This document shows, piece after piece, positions 1 through 64,000 of a stretch of 64,000 nucleotides of DNA. A program made the translations under genes and the position numbers. The DNA is taken from contig CDRNST010000015.1 in assembly GCA_977016875.1 (NCBI GenBank), positions 2,604,001 through 2,668,000 on the forward strand, given 5' to 3'. The notes below the pieces were generated by a model that was not told the DNA's origin, did no database searches, and saw only the letters and a program-made list of their open reading frames with translations. Numbering within the stretch: position 1 is the stretch's first letter; every line of letters begins with the position of its first letter. The stretch is from Pavona decussata (lineage: Eukaryota).

Positions 1-259
1 CATCAACTTTAGAAGGGTCATCAGCGAAATCTGAAAGCCCAGGCTCTACTTTATGGGGAGAAGGGCGAAGCTGTATGACTTGAGAGGGTTGCAGCGAGGG
101 TCCACTTGCCAGAAATTGGTAGATCTCCATCCGGGTTCCGCTCGATCCGGCGTCAAACAGTATGGCATACTCAATCTGGGCAGCGTCCTGCTTGACTGCT
201 TGAGTGACATGCGCAAAACAGAGGAGGGCCAAAACTACTTGCTTGAATAACGCTTTCAT
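1..259 (-). CDS. E-NTPDase / apyrase (CD39/GDA1 family), N-terminal coding exon with signal peptide; runs off the left edge of the window
   Basis: Minus-strand translation from ATG 259: MKALFKQVVLALLCFAHVTQAVKQDAAQIEYAILFDAGSSGTRMEIYQF...HKVEPGLSDFADDPSKVD. Contains apyrase conserved region 1 (DAGSSGTR) and the downstream K-x-x-PGLS-x-F motif; hydrophobic signal-like N-terminus; splice acceptor ttttcag with AG at 276-277. Confidence 0.92.
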   Translation of the reverse strand, partial: MKALFKQVVLALLCFAHVTQAVKQDAAQIEYAILFDAGSSGTRMEIYQFLASGPSLQPSQVIQLRPSPHKVEPGLSDFADDPSKVD

Positions 260-2016
260 TTTCGTTCAGTATGATCTGAAAAATTACAGCTTGGTCAAAC
301 AGGTCTTTGCTTGTATCTAACAAAAGAAAGGTTCAGGTTTGTCCCTAAAAAATTTATTTTAACCCAAATCGCCAGTGATCTAGAGAGGCTATCATAATGT
401 TTCAAATCAACGATTGGAATTCCAGTTTAGTTTAAAAATTATGAACTCAGGAAGTTACATAAAAGTTGGATACTGCCTGCCAATATCTTTTTGTAATAAA
501 GAAATGTTTTTGGAGCATGTGTCGCCCACTGCGTAAAACCGTTTGCCTAACCGAAAACCAAAGCCATTAAGGCTCAAAAACTGGAATTCGTCGACGTCAA
601 AACTTTTTTTGATGCTGACTAATAAAATTTGTTTCTCCTGGCATGTGACGGAAGAACCGAAAATATCGAATGTTGTCGCGGGCTACCGACCGGCCATAGG
701 CGGCGAGGACCATCAGTTTCAGACCTCGGCCAAGCGCTACCTTATCCAGACAGCTGTTTCTACCTTAATTACCATTTTAAATGTATAAATAGTTGACAAC
801 TGCGCATATATACTCCGTCGATTGTTTCAGCATCCAAGAAGTGAGTTTGGATTCTTGCATAGAAAAGAAATCAGACGATTTCTGGTAGGAGAAGTTTGTC
901 TAAAGACAGCCAAATAGAGGGTTCGTGACTCTTTGTGAACCAAAATGTTGAGATGGTCTAGCTACAATATAAGTCGTTTTAATCTTTTGTCTTCCAGGCT
1001 ATCATACGGCCAGACCCTGTAGATTATTCTCTATCAGAGCTAATGACCGTTTAATTTGTTTTTGATGTACAAAACGCTCCACAACGATGTTGAAAACGAC
1101 AAGAAGGAGTGACAAAGAACGCCTGCGTAGCAGGCTACAAGAAGGTCTTCCAATATCATTCTTGCGTTTCCACGTCTGCGCCTACACTGCTTAAAACATT
1201 TAGTGCAAATTTTAGCTTCACAAATAAATAACCAAACAGACCTTGGGTGGTTGGGTGAATCATTATTATTGTAAAAAAGGAGAAAATAATAAGAAACAAT
1301 AAAATGACCGAATTTGTGGCATGGAAAAACGCTACGTACGAAAACGTTAAAACTTAAGAATTAATATTCCTTGTTTATCGGCGTCATAGAGTTTTAAGAA
1401 TGAACTGTTATTCACGAGCACTAAACGTAGTAGAAAATACGAACCACTATGAAGCAAAGATCACAAATTTAAAATAATGCTGACTAAGGTTACTGTCCTT
1501 TGATTTGACAGTAGTAGGTAGTTTGAGCCGGTTGCGGCCCTCAGAGCTATAAAGCCAGTTAACAAAGAGACCGACGGCGTACTTGAATGTGACAACTGAA
1601 CTTTTCTTTTATTAGATATGAATCGATTTTTTTTTACGAACCCTCCACACCAACCAAATTTTGAAATTTAAATTCGGACAAAAAACGGTCGAACAAGAGC
1701 CATTCTATACATCCAGTGGTAATTCCAACCTGCTCAGGTTACAGCTTAGTTCAAGGTAAAATATTCGTTTAATTTTTGAACTCAAGAACGAAGCTAGTTT
1801 GAATGCCAACAAAAGATATTAAAATGTCAGCCATTTTTGCATTGGGTCTATCAATAATCGTTTCCATGCCTTTTTCTCATTTGCATCTTTCTACTTTTCT
1901 ACGTTCAACAAAGATTATGATCGTTCATAGTCCCAAAATATTATTTGTTATTTGGGCATGTTTTAAACAAATGATTCCGGTTGACTAGGAAAGAAAGAAG
2001 CGACAACATATCTCAC

Positions 2017-2080
2017 CTTGGAGACACCTTGCTTGTTTGATCTCCAGACGTACTGCTTGCACGGGATAGAAGTCGATATC
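2017..2080 (-). other. Candidate 5'-UTR exon of the NTPDase gene
   Basis: On the minus strand atttctccag|GATATC...CCAAG|gtgaga: strong acceptor and donor upstream of the NTPDase acceptor at 276-277. Confidence 0.45.
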
Positions 2081-2199
2081 CTGGAGAAATATAAAGGAGC
2101 TCAATTAAACTTCAGTGCTACAGGGGTTCTTACTGATGACACCCGGTCCTCGAACGAGTTTACAAGTAAAAAAACATAAATCGACTTTGGATAACGCGG

Positions 2200-2430
2200 G
2201 GACCGAGCATGCCAATTCGACAATGCCAATTTCAGGCGGTCTGATTTGAAGTTAGGAGTGTTGGTTTTTGTGAATAGAGGGAAAACCCAAAACCATGCAA
2301 AAATTCTCAGAGCAAGGACGCGAGCCAGCAACAAACTCATCCAGTTAAGTTATTTTACCAACTCCGAGATCTGAACTCAAGCCAAACTGTTGAAAGGCCC
2401 GCGTCCTCGCCACTAAGTCAGCCCGGCTTC
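2200..2430 (-). mobile_element. Degenerate tRNA-derived SINE
   Basis: ggtttttgtgaatagagggaaaacc...agagcaaggacgcgagccagcaacaaactca...ctcgccacta resembles the reverse strand of a tRNA-head SINE body; recognised by pattern only. Confidence 0.5.
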
Positions 2431-4621
2431 CCTACCCCCCTTTCCCTTTGAAGAAGATTGACCACGAAAATATTACCTGCTCAAACTTCGGTAGACACAG
2501 TTATCCAGTTCTTTGCACCTCAATACAAAGGTAAATTAATGCCACGTATAAAAAGGCAATCCCTCTTTGTTCTATAAACAATGAAAAACAGAGGACTAAT
2601 GGAACATTTTAACATACATTTTCATATCGTTAAATGTTCTTCACACGTGCTCACTCCGAATCCAACAGGATAAATTCATTTATCTTGAACGCATGATTTT
2701 CCCTATAGCCTAACCCATCATGCCAAGTAAAGTCAAATAAGAGAGGTGAAGAAAGTAAGAGAATATATTTTTGATATGGCCATGGTTTATGAGATTAACA
2801 AAGCTATGGTGAGCAAAATATTTTCATGGCCTGCCAGACAAATATGACATATTACAACGCATAAGTTAAGAAAAGCTTCAATTATCCTTCCCAGTGTCAA
2901 TGAATAATGTGGACTAGCGTCATCTACCAAAAATACAATGCCATGCACTAACGCTCCATATTCCCTTCTTGTGAAGTCCCAGTTTGATCCTTGTTCGTAA
3001 TTAAAAACTGGAGTGAATGATCCAGGATGACCGCAGATGTAAATAATTCTCTACTTCAAATAATTTTGGCGAGACGTTCAACATATATGTTCAACATATA
3101 TTTTTCGTCTACATGAAAAATCATGTCAAAGAAAACGAATGAAAATAGACACATCAGTGTCAACCCCATTTTTTGAGGATGATTGTTTGAGGTTTAATTT
3201 GGAGGATAACGTGTACCCTTAAAAATATGCTGGATCAAAACGGGCCAATCAAAACATTGCACAGTTTCCTGAGAGGTTTAAGGAAATGCCGCGAAACAAT
3301 TTTCATTCAAGCTACTTATATCTAGGGAAATAGGAGCGTTGAAGAACCACAGGCTACCTCACATGCTTAGGACAAAGGAAAACGACGTATTCGAGTTATC
3401 GCAATAAGGCGTTTTGTTCTTTTCTCATACGCTAAGCGACCGTATGAGGAGAAGAAGATTAACCATGCTCTCATGAAAGGGGGAGCGTACAACCAGCAGT
3501 CATTTCGATCAATTACACTCCGGCTTTCTAGGTTGAATCGTAACAGCGCTTACCCTTTACTGGAGAAGTCGCTCTTTCTGTTACCTTGCTGTACCTTACG
3601 AACTTTCACTAGCTCCTAGTCTCGACGTATCTTTATGCAGTTTGCATAAATCAGATGGTTTTAGTACCATAAGTTACATTGAATTGACATTCAATTTACA
3701 CATATGCATTTTAATTGTTTAGTCGTCTTTAAAAACAGTCATTTTTAAAAGTGGAAATAATATAATAAGGATGAGTCTTTCGGCCAAAAGATATTAACGA
3801 CACTGGAATTGACATTTTAAAAAAGAATTGAGTAGTGAAATTCTAGAGCAGGCGGTTAAAAAAACACAGACATGAGACAGCGACGTGATTAATAAACGAA
3901 GCTTTCTACGAGCTTTAAGATCAACAATGTGTCTACAGTTTCGCATACTAAAGTAATGATACCAAAGAGCCAAAGTACTATTCTGACACTGTGTCAATCA
4001 ATTCAGTAACACATGGTTGTTATGAGGGAGGACAAGATATCCCATGAACAAAGTCTACTACGACACAGGGTTCAACAGTTTGCATTTTTGTAAGGTTATT
4101 TGTGATTAAGAAATAGCTTATAAATACGAAATGACCACTTTAATAATAACAAAAATACCATGCTGATATTTCCTCATATTTAGTCCCTAATCCTTGCTAC
4201 TATATCATAGATGGAACCTCCAACCATTAACGTTAGCCTTTTGCTGTAGTAAGGAAACATTTTAGTAACTGTCCACTTCGTTCTTGATATTTGCAAAGAT
4301 AAGTGTCGTACAGTAGAACATATAACGCGACTGTTGAAAAAAGGGCACTAAGCTGTGTTCTAAACGTCCGCGAGTTCTCACGCGCAAGGAACCTCCCTCC
4401 CCCCCGGCCCCCCCTCCCCAGCTAAGAAACAAAAAACGTTTTTCAAGCTCAGGGAGTGTATATTTGGCTAGACGGCTGGTTTAGGAACTTGAAGAACTAC
4501 ATATTTACAGAGGTAAAATACTGAATTGTTTGTCGTTTGTTACTTGTTCGCCTTCGTTGGGCGTGGGAAGATAGTCAGGTTACCAGATCCCACCCGGTTT
4601 TGATCACGCCTTAGTTTGTCA

Positions 4622-4916
4622 AGCCGCCGTTACACGTTGAAACTTTTAGCTGAAACTTGTGTGAAACGGCGAACGAGACCAGTTTCACGAAGTGGTGTTA
4701 CACGGTGAAACTCTTGTTTTTTCACCACTGCTACCGTTGCGAGCCGTTGCAGAAGTAGAAAGCGGTTCTACTTTTCGTGAAACTTGTCTCGCAACGGAAG
4801 TTCGAAAAAGTTTCACGAAACCGACCATGTTACACGGTGCAACGCCTGCTGAAACTTGTTTCGCAGCGCCGTTGCACACAAGTTTCAGCTAAAAGTTTCA
4901 ACGTGTAACGGCGGCT
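4622..4916. mobile_element. PIF/Harbinger-type MITE
   Basis: Long TIR agccgccgttacacgttgaaacttttagctgaaacttgtgtg / cacacaagtttcagctaaaagtttcaacgtgtaacggcggct; 3-bp TSD TCA at 4619-4621 and 4917-4919. Confidence 0.85.
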
Positions 4917-6066
4917 TCAGAGTCACGCAGTTACAAGGATTTCAACTTTTTCCGTTTAAAAAGAGTTACTGGCACTGCAGATCAGATCACTGTGGTAAGT
5001 CCTCCTTAGCAAGTTTTTCCCAATTCAGGGCTAGAAAATTAAACTGCTAGTTTATATTAAATTTCATAAATATTTATACTGCGACGCGACAATCACATAG
5101 CTGATCTCTGCTGTTAACTTTGACCTCTTCTAAGTGAATTTATACAATCTTTACTTGATAATTCTAAAGTAATTGCCTTTCCTGTCTTAAAAACTCAATC
5201 AATACATGAAGTAAAGCTTAGAAATACTTTGGCTGTTGTATTTTTGAAAGTAGCCGAAGCAGAATAATGTAAACAGTTTCCTATTACGCAATTAGCCGCA
5301 AAATGTGCCTAATCCTGACTTCTACATGTGTAAGAAAACATGAGTTGACAAAATCATGCAAAATGTTATCCTACTGAGTTCAACGGAGAATAAGCTACTA
5401 TTAGTAATATCTGTACAGCTTATAGAAAACATATTCTTTGTTGCAAGTGATAATTTAACAAAGGACTTGATTTGTAGCGTGACGGCCGTTGTTCGTTTCA
5501 CAGGCTCTCCTCGTGTCAAAGTACCCTTCACATTTTGGTCTCTCGACGGGATACTTTTGCATTGCCGCCAAAAATATTTTAACACAGTAAACTACAAAGG
5601 TTGTGCTTCACCACTGTCCCATTTTTAAATTCAAACTTGACGTACCAATTGGGTTTCTTTTGTGTTGAAATTGGATGAAATTTGCTAATTTTTTAAACTG
5701 CCGAAATGGGGTTTCTTCTAACGACCGAAGCATTTCCAATTTTCAAGCTTATCTAAATTTAACTAGTGCATTATGAAGAAGAGGGATTTGTTTATATTTT
5801 GTAAACATTTCATTAATGGAGGACATCGCGTTTCTTTCTACGAGCGAGATGAAAATGGGTAATTTTCAGTAAGTTTCGAGACTGAAAGGATACTAATTTG
5901 CCGTATTTCAAACTTTGCCCGATTTCGAAAAAAATAACACGCTGACGAAACTTTTAACAAAATTGAAAATACTCCACTATAGAGATTATATGGGCAAAAT
6001 ATGAAGGAATTTCAAATTTCACGACTGACGCCAAATTTTTTGACAATTTCAGAAATCGGCTTTTAA

Positions 6067-9000
6067 GAGTTATTGTCTGAGAAAACCAGGCAGGTGGTCA
6101 AAGATCGGGGTCGGCCAAATCATTCCATACTAACATCATAGATAGGTTAGGTGGACTTATGGATAAATATACTAAAGTTTGCTCTTCAACTGTTTTGGTA
6201 TAGGAGATATGAGATCCACTCTCCATCACCCCCTCAGGTCCTAGTTTTTCTGGTAAATTTGACCCAAATTTGACAGCCAGCAAAAACTGTACAATCTAGC
6301 GAACGAAGTTCATGTTTTGTACCTGATATGAATGGGCATTGAACTTCTTGTAAAAAGCCAGAGATATGCGAAATAAGAAAAAGCCACTTTACAACATTTA
6401 GTTTTGGAATACCTATATTTCGTATCTGCAAATGAGCAAGAAATTAGCCATTTTCGACTTCACGCAGAACACACAACTAAAACTTCAGCAAAAACTGGAT
6501 GCCAAAACCAAACACTCTTACCTTCCATCTATCAAAATCATCAATAATCTTTTTGGGCCATTCAAACAGCAAGATGCTACATCACCTCCATTTCTCTTAC
6601 TACTCGATGTCATGTACAGCACGACACGACGCAATCAATGTGCTGTTTAAGCCGCTCCTGGATTTCGCATTGGGTTTGTCCTAAGTTAAAAATATTCAGT
6701 TGATCAAATTAGTTCCACAAAAAATTCAAATCCCCTCTCTTGCGAATTTAACGGAAAGAAAATTAAGAAAACGCGAAAATAAACAAAACGACGCCATGTT
6801 GAATTTGTTCACTCGGGATAGACTGGGAACTAGTTGATTGGTTGTAAGGGAGACAGGGGCTAGCCAAGGCTGGCCATGGATGATTGTTCCACGCTGTTTT
6901 TCATAAGTAAGATTTTTGATTTAAGGAAGGCTGGTTTAGGCTCATGCCGTAAGTGGCAAGGAATAACAAGCTATTGGGAAATGAAGATACCAACGAGAGT
7001 TACAACCATTTTCCTTGCTTATTAAATGGCCTACAGGTTGTTATGCTTGCTGGGCAGGGAATATCGTTTTGAAATTTAATTTGCATTTTGTGGGCTTTAA
7101 TTAGGTGAAGTTTCTGGGTCAAGCTGTCTTGTACTGTCAAAGACGGGATTACAACAAATCAAGTAAGAGCCAAAAACACAAGAGTAATTTAGAGAAACAA
7201 TACCGTAGCCCAGTTGGAAGTCTTGTTTGTAGATTCACTTGCAGAAACTCTATTTTGTTTCAATACAAAGAGGAAAAAATCCGAAAAAATAACGTCATAT
7301 TCTTTTATATCGTAAGAGACTATACACGTACGAAAGTATTTTATGAAAATTTTGTTCTTACCATATTTACATTTATTACGTGACATATGGTCTCCGCTTC
7401 AGTCTTTTGCGACAGTAGTTACATTGCACTGAGAAACGTAATGTACAACGCAAAATGAGCTGCTTATTTTCAACTGTTGCCAGTATATGCGGTCCCACAC
7501 CATACGCGCCAAATGAGCTTTATGTTATTCCTCTAAAATCATGCAGAAAGGATTTAACAGATTATCTAACTAATCTGGGTGTCAGTCGATCGAAGTCGAG
7601 GCTTATGGACACGATTAACGAGGCTGATGTTATTCTCAATCGCGCCGTATTGCATTCTCTATCAGAGGAAGACAGCGAAATGTCCAAAGCACAAATACGA
7701 ATTAACAACACATTACCAGAAGTTAAAATCCAGTTGTTCTCACCCATCTCACAGAGGTGAAGCGAAAAAATTAAAAAATCCTCGTCGGGTAAACAAACAG
7801 GTGTCGGAAGAAATATACCAGGAGTTTCAAGTTTCAGTTCCAATAGGATCCGGTATGTACAATAAGCCAATATTTAAATTATTTTCTCGTAATTCACCTT
7901 TTTTTGGTAATTAATTTACTCTTTATATGTTACCTTAAGATATTTTCACCTTACGTGTAGTTTCTTATCAGTTCGGAAATCTCTGCTAATTTATCAAATG
8001 CGTTGTTTTGTTACAATGTAACAAACATCTCATTCAATTGAAATCAACATTTCAAATATTGTTTCAGCCCTGTGTATTATAAACACTTGTCGAAAAGGCC
8101 ATTCAAGCAGATTTAAAGTGGAGGATGCTACCTCAAAATTTGAGGACAAGCTTAAGGTGAATGTTTTGAATTGATAGTAAGATTACTGTTCCCTTGGACC
8201 GATATATAACTTCTTTATTTATTCGACCCGGAGACAATTTTGTGATGATCCCAGTAGAGTTTAAGAGTTAGGCGTTGCAGATTCTACGTTAACTTGATGT
8301 TATTTGTTTATTCTCTGATAAGCGTTCTTGACGGTCCGGCAGCTCCTCCTTCCCGTCTCGTATCATATTTATCAAGGTATCAAAGCGGAGATAATGCAGC
8401 CAAAACTAATTTTTTGTTAATTTGTTGTGTAAGTTTTCAACAGCAGCTTTAATAACCAAAAAGCGCATACTCCTAAGGGCCTTCTGGTGTACATGACAAG
8501 CCGGAATGATAAGTCCAACGCTTTTATTAAAAGCAAATGGCGTATTCAGTGAGGGCTCTTAGGTAAATATTTCGCTTCACGACATGTGTTCATTGACAGA
8601 CCGACGGAACTAGCAAAGTTCAAAATAAGTAAACAAAAGATCGGAAGCAAAAACAAACATACCTTGTAAAAGGCAGTTATCTATAGGAAAAAGGAAATTC
8701 CAACCCAAAGGGGATCTGCAAGGAAAATTCTTTTTTCTAAATATCAAGCGCAGATTTTCCGTCAGTTATCTTTAGTTTTACGCAGTTTATTTTAAAGGTA
8801 AAACAATTCCATGACACTGTTTCTACTTATTTCACACATCCAATCTGATTGCCTTGCGGTAAAGGTAGAGATCATATTTCAGCTTTCCTCAGTGATTCAG
8901 AGGGGAGCGTGTCGAGTAGAGAGATTAACCTAGGAGGGTCAATTTATTGAGTAATAACTGTGATCAGTTTGCTTATACATTGTACAGAGATTTGTGTTAC

Positions 9001-10180
9001 TAGTGTTATGTAGTACAAGTGTCAAATAACGGTACTTCTTTCGAAGTTACTAAACGGAAACTTTCTTATAAAGGCATTGCAATTTTTGTTATTAAATTCA
9101 ACAATTCCAGTTGTTCATGCTTTAGCGTGCTTTATCGAGTTGTGAAGAACGCGGGAGTTGGATATGTCTGATTTTTTGACGGTGGAAATGTACATCAAAA
9201 GCCGCGCGCTCAAAAAAAATCCAATCAAGTTATTTTTTCACGCTATTGCGCGGTTCTGCTGGTTCTATTTAGAGCATGATTCGTTCATGTCATTATTTGT
9301 TCAGATCTTGAGCTGTTTATCGCGACAAACAGACGTTTCTAGCAACAATGCGCCGGCGATAGGTCCTTCCCTCTCCCCTCCCTACCTAAAGTAAAAATAA
9401 GTAGGTCCCAGTCCCTTGAGAGCAATCCAACTCAAGATGGCGTCGTTCTGTTTAGTTCGTATAATTTCTTTTAAAATTTTCCTTCTGTTAAATTTGCCAG
9501 AGAGGGGTTCTGATTTTTTTGGGACCACTTTAGTCAACCGGCATATATTTAACCGCGGAGAAATCCAATGTGGAATCCAAGAGCGGCTTAATTGGCACAT
9601 TGCTTGCGTCGTGTCGTGCTGTACATGACATCGAGTAGTAGGAGTAATGGAGGTGGTGAAGCATCTTGCTGTTTGAATGGCCCAAAAAGATTATTGATGA
9701 TTGTGATAGAGGGAAGGTAAGAGTGTTTGGTTTTAGCATCCGATTGTTGCTGAAGATTTAGTTGCGTGTTCTGCGTGAGTTCGAAAATGGCTAATTTCTT
9801 GCTCATTCGCAGATGCGAAATATAGGTATTCCAAAACTAAATGTTGTAGAGTGACTTTTGCTTATTTCGCATATCTCTGGCTTTTTACAAGAAGTTCTAT
9901 GACCATTTATATCAGGTACAAAACATGAACTTTGTTCGCTAGATTGTACAGTTTTTGCTGGCTGTCAAATTTGGGTCAAATTTACCAGAAAAACTAGGAC
10001 CTGAGGGGGTGATGGAGAGTGGATCTCATTTCTCCTATACCAAAACACTTGAAGAGTAAACTTTAGTAAATTTATCCATAAGTCCACCTAACCTATCTAT
10101 GATGTTAGTATGGAATAATTTGGCCGACCCCCATCTTTCAGCTTTTTCAGATTTTGCCCGGTTTTCTCAGACATTGACTC
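6067..10180 (+). mobile_element. Sola3-like DNA transposon, internally deleted, non-autonomous
   Basis: GAG...CTC termini; TTAA TSD (6063-6066, 10181-10184); ~770-bp TIRs (about 6067-6835 vs 9405-10180). This combination is the described Sola3 hallmark. Internal frameshifted Cys/His-rich ORF remnant. Confidence 0.8.
7455..8156 (+). pseudogene. Frameshifted, intron-containing N-terminal remnant of the transposon protein
   Basis: MSCLFS...EADVILNRA [frameshift] CPKHKYEL...CSHPSH...VPIGS|gt 7853..8067 ag|ALCIINTCRKGH...KLK|gt. Splicing restores a Cys/His cluster. No catalytic DDE region found. Confidence 0.6.
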
Positions 10181-10352
10181 TTAACAGCCATTTGGAGGAC
10201 GGTCGTCTGCCTTAAGGCAGTAAAACCAAGAAGTATGCTGACCAAAACAACGACTATTTGCCTCCTCATGTTCTTCAAGACCGAAGTACAATAAATTTAA
10301 CTAAAACCCAAGCTTAACTTCGCTGCTAGTACCACTGAAGGAACCGGTCCAG

Positions 10353-10480
10353 GGGTGAGTTGCATAAAATTCAACGTCGGGCGTAACTGCTAACGCGAGA
10401 CCTTCATCCCAGTCACATTCAATATTTTAACGTCTGACGATAGCATTTACGCCCGCCGTTAAGTTTTATGCAACTCGTCC
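10353..10480. mobile_element. Small MITE with CAG TSD, nested in a Harbinger-like MITE (about 10340-10677)
   Basis: TIR gggtgagttgcataaaa / ttttatgcaactcgtcc, flanked by cag on both sides; the host element ends ...ggaaccggtcccgtgtgaacatagcct. Confidence 0.65.
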
Positions 10481-11967
10481 CAGGTGTTTACTCGGTGACA
10501 GATCCATTTGGGACCGAAACGGTTCCAAAACTGGACTTGTTTTTTTTGGAGGTCCTGTTATCGGACCTGGAGAACGGATTCACCGTACGGTGGGCAGGTC
10601 CCGTGTGAACAAAAGGCCTATCCGTCACGATATTTAGATCGAAACCATTTGGAACCGGTCCCGTGTGAACATAGCCTAAGCAGCCTAAGCCTATGCCAAT
10701 GTACTTGCCCAGACTTGTCCCCTGTTAATCAATTGTTTGGATTGCTCAAGAATCTGTAATGTTTTCAAAATAAAGGGCACTTTCTGTAGACCGCGTCATT
10801 TCACTATACGTAGCGCTTTTGCGTTATTTTCCTTTTATTATTAAGCGACAGATGGTAACGCAAATTTCCCACATTTTAAATGAGGTCAATTACCTCGAAA
10901 TCTAGTCAGATACTTTAAATCAAAGGTTTTAGGACTTGAACTACTCAACCTAGAAAACGTGTGGACAAAATTTGTCTTTTCTGTTAGTTAGTTATTAATG
11001 ATAATTAAGTAGCTGATGGAAAAACCGTGTATAAACAAAGTTATCCAATCCTATCCTATACGCTGTTTCTTTTGCTTTATGAGGTGAGTCTAACTTTTGT
11101 CTCCTGGAATGAAAACCCACACCCATCTTTGACCATTCAAATATGAAAGAAGAACTAAATTACCTTCCTGTGGTTCTGCATGTTTATTTATCAATCTTTG
11201 GCCTTTTAAACTAAGGCACACTGGGAATTAACAAGGTTGTGTTATTTACAGTAGCTACTATAGCTAATTGTTAAGTCGCCTTGTACTATCATTACTCCAG
11301 AAGAAACCAAAAGAAGCGTATATTTTGACTCTGACTTGTATCAATCATATTTAGCATGGGAGGGGGAGAGATGGAAGAGCCCACATTGCTTTCAAACGTT
11401 TAAAAGTTTTGTTAAATTTACAAACAAACTTTTCCTAAAATTTAGCTGGTACCAAATTGAGATTGTTCAGAGAATTTGTTGTTGTCAGGACAACAAAATC
11501 GCATAAGACTGTTTTTATGGAATTTGACTGCTACTTTTAAGTTCAATTAATGTGTTTTTTAATGTAATTTTAACGTGTTTTTTGATACTATCTACCTTTT
11601 TTCCACTCATTACTTGTATATATATATAAGTACAAACGCTGAATTTAATTGCTTTTGCCTTAATTTTGATGGTTCTCTGAGGTTATGGGAAAGTCGCGAA
11701 TCCAAAATGGCGTCTGTTCGGAATTTCCAAGCATGTGACGTCATCGCCTCATTGTGTAGACCTTAAAAGGTTTCAATGTTATAGCATTGATGTTCTTGAA
11801 GTTAAGGGACTGGGTACACCGCCGCTCTCTCCCCCTACCAAGGTTCAGCAGCTCAAGCTAAAAATGAAGCAGTGAAAACACAAACCAACTGAGAAAAATA
11901 AACTACTTCCTCAGTATCTACCTCATATGTATGACAAAGATCTTAAATAGAAAAGAACTTAAATACT

Positions 11968-12254
11968 TAACAACTATTCTACGAGCGCGCGTTGGGTATG
12001 AGATGATAAATAGCCAAACGAGGTGCGTAGCGCCAAGTTGGCCATAATCATCTCATATTCAACAAGCGCGGGTGGAATAATTGTTTCATTAAAAACAATC
12101 AAGAAATTTTGCTATACTTTGCTGGTTTCGCTTTTAAGAACAACCAGAAGACAATTTAATGGTCTCGGGCATGGTATAATGACCCATATATCTTGGCCTC
12201 TAAGCCAATCAAATCCCTGGAATTACATTATACAATAATCCAGTTTTTAATAAT
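11968..12254 (+). mobile_element. Hairpin-headed non-autonomous repeat (family A)
   Basis: ~115-bp 5' hairpin (11970-12086) capped by GA-GGTGC-GTA-GCGCC; AGCCAATCA at 12203; 3' end is an imperfect inverted copy of the sequence just after the hairpin. Confidence 0.7.
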
Positions 12255-13266
12255 ATGGTTTAACCTTAGACTCTTAAGTTCACAGGTTAAGATGACATGT
12301 ATTAATGGTCGTCAAGGTTGTTTCATTCACTGTAAGCTCCCTTCCTAACAGACACGATACGACCAATATTTGGCATCCGTTACCAATTTCATGAAAGGAA
12401 AATACAAGTCCCGCTTTAATCAAGATTTTAATCCTGTATGCCCCGTAATAACTGGGTATTCGTGTTAGCAAGGTGTTCGCAGTCGAAAGTTATTTGTAGG
12501 AAGAGAGATTACTATACTATCATAGACTTAATATTTACAAGATCGGCTATTTTGATGGCCATCAAAAAACAATGATAGAATTCAACCAAATGTTGACCAA
12601 GTGGAGGCATTTCCCATATGGCAGACAAACAGGACTGCAGTCACGTTTACAAAGTTTGAAAAAGGGGCATAATAAGAATGCTTTGATCAATCACGAAACA
12701 AACCGTTAGCAAGCATGAAAAACTGAATTATTCAAAACTAAATACTGTATGAAAATTCAGTGCATGAAATCGTAGCAGCTGAATTTACCAAGAACTAATT
12801 TTCCAATTAAGCAAAATTTAACAGCTGATAGGTAAGTACTGATAACGTATATATTAAAAATATATTCTAAATTTTCCTATCAGGAAAAGAAAACGCTAGA
12901 TTTCAAATTAATGTCCAGGTTATATAAAACACGCTAAAAATCTAAGAGTGATAAAAAAGTCTGTCTCTCGGCGTTAAACAGGCTCTTTGCGAAATACCGC
13001 AACTTATCAGATCTTTGATTAGAAGAAATCAAAGCTTCTGTAACTTTGCTTTCCAGTAGAACCGGTCGGGCTTAATGCTTAAATAACTTTTCCAGTAAGC
13101 AAGAGGCTTGGGTATCTCTCACTCAGACTGCGCACCAGCCAGCAAATTACAAGTGTTGTCACTTCATCTTGGTGAGCAAAAACTTCATAGGGGTTGGATC
13201 CCGACCTCAGTAAAGTATACTCTACTCTAGAGTAATGCAATCCTCTCAAGTTTGTTCCAACAGTCC

Positions 13267-14186
13267 TTAGGTTATAGTGTCTGGCAAACCATCAGTAAGG
13301 TACGTTTTAGTGGAACCAGTCAAAGAGGAAATTCTTTTTTGTGCAAGGAACGACTTGTTGAAGCTAGCCTCCATTCTCACGGTGATATCCTTGAATACTT
13401 CGACCGACTCCCCGTGTTCTTCCAGAACGCGTCGCACCAATGCTTTCAGTAGATCGAAGCAGTGAATAAGTTGCCCTGCTCTCACAGGAATATCCATGTC
13501 TCTCAACGCATCTGAGTTTGGTTGCGCAATTTTGAAAGGCTTTTCCAAAGAAGACACAAACTCCGATAACTGGGCTAACGGGAGGTATGTCTTTCCGTCG
13601 TGAACAAACGTTCCCCACGTAATGTAGTAGCTGTCGAAGTTCTCCTTGGTGATGCAGAAATCCTCGATTTCGTGAGCGCGGTTCACGTTCTCAAGAATGA
13701 TAGCAATGTACATGTTAACAATTACAAGGAAGACGACTATGATATAGCTGGCCAAGTAAAGAACAGCACTGAACGAGCCACAGTTACCATTGGGAAGACT
13801 CAGGTAGGTGGGATCGCAATCTGGAGGCTGCAGCATCAACGCATCCATGATGTCATTCCATCCAGAGCCAGTAGCTAGGCGAAACAGCAGCAGAAGTGCA
13901 GTACCAAACGTTTCGAAGTTTACAGTGTCATTTAAATCGCCTTCTCGTTTTACATTTCCGAAAGCTGACATGCCAATGATCGCATAGATAAATATGACCA
14001 TGAATAGCAGGGTGCCAATGTTGAAGAGGGCTGGTAACGAGATCATGAGAGCCCACAAGAGCTGACGTATTCCCTTGGCAAACTCCACCAGCCTTAGCAG
14101 CCTGGCAATTCTGAAGATTCGTAGGACGCGAAGAAGACTGGGACTAACTGCACCTTCGTTTGCATTGAATTCGTCGAGCATCACAT
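13267..14186 (-). CDS. Nav2: Nav2 exon 23: DIV S4-S6, pore loop, C-terminus
   Basis: tcaatag|AT GTG ATG; [16 protein letters not shown]; [11 protein letters not shown]; [11 protein letters not shown]; stop TAA 13267. Confidence 0.95.
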
Positions 14187-17100
14187 CTATTGAAGCAAAT
14201 CAGAGAGTTAAATTCCTAGTATGGTGGAATTTGAAAGTTTAAATCTTTCACTTCCAAAAGGGGAAAGCAAGAAAAACAATAACATACTTCGTTTTGCATA
14301 TTATCAGGATAAAAAAGGCCGAAACGAATTAAGTTCGGCTTCTGTACAACAACTTTCATCTGAATGGCCACAGAACCACCTAGCTCAGCATGACAAACAG
14401 TACAACAGGATACTATTTCTGAATAGCTTTCATTTGGATCGCCCAACGACTCCAATTTTAGAACGATTTCCACAATAAGCCGTACCATAAGGAACGAGTG
14501 ACTTCCTCTAGATTGTCACTCTTCAGGATTTTATCCACAGGCTCAAAAATCGGAGCCACCTTGTACAGCAATAAACAGACAGAAAATGTTTGTTGAATGC
14601 ATTCATTTGAATGGTAAAACTTTAGCGATACGGTTTCATCCAAGGACTGAAGACTTCAAATACTAAAGAAAATGTCAGTGAAATGGTTCATTGTCGAACA
14701 GGATATCTCTGAAAAGTTAAGTTTTTTTTTTTTTTTTCTACACATTTCTATTCTTACACCAAGTGAACTTTCTGGGTGTTTTTTTGCAAGAAACCAAAAT
14801 AAATGGAAATACCCATTGGAATGAATGTCACAACCTAGTGACGGTTGCCAAAGCCCTTAACCTAAGTTGTTTTAACTAACTGAGAGGTTTTTCGATTGGG
14901 TGTCGCGTAATCAAGATGGCCAAGATGGCGAGATGGTCAACCTTTGCCAAGTTACAATGTAGATGTGCGTGTACAACAGACGTAAACGGCACAACGAAGC
15001 AAGATTCGAAGCAAATGAAAGTAAATGGCGTCACGTCGAGAAAATGCGTGCGAGCAACACACGTTCTTTCAGTTCTAATGTGTAGCCAAAGTGGAGCAAA
15101 TTAATAAACCAGTCAGAGAGAGTAGAAGAGTAACACTCGTTACTAAAAACCGCTCTTTTAACAAGTTTACATACCCACAAGAGAGCTGATAACGATGATG
15201 AAGTCGAACACATTCCATGCTTTCTTGAAATAATGCATCCTCAACGTCATAATCTTGACAATGGCCTCCAACAGAAATATTCCAGTGAAAACGAAATTGC
15301 AAATGCGTGAACATTGGTCAAGGAAGGTTGTAGTTTTTTTTCAATGGATTACATGATTGGTAAAATCTGTATGTATACTGTTTTCATGACAATTGACCTA
15401 TTTTCATGATAAACGGCACAAGGGGTCCTATCAACTTCTCACGCATTTGAACAGGTAAGCATAACATAGTGAAAGGATATGAAGGGCGTCAGTGACTTGT
15501 TCTGATTGTCCGTGATGTTGTATCGTCATCAATACCATGTTGCACATGATTACTGTCAGAATAGCGATCTCAAACTTATCTCCTGTTACCACGTCATATA
15601 ACACGCCACAAAGTCGTTCCTGGAAATCAAACGTTACAGGAAGATCAACTACAATACTCAAGACAGTAATACTACATATGCTAAAAGAACAACAAATGGT
15701 GACTCCACGTTCCAAATTTAGTTGCATTTTCTTGTCCACTTGATTTATGGCAGCTGGACTTATGCTAATGTCAACTGGCTGCCTGGCTCTGCTAGCCCCT
15801 ATGGTTATTCCAGGCAGCCAGTACTCTTCACGAAAATTGTGATAAACAATTCATAAGAAATCTGCCCATTCTGAGCCAGTCACAAGTTTTTCTGTAACTG
15901 TTCATGTGTTGAGTTTCCATGGCAACTATAGAAAACGTGCACGATCAGGTTGGGCTCACATGCACGTTCTCTTAACGCCCGTTTAAACGGTTTCAACGTT
16001 TGACCAACATTCGTTCAACAAAAGTTGAACGGATGTTGGGCAAATGTTGGACAAATGTTGAACGGAGTGTTCAAACGGCTTCAACACCATTCAACATTTT
16101 CGAGAACAAAGCAAATGTTGTATGGATGTTGAATTAAAATTGAAACCGATTGAAATTTGATTCAACACGCTTTCAACAAGCTTTCAACATTTTTTAAGCT
16201 TTCAGCAATGTTGGACGACCTGTTCAAACGCCCCCAACACTTGGTTCAACAAAGTGTTGAACGCGTGTTGAAGAAAATGTTGAAACCCTTGAAATGGGCC
16301 TTTACATACTCATATAAGAAAAAGATTCGCATACAACAAAGTCGGTAATGACATTCCATATCAACGAAAGAATTAATCTCCTTGGTTGTTTTCAGAACCA
16401 TTCTACGTGTTTGTTCATTTTGCAATACTTTGTCAAATTTTTGGTACTCCTGAAGTTTTCCTTTTTTTTTTTATTTAAACATATTTTATTGTCGAAGCTT
16501 GCCCTAAGAGGAAAAAAAAAACTCATCGAGAGGGCTCACTTCGAAATAACATTAAATTGAAAAATCAACATTAAATAATAATTAGTAAAAGCGGCGGCAA
16601 AATTAACAAAAAGCAGCATTAAGCAATGCTAACAGGTGGAAAATACACATCTAGGTACTTTTATAAAATCTCTTCGATTCAGATATAAAAGACTGGACAT
16701 GAAAAAATAGATAATTATTTTGTTTAGGAGAAAGTAACTGTTATCCAAGGCGACAGTTTTGTTACCTGTGTTAGTTTGAGTAACGTAATCTCTTTGTGTC
16801 CCTGAAGAAATAGTGAATTTCAAAATGTTTTTGCTTAGTTCATGTACGGCTTTCTCACAGGCCCTCACAGTCAATTTGTTTCGATGACGTTTCCGAGACG
16901 TACGGCTGGGAAAAGCCTCGCTTTTCCCTCTTACTCGTGACCCAAAACGGATTGATCAAGTTGAAAGACAGAGAAATGCCCAGGAACTAGACAACAAATG
17001 TTTATGATAATAGGGATTGGAGTCTTTGAATTACTTTATACCTGTGGACGAATCTGTCTGGTGGGTGGTTTTTTTCGAGCCGCTTCTTTGAGAAAGTTGA

Positions 17101-19725
17101 CCCACTTTCTCTGTGTGTCAGTCAATAGCATTCCCATGCTGTTAAGCTCTTCGTACTACAACAGAAAAGCCATGAGAGAAAAGTTAGCAGTGAGACCTGG
17201 CATTACTGTGGGATCCTGCATGCGCGGTATCTTTCAGGAAAATATGGGAGAAAAAAGACCAGGGCAAGTCTAAAATCCTTCTGACGTTTTCTTAGTCCCT
17301 CTTGACCAACTAAAAAGATATTGCGTTCCATTTCTGTACTAAATATTTCAGGACTACTGTAGACAATACATTCCAAGCATAAACAAGCATTGTTACTCGT
17401 CATCTCTTATTTTATTTTCGCCTAATGGTTCGAAAAAAATAAACACGGACGCGTAAAATTACCCACTGTACAACACAGCGTTCCGCCAAATAACCTTTTC
17501 TTATTGCTGAACCATGTGTACTCTGATGTCCTTACTGCATGTTATTAAGATTCGGTTGAGAATATTCTGAAGAAAGCATCAGAAATATTACAGCTCACCT
17601 TCTTCTTTAAAGTGTTGAAGTTATCAATAATGACTCCAACAAACAGATTCAGGACAAAAAATGATCCCACGACGATGAAGGCAATGAAGAACAAGTACGC
17701 CACCAACTTGTTCTCATACTTTGGTTGCAAATCCACCTAAGAGAAATAATGCAAAATCACACGTACTTTTGTGAGGGGGGTGTTTCTTTTGCGCCTCAAA
17801 TTGAAGAACTTATACAAAAAGACGTATATTGGCTGGGCTCATCGAATACTAACTGGAAATACGTGACTCGCAAAACCTCGCAAAGCTAGGGCTGGGTGGA
17901 CAATTTACTTCTACCTTGGTTGTACTGCCTGTGATATTCCTAATAAACGTTTTACACCAATGTAATAATTTTCGATAATTTTCCTGATAATCCAGCCCTA
18001 TCTGTAAACGGTATTGCAGTCCTTTTCTTTATTCGGGCATCAGATTTTATTGGAGAGAATGCGCTGCTCCAGACAGTTGAAAATATGCAGCAAGTATTCT
18101 CACAAGGGGTGTGCTAATATTTACCTCAGTAGAATCAACAGAATCCTGCATAACTTCCATCCATCCTTCAAAGGTCGCCTTAAAAAAATTATTCATTGTA
18201 ATGTAAAATTCGTCCTTAGGGAAAACGTCCTGTTACAGGTATTACTACAATGGATTCTACACCTGTACTGGTGAAACCTGCTTCACACTGCAAAACGAAC
18301 TGCAATCGTCGTCAAAACTCTGTTAAATGTATATTTCAATTACGTTTACAATGAAAGTATCAGTCGTTTTGCCTCATAAAAGATCTATCCGTTCCCGAAG
18401 AAAAACGTTCTTTGGCCAGGAAAATCTGCTTGATTGAGGAAACCAACATTGTGTTGAGGGGGACGGGTTTGATCTATGCAATCTAAGAAAGGTGCTACTG
18501 TCCCACGACGTTTCTTAACGATTATTGAGCTTAGCGCCATGTTTGAGTGCGTATTTACAATTTTTATTTGGTGACCCAGTTTTGTGGTCATTTGCATGTA
18601 CATACGATAAAAACGTGTCCATTCCAAAACGTACTTACTTTACTTACTTTCTGGTTATTTTGTAACTTGAAATTTTAATTGTTGATTTTAAAAAGCCAAG
18701 AATCGTCAGAAAAATTCCTCATAAGTTTCAAATGTACCCTAGTAATTTCTTTCTCTTGTTTTTTTCCTCCGACGTCTGAGGTTATAACTATGAGTAAAAG
18801 TCCAGTTTAGCGGAAGACAATGGTCTCCTCGAAAATAATTATTTTCCTGACCAAATTTTAAAGGTGTTTACTATTGTATTGCTATTGTAAAGAGCAAATT
18901 TGTCTAACTGGCAAATCAACTCACCACTTGCATGAGTGCAAGAAACCCAGCAAACACGTTATCAAATGTAACTTTGGAGTTTACCCAGCGATACTTGTCA
19001 GGGTGCCCAAGGCATTCTGCTTTGTTCGAAACAACATTTGCGGGTAACGGTTCATTGTTTTCATCCACGCACTTGTAAAACTTTCCAGCAAAGAGATGGA
19101 CCCCAAGAATGCTGAATATCAGCCAGAAGAGAAGAGAAACTAACAGCACATTTCCAATGCCTGGAATAGCAGCAAACAGTGCGTTCACAACTACCTATTG
19201 CGGGGAAAGACATACTGGTGGTTAATTATTTGTCAATGTTGACTATCAAAACTTTCTCTTAGGTCATTTCCAAATTGCCTTTAGCAGCTTTTCCAAAGAC
19301 TGGTGACGGATCATTTCCAGATGAATAGTTTTGGGCATTTGGTCTCCCTTCAGTGAGACGACTGAAGACCTTTAGAATGGCCCATTTTGCTTGTTTTAAT
19401 TATAAATGTTATCCTAAATTTATGTATAGGTAAAATAAATCACAAAATATACCGTCGACGTCAGCGACTAATTACAACGTCTTTTACAAATTAAGAGCAA
19501 GTCCAATAGTAAATTAGCTTGAAAGTTCACATGTAGCATGCCACTCTTTTCCAGCCAGTTAATGTTTTATGGTAACATAATGCATCGCTTTTTAATTCAA
19601 AACGTCTCAGTTTAACTGTTTTTCACCGCACTAATAGTCTTTAAATGTGTAAGTTGAGTTGCGAAAGTACAAAGATGATAATAATTCGACAAAAGTAGGC
19701 TACTCTTGAAGGGAAAATGGGGAAG

Positions 19726-19756
<31 letters not shown>

Positions 19757-22700
19757 AGGCGAAACGTAATCTATGCAGACAATTTACCCTAACATCTCGG
19801 TTGTTATTGAGGAAAATTCAAAAAATAAATCGAATATTTACCCTCATTCCTTCCAGTCGCGAGATGGCCCGCAGTGGTCTGAGCGCCCGCAATGTACGTA
19901 GGGAACGAAACACTGATAAGTTCTTGTTCTCAAAAACGCAGGCAAGTGAAATCTGCAAAAAATAAATATTGCAATGAATGCTAAGGTAAACTGGATTTTT
20001 CAGTGTGTTTTGATTTGCTACGACGGAGGGAAAAACTTCATGTTGTTAAATTCGGTGAGCTAGCTGTATGACTGGACTTTAAAAGTGAAACAAAACTGGC
20101 CAAATTTGTGGATGTAAAACAGATAAAAAAAATAAAATAGAAGGGAATTTCAGTGGCTTTCACAGAGTGGCTCCTTCATCCACTCTTTCCGTGTCGAATT
20201 GGAATTTGAGAAAGCTGGCTTTTCATGTCTGTAGCATGCCAAGCCAATGTTTAAGTTTTCAAAACGTAGGCCCTCTTTCCCTCTCGTAATTTCCATATCA
20301 AATCATATTCTTCTGCCTAGTTTAATTTCCTTATAAACAGAGTGAATGCTACATGTTAATCCCAATCCAATCAATCACGGGAAAGCAGAAATCAAAATCT
20401 TTTCGACTATTCTTACTTCAACACTTGGAGTGATCGAGACTCGTTGAGAAGTTCACCTGTGGTAACTAAGCTCGCTAGTGCACTTGTTGTTTAAGATAAG
20501 TCAAACTAAATGGTAAATGTCGGGTTTCCGTACAGTTGCTCTTGCGGCAGGTTTTTCGTTGATAAGAGATTGATTAACAATGTGACTGAAAAGCCCAGGT
20601 TGGGAGTTACAATAAGTGTAAGTATGCATATATCAAAACTTCTGTATTTCAACTTACTGAAACAATAAAAGCGTCCAGACAGTTCCAGGCAGAAGAGAAG
20701 TACTTTATGAGTCCAAAACCAATCGTCTTCAATATGAATTCGGCGGTGAAAATGGCAGCAAAAACGTAGTTGAGTATTTCTAATGCTTTAGCAAGCTTAG
20801 GCTTCTCATGTAGATGAACGTCTTCAAAAATCTGCAAGATAGGGAATGAAGACAAGAAAGCTGTATTCAGTAAATTGGCAAACAAAATAAATCAATTATT
20901 TATCCTCAATTCTATTTGCTTTCTTTTGTCTCATTCCCTTAACCCTAATGTCAAAGAACAAATTCTCCTATCTTGTTCCTATACTATACTTATAGAAGTT
21001 CAGGGCGAAATTCACCTTGTGTGATCGTATTCTTAATTCTCATGACGTCAGGTGTTGAATAAGCATTGATCTTACAAGGAGAAATTTGATGCTGATCACT
21101 GTTAGGGCTTAAAGGGTTCAAGCCTCGGAGCCAATTTTAGTGTGTGGCAAATGGCCTATCGAATCATTGAAGTCTACTTACAAATTTTAAAAAGCGCTCA
21201 AGGTTAAAGGAAAGCTCTACTCTTGAAATAAATTAACGTTAAATTGTTGAAAATACAATCTTATTTCAATATTTCGTCGGAAAACATGAAAAAGTATTTC
21301 CGTATCATACGGTTGCCCAATTTTGTCATACTGAAGAACTTCTGGCTTCTGACAATAGCGGCAAGGTATGACATCATAAAATTCAAAATGGCGGCTCGGG
21401 ACATTTAAAAGCGAAAATAGGCGACAATCATATCTAATTTTTAGTACACTTGAATGCTTTTCCACTTTTCAAAATAAAATTAAGAATTTAGACAGAATAT
21501 TTCCAACGTCAATTTGTTGTAAGAGTGGAGGTTGCCTTAAATATTTAAAAACCTTATATCTCCCATGGAGAAAGACCGCTGATTGTATATACTCTATACG
21601 AACTGCAAAAACAATTAAACAAACAAAAAAATTCAACAATCAACATACCAACGTGAAACTGCTGAAAAACACCGTGGCAAGAATAAACCATTCAAAGTAT
21701 TTCTTTTCCACGAGAACTCGCACCCTACAGCGGAACTTGAGCCAGCAGAAATGGCGCGGTGAGAATGGTTTCCACAGCGGACAGTCCACACAGTACTCTG
21801 GAAGGCAATCATCTATTTCCATCATGTACTGGGTAGGGAGCGGGGTTGAAATTCCCGTGCCATTTTCAGGAATGATTCGATCATCGCGTTCTATTTTGCA
21901 ACCTTTGGTTAGCGTTCCGCTGGGTGAAAAGTTGGCGTCGTCCACAGGATTTTGTAGCTCATTGTTTGGCGTGTTTGAGTCCTCTATCTCCAATATGCTA
22001 TCTAAAAGTGACAATAATCACATTTGATTGGAGGTGAAGGCCGCGTCGATCCCAATAGTTCACAACGTAAAAAAAAATAAATACATATTTATGCAGGATG
22101 ACCATTTCAGTTATAAAAACTGCTATCAACACGAGTCCTGCGTTCAAAAAAACTAGATCTAAAAAAGCTATACAAGAAATCGAGAAATCAACCATATGAA
22201 AAGAGATAAAAGGACTAAAATTAGAATTCACATACAATTATTAAAAATATCTGCCCCTTTATAAAAAAAAGGCTCTTTTAGTCGATTTCAATTTAACCCT
22301 ATCAATAACTAGTTTGTTAATCCTGAAAAAAGTTATTATCACTTCCAATACTAAAAAAAAATATTCAAAATTGTGTAAAACTTATCTTAGCTTTAGACCG
22401 CTTTTGCCAGAATCATCCCAGTTGAGTTATGTGGCAAATTACTTACTACACGCGCAACTAGCCAAGGGATTCTTTTTGGAGGGGTTCAAGAGGTAGGTAA
22501 TACTCATATCTCTGAATGTATGGAGACTTGGTTTTCTATGATGTTATACAATGGCCGTTCAACTAAGCAATATAGGAGAAACGAACCATTTTCCATGACA
22601 AATAAATAAACCTTAAAGCTTTTGGCACTATCTTAGTGCTCAGTCCTCAAATATGAACGTAAGATCTTTGCCATTGGATAGACTGTTGAACTTATTGCTT

Positions 22701-25700
22701 GACAATATCCTACAATCCCGAGATGACAGTTTATTCACGCATATCCAAGTTGTAGGAGAAAGCCGGGCACAGAATGTCATTAAGAGACTCAAGTTTTTTG
22801 TGCTAAAAAGTTGTCACAATAGCGAGGCAGCACTTTGTGTTCACAACTCGATCCTGAGGAGAGAGCGGGGCTTAAGAAACAAACTCGGTTTAATTTTTCT
22901 TCCCTAAGCAAAGCATCAATATGACATTCAAGTTATTCTTGGTCTGCTAACCTTTACAGGGTATGTCATAAGATTCCTTCCTATGATTCGTGCCCTCTGC
23001 TTCGCATATGGCCAGTGAGCCCCTGGCGTTTAGATCTGAGCAATGGCTACTCTCCAATACCTGTAGTTCATACAGACGAAAAGGCTCGCGGTATTTGGCC
23101 ACAAACAGGCGGGACTTGCGGGTACGGAATAGCTTCTTCGTGGAACATCTGGATGGACCTTCTACAGACCGCACCTCATCGGATGGATTGTTATCGGTCT
23201 CTCTGAAGTCAAACGCATTTACCAGAAGTGCCACAAACAAGTTGAGAACCTGCAAAATGTGATGAACAAAACGAGCAGAGAGTCAGTTCGATGGTCACAA
23301 AAAAAGGAAATCGTTACTGTAACCAATCAACCAGCGCAATGGCCATGCCAGGCAAGCCATTAATTAACTAATGAACATAAGTAAACAAATAGGCGGATCG
23401 ATTGATCAACCGATCGGTCAGTCAGTGAATATATCTATCCAAAAGAAGGTTAGTTTCTTAAGAAACCGTGCCGCTGCCTTTAGAGAGATTAGAGCGCTGA
23501 AAATCAAATAGCCTAAAGTTCCTTACTCAGTTTACACACCAGCGATTGCTGGCGACTTTTAAGAATCACAGAATCGCATTTCCTGACAATCGAAAGGGTT
23601 GGGAAAAAATTGCCTTCGCAGAAGGGGGTGGCACACCTGACGATTCCCACCAATCACAGCAACGAGCGAACAAAATCACCTGGTATCTCGCTGGCTTGTT
23701 AGTTTACATTTCATGGCGTTTGTCAAAACCAAGAGGCTATTGTAATTTTTAGAAAAACTACCGTGATAAAATAGTTTTAAATCTGTCTAACAGATCATGC
23801 AATTAAACAAGCAAACAAAATATTTTTTTATAATCAATCTATTGACTCATCTTTCGGTAAAGCGGTCTCTGGTTCTATGTTTCATGGAAGCAAACAGGAA
23901 ATATATTTACAATCAATCAATTAATCAATCAATCAGCCAGTTTATCAATCAAAGAAGCAACCACTCAAGCAAGCAATCGTTAACCAATCAACCAATTAGT
24001 AAATACTCTCTTGTTAAAGCGGTTACCGGTTATAAAACATTCAGTAATCAATCTGTAGTCACCAACACTACTCACAATGAAATTTCCAACAACTAGAACG
24101 GTCAGGAAGAACAGTATGGCCTTGGCAGCACTTGTGGCCCTCATGCAATCCCAGAGGGGCTCGATCCACTCCCCACACAATACTCTGAACACCATCATGA
24201 TAGCGTGCCAGAAGTCATTGAAGTTCCAGCGCGGCACACCATCTTCTCCAAACTTCTCCTCCGTGTAAGCCTTTCCAAATACCTTTATTCCCAGTACAGC
24301 GAAAATGTACATAACGACACTGAGTATGAGAGTGATATTGCCAACAGGCCCAACGCTTCTAGCTATGGCCTTCATCAGTCTCTCCATGGTCTTCCAGGAT
24401 TTAGCCAAACATAAAACTCGTATCTATCAAGAACAAAATGTAACCGTTTTGTTGTGCAAATGAGAGCTCGTCTTTCGTATGAAGTCAAAGGTGAAATAAG
24501 TATGGTTAATCAAACGGTGACGTGAGAAAATTGGAAATTTCAATCACTTTTTTCAAATTTCGAATAATTTAATTTCTCGAGCCTTTTTTAATGCTGAAAT
24601 TTCGGGCTAAACTAAAAAAGTAATTTGTCATCCATTATATCAGTCGTTCAGTCGTTCCTCCATCGTTACGTGGAGTCTTACTCCACGCGCTACCCCAGAT
24701 TGTTTTGTTAAACTACGTTTTCGTTAATCGACTGCAAGACATGTTCCAGTTTTTTCTGCTTCTCAGCTGTAAAGTGGTGAGTAAAAAGCTAGTAATCTTT
24801 TGTCTTTTATTTTTTTCCATTGGTGAGTAAGCTACCGTTTCAGAAGTGCTAACATTCAACTGAAAATGTCTCGTTTGTTTTCGTGGAAGTTTTCGAGGAA
24901 CTTTATTGAGTTATGCGATTTTCTTTCCTCACCAAAAGTTAATACCTTCAATTTTGAATTCAATCACGTAAATGTAAATATAAATTTAATGAAATTCATA
25001 ACCTTTATTTGGCAGGAAAAAATTAAAATATTGCGAGACCCTCCAGTAAGACTAAGAGGAATTAATGGTTTTATAATTATGCGTATTCTATAAATCTTCA
25101 AGGGCACACTTTAATTGGAGTCTCACTCTGTTGTGTGTCCCTCGCCACTGTATTATCTTTTCTTGGTTGGTGAAAGCTTTAATAAATAATGTCCAAGACA
25201 AACGTACGTCAGTGCATATTTTAAAAGCCAAATAAAAGTTTTTTTCGCGTATATTTTCTTACTAGCTTACCAGTCTTAACGTTCTAAAAACGCTTAGTCC
25301 CTCGGCAGATTTATAAAAGTATCCCAACAAGCTCCCTGACACTACGGTCGTATCAAACACGTTCCAACGGCTGTGGATAAACGCCATCGGTCCCATGGCA
25401 ACGAAGCGAAACACAATCTCTGCTGCAAACAGCATCGTGAACACCTGTATTAAGCAAATTCAAACACAAAGAACTTAAAGTTCGATTCCCATACACAGTC
25501 GCTGTCTTTGTCACAAGTGAGGGTTCCAAATTTTGCTTCCTATTTCCAAAGGTAACTGAACATTTCTTCTCAAGCAAATTAATAATTCAAGAGAAGACCC
25601 AAAAGGAAATCGCTTCCGTGAAGTAAATTTGGAAATTTCATCTTAATTATCATAAAATGTGGTGAACGTTTGCTTTCTTAACAATTACTAATGGTTTTAA

Positions 25701-28700
25701 AAGCTACATCAAACACTCGGAAAAGTGTTTTATCCGATTCCCAAAAGCCACGAAATTGATTAAATAAAAACTCGGCTGCTCCTCGTTTTTTTAATCCGTT
25801 TTTCGGTGTTTGAAAATGGTTGCCAGAAGTTGCCGCAAATTTATATTTAAATAGGTTTAGTTCTCACTTTAATTCATATTGAAGGATCTTAAATGAGGGA
25901 ACAGTAAGACTAAAAATAAAATACATTAGACTCTCTCAAGGTTTGTTTAAACATGGATTTTTTTTTGCTTTTTCAGCGTTACAAGAAGTAAGAACAACGT
26001 GGTATAGTTTAATCTTTCGCTTTAGGCTCGTAGAAATATCTCAAAGAAACTTGAATATTGAATAGTTGAATAACCTCCCTTAAACTGCGCCAGCAAGGTT
26101 CGACACAGTTCTTGATCGGATTGGTGAACCAATTACATAAAATTACTCTACAGAGGATGTAATGTTTGTTTGTATTTTAATTTACTAGATAGGGATTTAT
26201 CCATCAGATAAAGTTAGCTGCACTTTCAATAATTACTGATACAGAGTGTTTTGTTACTATAAGCCAAAATGTATATGATTACAGTTTCTGAGTCGTTTTG
26301 GGTATAAAATAGCGTCGTTGACTGGGAATGCTTTTGATCAAATCGGTCCGCATAAAGATCGCATATATTTTGGCCTTAAAAAAGAGATCAATCTTTTTCG
26401 GAAACCGCTACCCTAAATTCCAGGTAGTATCCCCCAATAGGAAGGCAACTGGGGCAGTGACGATGTGTTACTCACCAAATTCACGTAGTCTAAGACGTGC
26501 CGAAAGTCCGGATTAATCCCATGGTGGTACAGTGCCAGCACGACTGTGTTCAGGAGTATCAGCACCACAATCACAGCATCGAAGGTAGAATGAGAGGTTA
26601 TGACAACCATACACTTTTTTATCCTTTTCCAGCATGATACCATATGCAAAACAGCATTGGACTTTAAAAGACTCGTTTTATTTCCCCTTCTTAGTGTGCA
26701 ACCAGGTAAGAGGCAGTGACTTAATTTGGCGTGTTGTTTATCTGCGTGTTCTTTGGAGGACGAACCCTCGATTGAGTCGCTGTTGCCCACGGCGTCAGGC
26801 TTAGGTGGAGGTGGCTTGCTTCCATCCAAAGGAATTAGACGTTTCAGCGTTTCCTCGTCGGCTTGATATGAAGCTCCAGTTCGCCGCAGATGATTCCTCT
26901 TTTCTCTCTGTGAATTTTAAGTAACAAAGGCAAATGGTAAGAGACTACTGATAGAGACCATAAGAACCGAGAGAGGCTATTTCCATGAAATAAATGAATC
27001 ATGCGGTCATACATTCTGAGAACTTAGTCAAGTTTACATGATATTCAATGCAACTGATGAACTCGAACACTCTTATCCATCGACCCTTATCGCCCATAGA
27101 AATGTTACAGAATCTTACCTACTACACATAAAGGTTTCTCTATTATCAACAAGTTAATCTAGTGAATTGGGATCTGGCTGCTGCCCTTGTTTGAGTTTCG
27201 AGTGGGTTGTTTATGGTATCAGCGGAATGCAAAAATTCTGCCCGAGATGGAAGCTACAATCATGAACAAAATCCTGGCTGTCCCAACCTTCCCCAACTTT
27301 GGATGTGGAGCCCGTGTGTCCAGAATGCAGAGTCTGTGTGCCCAAAATGTTTCTTACATGCCAACAACGATTTTGGGGAGGAAGGGAAACACTCTACCTA
27401 AACGGGATAATTGCCGTTTAATCCGAGGAGAGGTCGAATATTCATGTTAGTATGGATAACTTAAGCTTTGTCCCAAGGACTTTTGCCCGGTATCGCCTGA
27501 ATAGATTGTTGTCAAAGTGTTAATGTTGTCCAAGAATGACTAAACTTTCACTATCTTAGTACAAAACCAACAAATTCACTTTATAATTTCGGATTTCTAT
27601 AAGGATTCTCATCGACTACCTCTTTCTCCTCTGAACACAGCTCCAGCTCATAAGACAGATACACCACGGCAAGAACCAGGTTCATCAGATAAAAGGAACA
27701 AAAGAATACTCCGATAACAAAATACGGAACGTACAGGGCTCCAGAGGACCTGATGATCTAAAGGCAGCAAATGGATTAATTAAATTAATTCAAATCTTAC
27801 CATCTCAACAAAATAGTAGATTGATTAACTTCACCTGTTTGTAACAATTTTTTGCTCTCGCCACTACGCCATCCCAGCACCCCAACCCTCCTCCACACCC
27901 AAAATTAAACGAAAAACAATCGGTCCATACCCCAGAAGTCCTCACGATCTAAACAGTACAATGCCAAATGAATTAAGAGAAAGTTTACCGGTAGTAATGA
28001 TAAGGTAGATCTGTACCGATCCCTGTTTATTCGATTTTGAGTTAATTGGAATTCTACACTGGGGAGCCGAATGAGCACAGAACGTTTCACCCATTTCAAA
28101 TCCCAGATTGGCATAACATGTGGGATAAAACAGTTCTTGGTTCACGTCCTTGCACACAGGGAATGCTCTCCGGATCTTTCAGTTTCTCTCCCTCTGCAAA
28201 GATCAACATTTTCAAATTTAGGTTTAAATTTCAATTTGATTTGTGTGTAGCTGAGGACCGCCCCAAAAGCCACCTGCGAGATAAATTACTTTCCTTCCTA
28301 AATATCACCGATTTATTTATAATGATGAATCCCAATAGTTGGGTTGTGACACTCTTTGAGAAGAGGAACGTAGAGAGGTAAGCCAACGGGAGGGCTTTTT
28401 TTAAGTAGGAGGATTCATTCTTTTCTCCTGAGCAAATTGAACTGCAATAAAAACTAATTGGCACAATTCAGATGTTAGGACGGCTCTATTGTGTCAATTG
28501 CACAATGAAACTTAAATTGATACATGGCCAATGAACATATCAAGCTGACTAAGGAAATAGTGGCACTCTCGTTGGTTGGGTTACCTTGTCGTAAAGGTTC
28601 TCCCAGTAATCCATCGTCAGTATTTGTAGAGCCATAACCAGTGACCATCCAATGTTGTCAAACGTCGTGTAACCATTGTCGGGGTTTTCACCAGCGTTCG

Positions 28701-31700
28701 GCATACATGTGTAATTGGATGGACAAGATCTACATCGAGAAAAAATGAGAATAAGGCAGGAAAAAGAAGCGGTTCGTGTCAAAGAAAAGGGTTGCAATGG
28801 CTGATTCCGTGAATTTATCAGTTCATCCTTGCTGTGACTGCTGACCCGTAGAAAGAGCATTGTTTGACAGTAAAGTTCACGCCTCGTCACAGTTTACCCT
28901 ATTCTCATGTAGCATACATTTTGCATCCTGGTAGAAGCGATTGAAGTCAGTTGGACTCTGAGTTACACAATCGACTGAGGAAATATGGCAATCCTCTGGC
29001 CTTACCAAACATGTAATGTGCAGCCTATAACGTACTCCTCTCAAACCTTTTAATTTGGTCAAGACATTGTGTTGAATGGCTTTCGAATAAGAATGTAAAA
29101 AGACACCTTTGTCGCAATATCTGCTCTTTTAATTTAAGTATAGATTTTAGTTAATTTTCCCTTGTAATGAATTATGTATCGGGCAATGTATTTTACTGGC
29201 AATAAAGCGTTAAAACAATCCTTTGGATTTAGATTTAAAAACCTGATTTTCTCCAGACAAGAAACTTTTTCTTTCCAACGTTAACACTGTTCCCACTTAG
29301 CACACAGATTGTTTGAGAGTTATAACAAATATCTTGAAATTTTGGGATCGGTTGGATTTAGCGAGTCTTGGTGTTATTGCCTTCAACCTCAGTGTAACGA
29401 TTAGCTAAAACAAAGGTATCCGATTAGAAAAATTGACTGAAAGCTTATGACAATGCCCTTGAGAGAAGATTATGACTAATAAATTGATATAATATTAAAT
29501 TTCACCAAGTTTTCTTTTTTTTTTTTTCAAAATTACGTTGAAGAGTTGATATTTACCCAGCGGTTGAACCGTTTCCGCAAATCAAAGGTTCGCCTTCATG
29601 CATAAACCAAAAACCTGAAGGAAAAACGGTTTTCTGTTATTTATCATGACTTTTCACGTTTTCACTATTCAGTAATTTAGTGTCCACTTCACTGTGACAT
29701 TTGTAGACAGTAAACACAATGGAAGAGGAGTGAAGATTCCATAATTACAAGGACACTGGTATTGCACCCCTCTAAAATTTTTCTTTCACTCTATGTGGTC
29801 TTATTAATTCCCACCAACGAATGCCCCTCACAAGGTCTATGAGCCATTCGGGACTGAAAAAGGACGGAAGGTTTGAAACTTTTGTCTTTAAAGACAAAGC
29901 TAAACCGCAGTCTCTACTCAAAAATAGGGCATGGATTTTGCCGTTTTTAACTAAAAGAAAAAAAAGTAAAAGGAGTGTAATTATGTTCGTCGAAAATACC
30001 GTGTACCAGAAATCGTGATATAAGGTTGTCAGGATGTTCATCTAGATAGCTAAGTCACAACCCTATATGAATTCCTCTGTAGTATTTTTCTCCTGGTTCC
30101 GCTGATTTAAGTAATTTCACGATAGCACAATTACTGTCCCTTACTTTCGTTTGGAGCTCGCTCTTGCATGTTCAGGGAAATATTGCCAACTGGAATATTA
30201 AGGACGCATTTGTTCCTCAGCTCTCCAGAAAACAGCTGAAGACCAATGAGCGCCATGACAGCGAGAAAGAACAGAAACAAAACCAAGACATCACTAAGTA
30301 GCTTCAGGGAACGGAGTAACGTATTCACCATAGCACGGAGACCTAAAGAGAAAACAGCAAGATTTATTCCATGCTAAAAGTCAAAACAAGAACCTGGTGG
30401 TAGGCAAGTTTCATGGAAGTCCAGTCCAGTGATTGTGAATTTATCCATCACCGTCAAAAGGTATTTTTTTGTATCCTCAACCGTCAGAGGGTTTACCTCA
30501 TTAATGCCCACTGATGTCGTCCGAATGACTGAGTGGACGTTTTCGTGTTGAAACCCACCTTACCATTATAGAAACAGGGCTAGCAGGGTACAAAATACAT
30601 TCTTTGTACTGGTGGCCAGAAACAAATTGGAATGCCCCCACTCCCTAGGCCAGAGATATCCCTGAATATAACCATTTTGACTTAGTATCTTAACCCTTTA
30701 AGCCCTAACAGTGATCAGCATCAAATTTTTTCTGGTAATATCAATGCTTATTCAACCCCTGCAGGTCTTGGAAATAAAGGATGTGATCACCCAAGGTGAA
30801 CCTGATATTTTAATAACTTCTCGGCCCAAGTGCTTTTAAAATAAAAGTATGGGGACAAGATAGGAGAATTTGTTCTTTGATATTTAGGGTTAAAGGGTTA
30901 ATCAGATCTCGAATATCAGGGTAATTATTCAGTGAGATCTTGTCCTCCTTTTGCCATACAAACACTGTCAGTAGTTCGTACTTTGATTACCCTATTTTCA
31001 AAATGGCCCATATCGTCTTGAAATTGTCTACCTGATTTAAACTGAGATGTTAGGCGTTTCAATTGAATTACCTTTCAAGGCAGAAAATGTTCTTAGCGCT
31101 CTAAGAACACGGATTGTTCTGATTCCTGTCAAGTTGGCGATATTTGGTGCCACAGTGATGTACCTGCAATGACGCGTTTAGCCTGTTAATAGCATCACAG
31201 AGACGTCTTAGAGACCTAACTACTATCATTCAAAGTCCTGTTTAAATTTCGCTTGCTGTCTGGCCTTTGCCGGCTATTCTTATAGTAATGCGAGGATTTA
31301 AGTTGCAAGGGAAACGTTAATAGGCCTTGTACATCAAAAAATCCTCTAAAAATTTGGGCTCAGTGCGTGCTTTGGTTACTAAGAATGATACCTACCCTAA
31401 AACAACGACAATAAAATCTAGCCAGTTCCACGCATCCCTCAGGTAAGCGTATGTATGAAAGATGAATCCGCGAGACAAAATCTTCAGAATCATTTCCAGC
31501 GTGTATATACCGCAGAAAACGTACCTGAGATAAAAAACACGTTGGTAAGATCAGAAACCACCTTTAAATGTGATCCCAGCAATAAAAGCCTGCAGTGGTA
31601 AGAAGTTTTTCTTCTGTATAAAGTCTTTGATGCAAGCATCATAGGAACTTACAAAACTGTCTGTCCCAAATGCTGCCGCAGTAAATAAATGTTCTTGCAG

Positions 31701-34076
31701 GGGTGCTCTGTATTTTCTACTACCATAAAATGTAGCTCACTCCGGCCCTTGTATTTCTGGGTTCTTATGATCTGAATTAGACCTAGAAATCAAGGGGTCT
31801 GACGTAAATCTGACCCAGACGGACCTTTAAAAACCAAGCTAGCCATTTTTTCTTTTGGAGTACCGATCCAACCACCTATCAAGAAGGCCTTAATAGGGCT
31901 TAATTGTTTGTTTTTTTGTTGTTGTTGTTTATATTAGGCAAGCTTAATCGTATCAGAGATTTTTTATGAATCATTCTAAGATATTTGAAATATGTTTTTT
32001 TTTATATCCTAGGTAGGTTTCTTCACGAGAATCTAGCAGCACTTTGTCAAAACTGTCCTAAAATAATTACTATAATCCTCCTAAGATCCTAATCTAAGAT
32101 TTTCCTAAGACACCAAGAGGAAAATTTCAAATGAATTTTCATCAAATTCTTGTAGGGAGGGCGAACAACATGGTCTGCGAGAGACCCGGGTACCCGGGCA
32201 ATCCGCCCTCCATGTAAACAGGCCCTTAGCTTTGCGTGATTAGACAGTACTATCAAAAATAGAAAACGTATTCTTCTAAAGTACTAATTTAAACAGTTTA
32301 CTTACTCAGCCTCATCCGGTGCACATTCAACCACGAGAAACACACAGTTGGCTAAGATGGTGAGGATAACAAAGGACTCAAAATATCTGCACTCAAATTT
32401 AAGGACCAATAGCTGCAGATTCATTGTCATTTTCATTCGCTTTTTTGTATAGCGACAACGTAACAAAGCCTACGTTTTTCCCAACCGTCACCACATCCCG
32501 GCCAGCCATCCGAGAAACACTGGGAAGGCGCTTAGCGGGAGGAGGTAGCCAAATGTGTTTTTGCATCGAAACCTTCGCGTAGGGATTAGACATTCAAGGT
32601 TGTGAAGAGATCGCAAACTTTCATAAATGCCATTTCGTTTCATAAAAATTCTAGTTCGACAAAATTTAACTACCAGGCGTTTTGGCACAGTATCTCATGT
32701 TTTCGTCTCATTTTTCTTTTACTTTCTTTCTTTAAAAAATAAAGAAGAAACGGAGGAGACGTCAAACTGCATGAGCATGAATAAAATGCCTACGCTCTAT
32801 ATTTGGACGGCTAACATGATATGATTTGTGAGAAAGTGAGAAAACACTTATGATCCTTTTTTGATATAGCCCAACTATGACCCTCTAACCTGACCTAAAA
32901 CTTAAATAAGAATAGTAAGCAGTGTACCAAAAGACTGATAACACATCATTTCTGGCCAGTGAGCATAGGCCCCTGTTGCAATTTCAAAGGATACCGATTT
33001 GTTACGACGCTGATCGCAAACTGCCTGACGGGACTGAGGGGCTCCAGCAGACCCAATGAGGGGGCCTTGTTGAATCTGTAAACGTGATCAGAACGTGCAT
33101 TCCCTCGACGACGAACCACGAGAAATGTATGATTGCAAGGAACCTTAAAAAGATAATAAAATTCGGTGAACCTTCCACTTGAAAGAAAAGCACATCCATG
33201 CCACAAGGAGGAAGCAGGCCTTGTTTCGTTTACACGTTAACTTACTCTGTTTCTTCAACACGAAGCAATTAGGAGTGCTGCTGCTTCTACTACAAGCAGT
33301 TGGAAAAAGGTTGATACACTCTCGCGAAAAAACAAATTTCTCCCATATTACACAATAATATCTTGTTGAAAACACATGCTCAAGGGTTTAACCATACTGA
33401 ATCACGGAATCGCACAACATTGATTATTGGGGGGAGGGTAGGCAAGGTCGACTTGTATACTGAGACTGTTATTCTTTTTCAATATACGTGCAGCACATCC
33501 TTGAATTACTCGGAGCATGTTGTTAGTTTTTCCTCACGATTTGCTGTTAACAGGAGCCCATGACCCGAAGCCTAGTCCTTCATCGTACTTTTCCTTGGAA
33601 CCAATCCTTTCCCGAGTAGATTTAATTTTAGAACGGGTCTCAGGGGACCTTTGGAACGCCTACAGTTCAAATACCCAATCAAAGAACAACAATGGCAATT
33701 CCAGGGAAAGCAGTTTTAAAAATAAATCTACCCCGGAAAGGATTCATTCAAGTAATTAATACAGATGGAGATTACCTGAGTCTGGAGCCCTGTTGGTAAC
33801 CATTTATTTAATGAAAACCATTTAGCACGCCATTTGGGTTGAGAGGGACTATAGTGTTAAAATGAGTTAATCCCTGATATACCCTTGTATTTGTGTGGAT
33901 TAATTTTCTAGTGACTGTTTTCAAGTTGTTCAGTGGAATATTTCACTTACCCTTCCCATGCCCGCGTCAAAATCTACCAGCGGTTTTCCAATAAAGTAGG
34001 AAGGCATCCGAGCCACTTTGGGACCTTTAGGCTCTTCATCCATGACCACTTCCGGGTCCTCGCTTTCTCCCTCCAT
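13267..34076 (-). CDS. Nav2: Voltage-gated sodium channel alpha subunit, Nav2 type (four domains); 23 coding exons, ~1590 aa from ATG 34076
   Basis: Exons in transcription order: 33951-34076, 32995-33143, 32306-32386, 31396-31524, 31072-31163, 30145-30342, 29557-29614, 28585-28729, 27620-27757, 26476-26907, 25271-25444, 24076-24423, 22952-23249, 21649-22001, 20658-20831, 19842-19952, 18925-19194, 18125-18178, 17599-17736, 17042-17155, 15481-15619, 15175-15306, 13267-14186. Total 4773 nt, all phases compatible, no internal stop. Four S4 segments; pore loops TMDYWE, CGEWIE, TFEGWM, TGSGWND. The true start may lie further upstream. Confidence 0.96.
15175..15306 (-). CDS. Nav2: Nav2 exon 22: DIV S2-S3
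   Basis: (R)[43 protein letters not shown]; AC acceptor, gtatgt donor. Confidence 0.92.
15307..15480 (-). other. U12-type AT-AC intron
   Basis: 5' splice site ATATCCTTT; branch TTCCTTGAC ~12 nt upstream of a terminal AC; removal gives in-frame DALRICNFVF. Confidence 0.93.
15481..15619 (-). CDS. Nav2: Nav2 exon 21: DIV S1
   Basis: [46 protein letters not shown]. Confidence 0.92.
15975..16301. mobile_element. Harbinger-like MITE in Nav2 intron 20
   Basis: Imperfect TIR acgcccgtttaaacggtttcaac / gttgaaacccttgaaatgggcct; TTA TSD; internal gttgaa/ttcaac subrepeats. Confidence 0.7.
17042..17155 (-). CDS. Nav2: Nav2 exon 20: DIII-DIV linker (inactivation gate)
   Basis: [38 protein letters not shown]; canonical splice sites. 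Confidence 0.92.
17599..17736 (-). CDS. Nav2: Nav2 exon 19: DIII S6
   Basis: [46 protein letters not shown]. Confidence 0.95.
18125..18178 (-). CDS. Nav2: Nav2 exon 18: DIII pore loop (54 nt)
   Basis: [18 protein letters not shown] between ag and gtaa. Confidence 0.93.
18925..19194 (-). CDS. Nav2: Nav2 exon 17: DIII S5 and turret
   Basis: [42 protein letters not shown]...[14 protein letters not shown]. Confidence 0.95.
19842..19952 (-). CDS. Nav2: Nav2 exon 16: DIII S3-S4
   Basis: [37 protein letters not shown]. Confidence 0.95.
20658..20831 (-). CDS. Nav2: Nav2 exon 15: DIII S2-S3
   Basis: [12 protein letters not shown]...[31 protein letters not shown]. Confidence 0.95.
20939..21120. mobile_element. 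piggyBac-like MITE (same family as 30694-30897 and about 43797-43978)
   Basis: ttaaccct...gatcactgttagggcttaaaggg; reverse-complement match to 30694-30897. Confidence 0.65.
21208..21536. mobile_element. TTAA-flanked TIR element (Kolobok-like MITE)
   Basis: ttaa-aggaaagctctactctt ... aagagtggaggttgcc-ttaa, imperfect TIR. Confidence 0.5.
21649..22001 (-). CDS. Nav2: Nav2 exon 14: DII-III linker end and DIII S1
   Basis: ...DDCLPEYC...[32 protein letters not shown]. Confidence 0.93.
22952..23249 (-). CDS. Nav2: Nav2 exon 13: DII S6 end and DII-III linker
   Basis: [13 protein letters not shown]...YDIPCK; phase-1 donor gttagc. Confidence 0.9.
24076..24423 (-). CDS. Nav2: Nav2 exon 12: DII S4 end, S5, pore, S6
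   Basis: [13 protein letters not shown]...[31 protein letters not shown]...GNFI. Confidence 0.95.
25271..25444 (-). CDS. Nav2: Nav2 exon 11: DII S2-S4
   Basis: [14 protein letters not shown]...WNVFD...[10 protein letters not shown]. Confidence 0.95.
26476..26907 (-). CDS. Nav2: Nav2 exon 10: DI-II linker and DII S1
   Basis: [15 protein letters not shown]...[23 protein letters not shown]...DYVNL. Confidence 0.9.
27620..27757 (-). CDS. Nav2: Nav2 exon 9: DI S6
   Basis: [46 protein letters not shown]. Confidence 0.93.
28585..28729 (-). CDS. Nav2: Nav2 exon 8: DI pore loop
   Basis: SCPSNYTC...[34 protein letters not shown]. Confidence 0.95.
29557..29614 (-). CDS. Nav2: Nav2 exon 7: DI turret
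   Basis: [19 protein letters not shown]. Confidence 0.92.
30145..30342 (-). CDS. Nav2: Nav2 exon 6: DI S5
   Basis: [22 protein letters not shown]...[15 protein letters not shown]. Confidence 0.95.
30694..30897. mobile_element. piggyBac-like MITE in Nav2 intron 5
   Basis: TTAA|ccctttaagccctaa ... ttagggttaaaggg|TTAA. Confidence 0.8.
31072..31163 (-). CDS. Nav2: Nav2 exon 5: DI S3-S4 (92 nt)
   Basis: [30 protein letters not shown]. Confidence 0.95.
31396..31524 (-). CDS. Nav2: Nav2 exon 4: DI S2-S3
   Basis: [43 protein letters not shown]. Confidence 0.95.
32306..32386 (-). CDS. Nav2: Nav2 exon 3: DI S1
   Basis: [27 protein letters not shown]. Confidence 0.93.
32387..32994 (-). other. U12-type GT-AG intron
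   Basis: 5' splice site GTATCCTTT; branch-like GTCCTTAAA ~11 nt before the 3' AG; no polypyrimidine tract. Confidence 0.9.
32995..33143 (-). CDS. Nav2: Nav2 exon 2: N-terminal domain
   Basis: [13 protein letters not shown]...[29 protein letters not shown]. Confidence 0.9.
33951..34076 (-). CDS. Nav2: Nav2 exon 1 (first identifiable coding exon; reading frame stays open up to 34217)
   Basis: [11 protein letters not shown]...[20 protein letters not shown]|gtaagt, matching the Nav N-terminal P-x(5,6)-PLEDxD motif. Confidence 0.8.
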
Positions 34077-35369
34077 TTCTATGTCTTCAGTGTCAAACCG
34101 AACCCTTTTTGATGAAGATTCTTCACCTCTCAAAGTAACTGCCTTTTCCTTTTCAGTAGTCCCCTTAATCAGGGTATTTTTGGGATTTTTCCCTGTAATC
34201 GGATTGGAAAGTAGCTCTCAGAAAGAAAGCCTCTGATATGGATCGATGGTAAACATCACGCTGTTAGTATACTGTTAATCAAACGTACATTTTCCCCTAC
34301 TGATGAAACGTTCTTAAATGAATCCAGTCTGGTCATTATTGACTAGTTTCGGGATAAGGGGCTAAACACGATTTGCAATAGCTTTTGCAGCTATGTACGC
34401 AACTTGCGTGAACTTCCTTTCAAGTTTCAGGCTTTCTTGCAGAAAGAAAGGAATTTCAAACCACTACGTCTACGATATCGGTACATCGCTCTGCTGGGAT
34501 CGGAGCTGGTCAATTTATGAATTCCTATTATACTCGTAGAAAAGAAGAGATGAAACGATGAATTTCATAGATTTCACCTCCGATTAAAAATTAGTATCAC
34601 AAACACTGCAAGTGTGAACAAACTTGAAAATCTACAGTAATGAGGTGAGAAATATCAGAGCTACATCATTATTTCTAAAATCGTGTCATGCAGATAGGCA
34701 AGGGAAACTAACAGCCGTCACACTTGACCGAATATATCCTCTTTCCTATGGACTGAGTTCTGACTTGATCAATTAAGTGTCCAGCATTATCAATGTTATC
34801 TGATCACCAATCTATAATCGAGCCTAAAAATGTACTAAGAACATGTAAAGAAAGAAAACTTAAAGAGGAAACCTAGGATAGAGAGAAGAACTGAAGCCGT
34901 TACGTAATAAAAATTAATGTGACTGAAACCACATTTCATGTTAAAGCAAAAAAAAAAAAGAAAGAAAAAAAAAAAGAAAAGAAAAAAATCCAACCTGTTA
35001 GTCATCACAGTGAAGAAATATAGTTGCTTATTTGACTGAGCAAGATGTTCGGGGTTAATTCACTTTTTAACCGCTCAATCGCGAAGTTCATCACGTGTCG
35101 AAACATTCAAAGATTCCAGTATCAGGAAAACACACCGAAAGGAAACGAGGATTTTTTCGTAGATGTATTCTATAAACCATTGAATAGACGTTGAACATTT
35201 TGTACAAGTCTGAATATTTGAAAACAAAACAGTATAAATGTTCAGTACTTAGAGTAACTGAAACCATCTGAAGCGAGCTCAATACTCCAACAACAGCAAA
35301 ACAAAAACTTCACTTCATAGCTTTGATGTCTGCCGATAGTCACAGCACGCGCACGATTTCCATTAGCCG

Positions 35370-35622
35370 AATTAAAATCTGGTACCAAAAAAATAATCTG
35401 AAGGTGAGAAAATTTGTAACGAGAACCTGAAACTTCATTAGTGAAGAGGTAAGACAAATATGAGCCATGTTTCATAACTTTCATGTATGCCGTACGATTT
35501 CCATGAATTAAAATTTGGTACCAAAAAAATAATCGGAAAGTGAGAATAATTTTAACGAGACGCTGAAACTTAATTACTGAAGAAGTAAGACAAATCTGAG
35601 CCATATTTTCCCTAACTCATGT
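35370..35622. repeat. Two-copy ~136-bp tandem duplication
   Basis: aattaaaat.tggtaccaaaaaaataatc...gtaagacaaat.tgagccat at 35370 and 35506. Confidence 0.85.
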
Positions 35623-38154
35623 CATGTAGATAGACAAGTGAAATTAACAGCCTGCATAACTGCGGTACAAGCCCTTTATATCATCTGAATTTGTAAATAA
35701 ATTGTTGTAAATAAATAAATTGTTGGGGCGCCCTAATATCTATGGACTTCTGTACTATTTGACCGATTTGGTGCAATTATCACTGTTAACTGCTCACGAG
35801 TCTAAATTCGAGCCTAGACATGTCCTAAGCATTTTCAATAGATACCTTTAGATGCAAGTATGCGTACGAATACGACTATTAAATTTTTCAATAGAGAAAG
35901 AGCGCGCGCGCGTGGACAAGTGTCATTTTGGCGGCAAACCGGATAGCCTTCATCATTTTACCACGAGTTTGTGTGACAACGGCGTAGTGGCGAAAACAGT
36001 CCTCGAAAGGTAGACGTTCTCGTCTTTTTGAAATCACGAAAGGGATTAGCTATCATCGTTCAAAACAAAAAACTTCGTCAAGTTCGTCCGTTACAAAGAG
36101 TAAAATCAAGCTTCCTGGATGTATTTATACCTTCTTAGACTTCTTAGTACTTCGCTAAACACTTCAAGTCAAATCTCATGTTCGTAGTCGTACTTGTACT
36201 AGAATCTAAATGTCTCTAATTAAGACCGTGTAAAGGACAAACTCACAAAGGCAAAAAAGGATAGAGAATCTGAAGCTGTTACGTAATTAAAACTTACTAA
36301 AACTCACGTGACTGAAATCCCTCAAGAGTTGTCTGAATGCTCAATTGAAAGTAATGCTCAGTGAAGAAGCAATTGTTTCATTTCATTACAGGAAAAAATG
36401 CGTCTAATCTTTTAGTCAAGACCGTGTGGCACAATTGATGACTTAACTGAACAAGCCGTTCGAGCTAAATTCAGTATTCAACGGTTCAATCACGAGTATC
36501 TCACGTGCGTAAATGTGCGAATAGTCATTATGAAACACACCTGAAAGGAAAAAGGGATTTTTTTCATAGCAATATTACATGTATTATTAAATTTTAACGC
36601 TATAGGCGTGAAACGTAAGTATAAGACTTATATTTGAAGTCAAAACACATTATCAATGTCAAGTAAAAAATTGTTTGGCACCGCTTTATCGCTTGTTATG
36701 GCGTGTGGAAAAGGATTAAGGAGTATTAATTATCCAAACAGGAAAACGGTCAAGAGAAGGATCCAAAAGTTTCCATCTCTTCAATAAATGGGGTGAAATT
36801 CCTTTACCACTGAAATTTTAAAAAGTGTAAACTTGAATTTGAAAATTTTTAGGAAAGCCTACTACGCCACCATAATTATTCAGTCAGGACAAATTTTCCA
36901 CGTTAGTAATGAAACAAAGTTTAGAGGAAAAGAACGCACAATTCAAATAGCAATTAATATCAACATCAATATTTCTGAAATCATATCAAACAGATTGACC
37001 GGAGAAATTAAGAGCCAGTATATCCAATCGAATGCGCCCTAAAGTTATTATCCATGTATAGGACTTGATTGATTTAGGGCAAACGGTATACAATCGGCAA
37101 TAAACATGTCCAAAGCAATTTCGATTAAAAACATGTGAAGGAAAAACTATAACAACGCAAACTTGGATACAGGGAAGAATCTGAAGCTATTACGTAATTA
37201 AAACTTCAAAGTCACGTGACTGAATTCACCCAACTTAGTCGTGTTAATACTAATTTGAAACGAACGCGAACTGTCCTCTGTTAAGTGATAATAATCTGAT
37301 TTCATTTATAGCAGAAAGAGAAGTTGAATGTGTTAGCTAGTAAACACAGTAAAGCATAAGCGATTACATAACTACTGATTCAGATATTCAAATGTTCAAG
37401 CACGAGTTTTTTTCAAGTGCCTGAATATATTACGAGTAGTTACAATGAAACAGGCCTGAAAGGATTGCTTTAAGGAAGTATTTTATTCATTATTAAACTT
37501 ATAGGCATCAAACTTTAAGTGCGATACTAACATTTGAAATCAATGTCAAGTCCACAAAATTAAATATCCCAATTATTATAGGAAATTACCGAAAGCTTGA
37601 AATTTTACGGAAATCTATTCTACTGTCAGTATAATGGACCCAAGACAAGTATCTGACATTTCTGCTCGGGCAAAACGTTTATAGGAAAAGAACGAAAGTC
37701 TGAAATAGTGATAAGTTGAATTTATTAATACCTGACGAGCCAAACCATTATTTCTGAAATCTCGTCACGCAGACAGACAACAGAAACTAAGCGCCGGCAT
37801 AGATGGACCCGCTGACTGCCAGGTCAGGCAGGCAGACAGACAGACAGAATGACAGACAATTCATTTTGAGGGACCTTGAGCAGCGACAACGACGACGGCG
37901 CCAACGAGAACTTTAGAAAACAATAGTTCTCATTAGCAAAACACTACCCCTACACTTGCGTTATACAATTTGGTACGTTTCGTTGCCGTCCTCTGAAAAA
38001 ACAACAGAGAGCTTAAGCAACCGTGACAACGGCAACGAAAGCGTTACTTGAAAATATTACTTCATTTTATTTGTGCTACGACGAGAAGAGAGAAATATAC
38101 AAAAATTCAAAACGCACGTGCAGAACGATTGTTTTTGCTCATTAAACCTATTGT

Positions 38155-38301
38155 TCCTCGCGAAGCGAGGTTAATAAATTTGTCGGGCCGAGCCGGCCCG
38201 AGCGGAGCTAAGCCGCGCGAATTCGAGCGAAAGATATAATTATATATATGCGTTATTGACCAAGCGTGAGGTCAAGATGGCTGGATATTGGCCAAGTTCG
38301 T

Positions 38302-38348
<47 letters not shown>

Positions 38349-38355
38349 CAAAAAA

Positions 38356-38390
<35 letters not shown>

Positions 38391-39266
38391 AAGCTTGGTC
38401 AATAAAGGATTTATTATATGGCTTTACCTTCAAGTTAAAACTACGACAACAAAACAAAACAGGACATGAAACTGCTCTACTCGGAAAGAAATTCTTCATA
38501 GCCGGCCGGTGCAAGCCGGATTTATTTTTAGTGCATTTTTGGATTAGCATGTAATCGTGGAAAACAAGGAATCCTAAATTATCTTAGGATTAAGATTTTC
38601 GCAAGAGCGGGAAGATTTGAATCGAATCCGTCAAACTCTCCATTTTAGCCGATCGCGCGGTGGCGTAAATAATAAACATTTTTACACAGTTTTCGGCTTC
38701 CAATCATTAATTCTTGAATGAAACAATAGATTTTGAGATTATATGCAAACATAAGCCGAAAAAAAAAACGGGTGAATCAGAAAACTGGGCGAAACTTTGA
38801 CAAGATTTTGTTGTTTACAACAAGCAAGGCGCGGCTAAATTAGAAACGTGAGCTTCTTCGGCGAACTTGAAAAAAATACTTTTCTGAACTGCTCTAAACA
38901 CTCAACGCAACTTCCATTACGCTATGATTTAAATACAACCATTGCAAACCTATAGAACTTATCAATTTGGCACTCGACTTGAGACCATAAGTTTTACAAA
39001 ATCAACTCTATCTAAAATACTACACGCAGAGCAACTCACCGATTCAACTCACATTCATTGTAGCTGAAACAAAATTTTCACTACACTAGGACGATTCCAT
39101 TCTCTTTCCTTTCCTTTAGGTAAATGTTGAGAGAGTTTACCGAACTTTTTAGTGAGCGTTTACCCCCAAAACAACGAGAAAATCGAAGAAAAGATTGCAT
39201 TGTTGTTGGGATTAAACTTTCGAAGCCAAGCGGACGGGCAACGGGTAATCCCGAGCGGGCAAGATA

Positions 39267-39297
<31 letters not shown>

Positions 39298-39863
39298 CAG
39301 CGCAGGATTTGACTCATCTTGCCCGCTCGCGGAGCCAGCCATATAATAAATATGGTTATATCTTTGAAGGTGTCCGCACTTGTGCCTAGCAACAGTGAAA
39401 AACAAAGTATGAATGACGTCAGCCTGTCTGGCGTCGTCTGGAGCAAAATTTGCATACATCGGAAAAAAATATGCGTGCATGATCAAATTTCAACTGCAAT
39501 GTTCATCAATATTCACTGGATACAAAACTATCTCTCCAGAATCTTTTCCCTTACTTTTAGAAATCTTTTTTGTGAAAGATTGCATTGAAGAAATTACACG
39601 TTTTGTGACCGCGGTAAAATTATTTTCCGTGGGAAATAAATTCATCGAGCACGACAGCGCTGCACGCCCGTTGTACATTACGTCACGTCAGAAATAGATC
39701 AGTTTCAACCGCAAACTAGCCCGTGGAACTACGAAAAGACCATACTCATCAAAAAAAAATCCTATGCACCTTTTAATCTCCTCATTTGATGCTACAATAC
39801 GAGAAAAGAGGGCTTTCCACCCAGCCCCAGCTTCGCGAGGTTTTGCGAGTCACGTATTTCTAG
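38155..39863 (+). mobile_element. Non-autonomous Helitron/Helentron-like element
   Basis: Starts tcctcgcgaagcgagg, has the inverted subterminal copy gcttcgcgagg (39830-39840), ends CTAG followed by TTTT, no TSD. The 3' terminus recurs reverse-complemented at about 17852-17900. Confidence 0.55.
38240..39350 (+). mobile_element. Hairpin-headed non-autonomous repeat (family B)
   Basis: ~150-bp 5' hairpin (38255-38405) capped by GA-GAC-GAA-GTC-GA; second hairpin 39249-39288; AGCCAATCA at 39289; tttattata / tataataaa inverted pair. Confidence 0.75.
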
Positions 39864-42800
39864 TTTTACGGTGTTGTCGTTGCCGTCGCCGTCGTCGTTG
39901 CTTACAAGTCCTGAGCAGTTTCAATTATGGACATGTGAAGGAGAAACTTACAAACGCAAACTACGATAGGGAGAAGCTACTGAAGCTGTTGCGTAATAAA
40001 GATGTATCAACGTCACGTGACTCAAACCACTCAACTAAGTTGCAGTCATTTAATTTTATACCAGAAAAAAGAAGACTCGAAGCAACACGGTATCGAATGG
40101 TTCATGACCACGCTATATGCGAAGAAACGAAACTTGGAGAAGTTATCATTTGAGCATTATAAAGCAGAAAATAGAGCCATATCTATTGATCAACACAGCG
40201 TAGCATAGATGATGACGTAAATGAAAAGGCTGGTCGGTGAGATCGTTTGATCACGAATTTAATCACTGCCTAAATATGCGAAGTGTCAAAATTAAAAACA
40301 AAGAAAGGACTCGAGGATTTTTTTTGTAAAAATATCCTATCAAATGTTACCAGACGAAAGGCGAGGAACGTTAATATATAGTCTGATCTTTGAAAGTCAA
40401 AACAAAAAATAAATACTCAGCACAGTTGCATTTCATTCGCGTTTATAAAACAGTGGAATAAAAGCCCAAGAAAACTGTCTGAAATTGTTTTCAGCAAGAC
40501 CAATTCCCGTACATTGAAAGAGGTTGTATCACAGTTTTGCAGCTGTGGTGCATGAAAATTACTAGGCAAAAATACGAAAGTACGATTTCTTTTGGCGATT
40601 AAAAATTGCCTATCACAAACTACTGAACGTGTGAGCATAGGAACGACAGCTGAGAACGATGAAGAACTCGTACTATTCAACGCTTGTTTTTGGTAACAAA
40701 TTTATTCGGCAAGAAGCTTTAAGGAACAAATTGTTAGGACAACAAAGAAATAAATCGTTCAATGACAAACTCAAACGATAAAATACCTCCAATAACAAGT
40801 AATCGTACCACTTAAAGTGTTGTTCCTTATAATTTTTGTCGCAGCGTAAAACTAAGCAGCGATCAATTTGACCTACAATTAATTCGTCTGAATTCAGTAG
40901 GTTCACACGAAAAAAAATTAAAAATTCAAGTTGACGGTTCAAAGGCAGAAGTTTCGCCACATTGATGCACTACGAGCAATTGAATCAGTGAAGTACAAAC
41001 TGATCTGAATATGAATAACAAAATAAACCTCGTTAGAAGTCCGATGCCAATAAAAACACAACATGGAACACTCACAATGTTTGCATAGGAAGTGACAGCT
41101 TAAGAAGTAATATAAGTACTATTTTAAGCACAGTCATGTGAGACAAGCAATATAGGCTTGGATAATATATAGTAGCCGACGTTAATTTATGCAGACAATT
41201 GTAAATTGTTTGCGATGAATTTTGAGATTGCTTGAGAGAAAAAGAAAGCATTGGCGTTGACAAGAACTTGGAGAGCCATATGATTAGTATAGAAAAAATC
41301 TCGAGAGATTTCCTCGCGGGAAATGCTGCTATTTTTTGTGAATCGCAGCAATACATTTTACATTAAAGCGATCTGTAATTCCTCAATATTAACGATAATT
41401 TTAATCTTACAGATTTATATTTTAAACTCATGAAGATACCATTATGTTTAATAGTCATTATGTGCTAATTCGGCAAAAGCGAGAAATTAAAACGAGACGA
41501 ATTATCAAACCTGATCTCGCCAAGACAGTGATTACAAGAACGGAAACAAACTAGGTGTTAATTTATCGTGACAGCGAAAAAATCTACAATCAAACCAGAC
41601 TGAACGGAGGCCATGTTAACTAACATAAAGAGTGATTTACAGTAAAAATAGTAAGATTCAGTGAAAAAAATTGTCGAGTCGTTCTCAGATTTAGTCAATA
41701 GGTTGTTAAGTTATTTCTAGAGAGTCTATGCAGCATGCAGACGCGGTTTGTTTGCGGTGTGTTTGTTTTCAAATTTTAAAATTTCATAAAGAAAACCTTC
41801 ATGTACTTATAGCTTCACACCTGGTGGTAAACGTTCTTGAAGACCTCATTCATCCTGCTACGAAGCTACAATCAGCAGCACCGGGCACCATACAACGTCT
41901 ATTTGGATTAGCAACTTTCGATTGCTGATAGCAGATAACTATTCACATTATTACGAAATGTCCGCCGTATAATTCAATAGACTGATGCGTGAGAACTTCC
42001 CGTTTTCATCATAATCATAACTTATTTAACAGCCTTTTAGGTTACGGTAACCAATCACAGTTACAACAGTGTGTTTTGGGGGTTTAAAAATGTCAATAAA
42101 TGCGTAGATTGTATGAGGCGCCAACACACGATTTTCTTTGTGTCAATCACTGATGACTTTTGCTTGTTTGATTTAGTTGTTTGTGTCAACCAGGCACCTC
42201 TGAGGGTGACAAATAAATTACTTTTCTCGATACTTGGTGTTTTCCGTTTACTTTAAGTTTTAGTGCATTGATTTGAAACATCTCAAGGTGCTCTCTTTTG
42301 GCAAAGGTTTGGTTTATTGCATCGTTTCTCTAAAAGTCAGATAAAAGGCTTTATTATTGAGAAACATTTAAGGATACTGCACTTTTAAATAAAATCATTT
42401 CGAACTCTTTCACATATCTCTCTTCCTAAATATTTAAATAATTCGACAGTTTGATTTAATGCTTGGTATCCAGAAAAAAGAAGCTCTTTCGGGGTAGAAT
42501 TTTGTTAGAATACTCCTTACATGTCTCAACAACCATAGGTAACATTTATTGTACGATAAAACATAGACCGTTTTTCGCTTACATAACAATTTTCACTTTC
42601 AACCGGTTGTAGATGAACGGTAACGAATTTTACAACTGAATTGAGTTTGAAGGAAATTGATGAAACCGAAAACAAATTGTGTCAAATTTAGCGTTGCAAA
42701 TTTCGACAAATTACGTGAGAGGAGCTTATTCAGCTGCGATTATTAAAATTTCCACTATTACATACACGCAGGTTGAAGGATACAAACCCCATTGTTATCC

Positions 42801-43229
42801 AATGTTTAAAATTCTAAAACCAAAAGCAAAATAATTCTGTGAACAATACAAACCTATTATAGAGCTTTTCACGAACATGATGGCAGAGGACGGAAACAAA
42901 ATCCTTTAGTTTGTTTCCTCAGTGATGACCAGTCTGAATAAATCAACTTTACCAACGGTTTATGAAAGATTGAAGCAACGTTTGAAGAAAGAAAAGTTCG
43001 TTCAACTCTCCACGCCTTCTACCTGCTTGCGGGCTCATAACTTATTGATGCAAGCAGGGTATTGAGTATCTTATCAAAGCATTAGTACTATTTTATAACT
43101 TAGTATCCTCCCCTTCGTCTCTGACGTTTATCCTCAGGAATGCCATTGTACACATTTAAATTGCTTTCGAAAATTTCTCATTTCAAAACAAATATGAGAG
43201 CACTGGAATGGGCTGCTCAACTGAGAACC

Positions 43230-43730
43230 TGATTAGAATGACCATACTATCAGATTCGCCTACAGAATCACCCTGTACAGTACAACACGGCAGCACCACA
43301 GGAAACTCAGTACTGCTCAATAGCTTTCATTTGAATAGTCACATTTTAGGAATTCGTCCAAGGACTCAAAAGTTAGAACCACCTTGAACAGCATAATAAA
43401 CACGACCACAGGAATGTGCTGCTCAGTAGCTTTCATTTGAATGGTCACACTTTAAGAATTCGTCCACGGAATCAAAAGTTAGAACCACCTTGAACAGCAT
43501 AATAAACAGGACCACAGGAATGTACTGCTCAGTAGCTTTCATTTGAATGCTCACACTTTAAGAATTCGTCCACGAAATCAAAAGTTAGAACCACCTTGGA
43601 CAGCACAATAAACAGGACCACAGGAATGTAATGCTCAGTAGCTTTCATTTGAATGGCCACACATTAGAATTTCCTCTACAGACTCAATAATTAGAACCAC
43701 CTTGTAAAGCATAATAAACAGGACCACAAG
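43230..43730. repeat. 106-bp minisatellite, about 4.5 copies
   Basis: tagctttcatttgaat at 43321, 43427, 43533, 43639 (period 106); diverged copies at about 14420-14650, 11130 and 61255-61320. Confidence 0.9.
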
Positions 43731-44431
43731 CGGATCACTTTCATCCTTATAGTTTCCTTAAACCTGTTCGCATGTGTGATGACTTAGTGCATTTACTCAA
43801 ACCTTTAATCCCCAATATCATCAATACTTGTTGGGAGAATTTGGTTTAAAATTAAGACTTTTCGTCTCTGGTGATCATTTTCTTTTGTTCTCCTTTAATC
43901 TTTATTCTTTATGTTTGATAACGCTGAGTGACATTCTTAGGAGAGATTGGCTACTGATCACTACTGGGGTTTAAAGTGATACTTTGAGAATTCCAAAGAC
44001 AGCACAGAACAAATTAAAGTTAATTCCATTCACAATTAGCGCGCGCATGTTGAAAACATGGTGTGTTTTCCTTGATGCTCCGAACTTTACATGAGCCGAA
44101 CCTAATCATTTGGTTCGGCGCATGTAAAGATCGACGTATGAATCAATTAGGATCGACAGATTTGTATTTGGGTCGACCCGCCGTTCTATTCGACTGCGCC
44201 AGTCGAATAGAACGGCAAAAGTTCGACTTCGATTCAGACGTCGAACTTTTCATGTGCCAAACCAAATGCGTACGTTACGTATAAATTATATAAATTATAT
44301 CTATCCCAGAGGTCTGTGTATTCCATCGACTTGGCATGTGCGCAAAGGACTTCATTCTGAACAAGATGGCGGGAAAAGAGGAATGTGCTTGTTCTTCTTG
44401 TTTCGAAACAACTGAATATACTTGCCTGAGA

Positions 44432-45600
44432 TGCGAAAGATTAAAAGAAAAATCTATTCTTGAAGTGCACGCGCACTTCAAACCGACAGAAACTTTCCAA
44501 TACAGGCTATATCAAAAGCGAAGCGTCAAGACTTCTTAGAACAAAATCTTCAAAAACAACATTTGAAGAAAACATTTCTCTATTCAAACAGAGATTAAGC
44601 AACAGAGGTTACCTCGATAACCTTATAAATAAAACTCTTTCAGAAGTCAACCTCCGCGAAAGAATGTCGGCACTACAAAACAAACTAAAAACCCGCAAAA
44701 ACATTTTGAGGTTTGTTATGGAATATCGCCCTTCTGTGTCTAGCCTAAAACAATTCAGATGAGTAAATACAGGAGCTATAATCAGGGATGGAGACCGTAA
44801 GCGTGGGGTCCACGCGTCCCCGTGAATTGCACCAAAAAAATCTAGTTTTAGAAAAAAATTGCCTCCCCCCTTTTTACGTCATAAACCCGCGTGAATACAC
44901 GCAAATTTGCTTGGGGCTACTACCTTATATGTGACACGGAAAGCAGCTAAGAAAAAATTCACTAAAGATAAAAAAGTCCTTACCTGTCTGAGTACATGTC
45001 CGTCACCGCGTAGAGTGTAAGCTTTTTTCATTCATTCAACAGTAGCAACGCACGCAGCGCCACCGTTTTGGCGCCTTTTTGACTTAACTGTGAGAGTCAT
45101 GTGATCAATAGGCCGCTTATTCCAACTTTTCCCGTCTTCTTTCAATTGTTACCTTTTCTTTGTGAGAGTCTAATTCCTTAAATGTGGGCACTGAGGAGAT
45201 ATTCCCTGGCAGAATTTTAAAATTTGGACGCCATTTTGAACGGGTAGACAAAAATTTCAATTTCTCCACGCGTGATCCTGGCCGTTTACACGCGTGCGCG
45301 CACGCGCGTATGGCGCAATTTTTTTTCTAAAAATATATTTTTTGGTACAACACATGGGGACAAGCCCACAAGTCAAAATGTCATCTCGTTACGGTCTCCA
45401 TCCCTGATTATGGCTCCTGGTAAATGACACTTGATAGAAAATCAGCCTCTGCTAAGGGAGACCTACAAAGACCCTTCCAGTTACTTTCGTACAGAAAAGG
45501 GAGATCTTTGAAAGACGTACTCGTAAGAGCAAATTAGCTTTGAAGGTCATATTCTTCCTATCTCGACCAGTAGGAGCCGTGGTTGGCCTGTCTTTATTAC
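44432..45600 (+). mobile_element. Penelope-like retroelement 3' fragment (RT C-terminal region), decayed and split by an insertion
   Basis: HFKPTETFQY...GYIKSEASRLLRT.SSKTTFEENISLFKQRLSNRGY; resumes after 45419 with HLIENQPLLRE...KGRSLKDVLVRA. Confidence 0.75.
44770..45419. mobile_element. 650-bp TIR element with 7-bp TSD
   Basis: TIR caggagctataatcagggatggagaccgtaa / ttacggtctccatccctgattatggctcctg; TSD gtaaata / gtaaatg (one mismatch). Confidence 0.8.
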
Positions 45601-46300
45601 TTTACCAAACAAGCTCTTCCATGTCAGAATTCATCTTTCCCGCCATTTTGAATCTTGTTGAGTAAAAACAACAGCCGCTGACCACGAAAATCTACTTTCT
45701 CATTTTAGCTTTAATTAAGTTCGACTTCGGTTACGTTTGACGTCTGAATCAACTGCCGAACTTAATTATTTGGGTCGACCTTAATAGGTATTAGGTTCGG
45801 CTCATGTCAGTAAAGTTCGACGTATGAACCGGGCCTAAGTCCAGCAAAAAACTAAAAAGGTTATTTTCTCCTAAACAAGCATCGCGACCTATCTTTTTTA
45901 TCTCGTTATTTTAATTTAGCTAGTATACTCTTTATGTTTGCAAACTTTTGACGACAGAAAAATGAGTTATTGCCAGAAATACGGGCTTGCCCACCGCACT
46001 CACAGGCATAAAACAGTGATACTGCGAGAAACGAATTGGGTGGATACTGCTTCATATTGTGCTTCCCTGCCAAGAAATGTATCTTTAATTGTCGATTGTT
46101 CTTCATACATTCTTTGTATAACGTTTTTTGTAAGTTCTGCTTTATCTGTGTAACTTCTGTTACCAACAGACATGGCTATTACTGATCAAATAAACTCATT
46201 TCTGGAAGCAAATATTGCAAGCGATTATGGGGTAAATTAAGTGGATCGTAGGTCTTTCGCAAACACGGTGACCTATCGGTGACGGTGACCTATCTTTTTT

Positions 46301-46604
46301 TAATTAGATTATGAGTTCGAGATTTCTATCGCGTGATAGCTGATGAGGGCGCAGCCCGAATCAGCTATTACGCATAGAAATCGAGAGCGAATAATCTAAT
46401 TGTTTTAGTATAAATCTACAAGTCGGTCAAAACTAAACAAGTAAATTATCTATTTCCTCATCGCAGACACTTCGAAAACGCAACGAATCGGCCGCCATTT
46501 TGTTGAAAACTGCTACTCACTATCTATCACAGAATAGATAGCGAGTAGCGTAGCCAATCAGAGAACGGCATTCGTGATAGAACAATAGTAGATTTATACT
46601 AAAA
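46301..46604 (+). mobile_element. Hairpin-headed non-autonomous repeat (family C), copy 1
   Basis: Hairpin 46301-46402 capped by GA-GGGC-GCA-GCCC-GA; AGCCAATCA at 46552; ttttagtataaatctac / gtagatttatactaaaa inverted pair. Confidence 0.8.
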
Positions 46605-48803
46605 CGTAATAGTGATCAACCACAGAAAGTTTTAGGAAATTTTCACGACGACTTTTCTTTCGCGAGAATCACCTTAACGCAATTTAAACAATGGGAACTT
46701 ATTTTTGTCGCATTTCCGTCTAAGTCTTTAAGTTCTCACGATCTGAAACCAGTAAAAGAGTGTTGATGATGGTAAATTTTCAGCTATACTAGCTCGCTAG
46801 TGGATACCGGCACCGTAAAGGTAATGAGTTCGTATCAAATGTCTTATTTGCAATACAAGTGCGAATCACCTTCAATCACTTTTTCGTACCTTGTACACAT
46901 AGTATGCCGTGATTTCATTAAAGAAGCTGAAAAATCGAAATGTTGCTGATTTTTCGCCGTTTTGCTACGTTTTTTACTGTGACCAGTGTTCGCGCTGACT
47001 GTTCACAACAGTTGAACGTTTTAGTTCTTACAACCTTGAAGAATATCGTCAATTCTCTTCATTTGATGCGGTCATAAGCGACCTTCCAGCTCTTTGCGGT
47101 CATACACGACCTTATATTTCGCTCAGATTTGTGGCGTTAAATGACCTACATTCGCACCGTCTGTGGTCACAGGTGACCTATTTCTTAAACTATATGTGGT
47201 CAAAGAGAAACCAACTTCCCGCCATTTGTGAATAACGTTTTCTAACCACATTACTGCAGGTGTTTTAATGAACGGCACGTTCCTGATTACAGTTACACCT
47301 TTTCTAGTATATGTCTCATTCCAACCGCGTGGCGTAGAATATAACCAGTTCAAGCTACAAATAAAAATCGAATTTGCAGGCACCATGTTCGACTTTTATG
47401 CCGTTCATCTCCCAAAGTGAAGGCAGAATTCGACTCTCGTCAGTGTAATTTTACCTGCGTTAACTAGCGTAAATTTACGTGCATAAACAAAATTTATAGA
47501 GAATAATAAATCACATGAAATCAAGTTCAACTTCTGCCGCGGACGTAAGCTGTCCATACATTTTCTCTAGTTTGATTTACGCGCGTAAAATTAAGCGACT
47601 GTGCAAATCCATCTTTAAGTGTATTCCTTGTGGTTTGTGTGGCAATTGAGCTGATTTATTTCATATTTGAAGCGGTTGAACAGTGAACGTAAAAATTGAG
47701 CTAGCCAGTAACAATTGATAACTTGAGCCGTCATTGTACACACGAAAGTGCTTAAGTCATTCGGGTTAGCAATGGACCTTCGAGTCGTTAGGATATCGAG
47801 TCAGTGGGATTGAACTATGTTATACAACTGTCTCACCTGTTGCTTGATACTGTGTCAACAATCTTCTGCTAATTTAATAAAAAAAATTGTGTTTTAATGA
47901 AGCGGTGGGCAGAAGGGAAGTTCTGCTTCGTGAAATTGGTCTGAAATGGTTCCTGTTTTTTTTTTTTTTTTCTTTTCTTTTTTTTTTTTAACTCAATAAT
48001 AGCCGACAGGTAGTGGTCACTCAATCTTCTTCTTTTCATTCTTTTTTGCTTTTTCTTTGTTTGTTTTGTGTTTTTCGTCCCAGCACAGGTGGAATCACAG
48101 GTTTTTTTTATTGCCAAGAATTCCACTCCATTAAACACCGTCTGAAACGACCATTTTCAGATTTTTAATTTTTTTCGTTTTTGAAAATCCGAGTGATCCG
48201 GATTCCTTGGATTTCATGTTCCTCCTTCCCTGTTTGTCTTCACTCTGAATCTACTTAGTTTTATTGTAAATTGTATAAATGCCGCAATCTGATTGGCTTT
48301 GCTCAGTCATAGATCACAGACTACGTCATGATGTGGCGAAACAGCGACAGCCGGCAAAATTCTAGCTTGAAGTCATTTCCATCACCGGGTTCTTTTCAGT
48401 TTTAAAGAGTAACTGTTAAATTAGGCGAGAAACTCTTGCTGTCTTTGTCCGGCACATAGCAAAATAACTTGCAAAACGTTGCCTGTTTTGAACTTTGGCT
48501 CCTTACGTGAACGTCAACGAGTCACACCGCACAATAAAGTCGTATGCGTTTCACATACGGGCCAATCGTAACGCGCATAGAATCTTCGTTACTGTATAAT
48601 ATGTGATAGCCAGCCACGAGTAACGAAAAGGTCGGTGCTCGACGCATGAAAAACAGCACATCGGAAACAGTTCAGCGGAATATTAACAGTGACAGATTTA
48701 TGCTAAAACAATTCTATTACTGTTTAGATCTTCCTTTCTATACGTGATAGATAATTCGCGATGCGTCTTCAACGACTTCCGATCGTGAACGCAGTCTAAA
48801 TAT

Positions 48804-49108
48804 TTTTAGTATAAATCTACTAGTGTTCTATCACGAATGCCGTTCTCTGATTGGCTACGCTACTCGCTATCTATTCTGTGATAGATAGTGAGTAGCGATT
48901 TTCAACAAAATGGCGCCCGCTTCGTCACGTTTTTGAAGTGTCTGCGATGAGGAAATAGATAATTTACTTGTTTAGTTTTGAACGACTAGTAGATTTATAC
49001 TAAAACAATTAGATTATTCGCTCTCGATTTCTATGCGTGATAGTTGATTCGGGCTTCGCCCTCATCAACTATCACGCGATAGAAATCTCGAGCTCATAAT
49101 CTAATTGT
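48804..49108 (-). mobile_element. Hairpin-headed repeat family C, copy 2 (inverted)
   Basis: Close reverse complement of 46301-46604. Confidence 0.8.
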
Positions 49109-52003
49109 TAAATAAATAAAGGAAAAGGTACAGATTCCGACAACGCCGATTTGTATGTCGAGCAACTAGCGTTAGGACTGCAGCTTACATATTGGTTTAT
49201 CCCTAAACAGAACGGTAAATCCAATTTTCAATCGCAAAATCCCACATTTCCAGATTGGATTAATAGACAGTTACTACGCACTAATATTCGACCGCGAATG
49301 TGATCTGTTCTGAGAAGCGAGCGGGACAAATATTCAAACATATTTTCAAACTCAAATAAGAGTTACTTCGTTTTTCACCCTTCAAACATTTTACTCACAG
49401 AAAACCGCGCTGGTAGGATGGTTTTTCGACATTTTTTTTATCGAAAAGTATATTAATCCATCGCTTTAGTCTGCATGGTAGAGCAGCAAAACTTTCTTCT
49501 TCTTGGAGCTTTCAAAGAATTTTTCGTTGTATTGAGGCGAACTAAAAATATCATTTGAATATTTCTCAGCTTTACTGATGGATGACAAAATTACCTTCTG
49601 TTATGACTGGGTTGAATCAGAACATATATCTTGCTTTAATAAGGGCAGCTGAGTGTCTGAATTACTCAAGGCGTCGTAGGGCTATTGTGAAAATTTTTCA
49701 GTAACCTGTAACTTTCTGTCTTACTCTATTTTATTTTATTTTTTTAGGCGTTAGACGTTTAAAAAGTTACTTTGTCTACATCATGACTTCACAAACGTAA
49801 TTGTTATTTTTTCTGAGAAGAATGCTATCTCCTCACTCAAGATTTTAAAAGCCTGCTGCGATCTCCAGCCAATATAATCAAAATTTCAGTTATAATGCTG
49901 TTTACTTATAAGGATTTGATAGCACATTACAAAACCAAAATTGACTTTGACTTATCCTTAGCCCCTCAGAGCAGAAAAAAGTTCCATTATTTAAGGCGAA
50001 CGGTGGTCTCCGAGAGTTCACCAGCGTTACGACACTCAATCTCGGGCAGTTTTGTTTCAAATTCTCGTACGCTCTCGGTGACTTTGTTGTATTCACATCG
50101 TACTGATAAAAGCTGCGAAAATTTTCTATGAGAATAGGGGCGGACAATTATTTATTTCCGTAAACAAGACGTATCCTCGACAAAGCTCTCATCCTGGTTT
50201 AATAGCTGGTCTGCAGATAACCATTGAGAAGTGAAAACATTCTCATCCAACTCTATGCATTCCTCATCCATGCCCGAGCAACTTTACGCGACAGCTGATA
50301 CAAGAACGGCACATTTTACCTTGAATAAAATATTACTTTGCGGTTTTTGAGTTTAAATAACCGCGACCAGGTGAAAGCAGAAAGTTATGATATACCGAAG
50401 TGCCAATCAACATTCTTAAAAACTTAATGGAATTGCAATTCAAGCCGCTTTTTCGCTGTAACGAGTTTGCGACGCGCCGAGATGCCGTTGAATATTTAAT
50501 GCAACAAATGATATGACACGATACGATAAACACCATATCCCCACAACGAAAACAGAGCCATGGTAAATAATGATTTTTGAGCTCGTTTCGTTCGGTACGG
50601 TTTCTCTTCTAAAGCCCAGAACTAAATATAGTTCGTGTTGGATTTTCCGGCAACGAACAAACACGAAATGACGCCAATATTCAGCGCACTTGCGCCATGA
50701 CCTATCATTGGTTGAAAAATTTCTCTTTACCTTGAGCAACTTGTTTCGAGACCGCAAATAATTTTCCAAGTCAACACCTAGCGCTGAAATCTATTTTAGC
50801 GGGCACGGGGTAATACAAATAAGAATTAAGAGATGGCATGAAATTCATTTAGCTCAAACTCAGACGAATGGTAAAGGCAACAAGAATCACCGACAACTGG
50901 CGATTTTTGTGTTCGATTTTGACCCACCGTGGATCGCTTGTTACAGGTACGAAGTGACAAGATTGTTTGTTTTGTTTTTTTTTTTCATTTCATGTTGCAG
51001 TTCAGTTAAAAAGGCAACAAAACCTAAGTTTTAGTGATTCGGAATGATAACTCCTCTTGGAAGACCCAACACACCTTTAGATCGTTTAGAAGGGCGTTTT
51101 TGAATTGTCTGCTACAAAACCCTTTTGCAAAATGCCTATAATTCCCTGAACCTAGAGTGTCAGGGATAAAATCTATTTCCCGGGATTTTTAACCTTTTGA
51201 CCGCGTGACAAACTATTACTTAAATCATACTTCTGATATCATCGAACGTACGAAATTTCCAGTATCTCCGCAATCGGCGGTATTTCATTTTGCGAAAGCG
51301 AAAATCGCAGAAAAAAGAAAATTGCTTTTTAAGATTGAACGAGAGATTTCATCATAGTATCTCCACTTCTTGTGATAATCCCGCACTTAAGCACAATTCC
51401 TCGTTTGCAAAATTATATCTTAAACATATTAATATTTATCTCCGTCACTGAGAGCTTTGGATAGGATGGAAAAATGATTTGAAAGTTTTTACCTTGGCTC
51501 CCCCAATTGTGTTAATCAACCGCTAATTGCGTTCTCTTACAGATTAATTTGTTTCGTTTCATTCATTTTTCGTTCCCCGCCTGAGTAAATGTCATCGAGA
51601 GAAACCCAATTCTAACGACTTTTAACCTATCAACAAAAACCTTAGTCATTTTTAAAATAAATAACCCAAAGTTCCACTTTGTCACCTAAACAAACCAATT
51701 TCACTTCGTTAAATGTCTCCACCTTCCACGTACTGAACTTGATTACGGACTTGAGCAAAAGTTTTACGTTTCATCGCCAATTGCTGGAATTTCAGTTTAA
51801 AGAATGTAGAAGTGCCGAGTCAGTTTCTACTCAGAACAGTCTGAAAGCAGCAGGGATAAAAAAGACTCCGTGTTTTAAAAACCTCGTGATACAACTGTAC
51901 AACTGAACACTGAAACAACTATTTCTTTAAATGGCTAAATACCTGCACTGTTCGATATTTTTATTTTTTCACTCATTGTTTTATGCATCTCTTTAAACTA
52001 CAG

Positions 52004-52242
52004 GCCCCAGTTGTTCAAAGGCCGGATAACTTTATCCAGTGGATAAGTCACTATCCGACAGTTTCAATCTGTGCAAAGATTTCAGTATTTCCTCTTGTAC
52101 AACAGAATATGCACACTCTAACCACTGCTTAGTTGGGGAGTGTACGAAAATCTTGGAAAACATTTAACGTGAAGTATATTTTAGACGCTGAAGAGTGCCT
52201 TATCCAGCGGAAAAAGTTATCCGGCTATTGAACAACTGGGGC
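52004..52242. mobile_element. MITE with CAG TSD (Harbinger-like)
   Basis: TIR gccccagttgttcaa..gccggataact / agttatccggc..ttgaacaactggggc; cag on both sides. Confidence 0.85.
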
Positions 52243-54850
52243 CAGGTGTATAGAGTTTTGTTGCGCGTTTCAGGTTAGAAACTAGAGAGCTTAAAAATGC
52301 TTGTTCAAAAACGTTTCGTATCCTTTTTGGAAATCTGTGCGTTTTCATTCGTTTTCACTGTATAAAGACTTGCTCCACTTAAGACCATTTGTAGCGTCTT
52401 CTTTGATAACACCTCCAAAAAATTTCAAGGAACCTGAAAATATTCGACGATTTCGAATTCTGAATTTCTGACGACGTTTTTTTAAAAAAAAGGCCGTAGA
52501 TTGCCAGATAATTAGAACAGTACTGCATTCCTGAAGTTTTCGAGCATTTATTGGCTAGAAATTCGCAAACTGGTTGATAATTGTAATACTTTTAACACAC
52601 AAGCTCCCACACCATCCAAGGGGACCATGGTCGTGACGCACTTGTGTCGTCATTACGTTTAACGCCAGAAGATGTTTGTTACCAAGCGATAAAATAGGAA
52701 AAAGCCTCACAAATACATGCCTTAATGAGCGTGACAGGATGCGTTAAGGAGGCAATCTGGTTGAATTTTTTTTATGAAAAACAGTCAACTCTCGTTACAG
52801 TGGACACCCTCGGGACGTCGTTTAGTGTCCGTAATAGCGAGAGTCCGTAAAAACGGGGTGTGAGGATCAACAGAGGTGGCGGCCTGGGGCTTGAGATTCC
52901 AGTTATTTATGAGTTACGTGGCGACCCAAAATATTGTGTAAGAACAAGCTTATCAACAGTAGTGAATCTGCTGAGCAGTCGTTAAGAATGGAGGATGAGG
53001 GCTTGGTCTCTCCTAAAGAATCTGGAGGGAAAAGGCACAAGAGTGTTGTACAACCACTAATGAAATTTACGCGAGAATAAACATTCCAGAAGTGTTTTGA
53101 AGTGTGTTTTGACAAATGACGAACATCAGACTGCAATTTATTTTACATGCGAAGTTCATGGTGTCCGCTTTATCGAGAGTCAAAACAATAAAATTGTTAT
53201 GTTTGTACCAAACAAACATAACAATCTAAGTCAGTCCAAGTCAGATTTTGATGGATCACAGTTCCCTGGAGCCGAGTTGACGTGCCTCTCTCATGCGCAT
53301 GGCATTAATGGATAAATAAACTTGACAATCGTTAAAATGATGGACTTGCGCGAGTTAACAAGTAGATAGCAACGATGTAAGGCGATGTAAAAATCACCAC
53401 ACATGATGCAAACCATCACAATGACCTGACTGGGAGTTTTCTGAAGTCGTTCCTTGTCTTCCGAAGGATTTTCTTGCTCTCTCTTTGTGTTCCCTAAACT
53501 CAGTAAACCGCCTTCATCCCAGTGATCCAATATAGAGCTCCACAAAATCATTTGAAACGCTGCAAACTGGCCCTGGCTTTCCCAGTAAAGGCCAAAAGGT
53601 GGGAATCGACAACATCACATACTCAGATTTGGTTAGTTTGTCTATTTCGAATATGAATACCTTATGCCGCGTAGATTTCGTAGTTAATCAAGGACACGTT
53701 TAACGTATTCGTGGGCATAGAAACGACGCTATATATGCGCGCGCTCCAAAAGGGTACTTTCAAACATCTGAACATGAAAGATAATTGCATTGGGTAGTTT
53801 GGCTGCATTTTACTAAGGTAGTGGTTAGATAAAAGTCAACATTGCGCCACAAATATCTCTCCATCACTTTGAAGAAGAATACGGAAAGTAGAAAAATTGT
53901 TGTAAGCAACCTGTATTGACTTCTTCACGACAACAGGACTACAAAAGTACTCGATGTGATACGAACACGTGATCTTCGTCATATGTATGGGATGCTCTAA
54001 CCATCAAACTACAGGAACCCTTGTGGCGACCAATCGCGAAGGCATTTACTAGCTATAGGTTCATATTTGCAGCAAGTCCTCTAAGATCAGTAATGTCCAC
54101 GGAGCGTCTAGCGCAGCGATGAAGCGTAGTCAAATAAATCCGACACACGGAACTGGTGAAGCGAATGAGCGGACATCGGGAATAACAGGATGCTGTAAAT
54201 GTCCGATTTAAATTAATGGGGATTTATGTTCTGTTACTAAATATACCATGATAGACAACCTCCGCAATGTATACCTTGCTGGGTAACTATAACTGTTTCC
54301 AAACATTTTGTTTTGTTTAATATAACTGCTCTAGCGTGCTTCATAGCTTTTATTTTCACTGTTTTTCCCTGCGCATGCATGCCGCTAGCTTGATATTGTT
54401 CCTTCCGTATAAATGACGCATCTATTCTTTGTTCTCCAAACCAACGCAAAGTGAAACCAATTTATACATTAAACCATTTGAGAACCTCTGAAATCTTTAC
54501 ACACAAAATTATGGCCATTATCTTTGGTTTGTTTATTTTCTTGATTGTTTTACGTTGAGAAACAAGATATATATCTTTCCCAACAGCATTGTAGCTTGCA
54601 GCTATAAGTAGTAAAACATGAAAGTGCGCCTCCTTAATGTTTCAATACAAATTTTTACTTGGTTATCCGGCTTCTTGAATGAGATGGGGTAGTTTATTTT
54701 TATCATGGCTTCATATTAACCTGAAACGTTCAGTCAGTAAGTAAAGATAAGGAAAAGCCGCCGGTAATTCGGGGTTTCGAGTTCCATATGGCCGAAGGTT
54801 AACCAACGAAAATACTAAATTATAAACTTTACAGATATTTTACGCCATAG

Positions 54851-55097
54851 TAGAGAGACTAAGAATCGCGTTTACGACAAACGGCAAACGTAAGAATATG
54901 TTTTCTTCAAAAAAAAGAGGACATAGATGAGAACGGTGCAAAATAATTCTGGCCTTTCATGTTAAAGCAAAGCTACTCAATTGTTACTGAGAAACTGAAA
55001 ACAGCGAGCGGCTAATGAATGATAAATTAAACATGGTCACGTAGTTTAATTTCTGTCGTTTTGCCGTTTGCCTTAAGCGGAATTCTTAATCTCTCCG
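54851..55097. mobile_element. MITE with imperfect TIRs
   Basis: agagactaagaatcgcgtttacgacaaacggcaaa / tttgccgtttgccttaagcggaattcttaatctct. Confidence 0.65.
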
Positions 55098-58000
55098 ATG
55101 AAGGGAATGCAAACATGGGGGAAAATACCGAACTCAATAAGAAAATAAAAACTGGAATTTAATGGCATCAGATCTTACAGATAGAAATCTAAGAGGAGTG
55201 AGATGATTTAACTGATCTCACAATCCACCTGCGTACGGCACTTGGAGTAAAAAGACTATTGCTAAAGTATTGTTTTACGCACCTATACACGTATAGCATT
55301 TGTTCACTTAAGTAACGGCCACAATTTTCTCAGTTTATCTCTGTTTCATGATATCCTAGGAATAGGAAATTTATTCACGTAATAAAAGTATTTCTTTTAA
55401 ATTATATTTTAGATACTGTCAACGACGGATTTATTATTAAAAACGCAACAAAATGAAAATGTTAAACCAGTTGATATTCAAAACGTTTTGTAAACAATTG
55501 GCTCAACACAAGTACTTAACGGATTATTTTTCATGCACGTCAAATTTGGTTCATAAAACAAACTCAGATTTAGGTCTGGTTTTCGAGATACCATATTTAC
55601 CAAGTTCGTACTGCATTCTATACTTTTCAGATGAATTCATACTCAGAAAGGAAAATTGAACTTCTTCGTGACACCTGCCACAATTTTTTCCAGGGTATAA
55701 AGAAGCAAAAATTAAACATTGCTTGTCTTGTAACTCAACGAAACCTGTAAAACGCGCGCGTTTGCAACTTTGGCTCAGAGTGAAATTTTTTTTAATAAAA
55801 CTGCCTACGACATCAATTCATTCCTTCGGCGTTTTGATCCGCTTTGAATTTCTTCAAAGTAAAGTACTAGTTATGATTTTATGTTTCACACAAATTTCAC
55901 TAATAGATAAAAAACGAAACAAAAAATCATTGCTACTTCAGGTTTTGAAAGTAGGAGTTAGAGTTGATGGCGCAACTATTAAAAAAGAAAACATGTAGGC
56001 ACGAAGCAACTAAACAAGCTTAGAGGACAAACAAACTGAAGCTCACCTACCTTAGTTCTTCCATGAATGAGCGCTTTGTGGAATAACTGCTCAAGTCGTC
56101 ACGTTGTAAACAGCGGGTACGATGGTGGTAAAATTACTCAATGGTATTCCGAGTCAAGGCAATCAATGATTGCTTCTAGAAGGAACAAACAAAATTGCAA
56201 GTATATTTAAATTTGTTTGTGATACTTAAAGGACAATGCAACGAACGAACGAACATACGCAGCTAGAAGTCAGTGTAAAAAACATACGCCGCGTGAATTT
56301 CTTTTCAAATGTGACAAGCACGTGCCTGTCAATCAAAATTTCTAATCTGAAAAGGAGCTGTTTGCAGTTTTCTCGTAGCTCATTGGTCAAATAATAGAAC
56401 GGACGTTAGACCACTTAAAAGAGGCTCGAGGGCGCTATATAAGTGTTTTAGCTAAAGCGGTTTAAAATGTAATCAAGATTTAAAGTAGTGTTCGAGGAAT
56501 ACCTACTCGTCTTGCAATACTGTATAATTTATATTTACGATAGTCAATGTACCGCTTTTTCTAGTGCAGTGCTTTTCGTGTACAAGGCATAAGATCGTTA
56601 GACTTCCTTTGCTTGTCAAATTAATAGTTCTTTTCTCCGCTTGGTGTTAATATTCCCAACCAAGAAAACAATCATTTCAGCGGCGGTTTTCAAATGGTTG
56701 TAAAACTAACGCTGTATCAGTCTATACGGCTTTTACGGCACTTTTTACACGATATCACATCGATCCTTACAATTTATTTCCTGATCAAAATTATTGTTTT
56801 CAGGCTTTTTTGGAATTAATTTTGAAGTGAGCCAAACAAGAATCAATTGGACGTGTTTTGAGTTATTAAATTTTTAAAAAATACATGAGCATTGGTAGTC
56901 AGTACTGACAGTACTGCACTAAGACAAAGTCTAGTATTTTTTTAGGTATGTGACGAATTATTTCTTAAGGAAGAAAATTTATACGACATTTCGTGAGGGT
57001 AAAGGTGCGTCATTGATTTGTAGCTTTTACAAAGGCGCTTCCGTTTGTTCAATGCGATGCGCTTGAGGCTCCACTTAAGCTTGTACTCAGAGAACTCGTT
57101 AACTTCGTAAGTCCGGCGCTTTTGAAATAAAGAAATTATGATGATACAAGGACGTCAGTACTCCTCGAGAAATTGCCAGAAAGTAATTTGCCAGTGGCTC
57201 GACAAAGCGGCTACATTTATCACAGTTTAAAATGTTATTTTTGCACAGCAAGAGTTACGAAGAAAGTATAAACGTCATTGACAAACAAAACTGTTGGTTA
57301 TGACGATAAATTTACGGAGAACAAAATTCCGTGACGCATATGAATGAGTTACGAAAGCGACAATTTATTAATAACGCGGGAGAAGTTAATATTCATGACT
57401 CGTTCCCCATCTGCCACGCAAAGTCTTGATATTAAAAAAAACTTGATAACTCGGTGTTAAAATTTGTTCTCTCGCCTCCAACGTTACCTAAGAAATTTGT
57501 TAACCTGTGGTGTTGATCCCACGCAAATAGGTCGCATGCCGATAAACCGAAGGATGACAGAAATTATAACAGATCCAACATTTTAATTAAAATTGGGCTT
57601 TTAAGGCAGCTGTTAAATATTCCGCCTTTCAGACGCATTGGGTATTTGATTGCCCTCTGCCAAGAAAAAGCACGTATATGATCAAAGTGACTTCTAAATG
57701 CTTTAAATTTTGAATCTAAAGGCTTTTTCTACGTAATAGAGAAACTTACTTAGCTGGATCGTTTTAAAAAAAGAAGCCTATATCAACGATATTGAAAAGA
57801 AGTAATCAATTTGCGTTAAATAACGCCAAGGGAATATCTAAATATTCTTCAATTAATTAGGTCGTTTTTTATTAGACTACGAAACGAAGTTTTTTATTTA
57901 ACTATTTTATTTAACTCCACGGCAAGCTCGAGGTTTCCATCGGCTGATGGTTAGTAAGAGGCGATGCCTCGAGCTGAGTTTTCAAGTTTACAGAACTGAG

Positions 58001-58585
58001 AGCGTGCCTTATTGTTTTAACATAATTGAGCTGGTGCGTGATCTATTCGAAAACAAAAAGCGGTAAAATTAAAGTGGTTTATTACTAGCTGGTTAGTTGA
58101 TTTGTGAGGTGGCAATTTTGCTTGCACGCGCTCCTACGGCAGTCTTTCGAAAATTAAAAAGCCCTTGTTTAGCCAATCAGATTGCGAGTTTGCTTAATAC
58201 TTGGTTAGCGGGTTATGCTAACAACGGATAGTCAACGAGCGAGAACTATCAGGTTAATCATAGATCCAGAAAACACAGATAATTAGATAAAGACAATATT
58301 TACGCCATATTTGCAGACAACCCGTTGTCTTTCCACAAGGGAAGGCTGGATATGGCATGATAGATAACTATAAACATGCCACATCTAACAAGAGGGAGTA
58401 AAATAATTGTTTCATTGAAAAATAGCCAAGAATTATTACTGGACCCTATTGATTCTATTTTGCAAGAAAGACCAGAAGACGGTTTTAATTAAAGGCATGG
58501 TAGAATGGCTGATATTGCATAGTCGCTAAACCAATCAAAACTCAAGAATTTTGTTATCCAATGATATACAATTTGTAATAATGGC

Positions 58586-58754
58586 AATAGGCCATTTCCG
58601 AGTTACTGTGAACCTCATTATGAAAGCGAGGCTAAGTGCAAAAGCTTTCATATGAAAATTAGTTTTGTTTGCATATGAATGAATGAATAATAAAAACTTT
58701 GCACTTAGCTTTACTTTCATAATGAGGTTCACAGCAACTCCGAAATGGCCTATT
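58586..58754. mobile_element. Palindromic MITE
   Basis: aataggccatttccgagttactgtgaacctcattatgaaag ... ctttcataatgaggttcacagcaactccgaaatggcctatt; the element is almost entirely a foldback. Confidence 0.85.
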
Positions 58755-61700
58755 GCAGTTTACCAAGAAATTTTCTCTGAGACCGATTGGTTTAAATTTA
58801 TCACTTGGTGTGATAGTGTTCATTTGCTGAAGCAATAGCGTTCAGCTGACAAAAATTAAATACCTGGATGGATAGAACCCGTCTGCAAAACTAAAACTTA
58901 CGCATTTAGTTTTCTAGTTCATTAACAAACAGATTGTTTCATTGCATTTATATCTAGTATGCTTACGCTTCTTTTATTTCAACGGTTTGCCTTGCAGGTC
59001 AAATTGTTGAGCTGTATATTGGCAATACCAGTTTCACTGATCTTTGGTCGGAAGAAAATTTATTGATGAACAATAAGAACAATCGCCCGTTCCGAAGTTC
59101 ACAAAGAGACTAGGCTCTAGTTTACACATTGTTCAAATTGCGGCATATGAAGAAGTGAATCCTATCGCCAGGATGATCACATAAAAATTAGTAAGTTTAC
59201 CAGGTTTGGATATGTTTCATTGCGTAGTAACCAGGCCGTGACCTGTTAAAGGTCACACAAATTCCATACGAATGTCTATGGTCTCCCAAATCCATAGAAA
59301 GTCTCTAATTATTCTCCTTTTTGAAAGCCTTCTACATGGTTACAATCTAACGACAGAACCTCAAAATTGGTAAACTAACTAATTTTAATGTGATCTTTCT
59401 TGTGATGGACTCCTATTTCTGATTAAATGAAAATTTAAAAACTCGTCCCCAGTCTCCATTTGAACTCTGGAACAAATATATTCCGTCTGGCAGTTTCCCT
59501 TGAACATTTTTAAAGATATATGCAAAATATGAAACACTCAACATGTTAGTACCCCAACTTCCAGTTTTCCTCTTGAATCCACCTCGAAGATTGAGAATCA
59601 GCCAAGTAACACATCTCGAAAAAAATAGCCCAGCTGTTTTTTGTTTGTTTGTGTGTTTGTTTGTTCATTTCTTTTTCGCCAGTTCTCCTAAAATGTCAAA
59701 ATTTTTCCAAAAATTCTAAATATCTTGAAAATTACTAATTTCTGACTCACTTTTTGAAACAAGAATAGCCACAATATCGTTAAGTTTCAGTATTAAAGCT
59801 TTGGAAACAAATAGTGTCTAGCAAGTCATAACTTGTGGGTTAAAGAAGAACTACCATGATTAATTATCATTTAATACGAATTGTGGGATATGCCTTCGAC
59901 AAGAGAAGCCGCTGAATTAATTTACTGTTGACAATGACATGTGGTCCTCAAATTAAAACAATGTATTCTAAAAATCTCCGCCTTTTAAGAAGAAAAAAAA
60001 ATAAAAAAGCTTCATAAAAATGCCAGGTTGTTTGAAGCTAAGCTACATTCACAGTGGCTTGTACGATTGTAGTTTTAATTGGATTTTAATTTTTAATTTA
60101 AATTCAGAATTAGACCTTTTGAAGAAAACGGTTTTGTCCATGTTATTTACGTAGACTTATGTTAAGGTGTATCATAATTTTGGCCTTGGAAATGGCTTTA
60201 AACAAAAGAAACAATGATAATTTTAAACACCAGGATTAACATAAGTTCCCTACTTTCGACAACCGAACGACGATCGTCTAAACAAAGGCCTTCCATTAAA
60301 AAATTACCCTTGATTTTCTAACAAACATTCTTAAAATAAAAAAAAAAAAATTCTTTTAAAGATCAAAATATCAAGTGCGAACCATTTGGGAGTTCACATT
60401 TTCAATATACCACCTTTTAAAATATACACAGAACCCAGTAATTAGTCGTTTTATATGATCTAAGGAGGTTGCGAGTCGATCAAGGCAAAAGTGAAAACGG
60501 CAGAAGTAATTTATCTTGTTGCTTTCCTTTTATCAAAATAGTTTTAATTTAAGCCTTATATTCGTGAACTATATGATACTTTTGTCTCAACACCGGAAAC
60601 TGCAAAATCCTCAACGTTGGATCCAAACTCTGCACGCAGCACCGCACGTCTAACAGATCTTTAAATGCAGTCAAAAATGTAATTAGAATGATTACTCGAC
60701 CCAGTCGACAAAGATTCCGGACCGCTTATGGTGTGTTCTATTACCTTCTCTTAGCGTTAAATGGCGCGTTTGATACTGAATATACTTTTTTGATCTGAAC
60801 TCAGCCAAAAGTGAGGGTGAAATGAGAGGCTTTGAAGCAAAGTTGGTCAACCCATAAAACTGCGAATTGCCCCTAGTAAAGAATCAATTGCAAATTCCAC
60901 GAAAGTGCGTTTCACAGCCAGAGGAACATTTAAAGAGATACAAATTATTTTCTATTTTTTGGTAGGGGTGAATTTTTATTGCATTTTTAACCAAAATAGG
61001 AAATTTCCATACTTTTTTTTTAAAATTTGGAATAGACGCCTTAGCTTTTGGCCCCTTCAAATAAGAAAGAAAGTCAACAAGACCTCAGGTAGAATTATGC
61101 CCTTTCACAACGAATATAACGACAACTGCAAAAGAAGATCGCCGGGATAAACCTTTTTGAAGTAAAATTAGCCATGTTTCATTGGCAAGCACGGCCCGAC
61201 AAACAATGTGTTTGTCGACAACTACCTCTCTGGTATACTTGTCATCAAGATGATGCTGTACAAGGCGGTTGTGCCTGTGGATAAAATCCTAAATTGTCAA
61301 CATTTAAATTAAAGCTGGGTAGAAGTTCTTTCCACAGTTGATGCATGTTATTTATTATTTTAGAAATACGTCTCTTGATTCAACTTTGAATTGGGCGAAT
61401 AAGATTGACGAAAGTGAGACAAGTACTCGCACGTCTTTCCGTTGTGAACCAGTTTTCTTAAAAATCTTTCAACCCTGAAGAAAAGAATGACTTTAACATT
61501 GACCGTACAAAAGTACGCTTAATTACGTTTAATTCTTAAACTATGGCGGCATTTTGTAAAAGGAGAGAAAACATGTTGTATTCGAGGTTATGTCGAACAG
61601 CAAAACTTACGAACTCATGAATACCCTTGAAACGTGAAAGATGTCGTACCATCGTCGCTAAACTAATATGAGTGAACCGAGATAACCTTTATAAGAGGGC

Positions 61701-62808
61701 ATTCGCTGATTATACTCCATTGGATTGGAGTTTACAAATAAAATGATACAGACGTCGAAATGTTAATGACTGAATTTTATGAACCACGCAAAAATAAACA
61801 TCTTATCAGTATAGTTTGAGACTTGAAGGCAAAAGAGTGTATCCATCTTTATGTCTACTTTGACAAAAAATTGTAACATTGTTACATGCGCCTCACCTGT
61901 AGTGGTCAAGTCCGCGAAGATCGATCAAGGACTTACAGTTTTCCTTTTGTTATTGAAAGAGTAGCATTATGTAAAAAAAACATGACATGTTTTGGTTGTG
62001 CCAGTCTTGGATATAGCATCGCAATCGCTTGAAATAATATTAAACTTTCTTTGGAAATCTCAACAAAGGGATTTCTTAAATTCTGATCTTAACTCTTCAA
62101 TACCAGATGTTTAAAGGCTATGAAATTTTAAATCCTTTGACAAAAAAACTTATTCTTTTTTGAAAGCGTCTTAATTAATTTTTCTGAGTATCTGTCAAGC
62201 TTAGCTTAATAACAATCTCCAATTCACACCAGGAAATTAAAACAATACAAGGGATCTAAATTTCAATTTATTACGACCTTGACCGAAAATACCGGGTTTT
62301 GTAGAGTACGTTTTAAATTATGTTTTGACGAGACTAGGCGGGAAAATTCATGTCCACTATCTCCGAAAATAAATAAAAAATGAGGTGTTTATAATATCGT
62401 CGCGACAGGAGGCCTAGTAATTTTCTCGCGCTTCTCAAGTTTTGTAATGAATAGAAAAAAATATAACCCACGGGAAATCTCGCTAGGCAAACATAAGTTA
62501 ATTTTAAAAGTTGACTTCAACTAAACTCGTGGACGTACATGGCAATATCTTAATAAGAAAATATATCAATCGTGCCTTTTTTAAAAAAGGGCTATGTCAT
62601 CGGGATTTTTAAGTTTTTTTAACAAAATTGTGCTAAAATTAAAACTAAGTACCTTTTTTGTTCACAAAACGTTCCCAGAAAGATATATAGATACTGTAAG
62701 CGGAAAGTTCGATCCTCGTCCTGTCCCTCCCTTCTTCCTCTCCTCATCCTCCTCCCTCCCCCACCCCCATCCCCCACACACACACCACACACACCCACTC
62801 ACACTTAA

Positions 62809-63136
62809 GGACGGTGCCTACTACTACCGAAGTATTTTTGCGCGGTTTATGACTATGCGGGAAAAGCAGATCTTAGCAAGGGCTATGGAAATCCAAAAAG
62901 AAAATTAGGGGGAACCACGTAATTTTTAGAAATAATTAAGCAACAATTATTCTAAAAAGCAGTAAAATACGAAGCAATGTATGGCGTTTTTTTCCAAATT
63001 GAAGCTTTATAATCTCTGAAAAATGCATGGTTACCCCCAATTTTCTTTATGGATGCCAAGAGCAGTTGCTAAGTTCTGCTTTCTCTGCATAGTTTTAAAC
63101 CACCACCCATAGGAAATCGGAGTATCTCAAGATGCA

Positions 63137-63167
<31 letters not shown>

Positions 63168-63173
63168 ACATCC
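62809..63173. mobile_element. TTAA-flanked MITE (Kolobok-like)
   Basis: TTAA|ggacggtgcctacta ... tagtaggcaacatcc|TTAA. Confidence 0.8.
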
Positions 63174-63366
63174 TTAAGTTCCAAACCAAAGCTGATAGGA
63201 GCATCAAGTGGTAACATAGTCTGGCCAAAGTTTTGTTCTATTACTTACATTAAAGCCTCTAGGTCCCCACGATGAACAGCGTTAACATATGTTACATCTA
63301 TTAAAATATCCTCAGATGCTGCTTGTTTTGCCTTAAAACTTGGATCAGCATTTGTATCCTAGAAAG

Positions 63367-63639
63367 ATGCTTAGAGATGGTGAAGACGATTCTTCCTTCG
63401 CAGGAGATAACGTCGATGAAAAAATGGTACCAAGCCCTCGAAGGCGGAAAAAGGTTGTGACATTTGCCAGCTTGGCGGAATTATCCGAGATACAAGCTCT
63501 GGCAACATGTGAAACTGATTCGCAGTCGTCAGAGATTTGCAAAACTTCTTGCTCTGACGAGACAAACCTACAAGCTTTACAAGACCCGAGCCTGTTCTTG
63601 AACATGCCGCTGGAGGATTATGACGTCACGGAAGGCAAC
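63367..63639 (+). CDS. Probable first coding exon of a second, divergently transcribed Nav2-type channel paralog
   Basis: aagATG start; MLRDGEDD...RRRKKVVTF...QDPSLFLNMPLEDYDVTEGN|gtgagt. Aligns without gaps to [18 protein letters not shown]|gtaagt of the minus-strand Nav2, with the same phase-0 donor. Upstream acceptor cctcag ends at 63315. Confidence 0.7.
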
Positions 63640-64000
63640 GTGAGTACCGTTGAACGTAAAAACTGTAAATGTTTGTTTCAGAAGCTAAGATGTCATTTAA
63701 AATCAAACGCATCTAAGTTTTAAAAAAGGAAATGAATTTTCAAAGTATCAAGATTTTGCCAAAAGTTCTGGATAGCAGCAAGCAAGTTATAAGGTTGAGA
63801 AAAAAGACAACAGTTTTAATTTTTAAATACATGTTTCGCCAGCTCTTCTGTCGTCTTCAGTTTTAAATAGTTAAGTACAAAGTTGAATTTATAATAAGTA
63901 CATAGAAATGTTAACGCTTATTCTGTTTTTACTTGCTATTCAAGAGAAAATAAGGGGACAGAGAGGGAGATCCCCAGTATAGCCCTTGGGACATGTTAAT

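Follow-up and report, generated by a model that had tools for sequence, protein, structure and literature searches.

The hairpin-bearing repeats in this 64-kb stretch of a coral genome (hereafter the window, i.e., the whole stretch of DNA that was analysed) are best classed as non-autonomous (MITE-like) Cryptons and not as HUH or Helitron elements, a classification we adopted because their layout recurs in elements coding for a tyrosine recombinase and the hairpin is missing from the Helitron family. We consider it fairly probable (at roughly 60%) that they are the non-autonomous members of a cnidarian Crypton lineage, in which a folded single strand would serve as the recombination site and only one strand would be exchanged. 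The preliminary description of this DNA, which had pointed to a shared hairpin cap in unrelated repeats, was confirmed and turned out to have understated the matter.

Architecture of the elements and their copies in the window

All five hairpins with the apex GA-stem-GNA-stem-GA were found in their places, and they fall into four repeat families (A–D), each represented by more than 1,500 genomic candidates (3,461, 1,829, 1,692 and 1,558, respectively). The elements are high-copy and gene-less, and a layout common to all families is found on one strand, here termed the GA strand. Layout and boundaries were derived from 30 copies of family A, 21 copies of family C and 30 copies of family D. In 5' to 3' direction, the left flank xTAN is followed by a 7-nt spacer (TTAACAA or ATATGCG), a hairpin of 100–170 nt, an internal stretch complementary to the joined ends, an inverted repeat (spacer of 6 nt), the motif (T)AGCCAATCA and, 42–51 nt further on, the 3' end xTAA (Table 1). 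The inverted repeat is perfect in each family, and a fourth complete family, E (locus L052), contains every part of the layout. The occurrence of AGCCAATCA near the 3' end of the three families initially regarded as complete (at 12203, 39289 and 46552) held up, as did the inversion of the 3' terminus, which is the reverse complement of the sequence immediately past the hairpin. That the arms of the four families are unrelated is generally true, except that families A, D and E have their first 10 nt, TTAACAATTA, in common. Moreover, 8-mers specific to a family are repeated between the hairpin region, where they lie in the arms or the adjoining complement, and the 3' subterminal region. Altogether, this genome contains more than 10,000 copies with the conserved architecture.

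Several of the window copies deviate from the rest of their families. The apex of the family A copy is decayed relative to the 30-copy consensus, GA GGCGC GTA GCGCC GA, and the first family D copy has an anomalous 5' end featuring TTTTT at 46297–46301 instead of the TTAAC of other copies. The family B copy and a further copy of this family (L013) are mutated at different bases of the inner stem, which implies CGAG GC GCA GC CGAG as the original sequence; in comparison with L013, the window copy seems to have a truncated or diverged palindrome on its 5' side. Regarding their genomic surroundings, the elements lie within and close to genes, in the window in an intron and upstream of a sodium-channel gene.

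Table 1. Hairpin elements in the window and their parts (positions refer to the window).
Feature	Positions	Strand	Details
Family A element	11967–12253	+	287 bp, non-coding; an older copy with ~87% identity to the others
A, left flank			ATAC
A, spacer	11967–11973	+	TTAACAA
A, hairpin	11969–12085	+	
A, apex	12020–12036	+	GA GGTGC GTA GCGCC AA, decayed
A, complement of 3' end	12086–12100	+	
A, subterminal motif	12203–12211	+	AGCCAATCA
A, 3' end	12244–12253	+	TTTTTAATAA
A, right flank			TATGGTT then TAA
Family B element	25567–25817	-	~250 bp; old copy, 77–79% identical to others; in an intron of the Nav2 channel gene
B, apex	25771–25785	-	CGAG GA GCA GC CGAG, one stem mismatch; hairpin near 5' end
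Family C element	38246–39349	+	1,104 bp, without long ORF
C, left flank			ATAT
C, spacer	38246–38252	+	ATATGCG
C, hairpin	~38253–38408	+	
C, apex	38322–38334	+	GA GAC GAA GTC GA
C, internal complement	38411–38424	+	TTTATTATATGGCT
C, inverted repeat	39250–39287	+	16 bp, 6-nt spacer
C, subterminal motif	39289–39297	+	AGCCAATCA
C, 3' end	39340–39349	+	CATATAATAA
C, right flank			ATATGGT then TAT
Family D element, first copy	46297–46602	+	306 bp, young; copies 96–97% alike
D first copy, hairpin	46299–46404	+	two further GA/GA loops
D first copy, apex	46345–46359	+	GA GGGC GCA GCCC GA
D first copy, internal complement	46405–46419	+	TTAGTATAAATCTAC
D first copy, inverted repeat	46512–46549	+	16 bp, 6-nt spacer
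D first copy, subterminal motif	46552–46560	+	AGCCAATCA
D first copy, 3' arm	46588–46602	+	GTAGATTTATACTAA
D first copy, right flank			AACGTAA then TAG
Family D element, second copy	48806–49110	-	inverted relative to first copy; loose ends at 48806 and 49111
D second copy, 5' end	49110–49100	-	TTAACAATTAG
D second copy, apex	49063–49049	-	GA GGGC GAA GCCC GA
D second copy, subterminal motif	48850–48858	-	TGATTGGCT, the reverse complement of AGCCAATCA
D second copy, 3' end	48806	-	
D second copy, flanks			5' TTAT; 3' AAATATT then TAG

Hairpin cap and internal GA/GA loops

The family consensuses restore a perfect apex of the form C-GA-stem-C(GNA)G-stem-GA-G, and the conservation anticipated for it was borne out by covariation: outer-stem positions are Watson-Crick in 10–12 of the 12 families examined, with three to four pair types per position, GA/GA and C(GNA)G are invariant, and the pair closing the triloop is C-G in all 12. 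The GA/GA mismatch, at first attributed to the apex, is indeed present there but is not confined to the cap, as it recurs two to four times per stem (cap plus one to three more internal loops). Among the 2x2 internal loops in this genome, 16 of 22 are GA/GA, the remainder being GC/AA (3), AA/GA (2) and GA/CA (1).

Chance does not explain the window hairpins, since the exact motif with 5/6 of the outer stem occurs three times in the window, whereas 200 dinucleotide-shuffled sequences contained 0.01 on average and 1 at most. In 328 kb, comprising the window and loci mostly collected via families A, C and D, hairpins of the GA/GNA/GA type account for 82 of 114 with such a shape. The genome-wide search proposed at the outset gave 16,012 matches to CGAG-N2-4-GNA-N2-4-CGAG versus 5,568 for the reversed control, and a hand count of the 100 first-listed matches revealed perfectly complementary stems in 57, with 19 distinct stem types. 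When both strands were folded with a nearest-neighbour DNA model, which holds no terms for sheared GA pairs or GNA triloops, the GA strand was 0.3–5 kcal/mol more stable than its complement in 10 of 11 hairpins and slightly less stable in one.

In DNA, d(GNA) loops closed by a C-G pair are described as very stable (PMC3201870, PMC13037366). The coral cap resembles the mini-hairpins d(GCGNAGC) in its C(GNA)G loop with the favourable C-G closing pair (12/12 coral families), and the CGAG/CGAG context is known to form tandem sheared G.A pairs (PMC3201870, PMC13037366, PMC10085684). However, the mini-hairpin studies dealt with model oligonucleotides or single loci, whereas the coral motifs represent a conserved code at more than 10,000 transposon-end copies. 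The cap is common and not obligatory, as GNA is missing from the palindromic apex of the recombinase-encoding element L094, which contains a GA/AA loop.

Recombinase-encoding relatives

Three compact elements with the same layout each encode one protein featuring QRICH1, DUF3504 and Phage_integrase domains, i.e., a Crypton-type tyrosine recombinase. These are L085 (2.1 kb, 453 aa; QRICH1 2e-11, DUF3504 8e-26, Phage_integrase 2e-10), the ends of which were confirmed by three additional copies, C104 (L097 plus L103; 1.95 kb, 415 aa), which belongs with families A, D and E to the TTAACAA type, and L094 (475 aa); element limits were set for two of the three, at about 2 kb each. In all of them, the recombinase is the sole ORF of at least 150 aa and its gene lies opposite to the GA strand. 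The hairpin is located 370–560 nt downstream of the recombinase stop codon. An alignment of 10 recombinase homologues showed R205, H339, R342 and Y374 to be invariant. Of the two candidates put forward initially, the Crypton-type tyrosine recombinase is what the long members encode, and the HUH alternative found no support, the ends of the Helitron family being different.

Partial sequence similarity to these elements was observed for several of the short families. Over its first 183 nt, family C shows 78% identity to the L085 5' end, and between family E and C104 the identity is 74% over 116 nt; these were the best matches, and among the loci collected none of the recombinase-encoding elements exceeded 90% identity to A, B, C or D at the ends. 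Families A, D and E additionally share TTAACAATTA and a complement of the TTAGTATA type with C104. Presumably, A, B, C and D are moved in trans by the QRICH1, DUF3504 and integrase tyrosine recombinases of the compact relatives. The hairpin is absent from two other recombinase types and one Helitron family of the same genome, no match was observed between hairpin places and the recombinase and Rep places listed, and the ORFs of the collected loci contained no recombinase remnants.

In the coding elements, the antisense recombinase gene is preceded at 150–350 nt by the conserved CCAAT box, which most likely belongs to the promoter of this gene and was inherited by the short derivatives. In view of this position, we rejected an outward promoter in which the CCAAT box and the TATA-like 3' end would drive reading out of the element or across a circle joint. 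In contigs from three RNA libraries, none fell into the unique DNA beside either D copy, which is a weak negative, as contigs only were available.

Homologous recombinases (35–77% identical to the query) were also found on metagenome contigs. Where the gene was followed by a strong hairpin, the loops on the strand opposite to the gene were GA/GA in 12 cases versus TC/TC in one, and L111, with a recombinase of 47% identity, features the full layout including CCAATCA. The strict cap motif was present in only 5 of 80 metagenome loci, many contigs stopping at or before the hairpin. Many contigs lacked a strong hairpin although they extended far enough downstream, which may reflect decay of the copies or breakage of the assembly at the palindrome.

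Insertion sites, proposed mechanism and comparison with known systems

Targets have the form xTAW-N6-WTAx, a palindrome that seems undescribed, and insertion occurs 1 nt past xTA without duplication. In the target logos, TA is found at -3/-2 in 25–29 of 30 (A), 18 of 21 (C) and 28–29 of 29 copies (D), and at +8/+9 in 24 of 30, 14–17 of 21 and 29 of 29 copies, respectively. Family D prefers CTA..TAG and ends in CTAA; families A and C prefer ATA..TAT and end in ATAA, so that the first-base match between target and element end is based on D versus A and C only. The left flank, CTAW or ATAW, matches the element's own terminal xTAA, which is also true of the L085 copies, and the same tetranucleotide precedes both cleavage points. 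As noted early on, neither TSD nor TIRs are present, judged from the flanks of 80 copies and from nested insertions in known sequence, e.g., D copies nested in known D sequence, which show the TSD absence. In 79 of 80 insertions, the left-hand spacer is that of the element and the right-hand one that of the target, the exception being the window D copy with the anomalous 5' end; the target spacer was found on the left in 0 of 80. Upon folding of the joined ends, the stem continues 11–25 bp past the joint, with a 2-nt bulge or small bubble at the spacer, and it likewise spans the joint in a natural head-to-tail D junction (L029). Such genomic tandem copies were the sole joined ends seen: no circular or single-stranded intermediate was observed, and the contig-table rows listed contained no clear case of a circle joint.

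We favour a single-strand reading because the mismatches are strand-asymmetric, the joined ends pair with the internal complement and all but one of the 80 insertions look like the exchange of a single strand. Accordingly worded as a model, the GA strand would fold, as single-stranded DNA or cruciform, into a duplex recombination site to which the recombinase would bind via the family-specific motifs. The GA/GA pairs and the GNA triloop, stable on the GA strand whereas their counterparts TC/TC and TNC on the opposite strand are poor, would mark the folding strand; the recombinase would then exchange the GA strand alone with the target, and replication would complete the insertion. The hairpin design in the recombinase-encoding relatives suggests that Cryptons recombine as a folded single strand, and from the anatomy we infer that this is the mechanism fitting best. 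The putative ssDNA or cruciform intermediate read by structure, as envisaged in the preliminary description, agrees with all anatomy examined. That an animal Crypton integrates as a folded single strand selected by GA pairs and C(GNA)G, with replication finishing the insertion, is put forward tentatively, at a little short of even odds.

An alternative, albeit unlikely, option could be that Cryptons move as double-stranded circles via ordinary two-strand tyrosine recombination, with the hairpin as inverted binding-site array or cruciform accessory site and GA/GA as tolerated spacers. The recombinase link, which is shown, would be in line with this, as would targets resembling classical core sites (inverted half-sites around a 6-nt spacer), the perfect inverted repeat with its 6-nt spacer in each family and the small computed stability difference between the strands. 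However, with unlike spacers, about half of the insertions should then carry the target spacer on the left, which none of the 80 does; the GA/GA bias (12 versus 1 in diverged relatives, 16/22 in this genome) is unexpected for a symmetric duplex site, and the internal complement of the joint would have no role in a duplex model.

The hairpin could also act outside recombination, either by priming or starting complementary-strand synthesis in the style of parvoviruses or single-stranded phages, or as RNA, e.g., as 3' structure of an antisense transcript. Stable GNA mini-hairpins are found at single-stranded phage origins, the hairpin follows the recombinase stop codon at the distance given above, and D-family sequence appears in RNA-library contigs. 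We nevertheless regard this as quite improbable: these contigs may stem from DNA or read-through, the unique DNA beside the copies being devoid of RNA contigs, the mismatches would be UC/UC in mRNA sense, and in every family the crossover falls inside the extended stem, a position that connects the hairpin with recombination. Mobilisation by an HUH nuclease (Helitron, Helentron or IS200/IS605 type), with nicking of a small hairpin loop at each junction, is highly implausible despite a layout mirroring that of Helentrons (subterminal inverted repeat, terminal hairpin, no TSD; PMC4067079), the one tetranucleotide before both cleavage points and at least 86 Helitron Rep matches in the genome, as 3/3 coding elements with the layout encode a tyrosine recombinase and nothing else, the sole Helitron family examined (L081–L083) has the ends ATGCC-AGTATA-GGCAT-CTTGTTT without the coral hairpin features, and the targets are not T^T, the flank logos being xTAN^ and N7-TA; the same findings led us to drop the Helentron/HINE reading that the mirror-image layout had raised.

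Among known elements, Cryptons share with the coral ones the single recombinase gene, with DUF3504 and QRICH1 also present in vertebrate Crypton-derived genes, the lack of TIRs and TSD, a short motif at one terminus that equals the target motif, and non-autonomous derivatives far outnumbering autonomous copies (PMC3212892). For instance, CryptonF-1_cRei ends in CACCG and targets CAYCG (PMC3212892), and in an active Chlamydomonas Crypton, which gains copies despite clean excisions, end motif and target motif are likewise the same (bioRxiv 10.1101/2022.05.23.493040). In the 2011 survey by Kojima and Jurka, animal Cryptons (the animal group being CryptonA) are stated to have no terminal repeats of any kind (PMC3212892). 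The coral elements combine a tyrosine recombinase in the coding members, the absence of TIRs, LTRs and TSD, and a terminal motif equal to the target motif, and they show none of the Helitron/Helentron hallmarks, i.e., Rep-helicase, A^T or T^T insertion and a short 3' hairpin. The literature searched held no description of a terminal hairpin, an internal joint complement or GA/GA plus GNA features in Cryptons. The strand-specific terminal architecture turns a vague picture of how Cryptons move into testable statements on the strand used, the place of the cut, the form of the target and the bases that should matter.

Helentrons and HINEs (DINE-1-like, PMC4067079) are similar in their subterminal inverted repeats, a hairpin at one end, the lack of a TSD and very abundant short non-coding derivatives, but feature Rep plus helicase, T/T insertion and palindromes of 5–10 bp (PMC4067079), whereas the coral elements have a tyrosine recombinase partner, a hairpin of 100–170 nt and the target xTAW-N6-WTAx. 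For annotation, xTAN, the 7-nt spacer, a GA/GA-loop hairpin with GNA cap, CCAATCA and the end xTAA provide a signature of elements that ordinary TIR- and TSD-based tools miss.

In bacteria, integron attC sites and CTX phage recombine by exchange of one strand, and replication completes the insertion. The coral anatomy resembles attC and CTX attP(+) in a folded strand with strand-marking unpaired bases, which would undergo single-strand exchange into a double-stranded target by a tyrosine recombinase. This resemblance is one of anatomy alone: the known systems are bacterial, their recombinases are unrelated in sequence to the coral ones beyond the catalytic fold, and the strand is marked in them by extrahelical bases or a central bubble instead of tandem GA pairs and a GNA cap. 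If true, the proposed mechanism would explain how active Cryptons gain copies despite clean excision and would give eukaryotes an equivalent of the integration of integron cassettes and CTX phage.

Hairpin families and their mismatch code

The five hairpins of the preliminary description were all found at their positions. They lie partly between genes and partly in introns, in the neighbourhood of a gene for a Nav2-type channel, and every one of them is part of a high-copy repeat of the 602-Mb eukaryotic assembly. They belong to four families, A to D. Consensuses built from 30 (A), 21 (C) and 30 (D) copies conserve the apex perfectly, so that the imperfect apices at 12020 and 25772 represent copies that have decayed; the original apex of B, CGAG GC GCA GC CGAG, is implied by two copies, each with a mutation at a different base of the stem.

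Hairpin-bearing repeat families of the window, with candidates from a first-look genome count
Family	Position	Strand	Candidates	Consensus apex
A	11967-12253	+	3,461	CAAC GA GGCGC GTA GCGCC GA GTTG
B	25817-25567	minus	1,829	
C	38246-39349	+	1,692	GGACC GA GAC GAA GTC GA GGTCC
D	46297-46602, plus inverted copy 49110-48806		1,558	TGAT GA GGGC GCA GCCC GA ATCA

The frequency of the hairpin motif is far above chance. The window holds three exact motifs with an outer stem, where 200 dinucleotide shuffles gave 0.01 on average, and GA/GNA/GA is present in 82 of 114 hairpins of the same shape in 328 kb (the window and further loci, mostly from families A, C, and D). Genome-wide, CGAG-N2-4-GNA-N2-4-CGAG gave 16,012 matches vs. 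5,568 for the reversed pattern; among the first 100 matches listed, 57 have perfectly complementary stems, of 19 kinds by hand count. Six more families, E to J, appeared in the chance flanks of examined loci, the related hairpins of L046 and L058 being counted as one.

The proposed grammar of GA/GA mismatches and a GNA loop is present, but it is richer than the single cap first described, as folding gave two to four two-by-two internal loops per stem. In eleven folded hairpins, these loops comprise 16 GA/GA, 3 GC/AA, 2 AA/GA and 1 GA/CA, and the main apical loops are all GCA, GAA or GTA. A C-G pair closes the apical loop in 12/12 families tabulated, an arrangement known to give very stable d(GNA) loops (PMC3201870, PMC13037366). 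Consistent with a stem that varies while its pairing is kept, outer-stem positions are Watson-Crick in 10-12 of the 12 families, with three to four pair types each. The claim of unrelated arms holds insofar as their similarity is about that of random sequence; however, C resembles its coding relative, and A, D, and E share their first ten bases (TTAACAATTA). The loop of 5'-GC-3' opposite 5'-AA-3', a second two-by-two mismatch type, recurs in three unrelated families (A, H, and J), and the mismatch code may thus have more than one letter.

Element layout and insertion sites

A common layout was observed in every complete family (A, C, D, and E), read on the GA strand, i.e., the element strand carrying the GA/GA internal loops and the C(GNA)G cap. 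A left flank xTAN is followed by a 7-nt spacer (TTAACAA; ATATGCG in C), the hairpin, starting TTAx, and a stretch of 12-25 nt that is the reverse complement of the element 3' end. Beyond the interior come an inverted repeat whose arms are separated by 6-9 nt, then (T)AGCCAATCA and, another 42-51 nt on, the terminal xTAA of the 3' side. In silico joining of the two ends extends the stem over the joint, with nothing left unpaired there but the initial TT or a small bubble, and the same was observed in a natural head-to-tail D pair (locus L029). Moreover, family-specific 8-mers are repeated both near the 5' end, in the arms of the hairpin or the complement next to it, and in the 3' subterminal region, e.g., CGTGATAG in D, CAAGATGG in C and GGTCCGTA in the recombinase-encoding element L085, and are likely protein-binding sites.

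Flank logos of 80 copies feature TA at -3/-2 and at +8/+9, so that the target is a short palindrome, xTAW-N6-WTAx, cut one base past the first TA. Preferences are family-specific: D, whose own end is CTAA, favours CTA..TAG, and A and C, ending in ATAA, favour ATA..TAT. Nine or ten of 29 D copies are nested in the loop of another D's 16-bp inverted repeat, at CTATCTAT^CACAGAATAGATAG, which shows that this loop is a built-in landing site for D. These nested copies inserted precisely and without duplication, in line with the earlier remark that target-site duplications are lacking. At loci L020 and L028, an identical target sequence was entered in both orientations. In 79 of 80 insertions, the left junction carries the element spacer and the right junction the target spacer, the sole exception being the window D copy.

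In that copy, TTTTT (46297-46301) replaces the TTAAC of 29 other copies and the left flank is devoid of the usual xTAN, while the 3' junction is normal; truncation at the 5' side, or local slippage within the T run, may account for the anomaly. The window C copy lacks about 52 bp at 38588-38589, a segment present in 20 other copies. Several A copies lie inside (ATA)n microsatellites (flanks of L035, L043, and L060), which suggests that these attract insertions and fits the ATA..TAT preference. The family F hairpin occurs with its flanks at four places at 100% identity on contig C364 (86221, 225356, 333455, and 440629), three of them spaced by about 107 kb; the distance from one copy to a Helitron Rep match is about 6.6 kb. 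This pattern looks like recent segmental duplication. About 1.6 kb downstream of the family J hairpin of locus L033, an EF-hand (calmodulin-like) ORF or exon (L033:2653-3111) belongs to an ordinary host gene.

Recombinase-encoding relatives

Examination of the DNA around tyrosine-recombinase matches gave three elements with the same layout, L085, C104 (L097 plus L103), and L094, each with its gene antisense to the GA strand. L085 (2.1 kb) has the left flank xTAT and spacer ATATATG, then TTATTGAAC, a hairpin that has the apex GA GCC GAA GGC GA and contains four GA/GA loops, the internal complement, AGCCAATTA and, at the end, CTATATAATAA; three more copies confirm these ends. Its single ORF of 453 aa, on the opposite strand, matches QRICH1 (2e-11), DUF3504 (8e-26), and Phage_integrase (2e-10). 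C104 (1.95 kb), of the TTAACAA type, features three GA/GA loops, the apex GA GAC GAA GTC GA, the complement TTAGTATAATTTCTC..., ACCAATCAG and the end ...ATTATACTAA, and its antisense ORF of 415 aa contains the same three domains, as does the 475-aa protein of L094, whose apex has a GA/AA loop and a palindromic tip without GNA. In this genome, the hairpin is specific to the QRICH1/DUF3504 recombinase type among those compared: no GA hairpin was found in L092 (ALOG-plus-integrase, DIRS kind) or L093 (integrase-only). In L092, a different hairpin with 32-bp arms and no GA/GA loops (L092:2456-2552) lies 3' of the gene for the 422-aa ALOG and integrase protein (L092:656-1921), and in L093, a tandem array of roughly 75-90-bp repeats (L093:1-660) immediately precedes the 398-aa ORF.

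The enzyme had been proposed to be a Crypton-type tyrosine recombinase or an HUH enzyme; the three coding elements support the former, and the differing ends of the one Helitron family examined argue against the latter. A Helentron reading, first suggested by the mirror-image layout (PMC4067079), was rejected because the end of that family is a short, different hairpin, although this coral genome has many Helitron Rep genes. The young Helitron-like family has an intact ORF of 2,588 aa and three copies 99.7% alike, with minus-strand 3' ends at L081:5072, L082:4839, and L083:4807 (...ATGCC AGTATA GGCAT CTTGTTT), and shows neither a CTRR end nor a GA hairpin.

Family C is 78% identical to L085 over its first 183 nt and family E 74% identical to C104 over its first 116 nt; the window families are thus non-autonomous relatives, though not direct deletion derivatives of the coding copies examined. 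An outward promoter formed by the CCAAT box AGCCAATCA and the TATA-like end was also considered. In the coding elements, 150-350 nt separate the box from the antisense recombinase gene downstream of it, so that it is most simply a promoter element of that gene, which the short derivatives would have inherited. D sequence occurs in RNA-library contigs, none of which covers the unique DNA next to the two D copies of the window, leaving read-out unsupported.

A search with the L085 protein gave 353 relatives with E values below 1e-10, among them proteins of Acropora, Oculina, Actinostola, and Paramuricea. Metagenome contigs scanned with a 10-protein alignment yielded 80 loci with homologues 35-77% identical to the query. 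Where a strong hairpin lies downstream of the gene, we counted 12 GA/GA vs. 1 TC/TC loops on the anti-gene strand, a mismatch strand bias relative to the gene, and the apical loops are often GCA or GAA. The whole layout is present in L111 (47% protein identity), with flank ATAC, then ATATATG, TTATTGG, the apex GA GGCC GCA GGCC GA, the internal complement, AACCAATCAG and a matching 3' end. As only 5/80 loci carry the strict motif, this cross-sample support is real but partial. Three of the contigs with Crypton recombinase genes (L116, L120, and L128) end no more than 40 nt from the apex of the hairpin, suggesting that long palindromes break short-read assemblies, which, if so, would hide the hairpin structure in many data sets.

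Proposed mechanism and comparison with known systems

Cleavage by tyrosine recombinases falls, on each strand, at the 5' spacer edge. Since the crossover lies at the left spacer edge on the GA strand, we infer that this is the strand exchanged. With ordinary two-strand exchange between unlike spacers, about half of the products would have the target spacer at the left junction; none of the 80 insertions does, which makes this the less likely explanation. Recombination of a folded single GA strand with a double-stranded target would account together for the one-sided spacers, the internal complement, which could build a duplex site out of one strand, and mismatches whose GA/GA form is stable and whose TC/TC form is poor; replication would then complete the insertion. 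Against over-reading stand that no recombination intermediate was seen, that under a standard energy model the strands differ by at most about 5 kcal/mol, with the complement favoured in one case, and that the cap is not universal.

In the literature that our searches returned, neither the hairpin nor the joint complement nor the GA/GNA code is described. The present analysis contributes logos of the target that differ in preference between families, the nesting of elements in their own internal inverted repeat and a count of one-strand-type insertions, as well as a coding element of the TTAACAA type, a hairpin specific for the QRICH1/DUF3504 recombinase type and the GA/TC strand count in metagenome relatives.

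Cryptons themselves are a known group, and the elements described here differ by their hairpin from the animal Cryptons of the main survey, which states that these are free of terminal repeats (PMC3212892). A replicative step would agree with the behaviour of an active Chlamydomonas Crypton, whose terminus is the motif that it targets and which increases in copy number although it excises cleanly (bioRxiv 10.1101/2022.05.23.493040). The proposed route would resemble that of integron attC sites and CTX phage, where likewise a folded single strand is joined to a double-stranded target and replication completes the insertion.

What the first reader, a model, noticed from the sequence alone, without database searches (positions are those of the whole stretch)
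13864..28611. Nav2 channel with a D-E-E-S selectivity filter
Seen: filter residues are DI Asp (TMDYW, 28609-28611), DII Glu (CGEWI, 24169-24171), DIII Glu (TFEGW, 18167-18169) and DIV Ser (ATGSGW aligned to TTSAGW, 13864-13866), with an unusual Gly before the DIV Ser. Known: Nav1 is DEKA; cnidarian Nav2 channels are described with DEEA, DEET or DKEA; lysine-free rings pass Ca2+. Inference: a Ca2+-permeable or non-selective channel with a rare DEES ring, probably derived within the DEET clade. DI keeps the aromatic Tyr at the TTX position.
Basis: partly seen in the sequence, partly recalled or inferred. Interest (0 to 1): 0.7.

Follow-up and report, generated by a model that had tools for sequence, protein, structure and literature searches.

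The report
Ordinary coral Nav2 channel, DEES pore
This is a normal stony-coral voltage-gated cation channel gene of the Nav2 family; its Asp-Glu-Glu-Ser pore ring is real but is the usual state in corals and is already listed in reviews, so it is not a rarity.

Summary
On the minus strand the codons GAT (28609-11), GAG (24169-71), GAA (18167-69) and TCT (13864-66) lie in TMDYW, CGEWI, TFEGW and ATGSGW. They align column for column with D/E/K/A of a Nav1 channel. They belong to one 23-segment gene (about 13267-34256), colinear with a 1645-aa Montipora capricornis protein.

The gene is a lysine-free Nav2 channel, so Ca2+ permeability is likely by homology. It is not rare. The same DEES ring occurs in public protein models of Acropora digitifera, A. 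palmata, Montipora capricornis and Oculina patagonica (orthologues). It also occurs in a second paralogue clade (Montipora foliosa, Pocillopora damicornis, Oculina, Porites lobata). That paralogue sits head-to-head next to this gene in the same genome and is also DEES. Reviews from 2015 and 2018 already list DEES as a Nav2 variant. The "unusual" Gly is shared by a whole anthozoan subfamily (TG[A/S/T]GW).

A full-length tree places the coral DEES genes as sister to, not inside, the sea-anemone DEET genes (NvNav2.2 type).

An independent metagenome scaffold (98.3% DNA identity) keeps the TCT codon. The scan had not noted this on other DNA. Interest is low.

The parts
13267..34256 (-). Whole Nav2-type gene (paralogue 'a'): 23 protein-matching segments from the ATG homologous to the orthologues' start down to the stop codon
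   Evidence: tblastn of Montipora capricornis P0267 (1645 aa) gives 23 colinear hits covering residues 2-1645, and Oculina P0266 gives the same. Limits are HSP limits, not exact splice sites.
28609..28611 (-). Domain I filter residue Asp (GAT) in TMDYW; the Tyr at 28606-28608 is the Nav1 'TTX' position
24169..24171 (-). Domain II filter residue Glu (GAG) in CGEWIE
18167..18169 (-). Domain III filter residue Glu (GAA) in TFEGW, where Nav1 has Lys
13864..13866 (-). Domain IV filter residue Ser (TCT) in TGSGW, aligned to the Ala of DEKA/DEEA
13867..13869 (-). Gly (GGC) before the DIV Ser; a trait of the anthozoan TG[A/S/T]GW subfamily
13267..14190 (-). Last exon: DIV S4 to S6, P-loop, C-terminal tail and stop codon (13267-13269)
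   Evidence: Pfam Ion_trans E=7.6e-39. 301 bits to human Nav1.7 DIV. The end is colinear with P0267 residue 1645. dN/dS 0.053 against the Acropora-like locus L002.
28555..28740 (-). Exon with the DI P-loop
24073..24423 (-). Exon with DII S5, P-loop and S6
   Evidence: Ion_trans E=1.7e-24; 92% identity to P0267
18083..18178 (-). Exon with the DIII P-loop
31070..31162 (-). DI S4 voltage sensor ([13 protein letters not shown], Arg at every third position)
25268..25441 (-). DII S2 to S4 exon (ends [10 protein letters not shown])
19821..19970 (-). DIII S4 ([18 protein letters not shown])
17042..17155 (-). DIII-DIV linker exon; MLLT (17131-17120) stands where Nav1 has IFMT
   Evidence: 97% identical to P0267
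33948..34256 (-). First coding exon. The ATG at 34256-34254 is homologous to the orthologues' start, but an in-frame TGA follows at 34220-34218. The next in-frame ATG is at 34076-34074.

Best explanation
The stretch is one of two neighbouring copies of a stony-coral (scleractinian) Nav2-type voltage-gated cation channel gene. It is a co-orthologue of the sea-anemone channel described with a DEET filter (NvNav2.2). It encodes four homologous six-helix domains with Arg-rich S4 voltage sensors. The inner pore ring is Asp-Glu-Glu-Ser. That ring has three carboxylates and lacks the Lys that makes Nav1 (DEKA) and cnidarian Nav2.5 (DKEA) sodium-selective. The channel therefore most likely opens on depolarisation and passes Ca2+ together with, or in preference to, monovalent cations, as the tested DEEA and DEET relatives do. 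The Ser and the Gly before it are the normal state of this gene in stony corals, not a peculiarity of this genome.

Shown here: the sequence, the gene structure, the orthology, the distribution of the ring and purifying selection. Inferred: ion selectivity and gating.
For: - Motifs and codons.
- Alignment to Nav1 and Nav2 filter columns.
- Family: Ion_trans domains. The best solved-structure matches are Nav1 chains, ahead of Cav and NALCN.
- Gene structure: complete and colinear with the 1645-aa Montipora and 1629-aa Oculina proteins.
- Distribution of DEES: Acropora digitifera P0269 (88% identical in the last exon), A. palmata P0270, Montipora capricornis P0267 and Oculina P0266. It also occurs in paralogue b: M. 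foliosa P0265, Pocillopora P0268, Oculina P0272 and Porites P0278. TGSGW is in 35 of the 120 nearest clusters.
- Trees: in the DIV tree the window falls in a 10-row all-TGSGW clade (97*). In the careful full-length tree, anemone DEET plus coral DEES a+b has support 100/99, and the TGAGW clade is sister at 100/100.
- Own genome: the neighbouring head-to-head paralogue is also D/E/E/S.
- Selection: dN/dS is 0.053, and only exons align with the Acropora-like locus.
- Independent scaffold: it carries the same Ser codon.
- Literature: NvNav2.1 (DEEA) and NvNav2.2 (DEET) conduct Ca2+ (PMC3809514). DEES is listed among calcium- or non-selective rings (PMC6259924 and PMC4436565).
Against: - No current has been recorded from any DEES channel in the papers I could search, so selectivity is inferred only.
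- Filter residues alone do not fix selectivity. In Nematostella the DKEA ring needed the whole P-loops to give Na+ selectivity. Honeybee DEEA CaV4 excludes Na+, whereas cnidarian DEEA channels pass it.
- NvNav2.2, the nearest tested relative, gave no inward current in oocytes.
- In this assembly, the frame from the ATG homologous to the orthologues' start hits a TGA after 12 codons. The true N-terminus, or even the activity of this copy, is therefore not certain.
Confidence: 0.85

Rival explanations
1. The Ser hydroxyl (with the preceding Gly) is a selected, functional change. It gives coral DEES channels a permeation or block profile different from DEEA and DEET channels, for example an altered Ca2+/Na+/K+ ratio or altered divalent block.
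For: Ser is invariant in both scleractinian paralogue clades (10 and 22 rows) across deep coral splits, and Thr is invariant in the four sea-anemone rows. The site is therefore fixed by lineage and does not drift freely. The DIV P-loop TGxGW resembles the TGE[A/G/S]W of Cav channels. NvNav2.2 (DEET) behaved differently from NvNav2.1 (DEEA) in oocytes.
Against: The review PMC6259924 states, from modelling and mutagenesis, that the fourth ring position does not coordinate ion selectivity, and it treats G/S/T as small-residue substitutions for Ala. The sister of the window's clade in the DIV tree (7 rows, P0006-P0012) has Ala, so the site can switch. There are no functional data.
Confidence: 0.15
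2. This particular copy is a recently disabled or N-terminally altered gene. The reading frame from the conserved start ATG is closed by a TGA after 12 codons.
For: ATG TTT at 34256-34251 matches the MF start of three orthologues. About 36 extra bases follow, with an in-frame TGA at 34220-34218. There is no second copy of this stretch in the assembly.
Against: All other 22 segments are open and colinear with full-length orthologues. A conserved in-frame Met (34076-34074) lies downstream in a poorly conserved cytoplasmic N-terminus. A branch-point-like TACTAAC plus AG just upstream suggests a 5' exon that I could not place. A single assembly slip would have the same effect.
Confidence: 0.07
3. 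The Ser codon is a sequencing or assembly error, and the true residue is Ala or Thr.
For: A single base separates TCT from GCT or ACT. Reads were not available.
Against: An independent metagenome scaffold (98.25% identity) has the same TCT. The Acropora-like locus L002 has TCT. The paralogue loci L003 and L005 have TCA. Eight named coral proteins have Ser at this site.
Confidence: 0.01

Closest known systems
Predicted scleractinian orthologues in public protein sets (Acropora digitifera 'sodium channel protein 60E-like' P0269, A. palmata P0270, Montipora capricornis P0267, Oculina patagonica P0266)
   Same: Same gene. They are 84-88% identical in the last exon, colinear over the whole protein, and have the same TMDYW / CGEWI / TFEGW / TGSGW motifs.
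   Different: Different species: the nearest sequence is an unnamed metagenome scaffold at 98% DNA identity. The exon 1 start region differs in this assembly.
Nematostella vectensis NvNav2.2-type channel (DEET; P0263) and its Actinia tenebrosa orthologue (P0264)
   Same: Sister group (100/99 support). They have the same TGxGW DIV loop and a Lys-free ring, and are 60% identical in the last exon. NvNav2.2 conducts Ca2+ in oocytes (PMC3809514).
   Different: Thr instead of Ser in DIV, CSEW instead of CGEW in DII, TYEGW instead of TFEGW in DIII, and Phe instead of Tyr after the DI Asp. I equate P0263 with NvNav2.2 from the DEET motif only, not from an accession.
Nav2 / DSC1 / BSC1 / honeybee CaV4 channels (DEEA)
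   Same: Same family: four domains and D-E-E-small ring without Lys, with 48-51% identity in DIV. They are Ca2+-conducting where tested.
   Different: Ala and TSAGW in DIV. The bilaterian proteins are longer, and several match the Pfam families PF16905 and PF24609, which were not recorded for the coral proteins.
Nav1 (DEKA) and cnidarian Nav2.5 (DKEA) sodium-selective channels
   Same: Overall architecture. The best solved-structure matches are Nav1.7, Nav1.4 and Nav1.2.
   Different: No Lys in DII or DIII, and MLLT instead of IFMT in the DIII-DIV linker. The genome has its own Nav2.5-like gene elsewhere (L008, FRVGTAAGWNTI).

Membership tests
Four-domain voltage-gated channel of the Nav lineage | Four homologous repeats, each with S1-S6 and a P-loop, in one polypeptide | tested here: met
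   23 colinear tblastn segments cover residues 2-1645 of a full-length orthologue. Ion_trans hits fall in exons of DI to DIV. One P-loop motif is present per domain.
Four-domain voltage-gated channel of the Nav lineage | Closer to Nav than to Cav or NALCN by sequence | tested here: met
   The last exon scores 301 bits to Nav1.7, about 190 bits to Cav1.2 and 96 bits to NALCN.
Four-domain voltage-gated channel of the Nav lineage | S4 helices with a basic residue at every third position | tested here: met
   [11 protein letters not shown] (DI), FRTLRLV (DII), [14 protein letters not shown] (DIII) and [15 protein letters not shown] (DIV), read from the translations.
Nav2 (DSC1/BSC1-like, Ca2+-conducting Nav homologues) | Inner ring D-E-E-small residue, with no Lys in DII or DIII | tested here: met
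   D/E/E/S in the filter columns.
Nav2 (DSC1/BSC1-like, Ca2+-conducting Nav homologues) | Falls within the Nav2 radiation in a tree | tested here: met
   The orthologue group nests among cnidarian Nav2 proteins, with bilaterian 60E-type channels as outgroup. No Nav1 sequences were in the trees, so the Nav1/Nav2 split itself was not tested.
Nav2 (DSC1/BSC1-like, Ca2+-conducting Nav homologues) | Conducts Ca2+/Ba2+ and is not Na+-selective | not testable with these tools
   Needs electrophysiology. Known only for DEEA and DEET relatives.
NvNav2.2-type (DEET) orthologue group | Monophyly with the sea-anemone DEET genes, excluding other anthozoan Nav2 paralogues | tested here: met
   10-row clade with 100/99 support in the careful full-length tree. 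The window's own placement rests on the DIV-exon tree (97*) and on colinearity.
NvNav2.2-type (DEET) orthologue group | Thr at the DIV filter position | tested here: not met
   Ser (TCT) at 13864-13866. All scleractinian members seen have Ser.

The most novel reading that the evidence does not exclude
Stony corals have kept a head-to-head pair of Nav2.2-type genes in which Ser, after a Cav-like Gly, has stayed fixed at the fourth ring position since before the deepest coral split, while sea anemones fixed Thr. If this lineage-fixed hydroxyl residue tunes Ca2+ versus monovalent permeation or divalent block, DEES/DEET channels would form a functionally distinct Nav2 subclass, and the view that the fourth ring position is irrelevant to selectivity would need revising.
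Probability: 0.12. Interest if true: 0.35.

Novelty: already known. Interest (0 to 1): 0.12.

Why it matters
It matters little as a discovery. The DEES ring is already listed for Nav2 channels in two reviews and is present in annotated proteins of several coral genera.

The useful results are negative or descriptive:
- The ring is the scleractinian norm in two neighbouring paralogues.
- The Gly-Ser or Gly-Thr DIV loop marks one anthozoan Nav2 subfamily.
- The coral genes are co-orthologues of the one DEET channel that has been recorded.

No DEES channel appears to have been expressed and recorded. A coral DEES clone with S-to-A and S-to-T mutants would be a small, clean test of whether the fourth ring position matters in a Lys-free pore.

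Tried and rejected
- Spliced protein: I did not build or search one. All searches were exon by exon, by reference, and the joined step was left out. The full-length tree uses named orthologues in place of the window's protein.
- 50%-identity representative search: it gave no full-length TGSGW representative. The group is represented there by the Nematostella DEET protein P0122. A second word search seeded with that protein was needed to get named coral proteins.
- Species: I could not name it. The nearest sequences are unnamed metagenome or Logan contigs. By identity it is a scleractinian, nearest to Acroporidae among the named taxa, but not Acropora or Montipora themselves (88% and 86% in the last exon).
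- 7-row TGAGW sister clade (P0006-P0012): I considered finding out which animals carry it, but dropped this because the records carry no organism names.
- Scripts: the script machine was lost.
- Rejected reading, a Cav or NALCN gene: Nav chains score far higher.
- Rejected reading, a sequencing error at the Ser codon.
Full report
**Observation.** Translating the minus strand at the four stated places gives:
- [13 protein letters not shown] for domain I
- [15 protein letters not shown] for domain II
- [10 protein letters not shown] for domain III
- [15 protein letters not shown] for domain IV

The codons are GAT, GAG, GAA and TCT, and the window contains no N. A phmmer search of the 305-aa last-exon frame against PDB chains gives Nav1.7 as the best match (301 bits). 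It aligns ATGSGW without gaps to TTSAGW, so the Ser sits on the Ala of DEKA. A MAFFT add-fragments alignment of the four P-loop exons to eleven full-length channels puts D, E, E and S in the columns of D, E, K, A of a bird Nav1.5-like protein and of D, E, E, A of a crayfish 60E channel.

**The gene.**
- tblastn of the Montipora capricornis protein P0267 (1645 aa) against the window gives 23 colinear minus-strand segments from 34214 to 13270, covering residues 2-1645. The Oculina patagonica protein P0266 gives the same picture.
- Pfam Ion_trans is found in exons of the DI, DII, DIII and DIV pore regions and of DII S1.
- The S4 helices carry the usual Arg repeats.
- Against an Acropora-like locus (L002), only the exons align, at about 78-88% DNA identity. 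The last exon has dN/dS 0.053, with dS near saturation.
- I built no spliced protein and ran no search with one. Every search was made exon by exon, by reference, and the joined step was left out.

**A caveat at the 5' end.** The orthologues start MFVKSSLIGK. The window has ATG TTT at 34256-34251, but about 36 extra bases follow, with an in-frame TGA at 34220-34218. The next in-frame ATG (34076-34074) is a Met that the orthologues also have. A TACTAAC-AG just upstream of the ATG looks like a splice acceptor. The stretch is single-copy in the assembly. I cannot say whether this reflects a shorter N-terminus, an unplaced first exon or an assembly slip.

**How common is DEES?**
- A word search with the last exon returned 639 hits. 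Among the best 120 clusters, 35 have TGSGW, down to 63% identity. Others have TGAGW, three have TGTGW, two have TSSGW, and the more distant ones (insects, Actinostola) have TSAGW.
- The exhaustive representative search gave the Nematostella protein P0122 as the nearest full-length sequence.
- A second word search seeded with P0122 gave named anthozoan proteins. Reading their four motifs gives:
  - D-E-E-S in Acropora digitifera P0269, A. palmata P0270, Montipora capricornis P0267 and Oculina patagonica P0266. These are 84-88% identical to the window in the last exon.
  - D-E-E-S in a second clade (66-68% identical): Montipora foliosa P0265, Pocillopora damicornis P0268, Oculina P0272 and Porites lobata P0278.
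  - D-E-E-T in Nematostella P0263 and Actinia P0264.
  - D-E-E-A with TGAGW in Exaiptasia, Actinia, A. digitifera, Pocillopora and Stylophora.
- In the window's own genome (602 Mb) there are six Nav-type DIV exons: two TGSGW, one TGAGW, one TSAGW and two TAAGW, one of which resembles Nav2.5.
- The second TGSGW gene lies head-to-head with this one. Its first exon is at window 63367-63639 (+) and its last exon is 19 kb beyond the window end. Its other filter motifs are TMDYW, CGEWI and TFEGW, so it too is DEES.

**Literature.**
- PMC6259924 (2018) lists DEEA, DEES, DEEG and DEET as calcium- or non-selective rings. It states that Gly, Ser and Thr replace the Ala in Nav2 channels (citing Moran 2015), and that the fourth position is not involved in coordinating selectivity.
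- PMC3809514 reports that NvNav2.1 (DEEA) carries mainly Ca2+/Ba2+ with PK/PNa = 1 and is insensitive to 100 uM TTX. NvNav2.2 (DEET) conducts Ca2+ but gave no inward current. Filter residues alone did not confer Na+ selectivity.
- Honeybee CaV4 (DEEA) excludes Na+ altogether.
- In the searchable library I found no paper that recorded a DEES channel.

**Phylogeny.**
- A quick ML tree of the last-exon region (88 rows) shows a long-stemmed anthozoan clade of 76 rows (100*), 72 of them with Gly at position -1.
- The window sits in a 10-row all-TGSGW clade (97*) with Acropora, Montipora and Oculina. Its sister is a 7-row unnamed TGAGW clade (100*).
- The second TGSGW clade has 22 rows (95*). The four TGTGW rows form a separate sea-anemone clade (100*).
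- A careful tree of 26 named full-length proteins (1537 columns) resolves the deeper nodes. Nematostella plus Actinia DEET is sister to coral DEES a+b with support 100/99. Coral a+b has support 83/85. The TGAGW clade, which holds both anemones and corals, is the next sister at 100/100.
- The window's gene is therefore a co-orthologue of the anemone DEET gene, duplicated in the coral line.
- The Ser codons are TCT (a) and TCA (b), and the Ala codon in the genome's TGAGW gene is GCT. Ser, Thr and Ala are all one base apart. With Ala in the outgroups, Ala-to-Ser plus Ala-to-Thr and Ala-to-one-then-the-other both cost two changes, so the polarity is open.

**Mechanism.**
- Shown: four domains with charged S4 helices, a Lys-free D-E-E-S ring, strong purifying selection, and orthology to a Ca2+-conducting channel.
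- Inferred: a depolarisation-activated channel permeable to Ca2+ and probably also to Na+ and K+, like NvNav2.1 and NvNav2.2. I put about 0.65 on Ca2+ being a main carrier. I put 0.85 on the overall reading that this is an ordinary coral Nav2.2-type gene.
- The DIII-DIV linker reads MLLT where Nav1 has IFMT, so fast Nav1-style inactivation should not be assumed.
- Ser is fixed in both coral paralogues and Thr is fixed in anemones. This leaves room for a modest functional role of the hydroxyl (rival, 0.15). The review literature and the Ala-bearing sister clade speak against a large effect.

**Reads and earlier notes.**
- In place of reads, an independent metagenome scaffold (L001, 98.25% identical over 1088 bp including non-coding flanks) carries the identical ACT GGC TCT GGA TGG.
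- The scan's earlier notes near this place were the same finding and three first-reader notes on the same window. A word search found nothing on other DNA.

**Verdict.** The claim of rarity is wrong, and the 'would refute' condition on novelty is met: DEES is widespread in coral orthologues and is listed in reviews. Interest is low.

Noticed in passing
window 34218-34256 (-): The ATG TTT homologous to the orthologues' MF start is followed by about 36 extra bases with an in-frame TGA (34220-34218). The next in-frame ATG is at 34076-34074. A TACTAAC-AG acceptor-like site lies just upstream of the ATG. It could be a shorter N-terminus, an unplaced 5' exon or an assembly slip.
   Followed up: partly
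window 63367-63639 (+), continuing in L011, L012 and L005 (G000:C15:2667001-2689520): Head-to-head paralogue of the Nav2 gene, 68% identical in the last exon, about 29 kb between the two first exons. It also has a D-E-E-S ring. Its orthologues are the 'b' clade (Montipora foliosa, Pocillopora, Oculina, Porites).
   Followed up: yes
window 34095-34106 (-) and 63340-63642 (+); alignment A1: The N-termini of both paralogues, of their coral orthologues and of Nematostella P0263 share an invariant V-x-F after basic residues (KRVRF / KKVVTF). Only the conservation was checked.
   Followed up: partly
window 17120-17131 (-): The DIII-DIV linker reads MLLT at the place of the Nav1 IFMT inactivation motif. 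The exon is 97% identical to the Montipora orthologue.
   Followed up: partly
L010 (G000:C78:3916678-3917205, +): A Cav-like DIV P-loop (FRITTGEDWNKIM) lies in an open frame of 1804 aa with no stops. This may be an intronless four-domain channel gene, which would be unusual beside the 23-segment Nav2 gene.
   Followed up: no
L003 contig (ERZ25071792 ctg18934, 1,996,647 bp) and the 354,118-bp contig of P0047/P0066: Other, unnamed host contigs carry several of these paralogues together: P0023, P0043 and P0045 on one, and P0047 (TGSGW) with P0066 (TSSGW) on another. The clustered arrangement therefore seems conserved. One lineage has Ser at the ring position without the Gly.
   Followed up: no
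P0006-P0012: The sister clade of the window's DEES orthologue group has TGAGW (Ala). Four of its clusters hold 8 to 337 member sequences each from ENA metagenomes. The host organisms are unnamed, so it is unclear whether this is a reversal inside stony corals or another hexacoral order.
   Followed up: no

Follow-up and report, generated by a model that had tools for sequence, protein, structure and literature searches.

Does the open reading frame (ORF) near the end of this window, the 64,000-nt stretch of the Pavona decussata genome analysed here (G000:C15:2604001–2668000), belong to a second voltage-gated channel gene, and what might the short basic motif near its N-terminus do? The ORF lies on the plus strand at 63340–63723 and has 127 codons, with its first ATG at 63367. 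An earlier, sequence-only reading held that it hides a splice donor at 63640, that it starts a paralog lying head to head with a channel gene on the minus strand, and that both N-termini carry an RVxF motif through which the channels could recruit protein phosphatase 1 (PP1) directly. To follow the plus strand past position 64000 we added 80 kb of downstream DNA, numbered as extended coordinates. The exons of both genes were searched singly, and the profile, tree and fold work used individual exons rather than joined spliced models.

The internal donor is present as described. It is a phase-0 GTGAGT (63640–63645) directly after the codon for N91, and the corresponding acceptor lies at extended 64333/64334. 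Exon 1 of this gene, here termed P-type, runs from the ATG at 63367 to 63639 (91 codons), has an in-frame stop just upstream, and contains a PLEDYD box, an N-terminal motif of the Nav family, at 63607–63624. The exon occurs once in the genome. Residues 1–94 of Oculina P0153 match it with an E value of 1e-26 (tblastn), and Porites lobata P0156 is 67% identical to it. Within the first intron, at 63750–63915, lies an interspersed repeat of ∼150 bp with a MITE-like look; it has more than 50 genome copies at 72–90% identity, several of them arranged as close inverted pairs.

Channel exons were expected on the plus strand past 64000, namely a TFxV...RF exon, a U12-type intron and DI-S1, and all three are there, with the exon series continuing to extended 84050. 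Comparison of stop-to-stop pieces of the minus strand with the downstream 80 kb gave colinear plus-strand matches from extended 64265 to 84017. Each of them has its counterpart in one of the minus-gene exons (33218 to 13303), with 43–80% amino-acid identity. Exon 2 (extended 64334–64485) encodes VPADDTFLVL…FRFNKA…SVVTN and ends at CA/GTATCCTTT; DI-S1 is in the exon that follows. The part of the gene beyond the window spans extended 64334–84050 (G000:C15:2668334–2688050). Two full-length coral orthologs align to the gene over 1419–1426 of ∼1550 residues, and the alignment terminates at a stop at extended 84050. Within the ortholog matches there are only two stops, both in one exon's match, which we read as overrun of the alignment into an intron.

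It could be argued that the ORF represents an orphan gene without splicing or a pseudogene stump, since it runs on past the donor to a stop at 63723. The tail after 63640, however, has no homolog, the GTGAGT donor is retained in P. lobata, and the exon 1/2 junction is identical to that in the P-type ortholog protein models, RefSeq (XP_) models of Montipora and Oculina. Downstream on the same strand, the channel exons follow in complete and colinear order, with the two stops confined to one exon's match. We consider the orphan or pseudogene explanation scarcely credible and identify 63367–63639, from these sequence comparisons, as the first exon of a complete and intact second four-domain voltage-gated cation channel gene, the predicted splice junctions of which rest on orthology with the models of other corals.

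The minus-strand gene (M-type) requires an amended model, as its first coding exon had been missed. This mini-exon (42854–42878, minus strand) comprises the eight codons of MFVKSSII plus one base and is followed by a GTTTGT donor. Its peptide corresponds to MFVKSSLIG, with which the orthologs of Oculina, Montipora and Acropora begin, and P. lobata carries the same mini-exon at position 3701 of the orthologous region, L017 (CALNXK010000065.1:889942–931141). Exon 2 (33951–34192, minus strand) has a cag/GG acceptor at 34193/34192 and a phase-0 GTAAGT donor at 33950, and encodes KRVRF (34109–34095) followed by a PLVDFD box. No in-frame ATG precedes KRVRF within this exon. Because the exon opens at an acceptor, without an ATG, and because the mini-exon matches the ortholog starts, KRVRF is assigned to the coding part of exon 2. 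The coding start at 42878–42854 likewise makes 34193–42853 intron 1 rather than upstream DNA. Exon 3 (32995–33146, minus strand) contains the TFLVV...YRFN box and ends CG/GTATCCTTT, with a U12-type donor at 32994. The last exon (13270–14190, minus strand) encodes DIV S4–S6 and the C-terminal domain, matches Pfam Ion_trans with an E value of 7.5e-39, and is 68% identical to the last exon of the plus gene. The public M-type model of P. lobata (2026 aa) omits the mini-exon at 3701 and also matches GDA1_CD39, which suggests that it is fused with a neighboring gene.

Exon 2 of the M-type gene also offers a second possible start. Six codons past KRVRF there is an in-frame ATG (34074–34076, minus strand), flanked by G at positions −3 and +4. 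Isoform X2 of Acropora millepora (P0361) begins at the homologous methionine, and motif-less isoforms starting at that methionine are found among the RefSeq models of A. millepora, A. muricata and A. palmata. It is plausible that initiation at 34074–34076 could yield a short M-type isoform without the RVxF motif.

The two genes resemble one another in structure as well as in sequence. As the sequence-only reading had noted, the peptide encoded at 34004–33951 on the minus strand aligns without gaps to exon 1 of the plus gene. The alignment covers 18 residues with eight identities (BLOSUM62 score 43, equalled by 6 of 2000 shuffles), and both peptides end at the donor of a phase-0 intron (GTGAGT on the plus strand, GTAAGT on the minus strand). 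In both genes the TFxV...RF exon is followed by a GTATCCTTT donor, and the intron ends in AG with a branch-site-like TTTCTTGAC or TCCTTAA 12–14 nt before it. By these donors, AG ends and branch-site-like elements, we classify both introns as U12-type GT-AG. The vertebrate SCN (Nav1) genes have a similar arrangement, in which a PLEDxD box closes the first coding exon, the TFxV...RF exon comes next, and a U12-type intron follows. The coral genes share this order, but their U12-type intron is GT-AG whereas that of SCN is AT-AC.

The start codons at 42878 (minus strand) and 63367 (plus strand) lie 20.5 kb apart, with the 5′ ends of the genes facing each other. The pair had been thought to share ∼29 kb of upstream DNA; that figure was too large because the minus-strand mini-exon at 42878–42854 had been overlooked. 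The region between the start codons (42879–63366) contains no ORF of at least 120 aa and no Rfam family. P. lobata has the same divergent layout with a gap of 11.4 kb between the genes: in L017, the minus strand carries the mini-exon (3701) and the RVxF exon (1404–1700) of the M-type gene, and the plus strand carries P-type exon 1, which lies at ∼15262. In Oculina the M and P genes bear consecutive locus tags. The colinear channel exons on the plus strand and the conserved layout bear out the proposal of an inverted duplicate pair, and from the sequences we regard the two genes as head-to-head tandem duplicates. In Oculina patagonica, P0386/P0153 and P0387/P0394 carry locus tags G040984/G040985 and G040981/G040982, respectively; the second neighboring M/P pair could reflect another round of duplication or a duplicate created in the assembly.

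Five blocks of the intergenic DNA (43018–43049, 50280–50376, 50687–50855, 51465–51745 and 62091–62293) are conserved with P. lobata at 69–97% identity, with order and orientation kept. These blocks could contain promoters or 5′ UTR exons of the divergent pair, or enhancers that serve both genes. The P. lobata segment L017:31300–41200, where an LBR/ERG24-like gene is called downstream of the P-type gene, shows no similarity to the covered DNA downstream of the plus gene, and its sole match fell in intron 1 of the minus gene. The public P-type model of P. lobata has a 44-residue N-terminal extension that is found in no other ortholog. The gene pair itself is ordinary, and orthologs of both genes have already been annotated in other corals.

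To which channels do the two genes belong? Searching representative proteins with the last exon returned only N-terminally truncated or distant proteins, and the N-terminus of the Oculina M-type, used in a region search, gave three proteins only; orthologs with N-termini were gathered by word searches seeded with the Nematostella match and then aligned. In a FastTree phylogeny, in which each window gene is represented by its last exon, the minus gene groups with the M-type corals (Oculina, Montipora and Acropora) and the plus gene with the P-type corals (Porites, Montipora, Oculina, Pocillopora and Desmophyllum). Support is 97 for a sister relation between the coral M and P groups and 99 for the placement of Nematostella and Actinia outside them. 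This topology places the duplication on the stony-coral stem, before the split of complex and robust corals and, in this sampling, after the split from anemones.

The 90% cluster of the Nematostella protein P0151 includes the cloned NvNav2.2 (AEX00071.1; Gur Barzilai et al. 2012, PMC3809514), and the channel falls in the same clade (support 99) as both coral genes. Pfam Ion_trans (PF00520) matches on exons of both genes, together with colinear alignment to full-length coral orthologs, mark out four Ion_trans repeats in each. The pore segments MDYWEN, CGEWIEP, TFEGW and TGSGWND are present in both window genes and give a D-E-E-S ring without lysine; DEES is listed for Nav2 (PMC6259924). P0383, a member of the cluster that is named Nav2.2, has T at the DIV pore position, which fits the published DEET filter of NvNav2.2 (PMC3809514). 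Judged by tree and sequence, both window genes are co-orthologs of NvNav2.2. They have in common with it a Ca2+-type D-E-E-x pore and an N-terminal layout, which in the anemone protein includes KRVTF. They differ from it in the fourth pore residue (T in NvNav2.2, S in both window genes) and in copy number, corals having two copies, M and P, that stand head to head. In the coral P-type, by contrast with NvNav2.2, the ancestral mini-exon start is gone and a conserved helix has been added behind the motif.

Both motifs named in the sequence-only reading are where it placed them within the two N-termini: RKKVVTF at 63445–63465 on the plus strand, with its K-V-V-T-F core at 63451–63465, and KRVRF at 34109–34095 on the minus strand. 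Their spacing from the box was given as 30–40 residues; counted from the motif F to the P of PL[EV]D, this holds for the minus gene (37) but not for the plus gene (47). Conservation across anthozoan orthologs had also been predicted. Among the Scleractinia and Actiniaria sampled, all clade members whose models include an N-terminus (10 of 10), and both window genes as well, fit the strict five-position RVxF pattern, although these counts are not independent events, as relatives share ancestry. The same pattern is found in 0 of 135 other four-domain channels examined and in none of ∼24 other cnidarian Nav2 N-termini, and no RVxF occurs in any Nav1 N-terminus examined, unlike the coral Nav2.2-type channels. 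When the two window N-termini are shuffled with their composition kept, chance matches to the strict pattern appear in 0.3% and 0.9% of cases.

Alignment shows how narrow the conserved part is. In the 12 aligned N-termini, which come from anemones and both coral clades, the V and F of the motif are invariant in all 12 and are the sole invariants in the ∼70 columns that precede PSxF…PLxDxD; the basic residue two positions before V is nearly so. The looser pattern [RK]-x(0,1)-[VI]-{P}-[FW] fits all 13 sequences examined. Two variants help to define the limits of the motif. P. lobata M-type has PRVRF, which keeps R-V-x-F and fails the strict five-position pattern; P-type proteins have V, not K/R, before the motif V, and fit a spaced or Meiselbach-type pattern, not [KR][KR][VI]x[FW]. 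Within the P-type, the 11 residues RRRKKVVTFAS are invariant in six corals. Relative to P. lobata, the P-type motif region shows six synonymous third-position changes against two replacements, one of L by M and one of S by A, which places the constraint on the protein. KRVTF is encoded in the cloned cDNA of NvNav2.2, which shows transcription of the motif in one species at least. These comparisons identify the N-terminal K/R-x-V-x-F as a feature inherited from the common ancestor of sea anemones and corals, held invariant while its flanks diverged.

The surroundings of the motif differ between the paralogs. When exon 1 of the plus gene is modelled with AF2 (pTM 0.23), the motif is extended and is followed by a helix at 36–46 in an otherwise unfolded chain; this helix, the only notable one in the model, is the conserved P-type segment after the motif (ASLxxLAEIQALA). 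The model is compatible with a motif that would lie in an accessible disordered segment, for which the cytosolic side is inferred from Nav topology. Upstream of the motif, Nematostella has SIIK ∼25 residues before RVxF, and in coral M-types the string is S-[LI]-I-G-K, which spans the junction of exons 1 and 2 and lies ∼25–30 residues before RVxF; these strings were taken from the N-termini of P0151/P0383, P0154, P0155 and P0160 and from window positions 42854–42878. None is exact to the SILK motif as published, G/S-I/V-L/V-K N-terminal to RVxF (PMC9813921), and P-type N-termini have nothing SILK-like before RVxF. A SILK-like string followed by RVxF in Nematostella and the M-types recalls the layout of KNL1.

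The RVxF consensus of PP1-interacting proteins is [K/R][K/R][V/I]x[F/W] or a spaced form, and S/T at x is a known site at which phosphorylation blocks PP1 binding (PMC6715587, PMC10454571). Known examples include KNL1, with SILK and RVSF, and CD2BP2/GEXP15, with KKVQF (PMC6715587, PMC10454571). The coral channels share with these interactors the basic-V-x-F core, here in a stretch modelled as largely unfolded, and the basic residues before it, as well as acidic residues after it in the M-type; like the interactors with S/T at x, the P-type and Nematostella proteins have Thr there. They differ in that the carrier is a four-domain voltage-gated channel and in that docking is predicted from sequence. 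A gene for the PP1 catalytic subunit is present in this genome; for one exon the score is 178 bits with human PP1, compared with 107 bits for PP2A. Two PP1-like N-terminal exons with identical scores lie 18 kb apart (G000:C12:1085839–1085952 and 1103918–1104031) and probably belong to phosphatase genes duplicated in tandem. C318 carries a further PP1-type gene, and C215 one that has diverged more. A full-text search of open-access papers found none linking RVxF to voltage-gated sodium channels.

The motif admits three readings, one of which is that it has no function at all and that the N-termini are alike by ancestry alone. Related sequences do have features in common by descent, and loose RVxF patterns turn up in 4–15% of shuffled N-termini. 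That account is hard to square, however, with V and F kept in 12 of 12 sequences while the flanks have almost fully diverged, with synonymous substitutions inside the conserved codons, and with the lack of strict matches in the 135 other channel N-termini; we regard coincidence as very improbable. The block is very likely a functional short linear motif, to judge from this pattern of conservation.

What such a motif would bind is a harder matter. RVxF-like strings are common, many conserved ones serve other roles, and the RRRKK run resembles other basic signals. The K-x-V-x-F could be a genuine, selected motif with a ligand or role other than PP1, such as a signal for trafficking or for ER retention/export that uses the basic run, a basic patch of the lipid or importin type, a site for a basophilic kinase, or a point of contact with an auxiliary protein or with a different domain of the channel. 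Conservation by itself names no ligand, and in the P-type the conserved block reaches past RVxF into the helix (ASLxxLAEIQALA), which suggests a larger interface. Against this, what stays invariant across the three groups is the pair of V and F anchors with the basic residue, that is, the RVxF signature, and neither the M-type nor the anemone proteins share the P-type's basic run, Thr or helix. (The anemone protein keeps its own Thr at x, as noted above.) We see a non-PP1 role as possible but somewhat doubtful, and PP1 itself as the ligand at roughly even odds. The reading that we favor, by a little over an even chance, is that of a head-to-head pair of NvNav2.2 co-orthologs whose inherited N-terminal motif would act as a docking site for the PP1 catalytic subunit.

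If PP1 docks in this way, the V and F of the motif would insert into the RVxF groove of the catalytic subunit, and the channel would tether its own phosphatase, so that phosphosites on the channel or its partners might be kept dephosphorylated. The paralogs could then be regulated differently. In the plus-strand protein, the Thr at x after the basic run (RRRKK-VV-T-F) would give a kinase a means of turning docking off, as happens in other RV[S/T]F motifs; the minus-strand gene, through its alternative start just after the motif, could yield a motif-less isoform. The broader proposal that hexacorallian Nav2.2-type channels serve as their own PP1-targeting subunits, tuned by Thr phosphorylation (RVTF/VVTF) and by start-codon choice, is one that we advance tentatively, and we would place it a little short of even.

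What is new, within the searchable literature, is that one Nav2 subfamily carries at its N-terminus a deeply conserved motif that fits the RVxF consensus. To our knowledge, almost nothing is known about how cnidarian Nav2 channels are regulated. As NvNav2.2 has previously been cloned and expressed in oocytes (PMC3809514), the motif is a cheap and immediate lead for the bench, a sound one even while the mechanism remains a proposal. If the proposal is true, it would equip an early-branching, Ca2+-permeable lineage of 'sodium channels' with a kinase/phosphatase switch of its own, one older than the split between anemones and corals.
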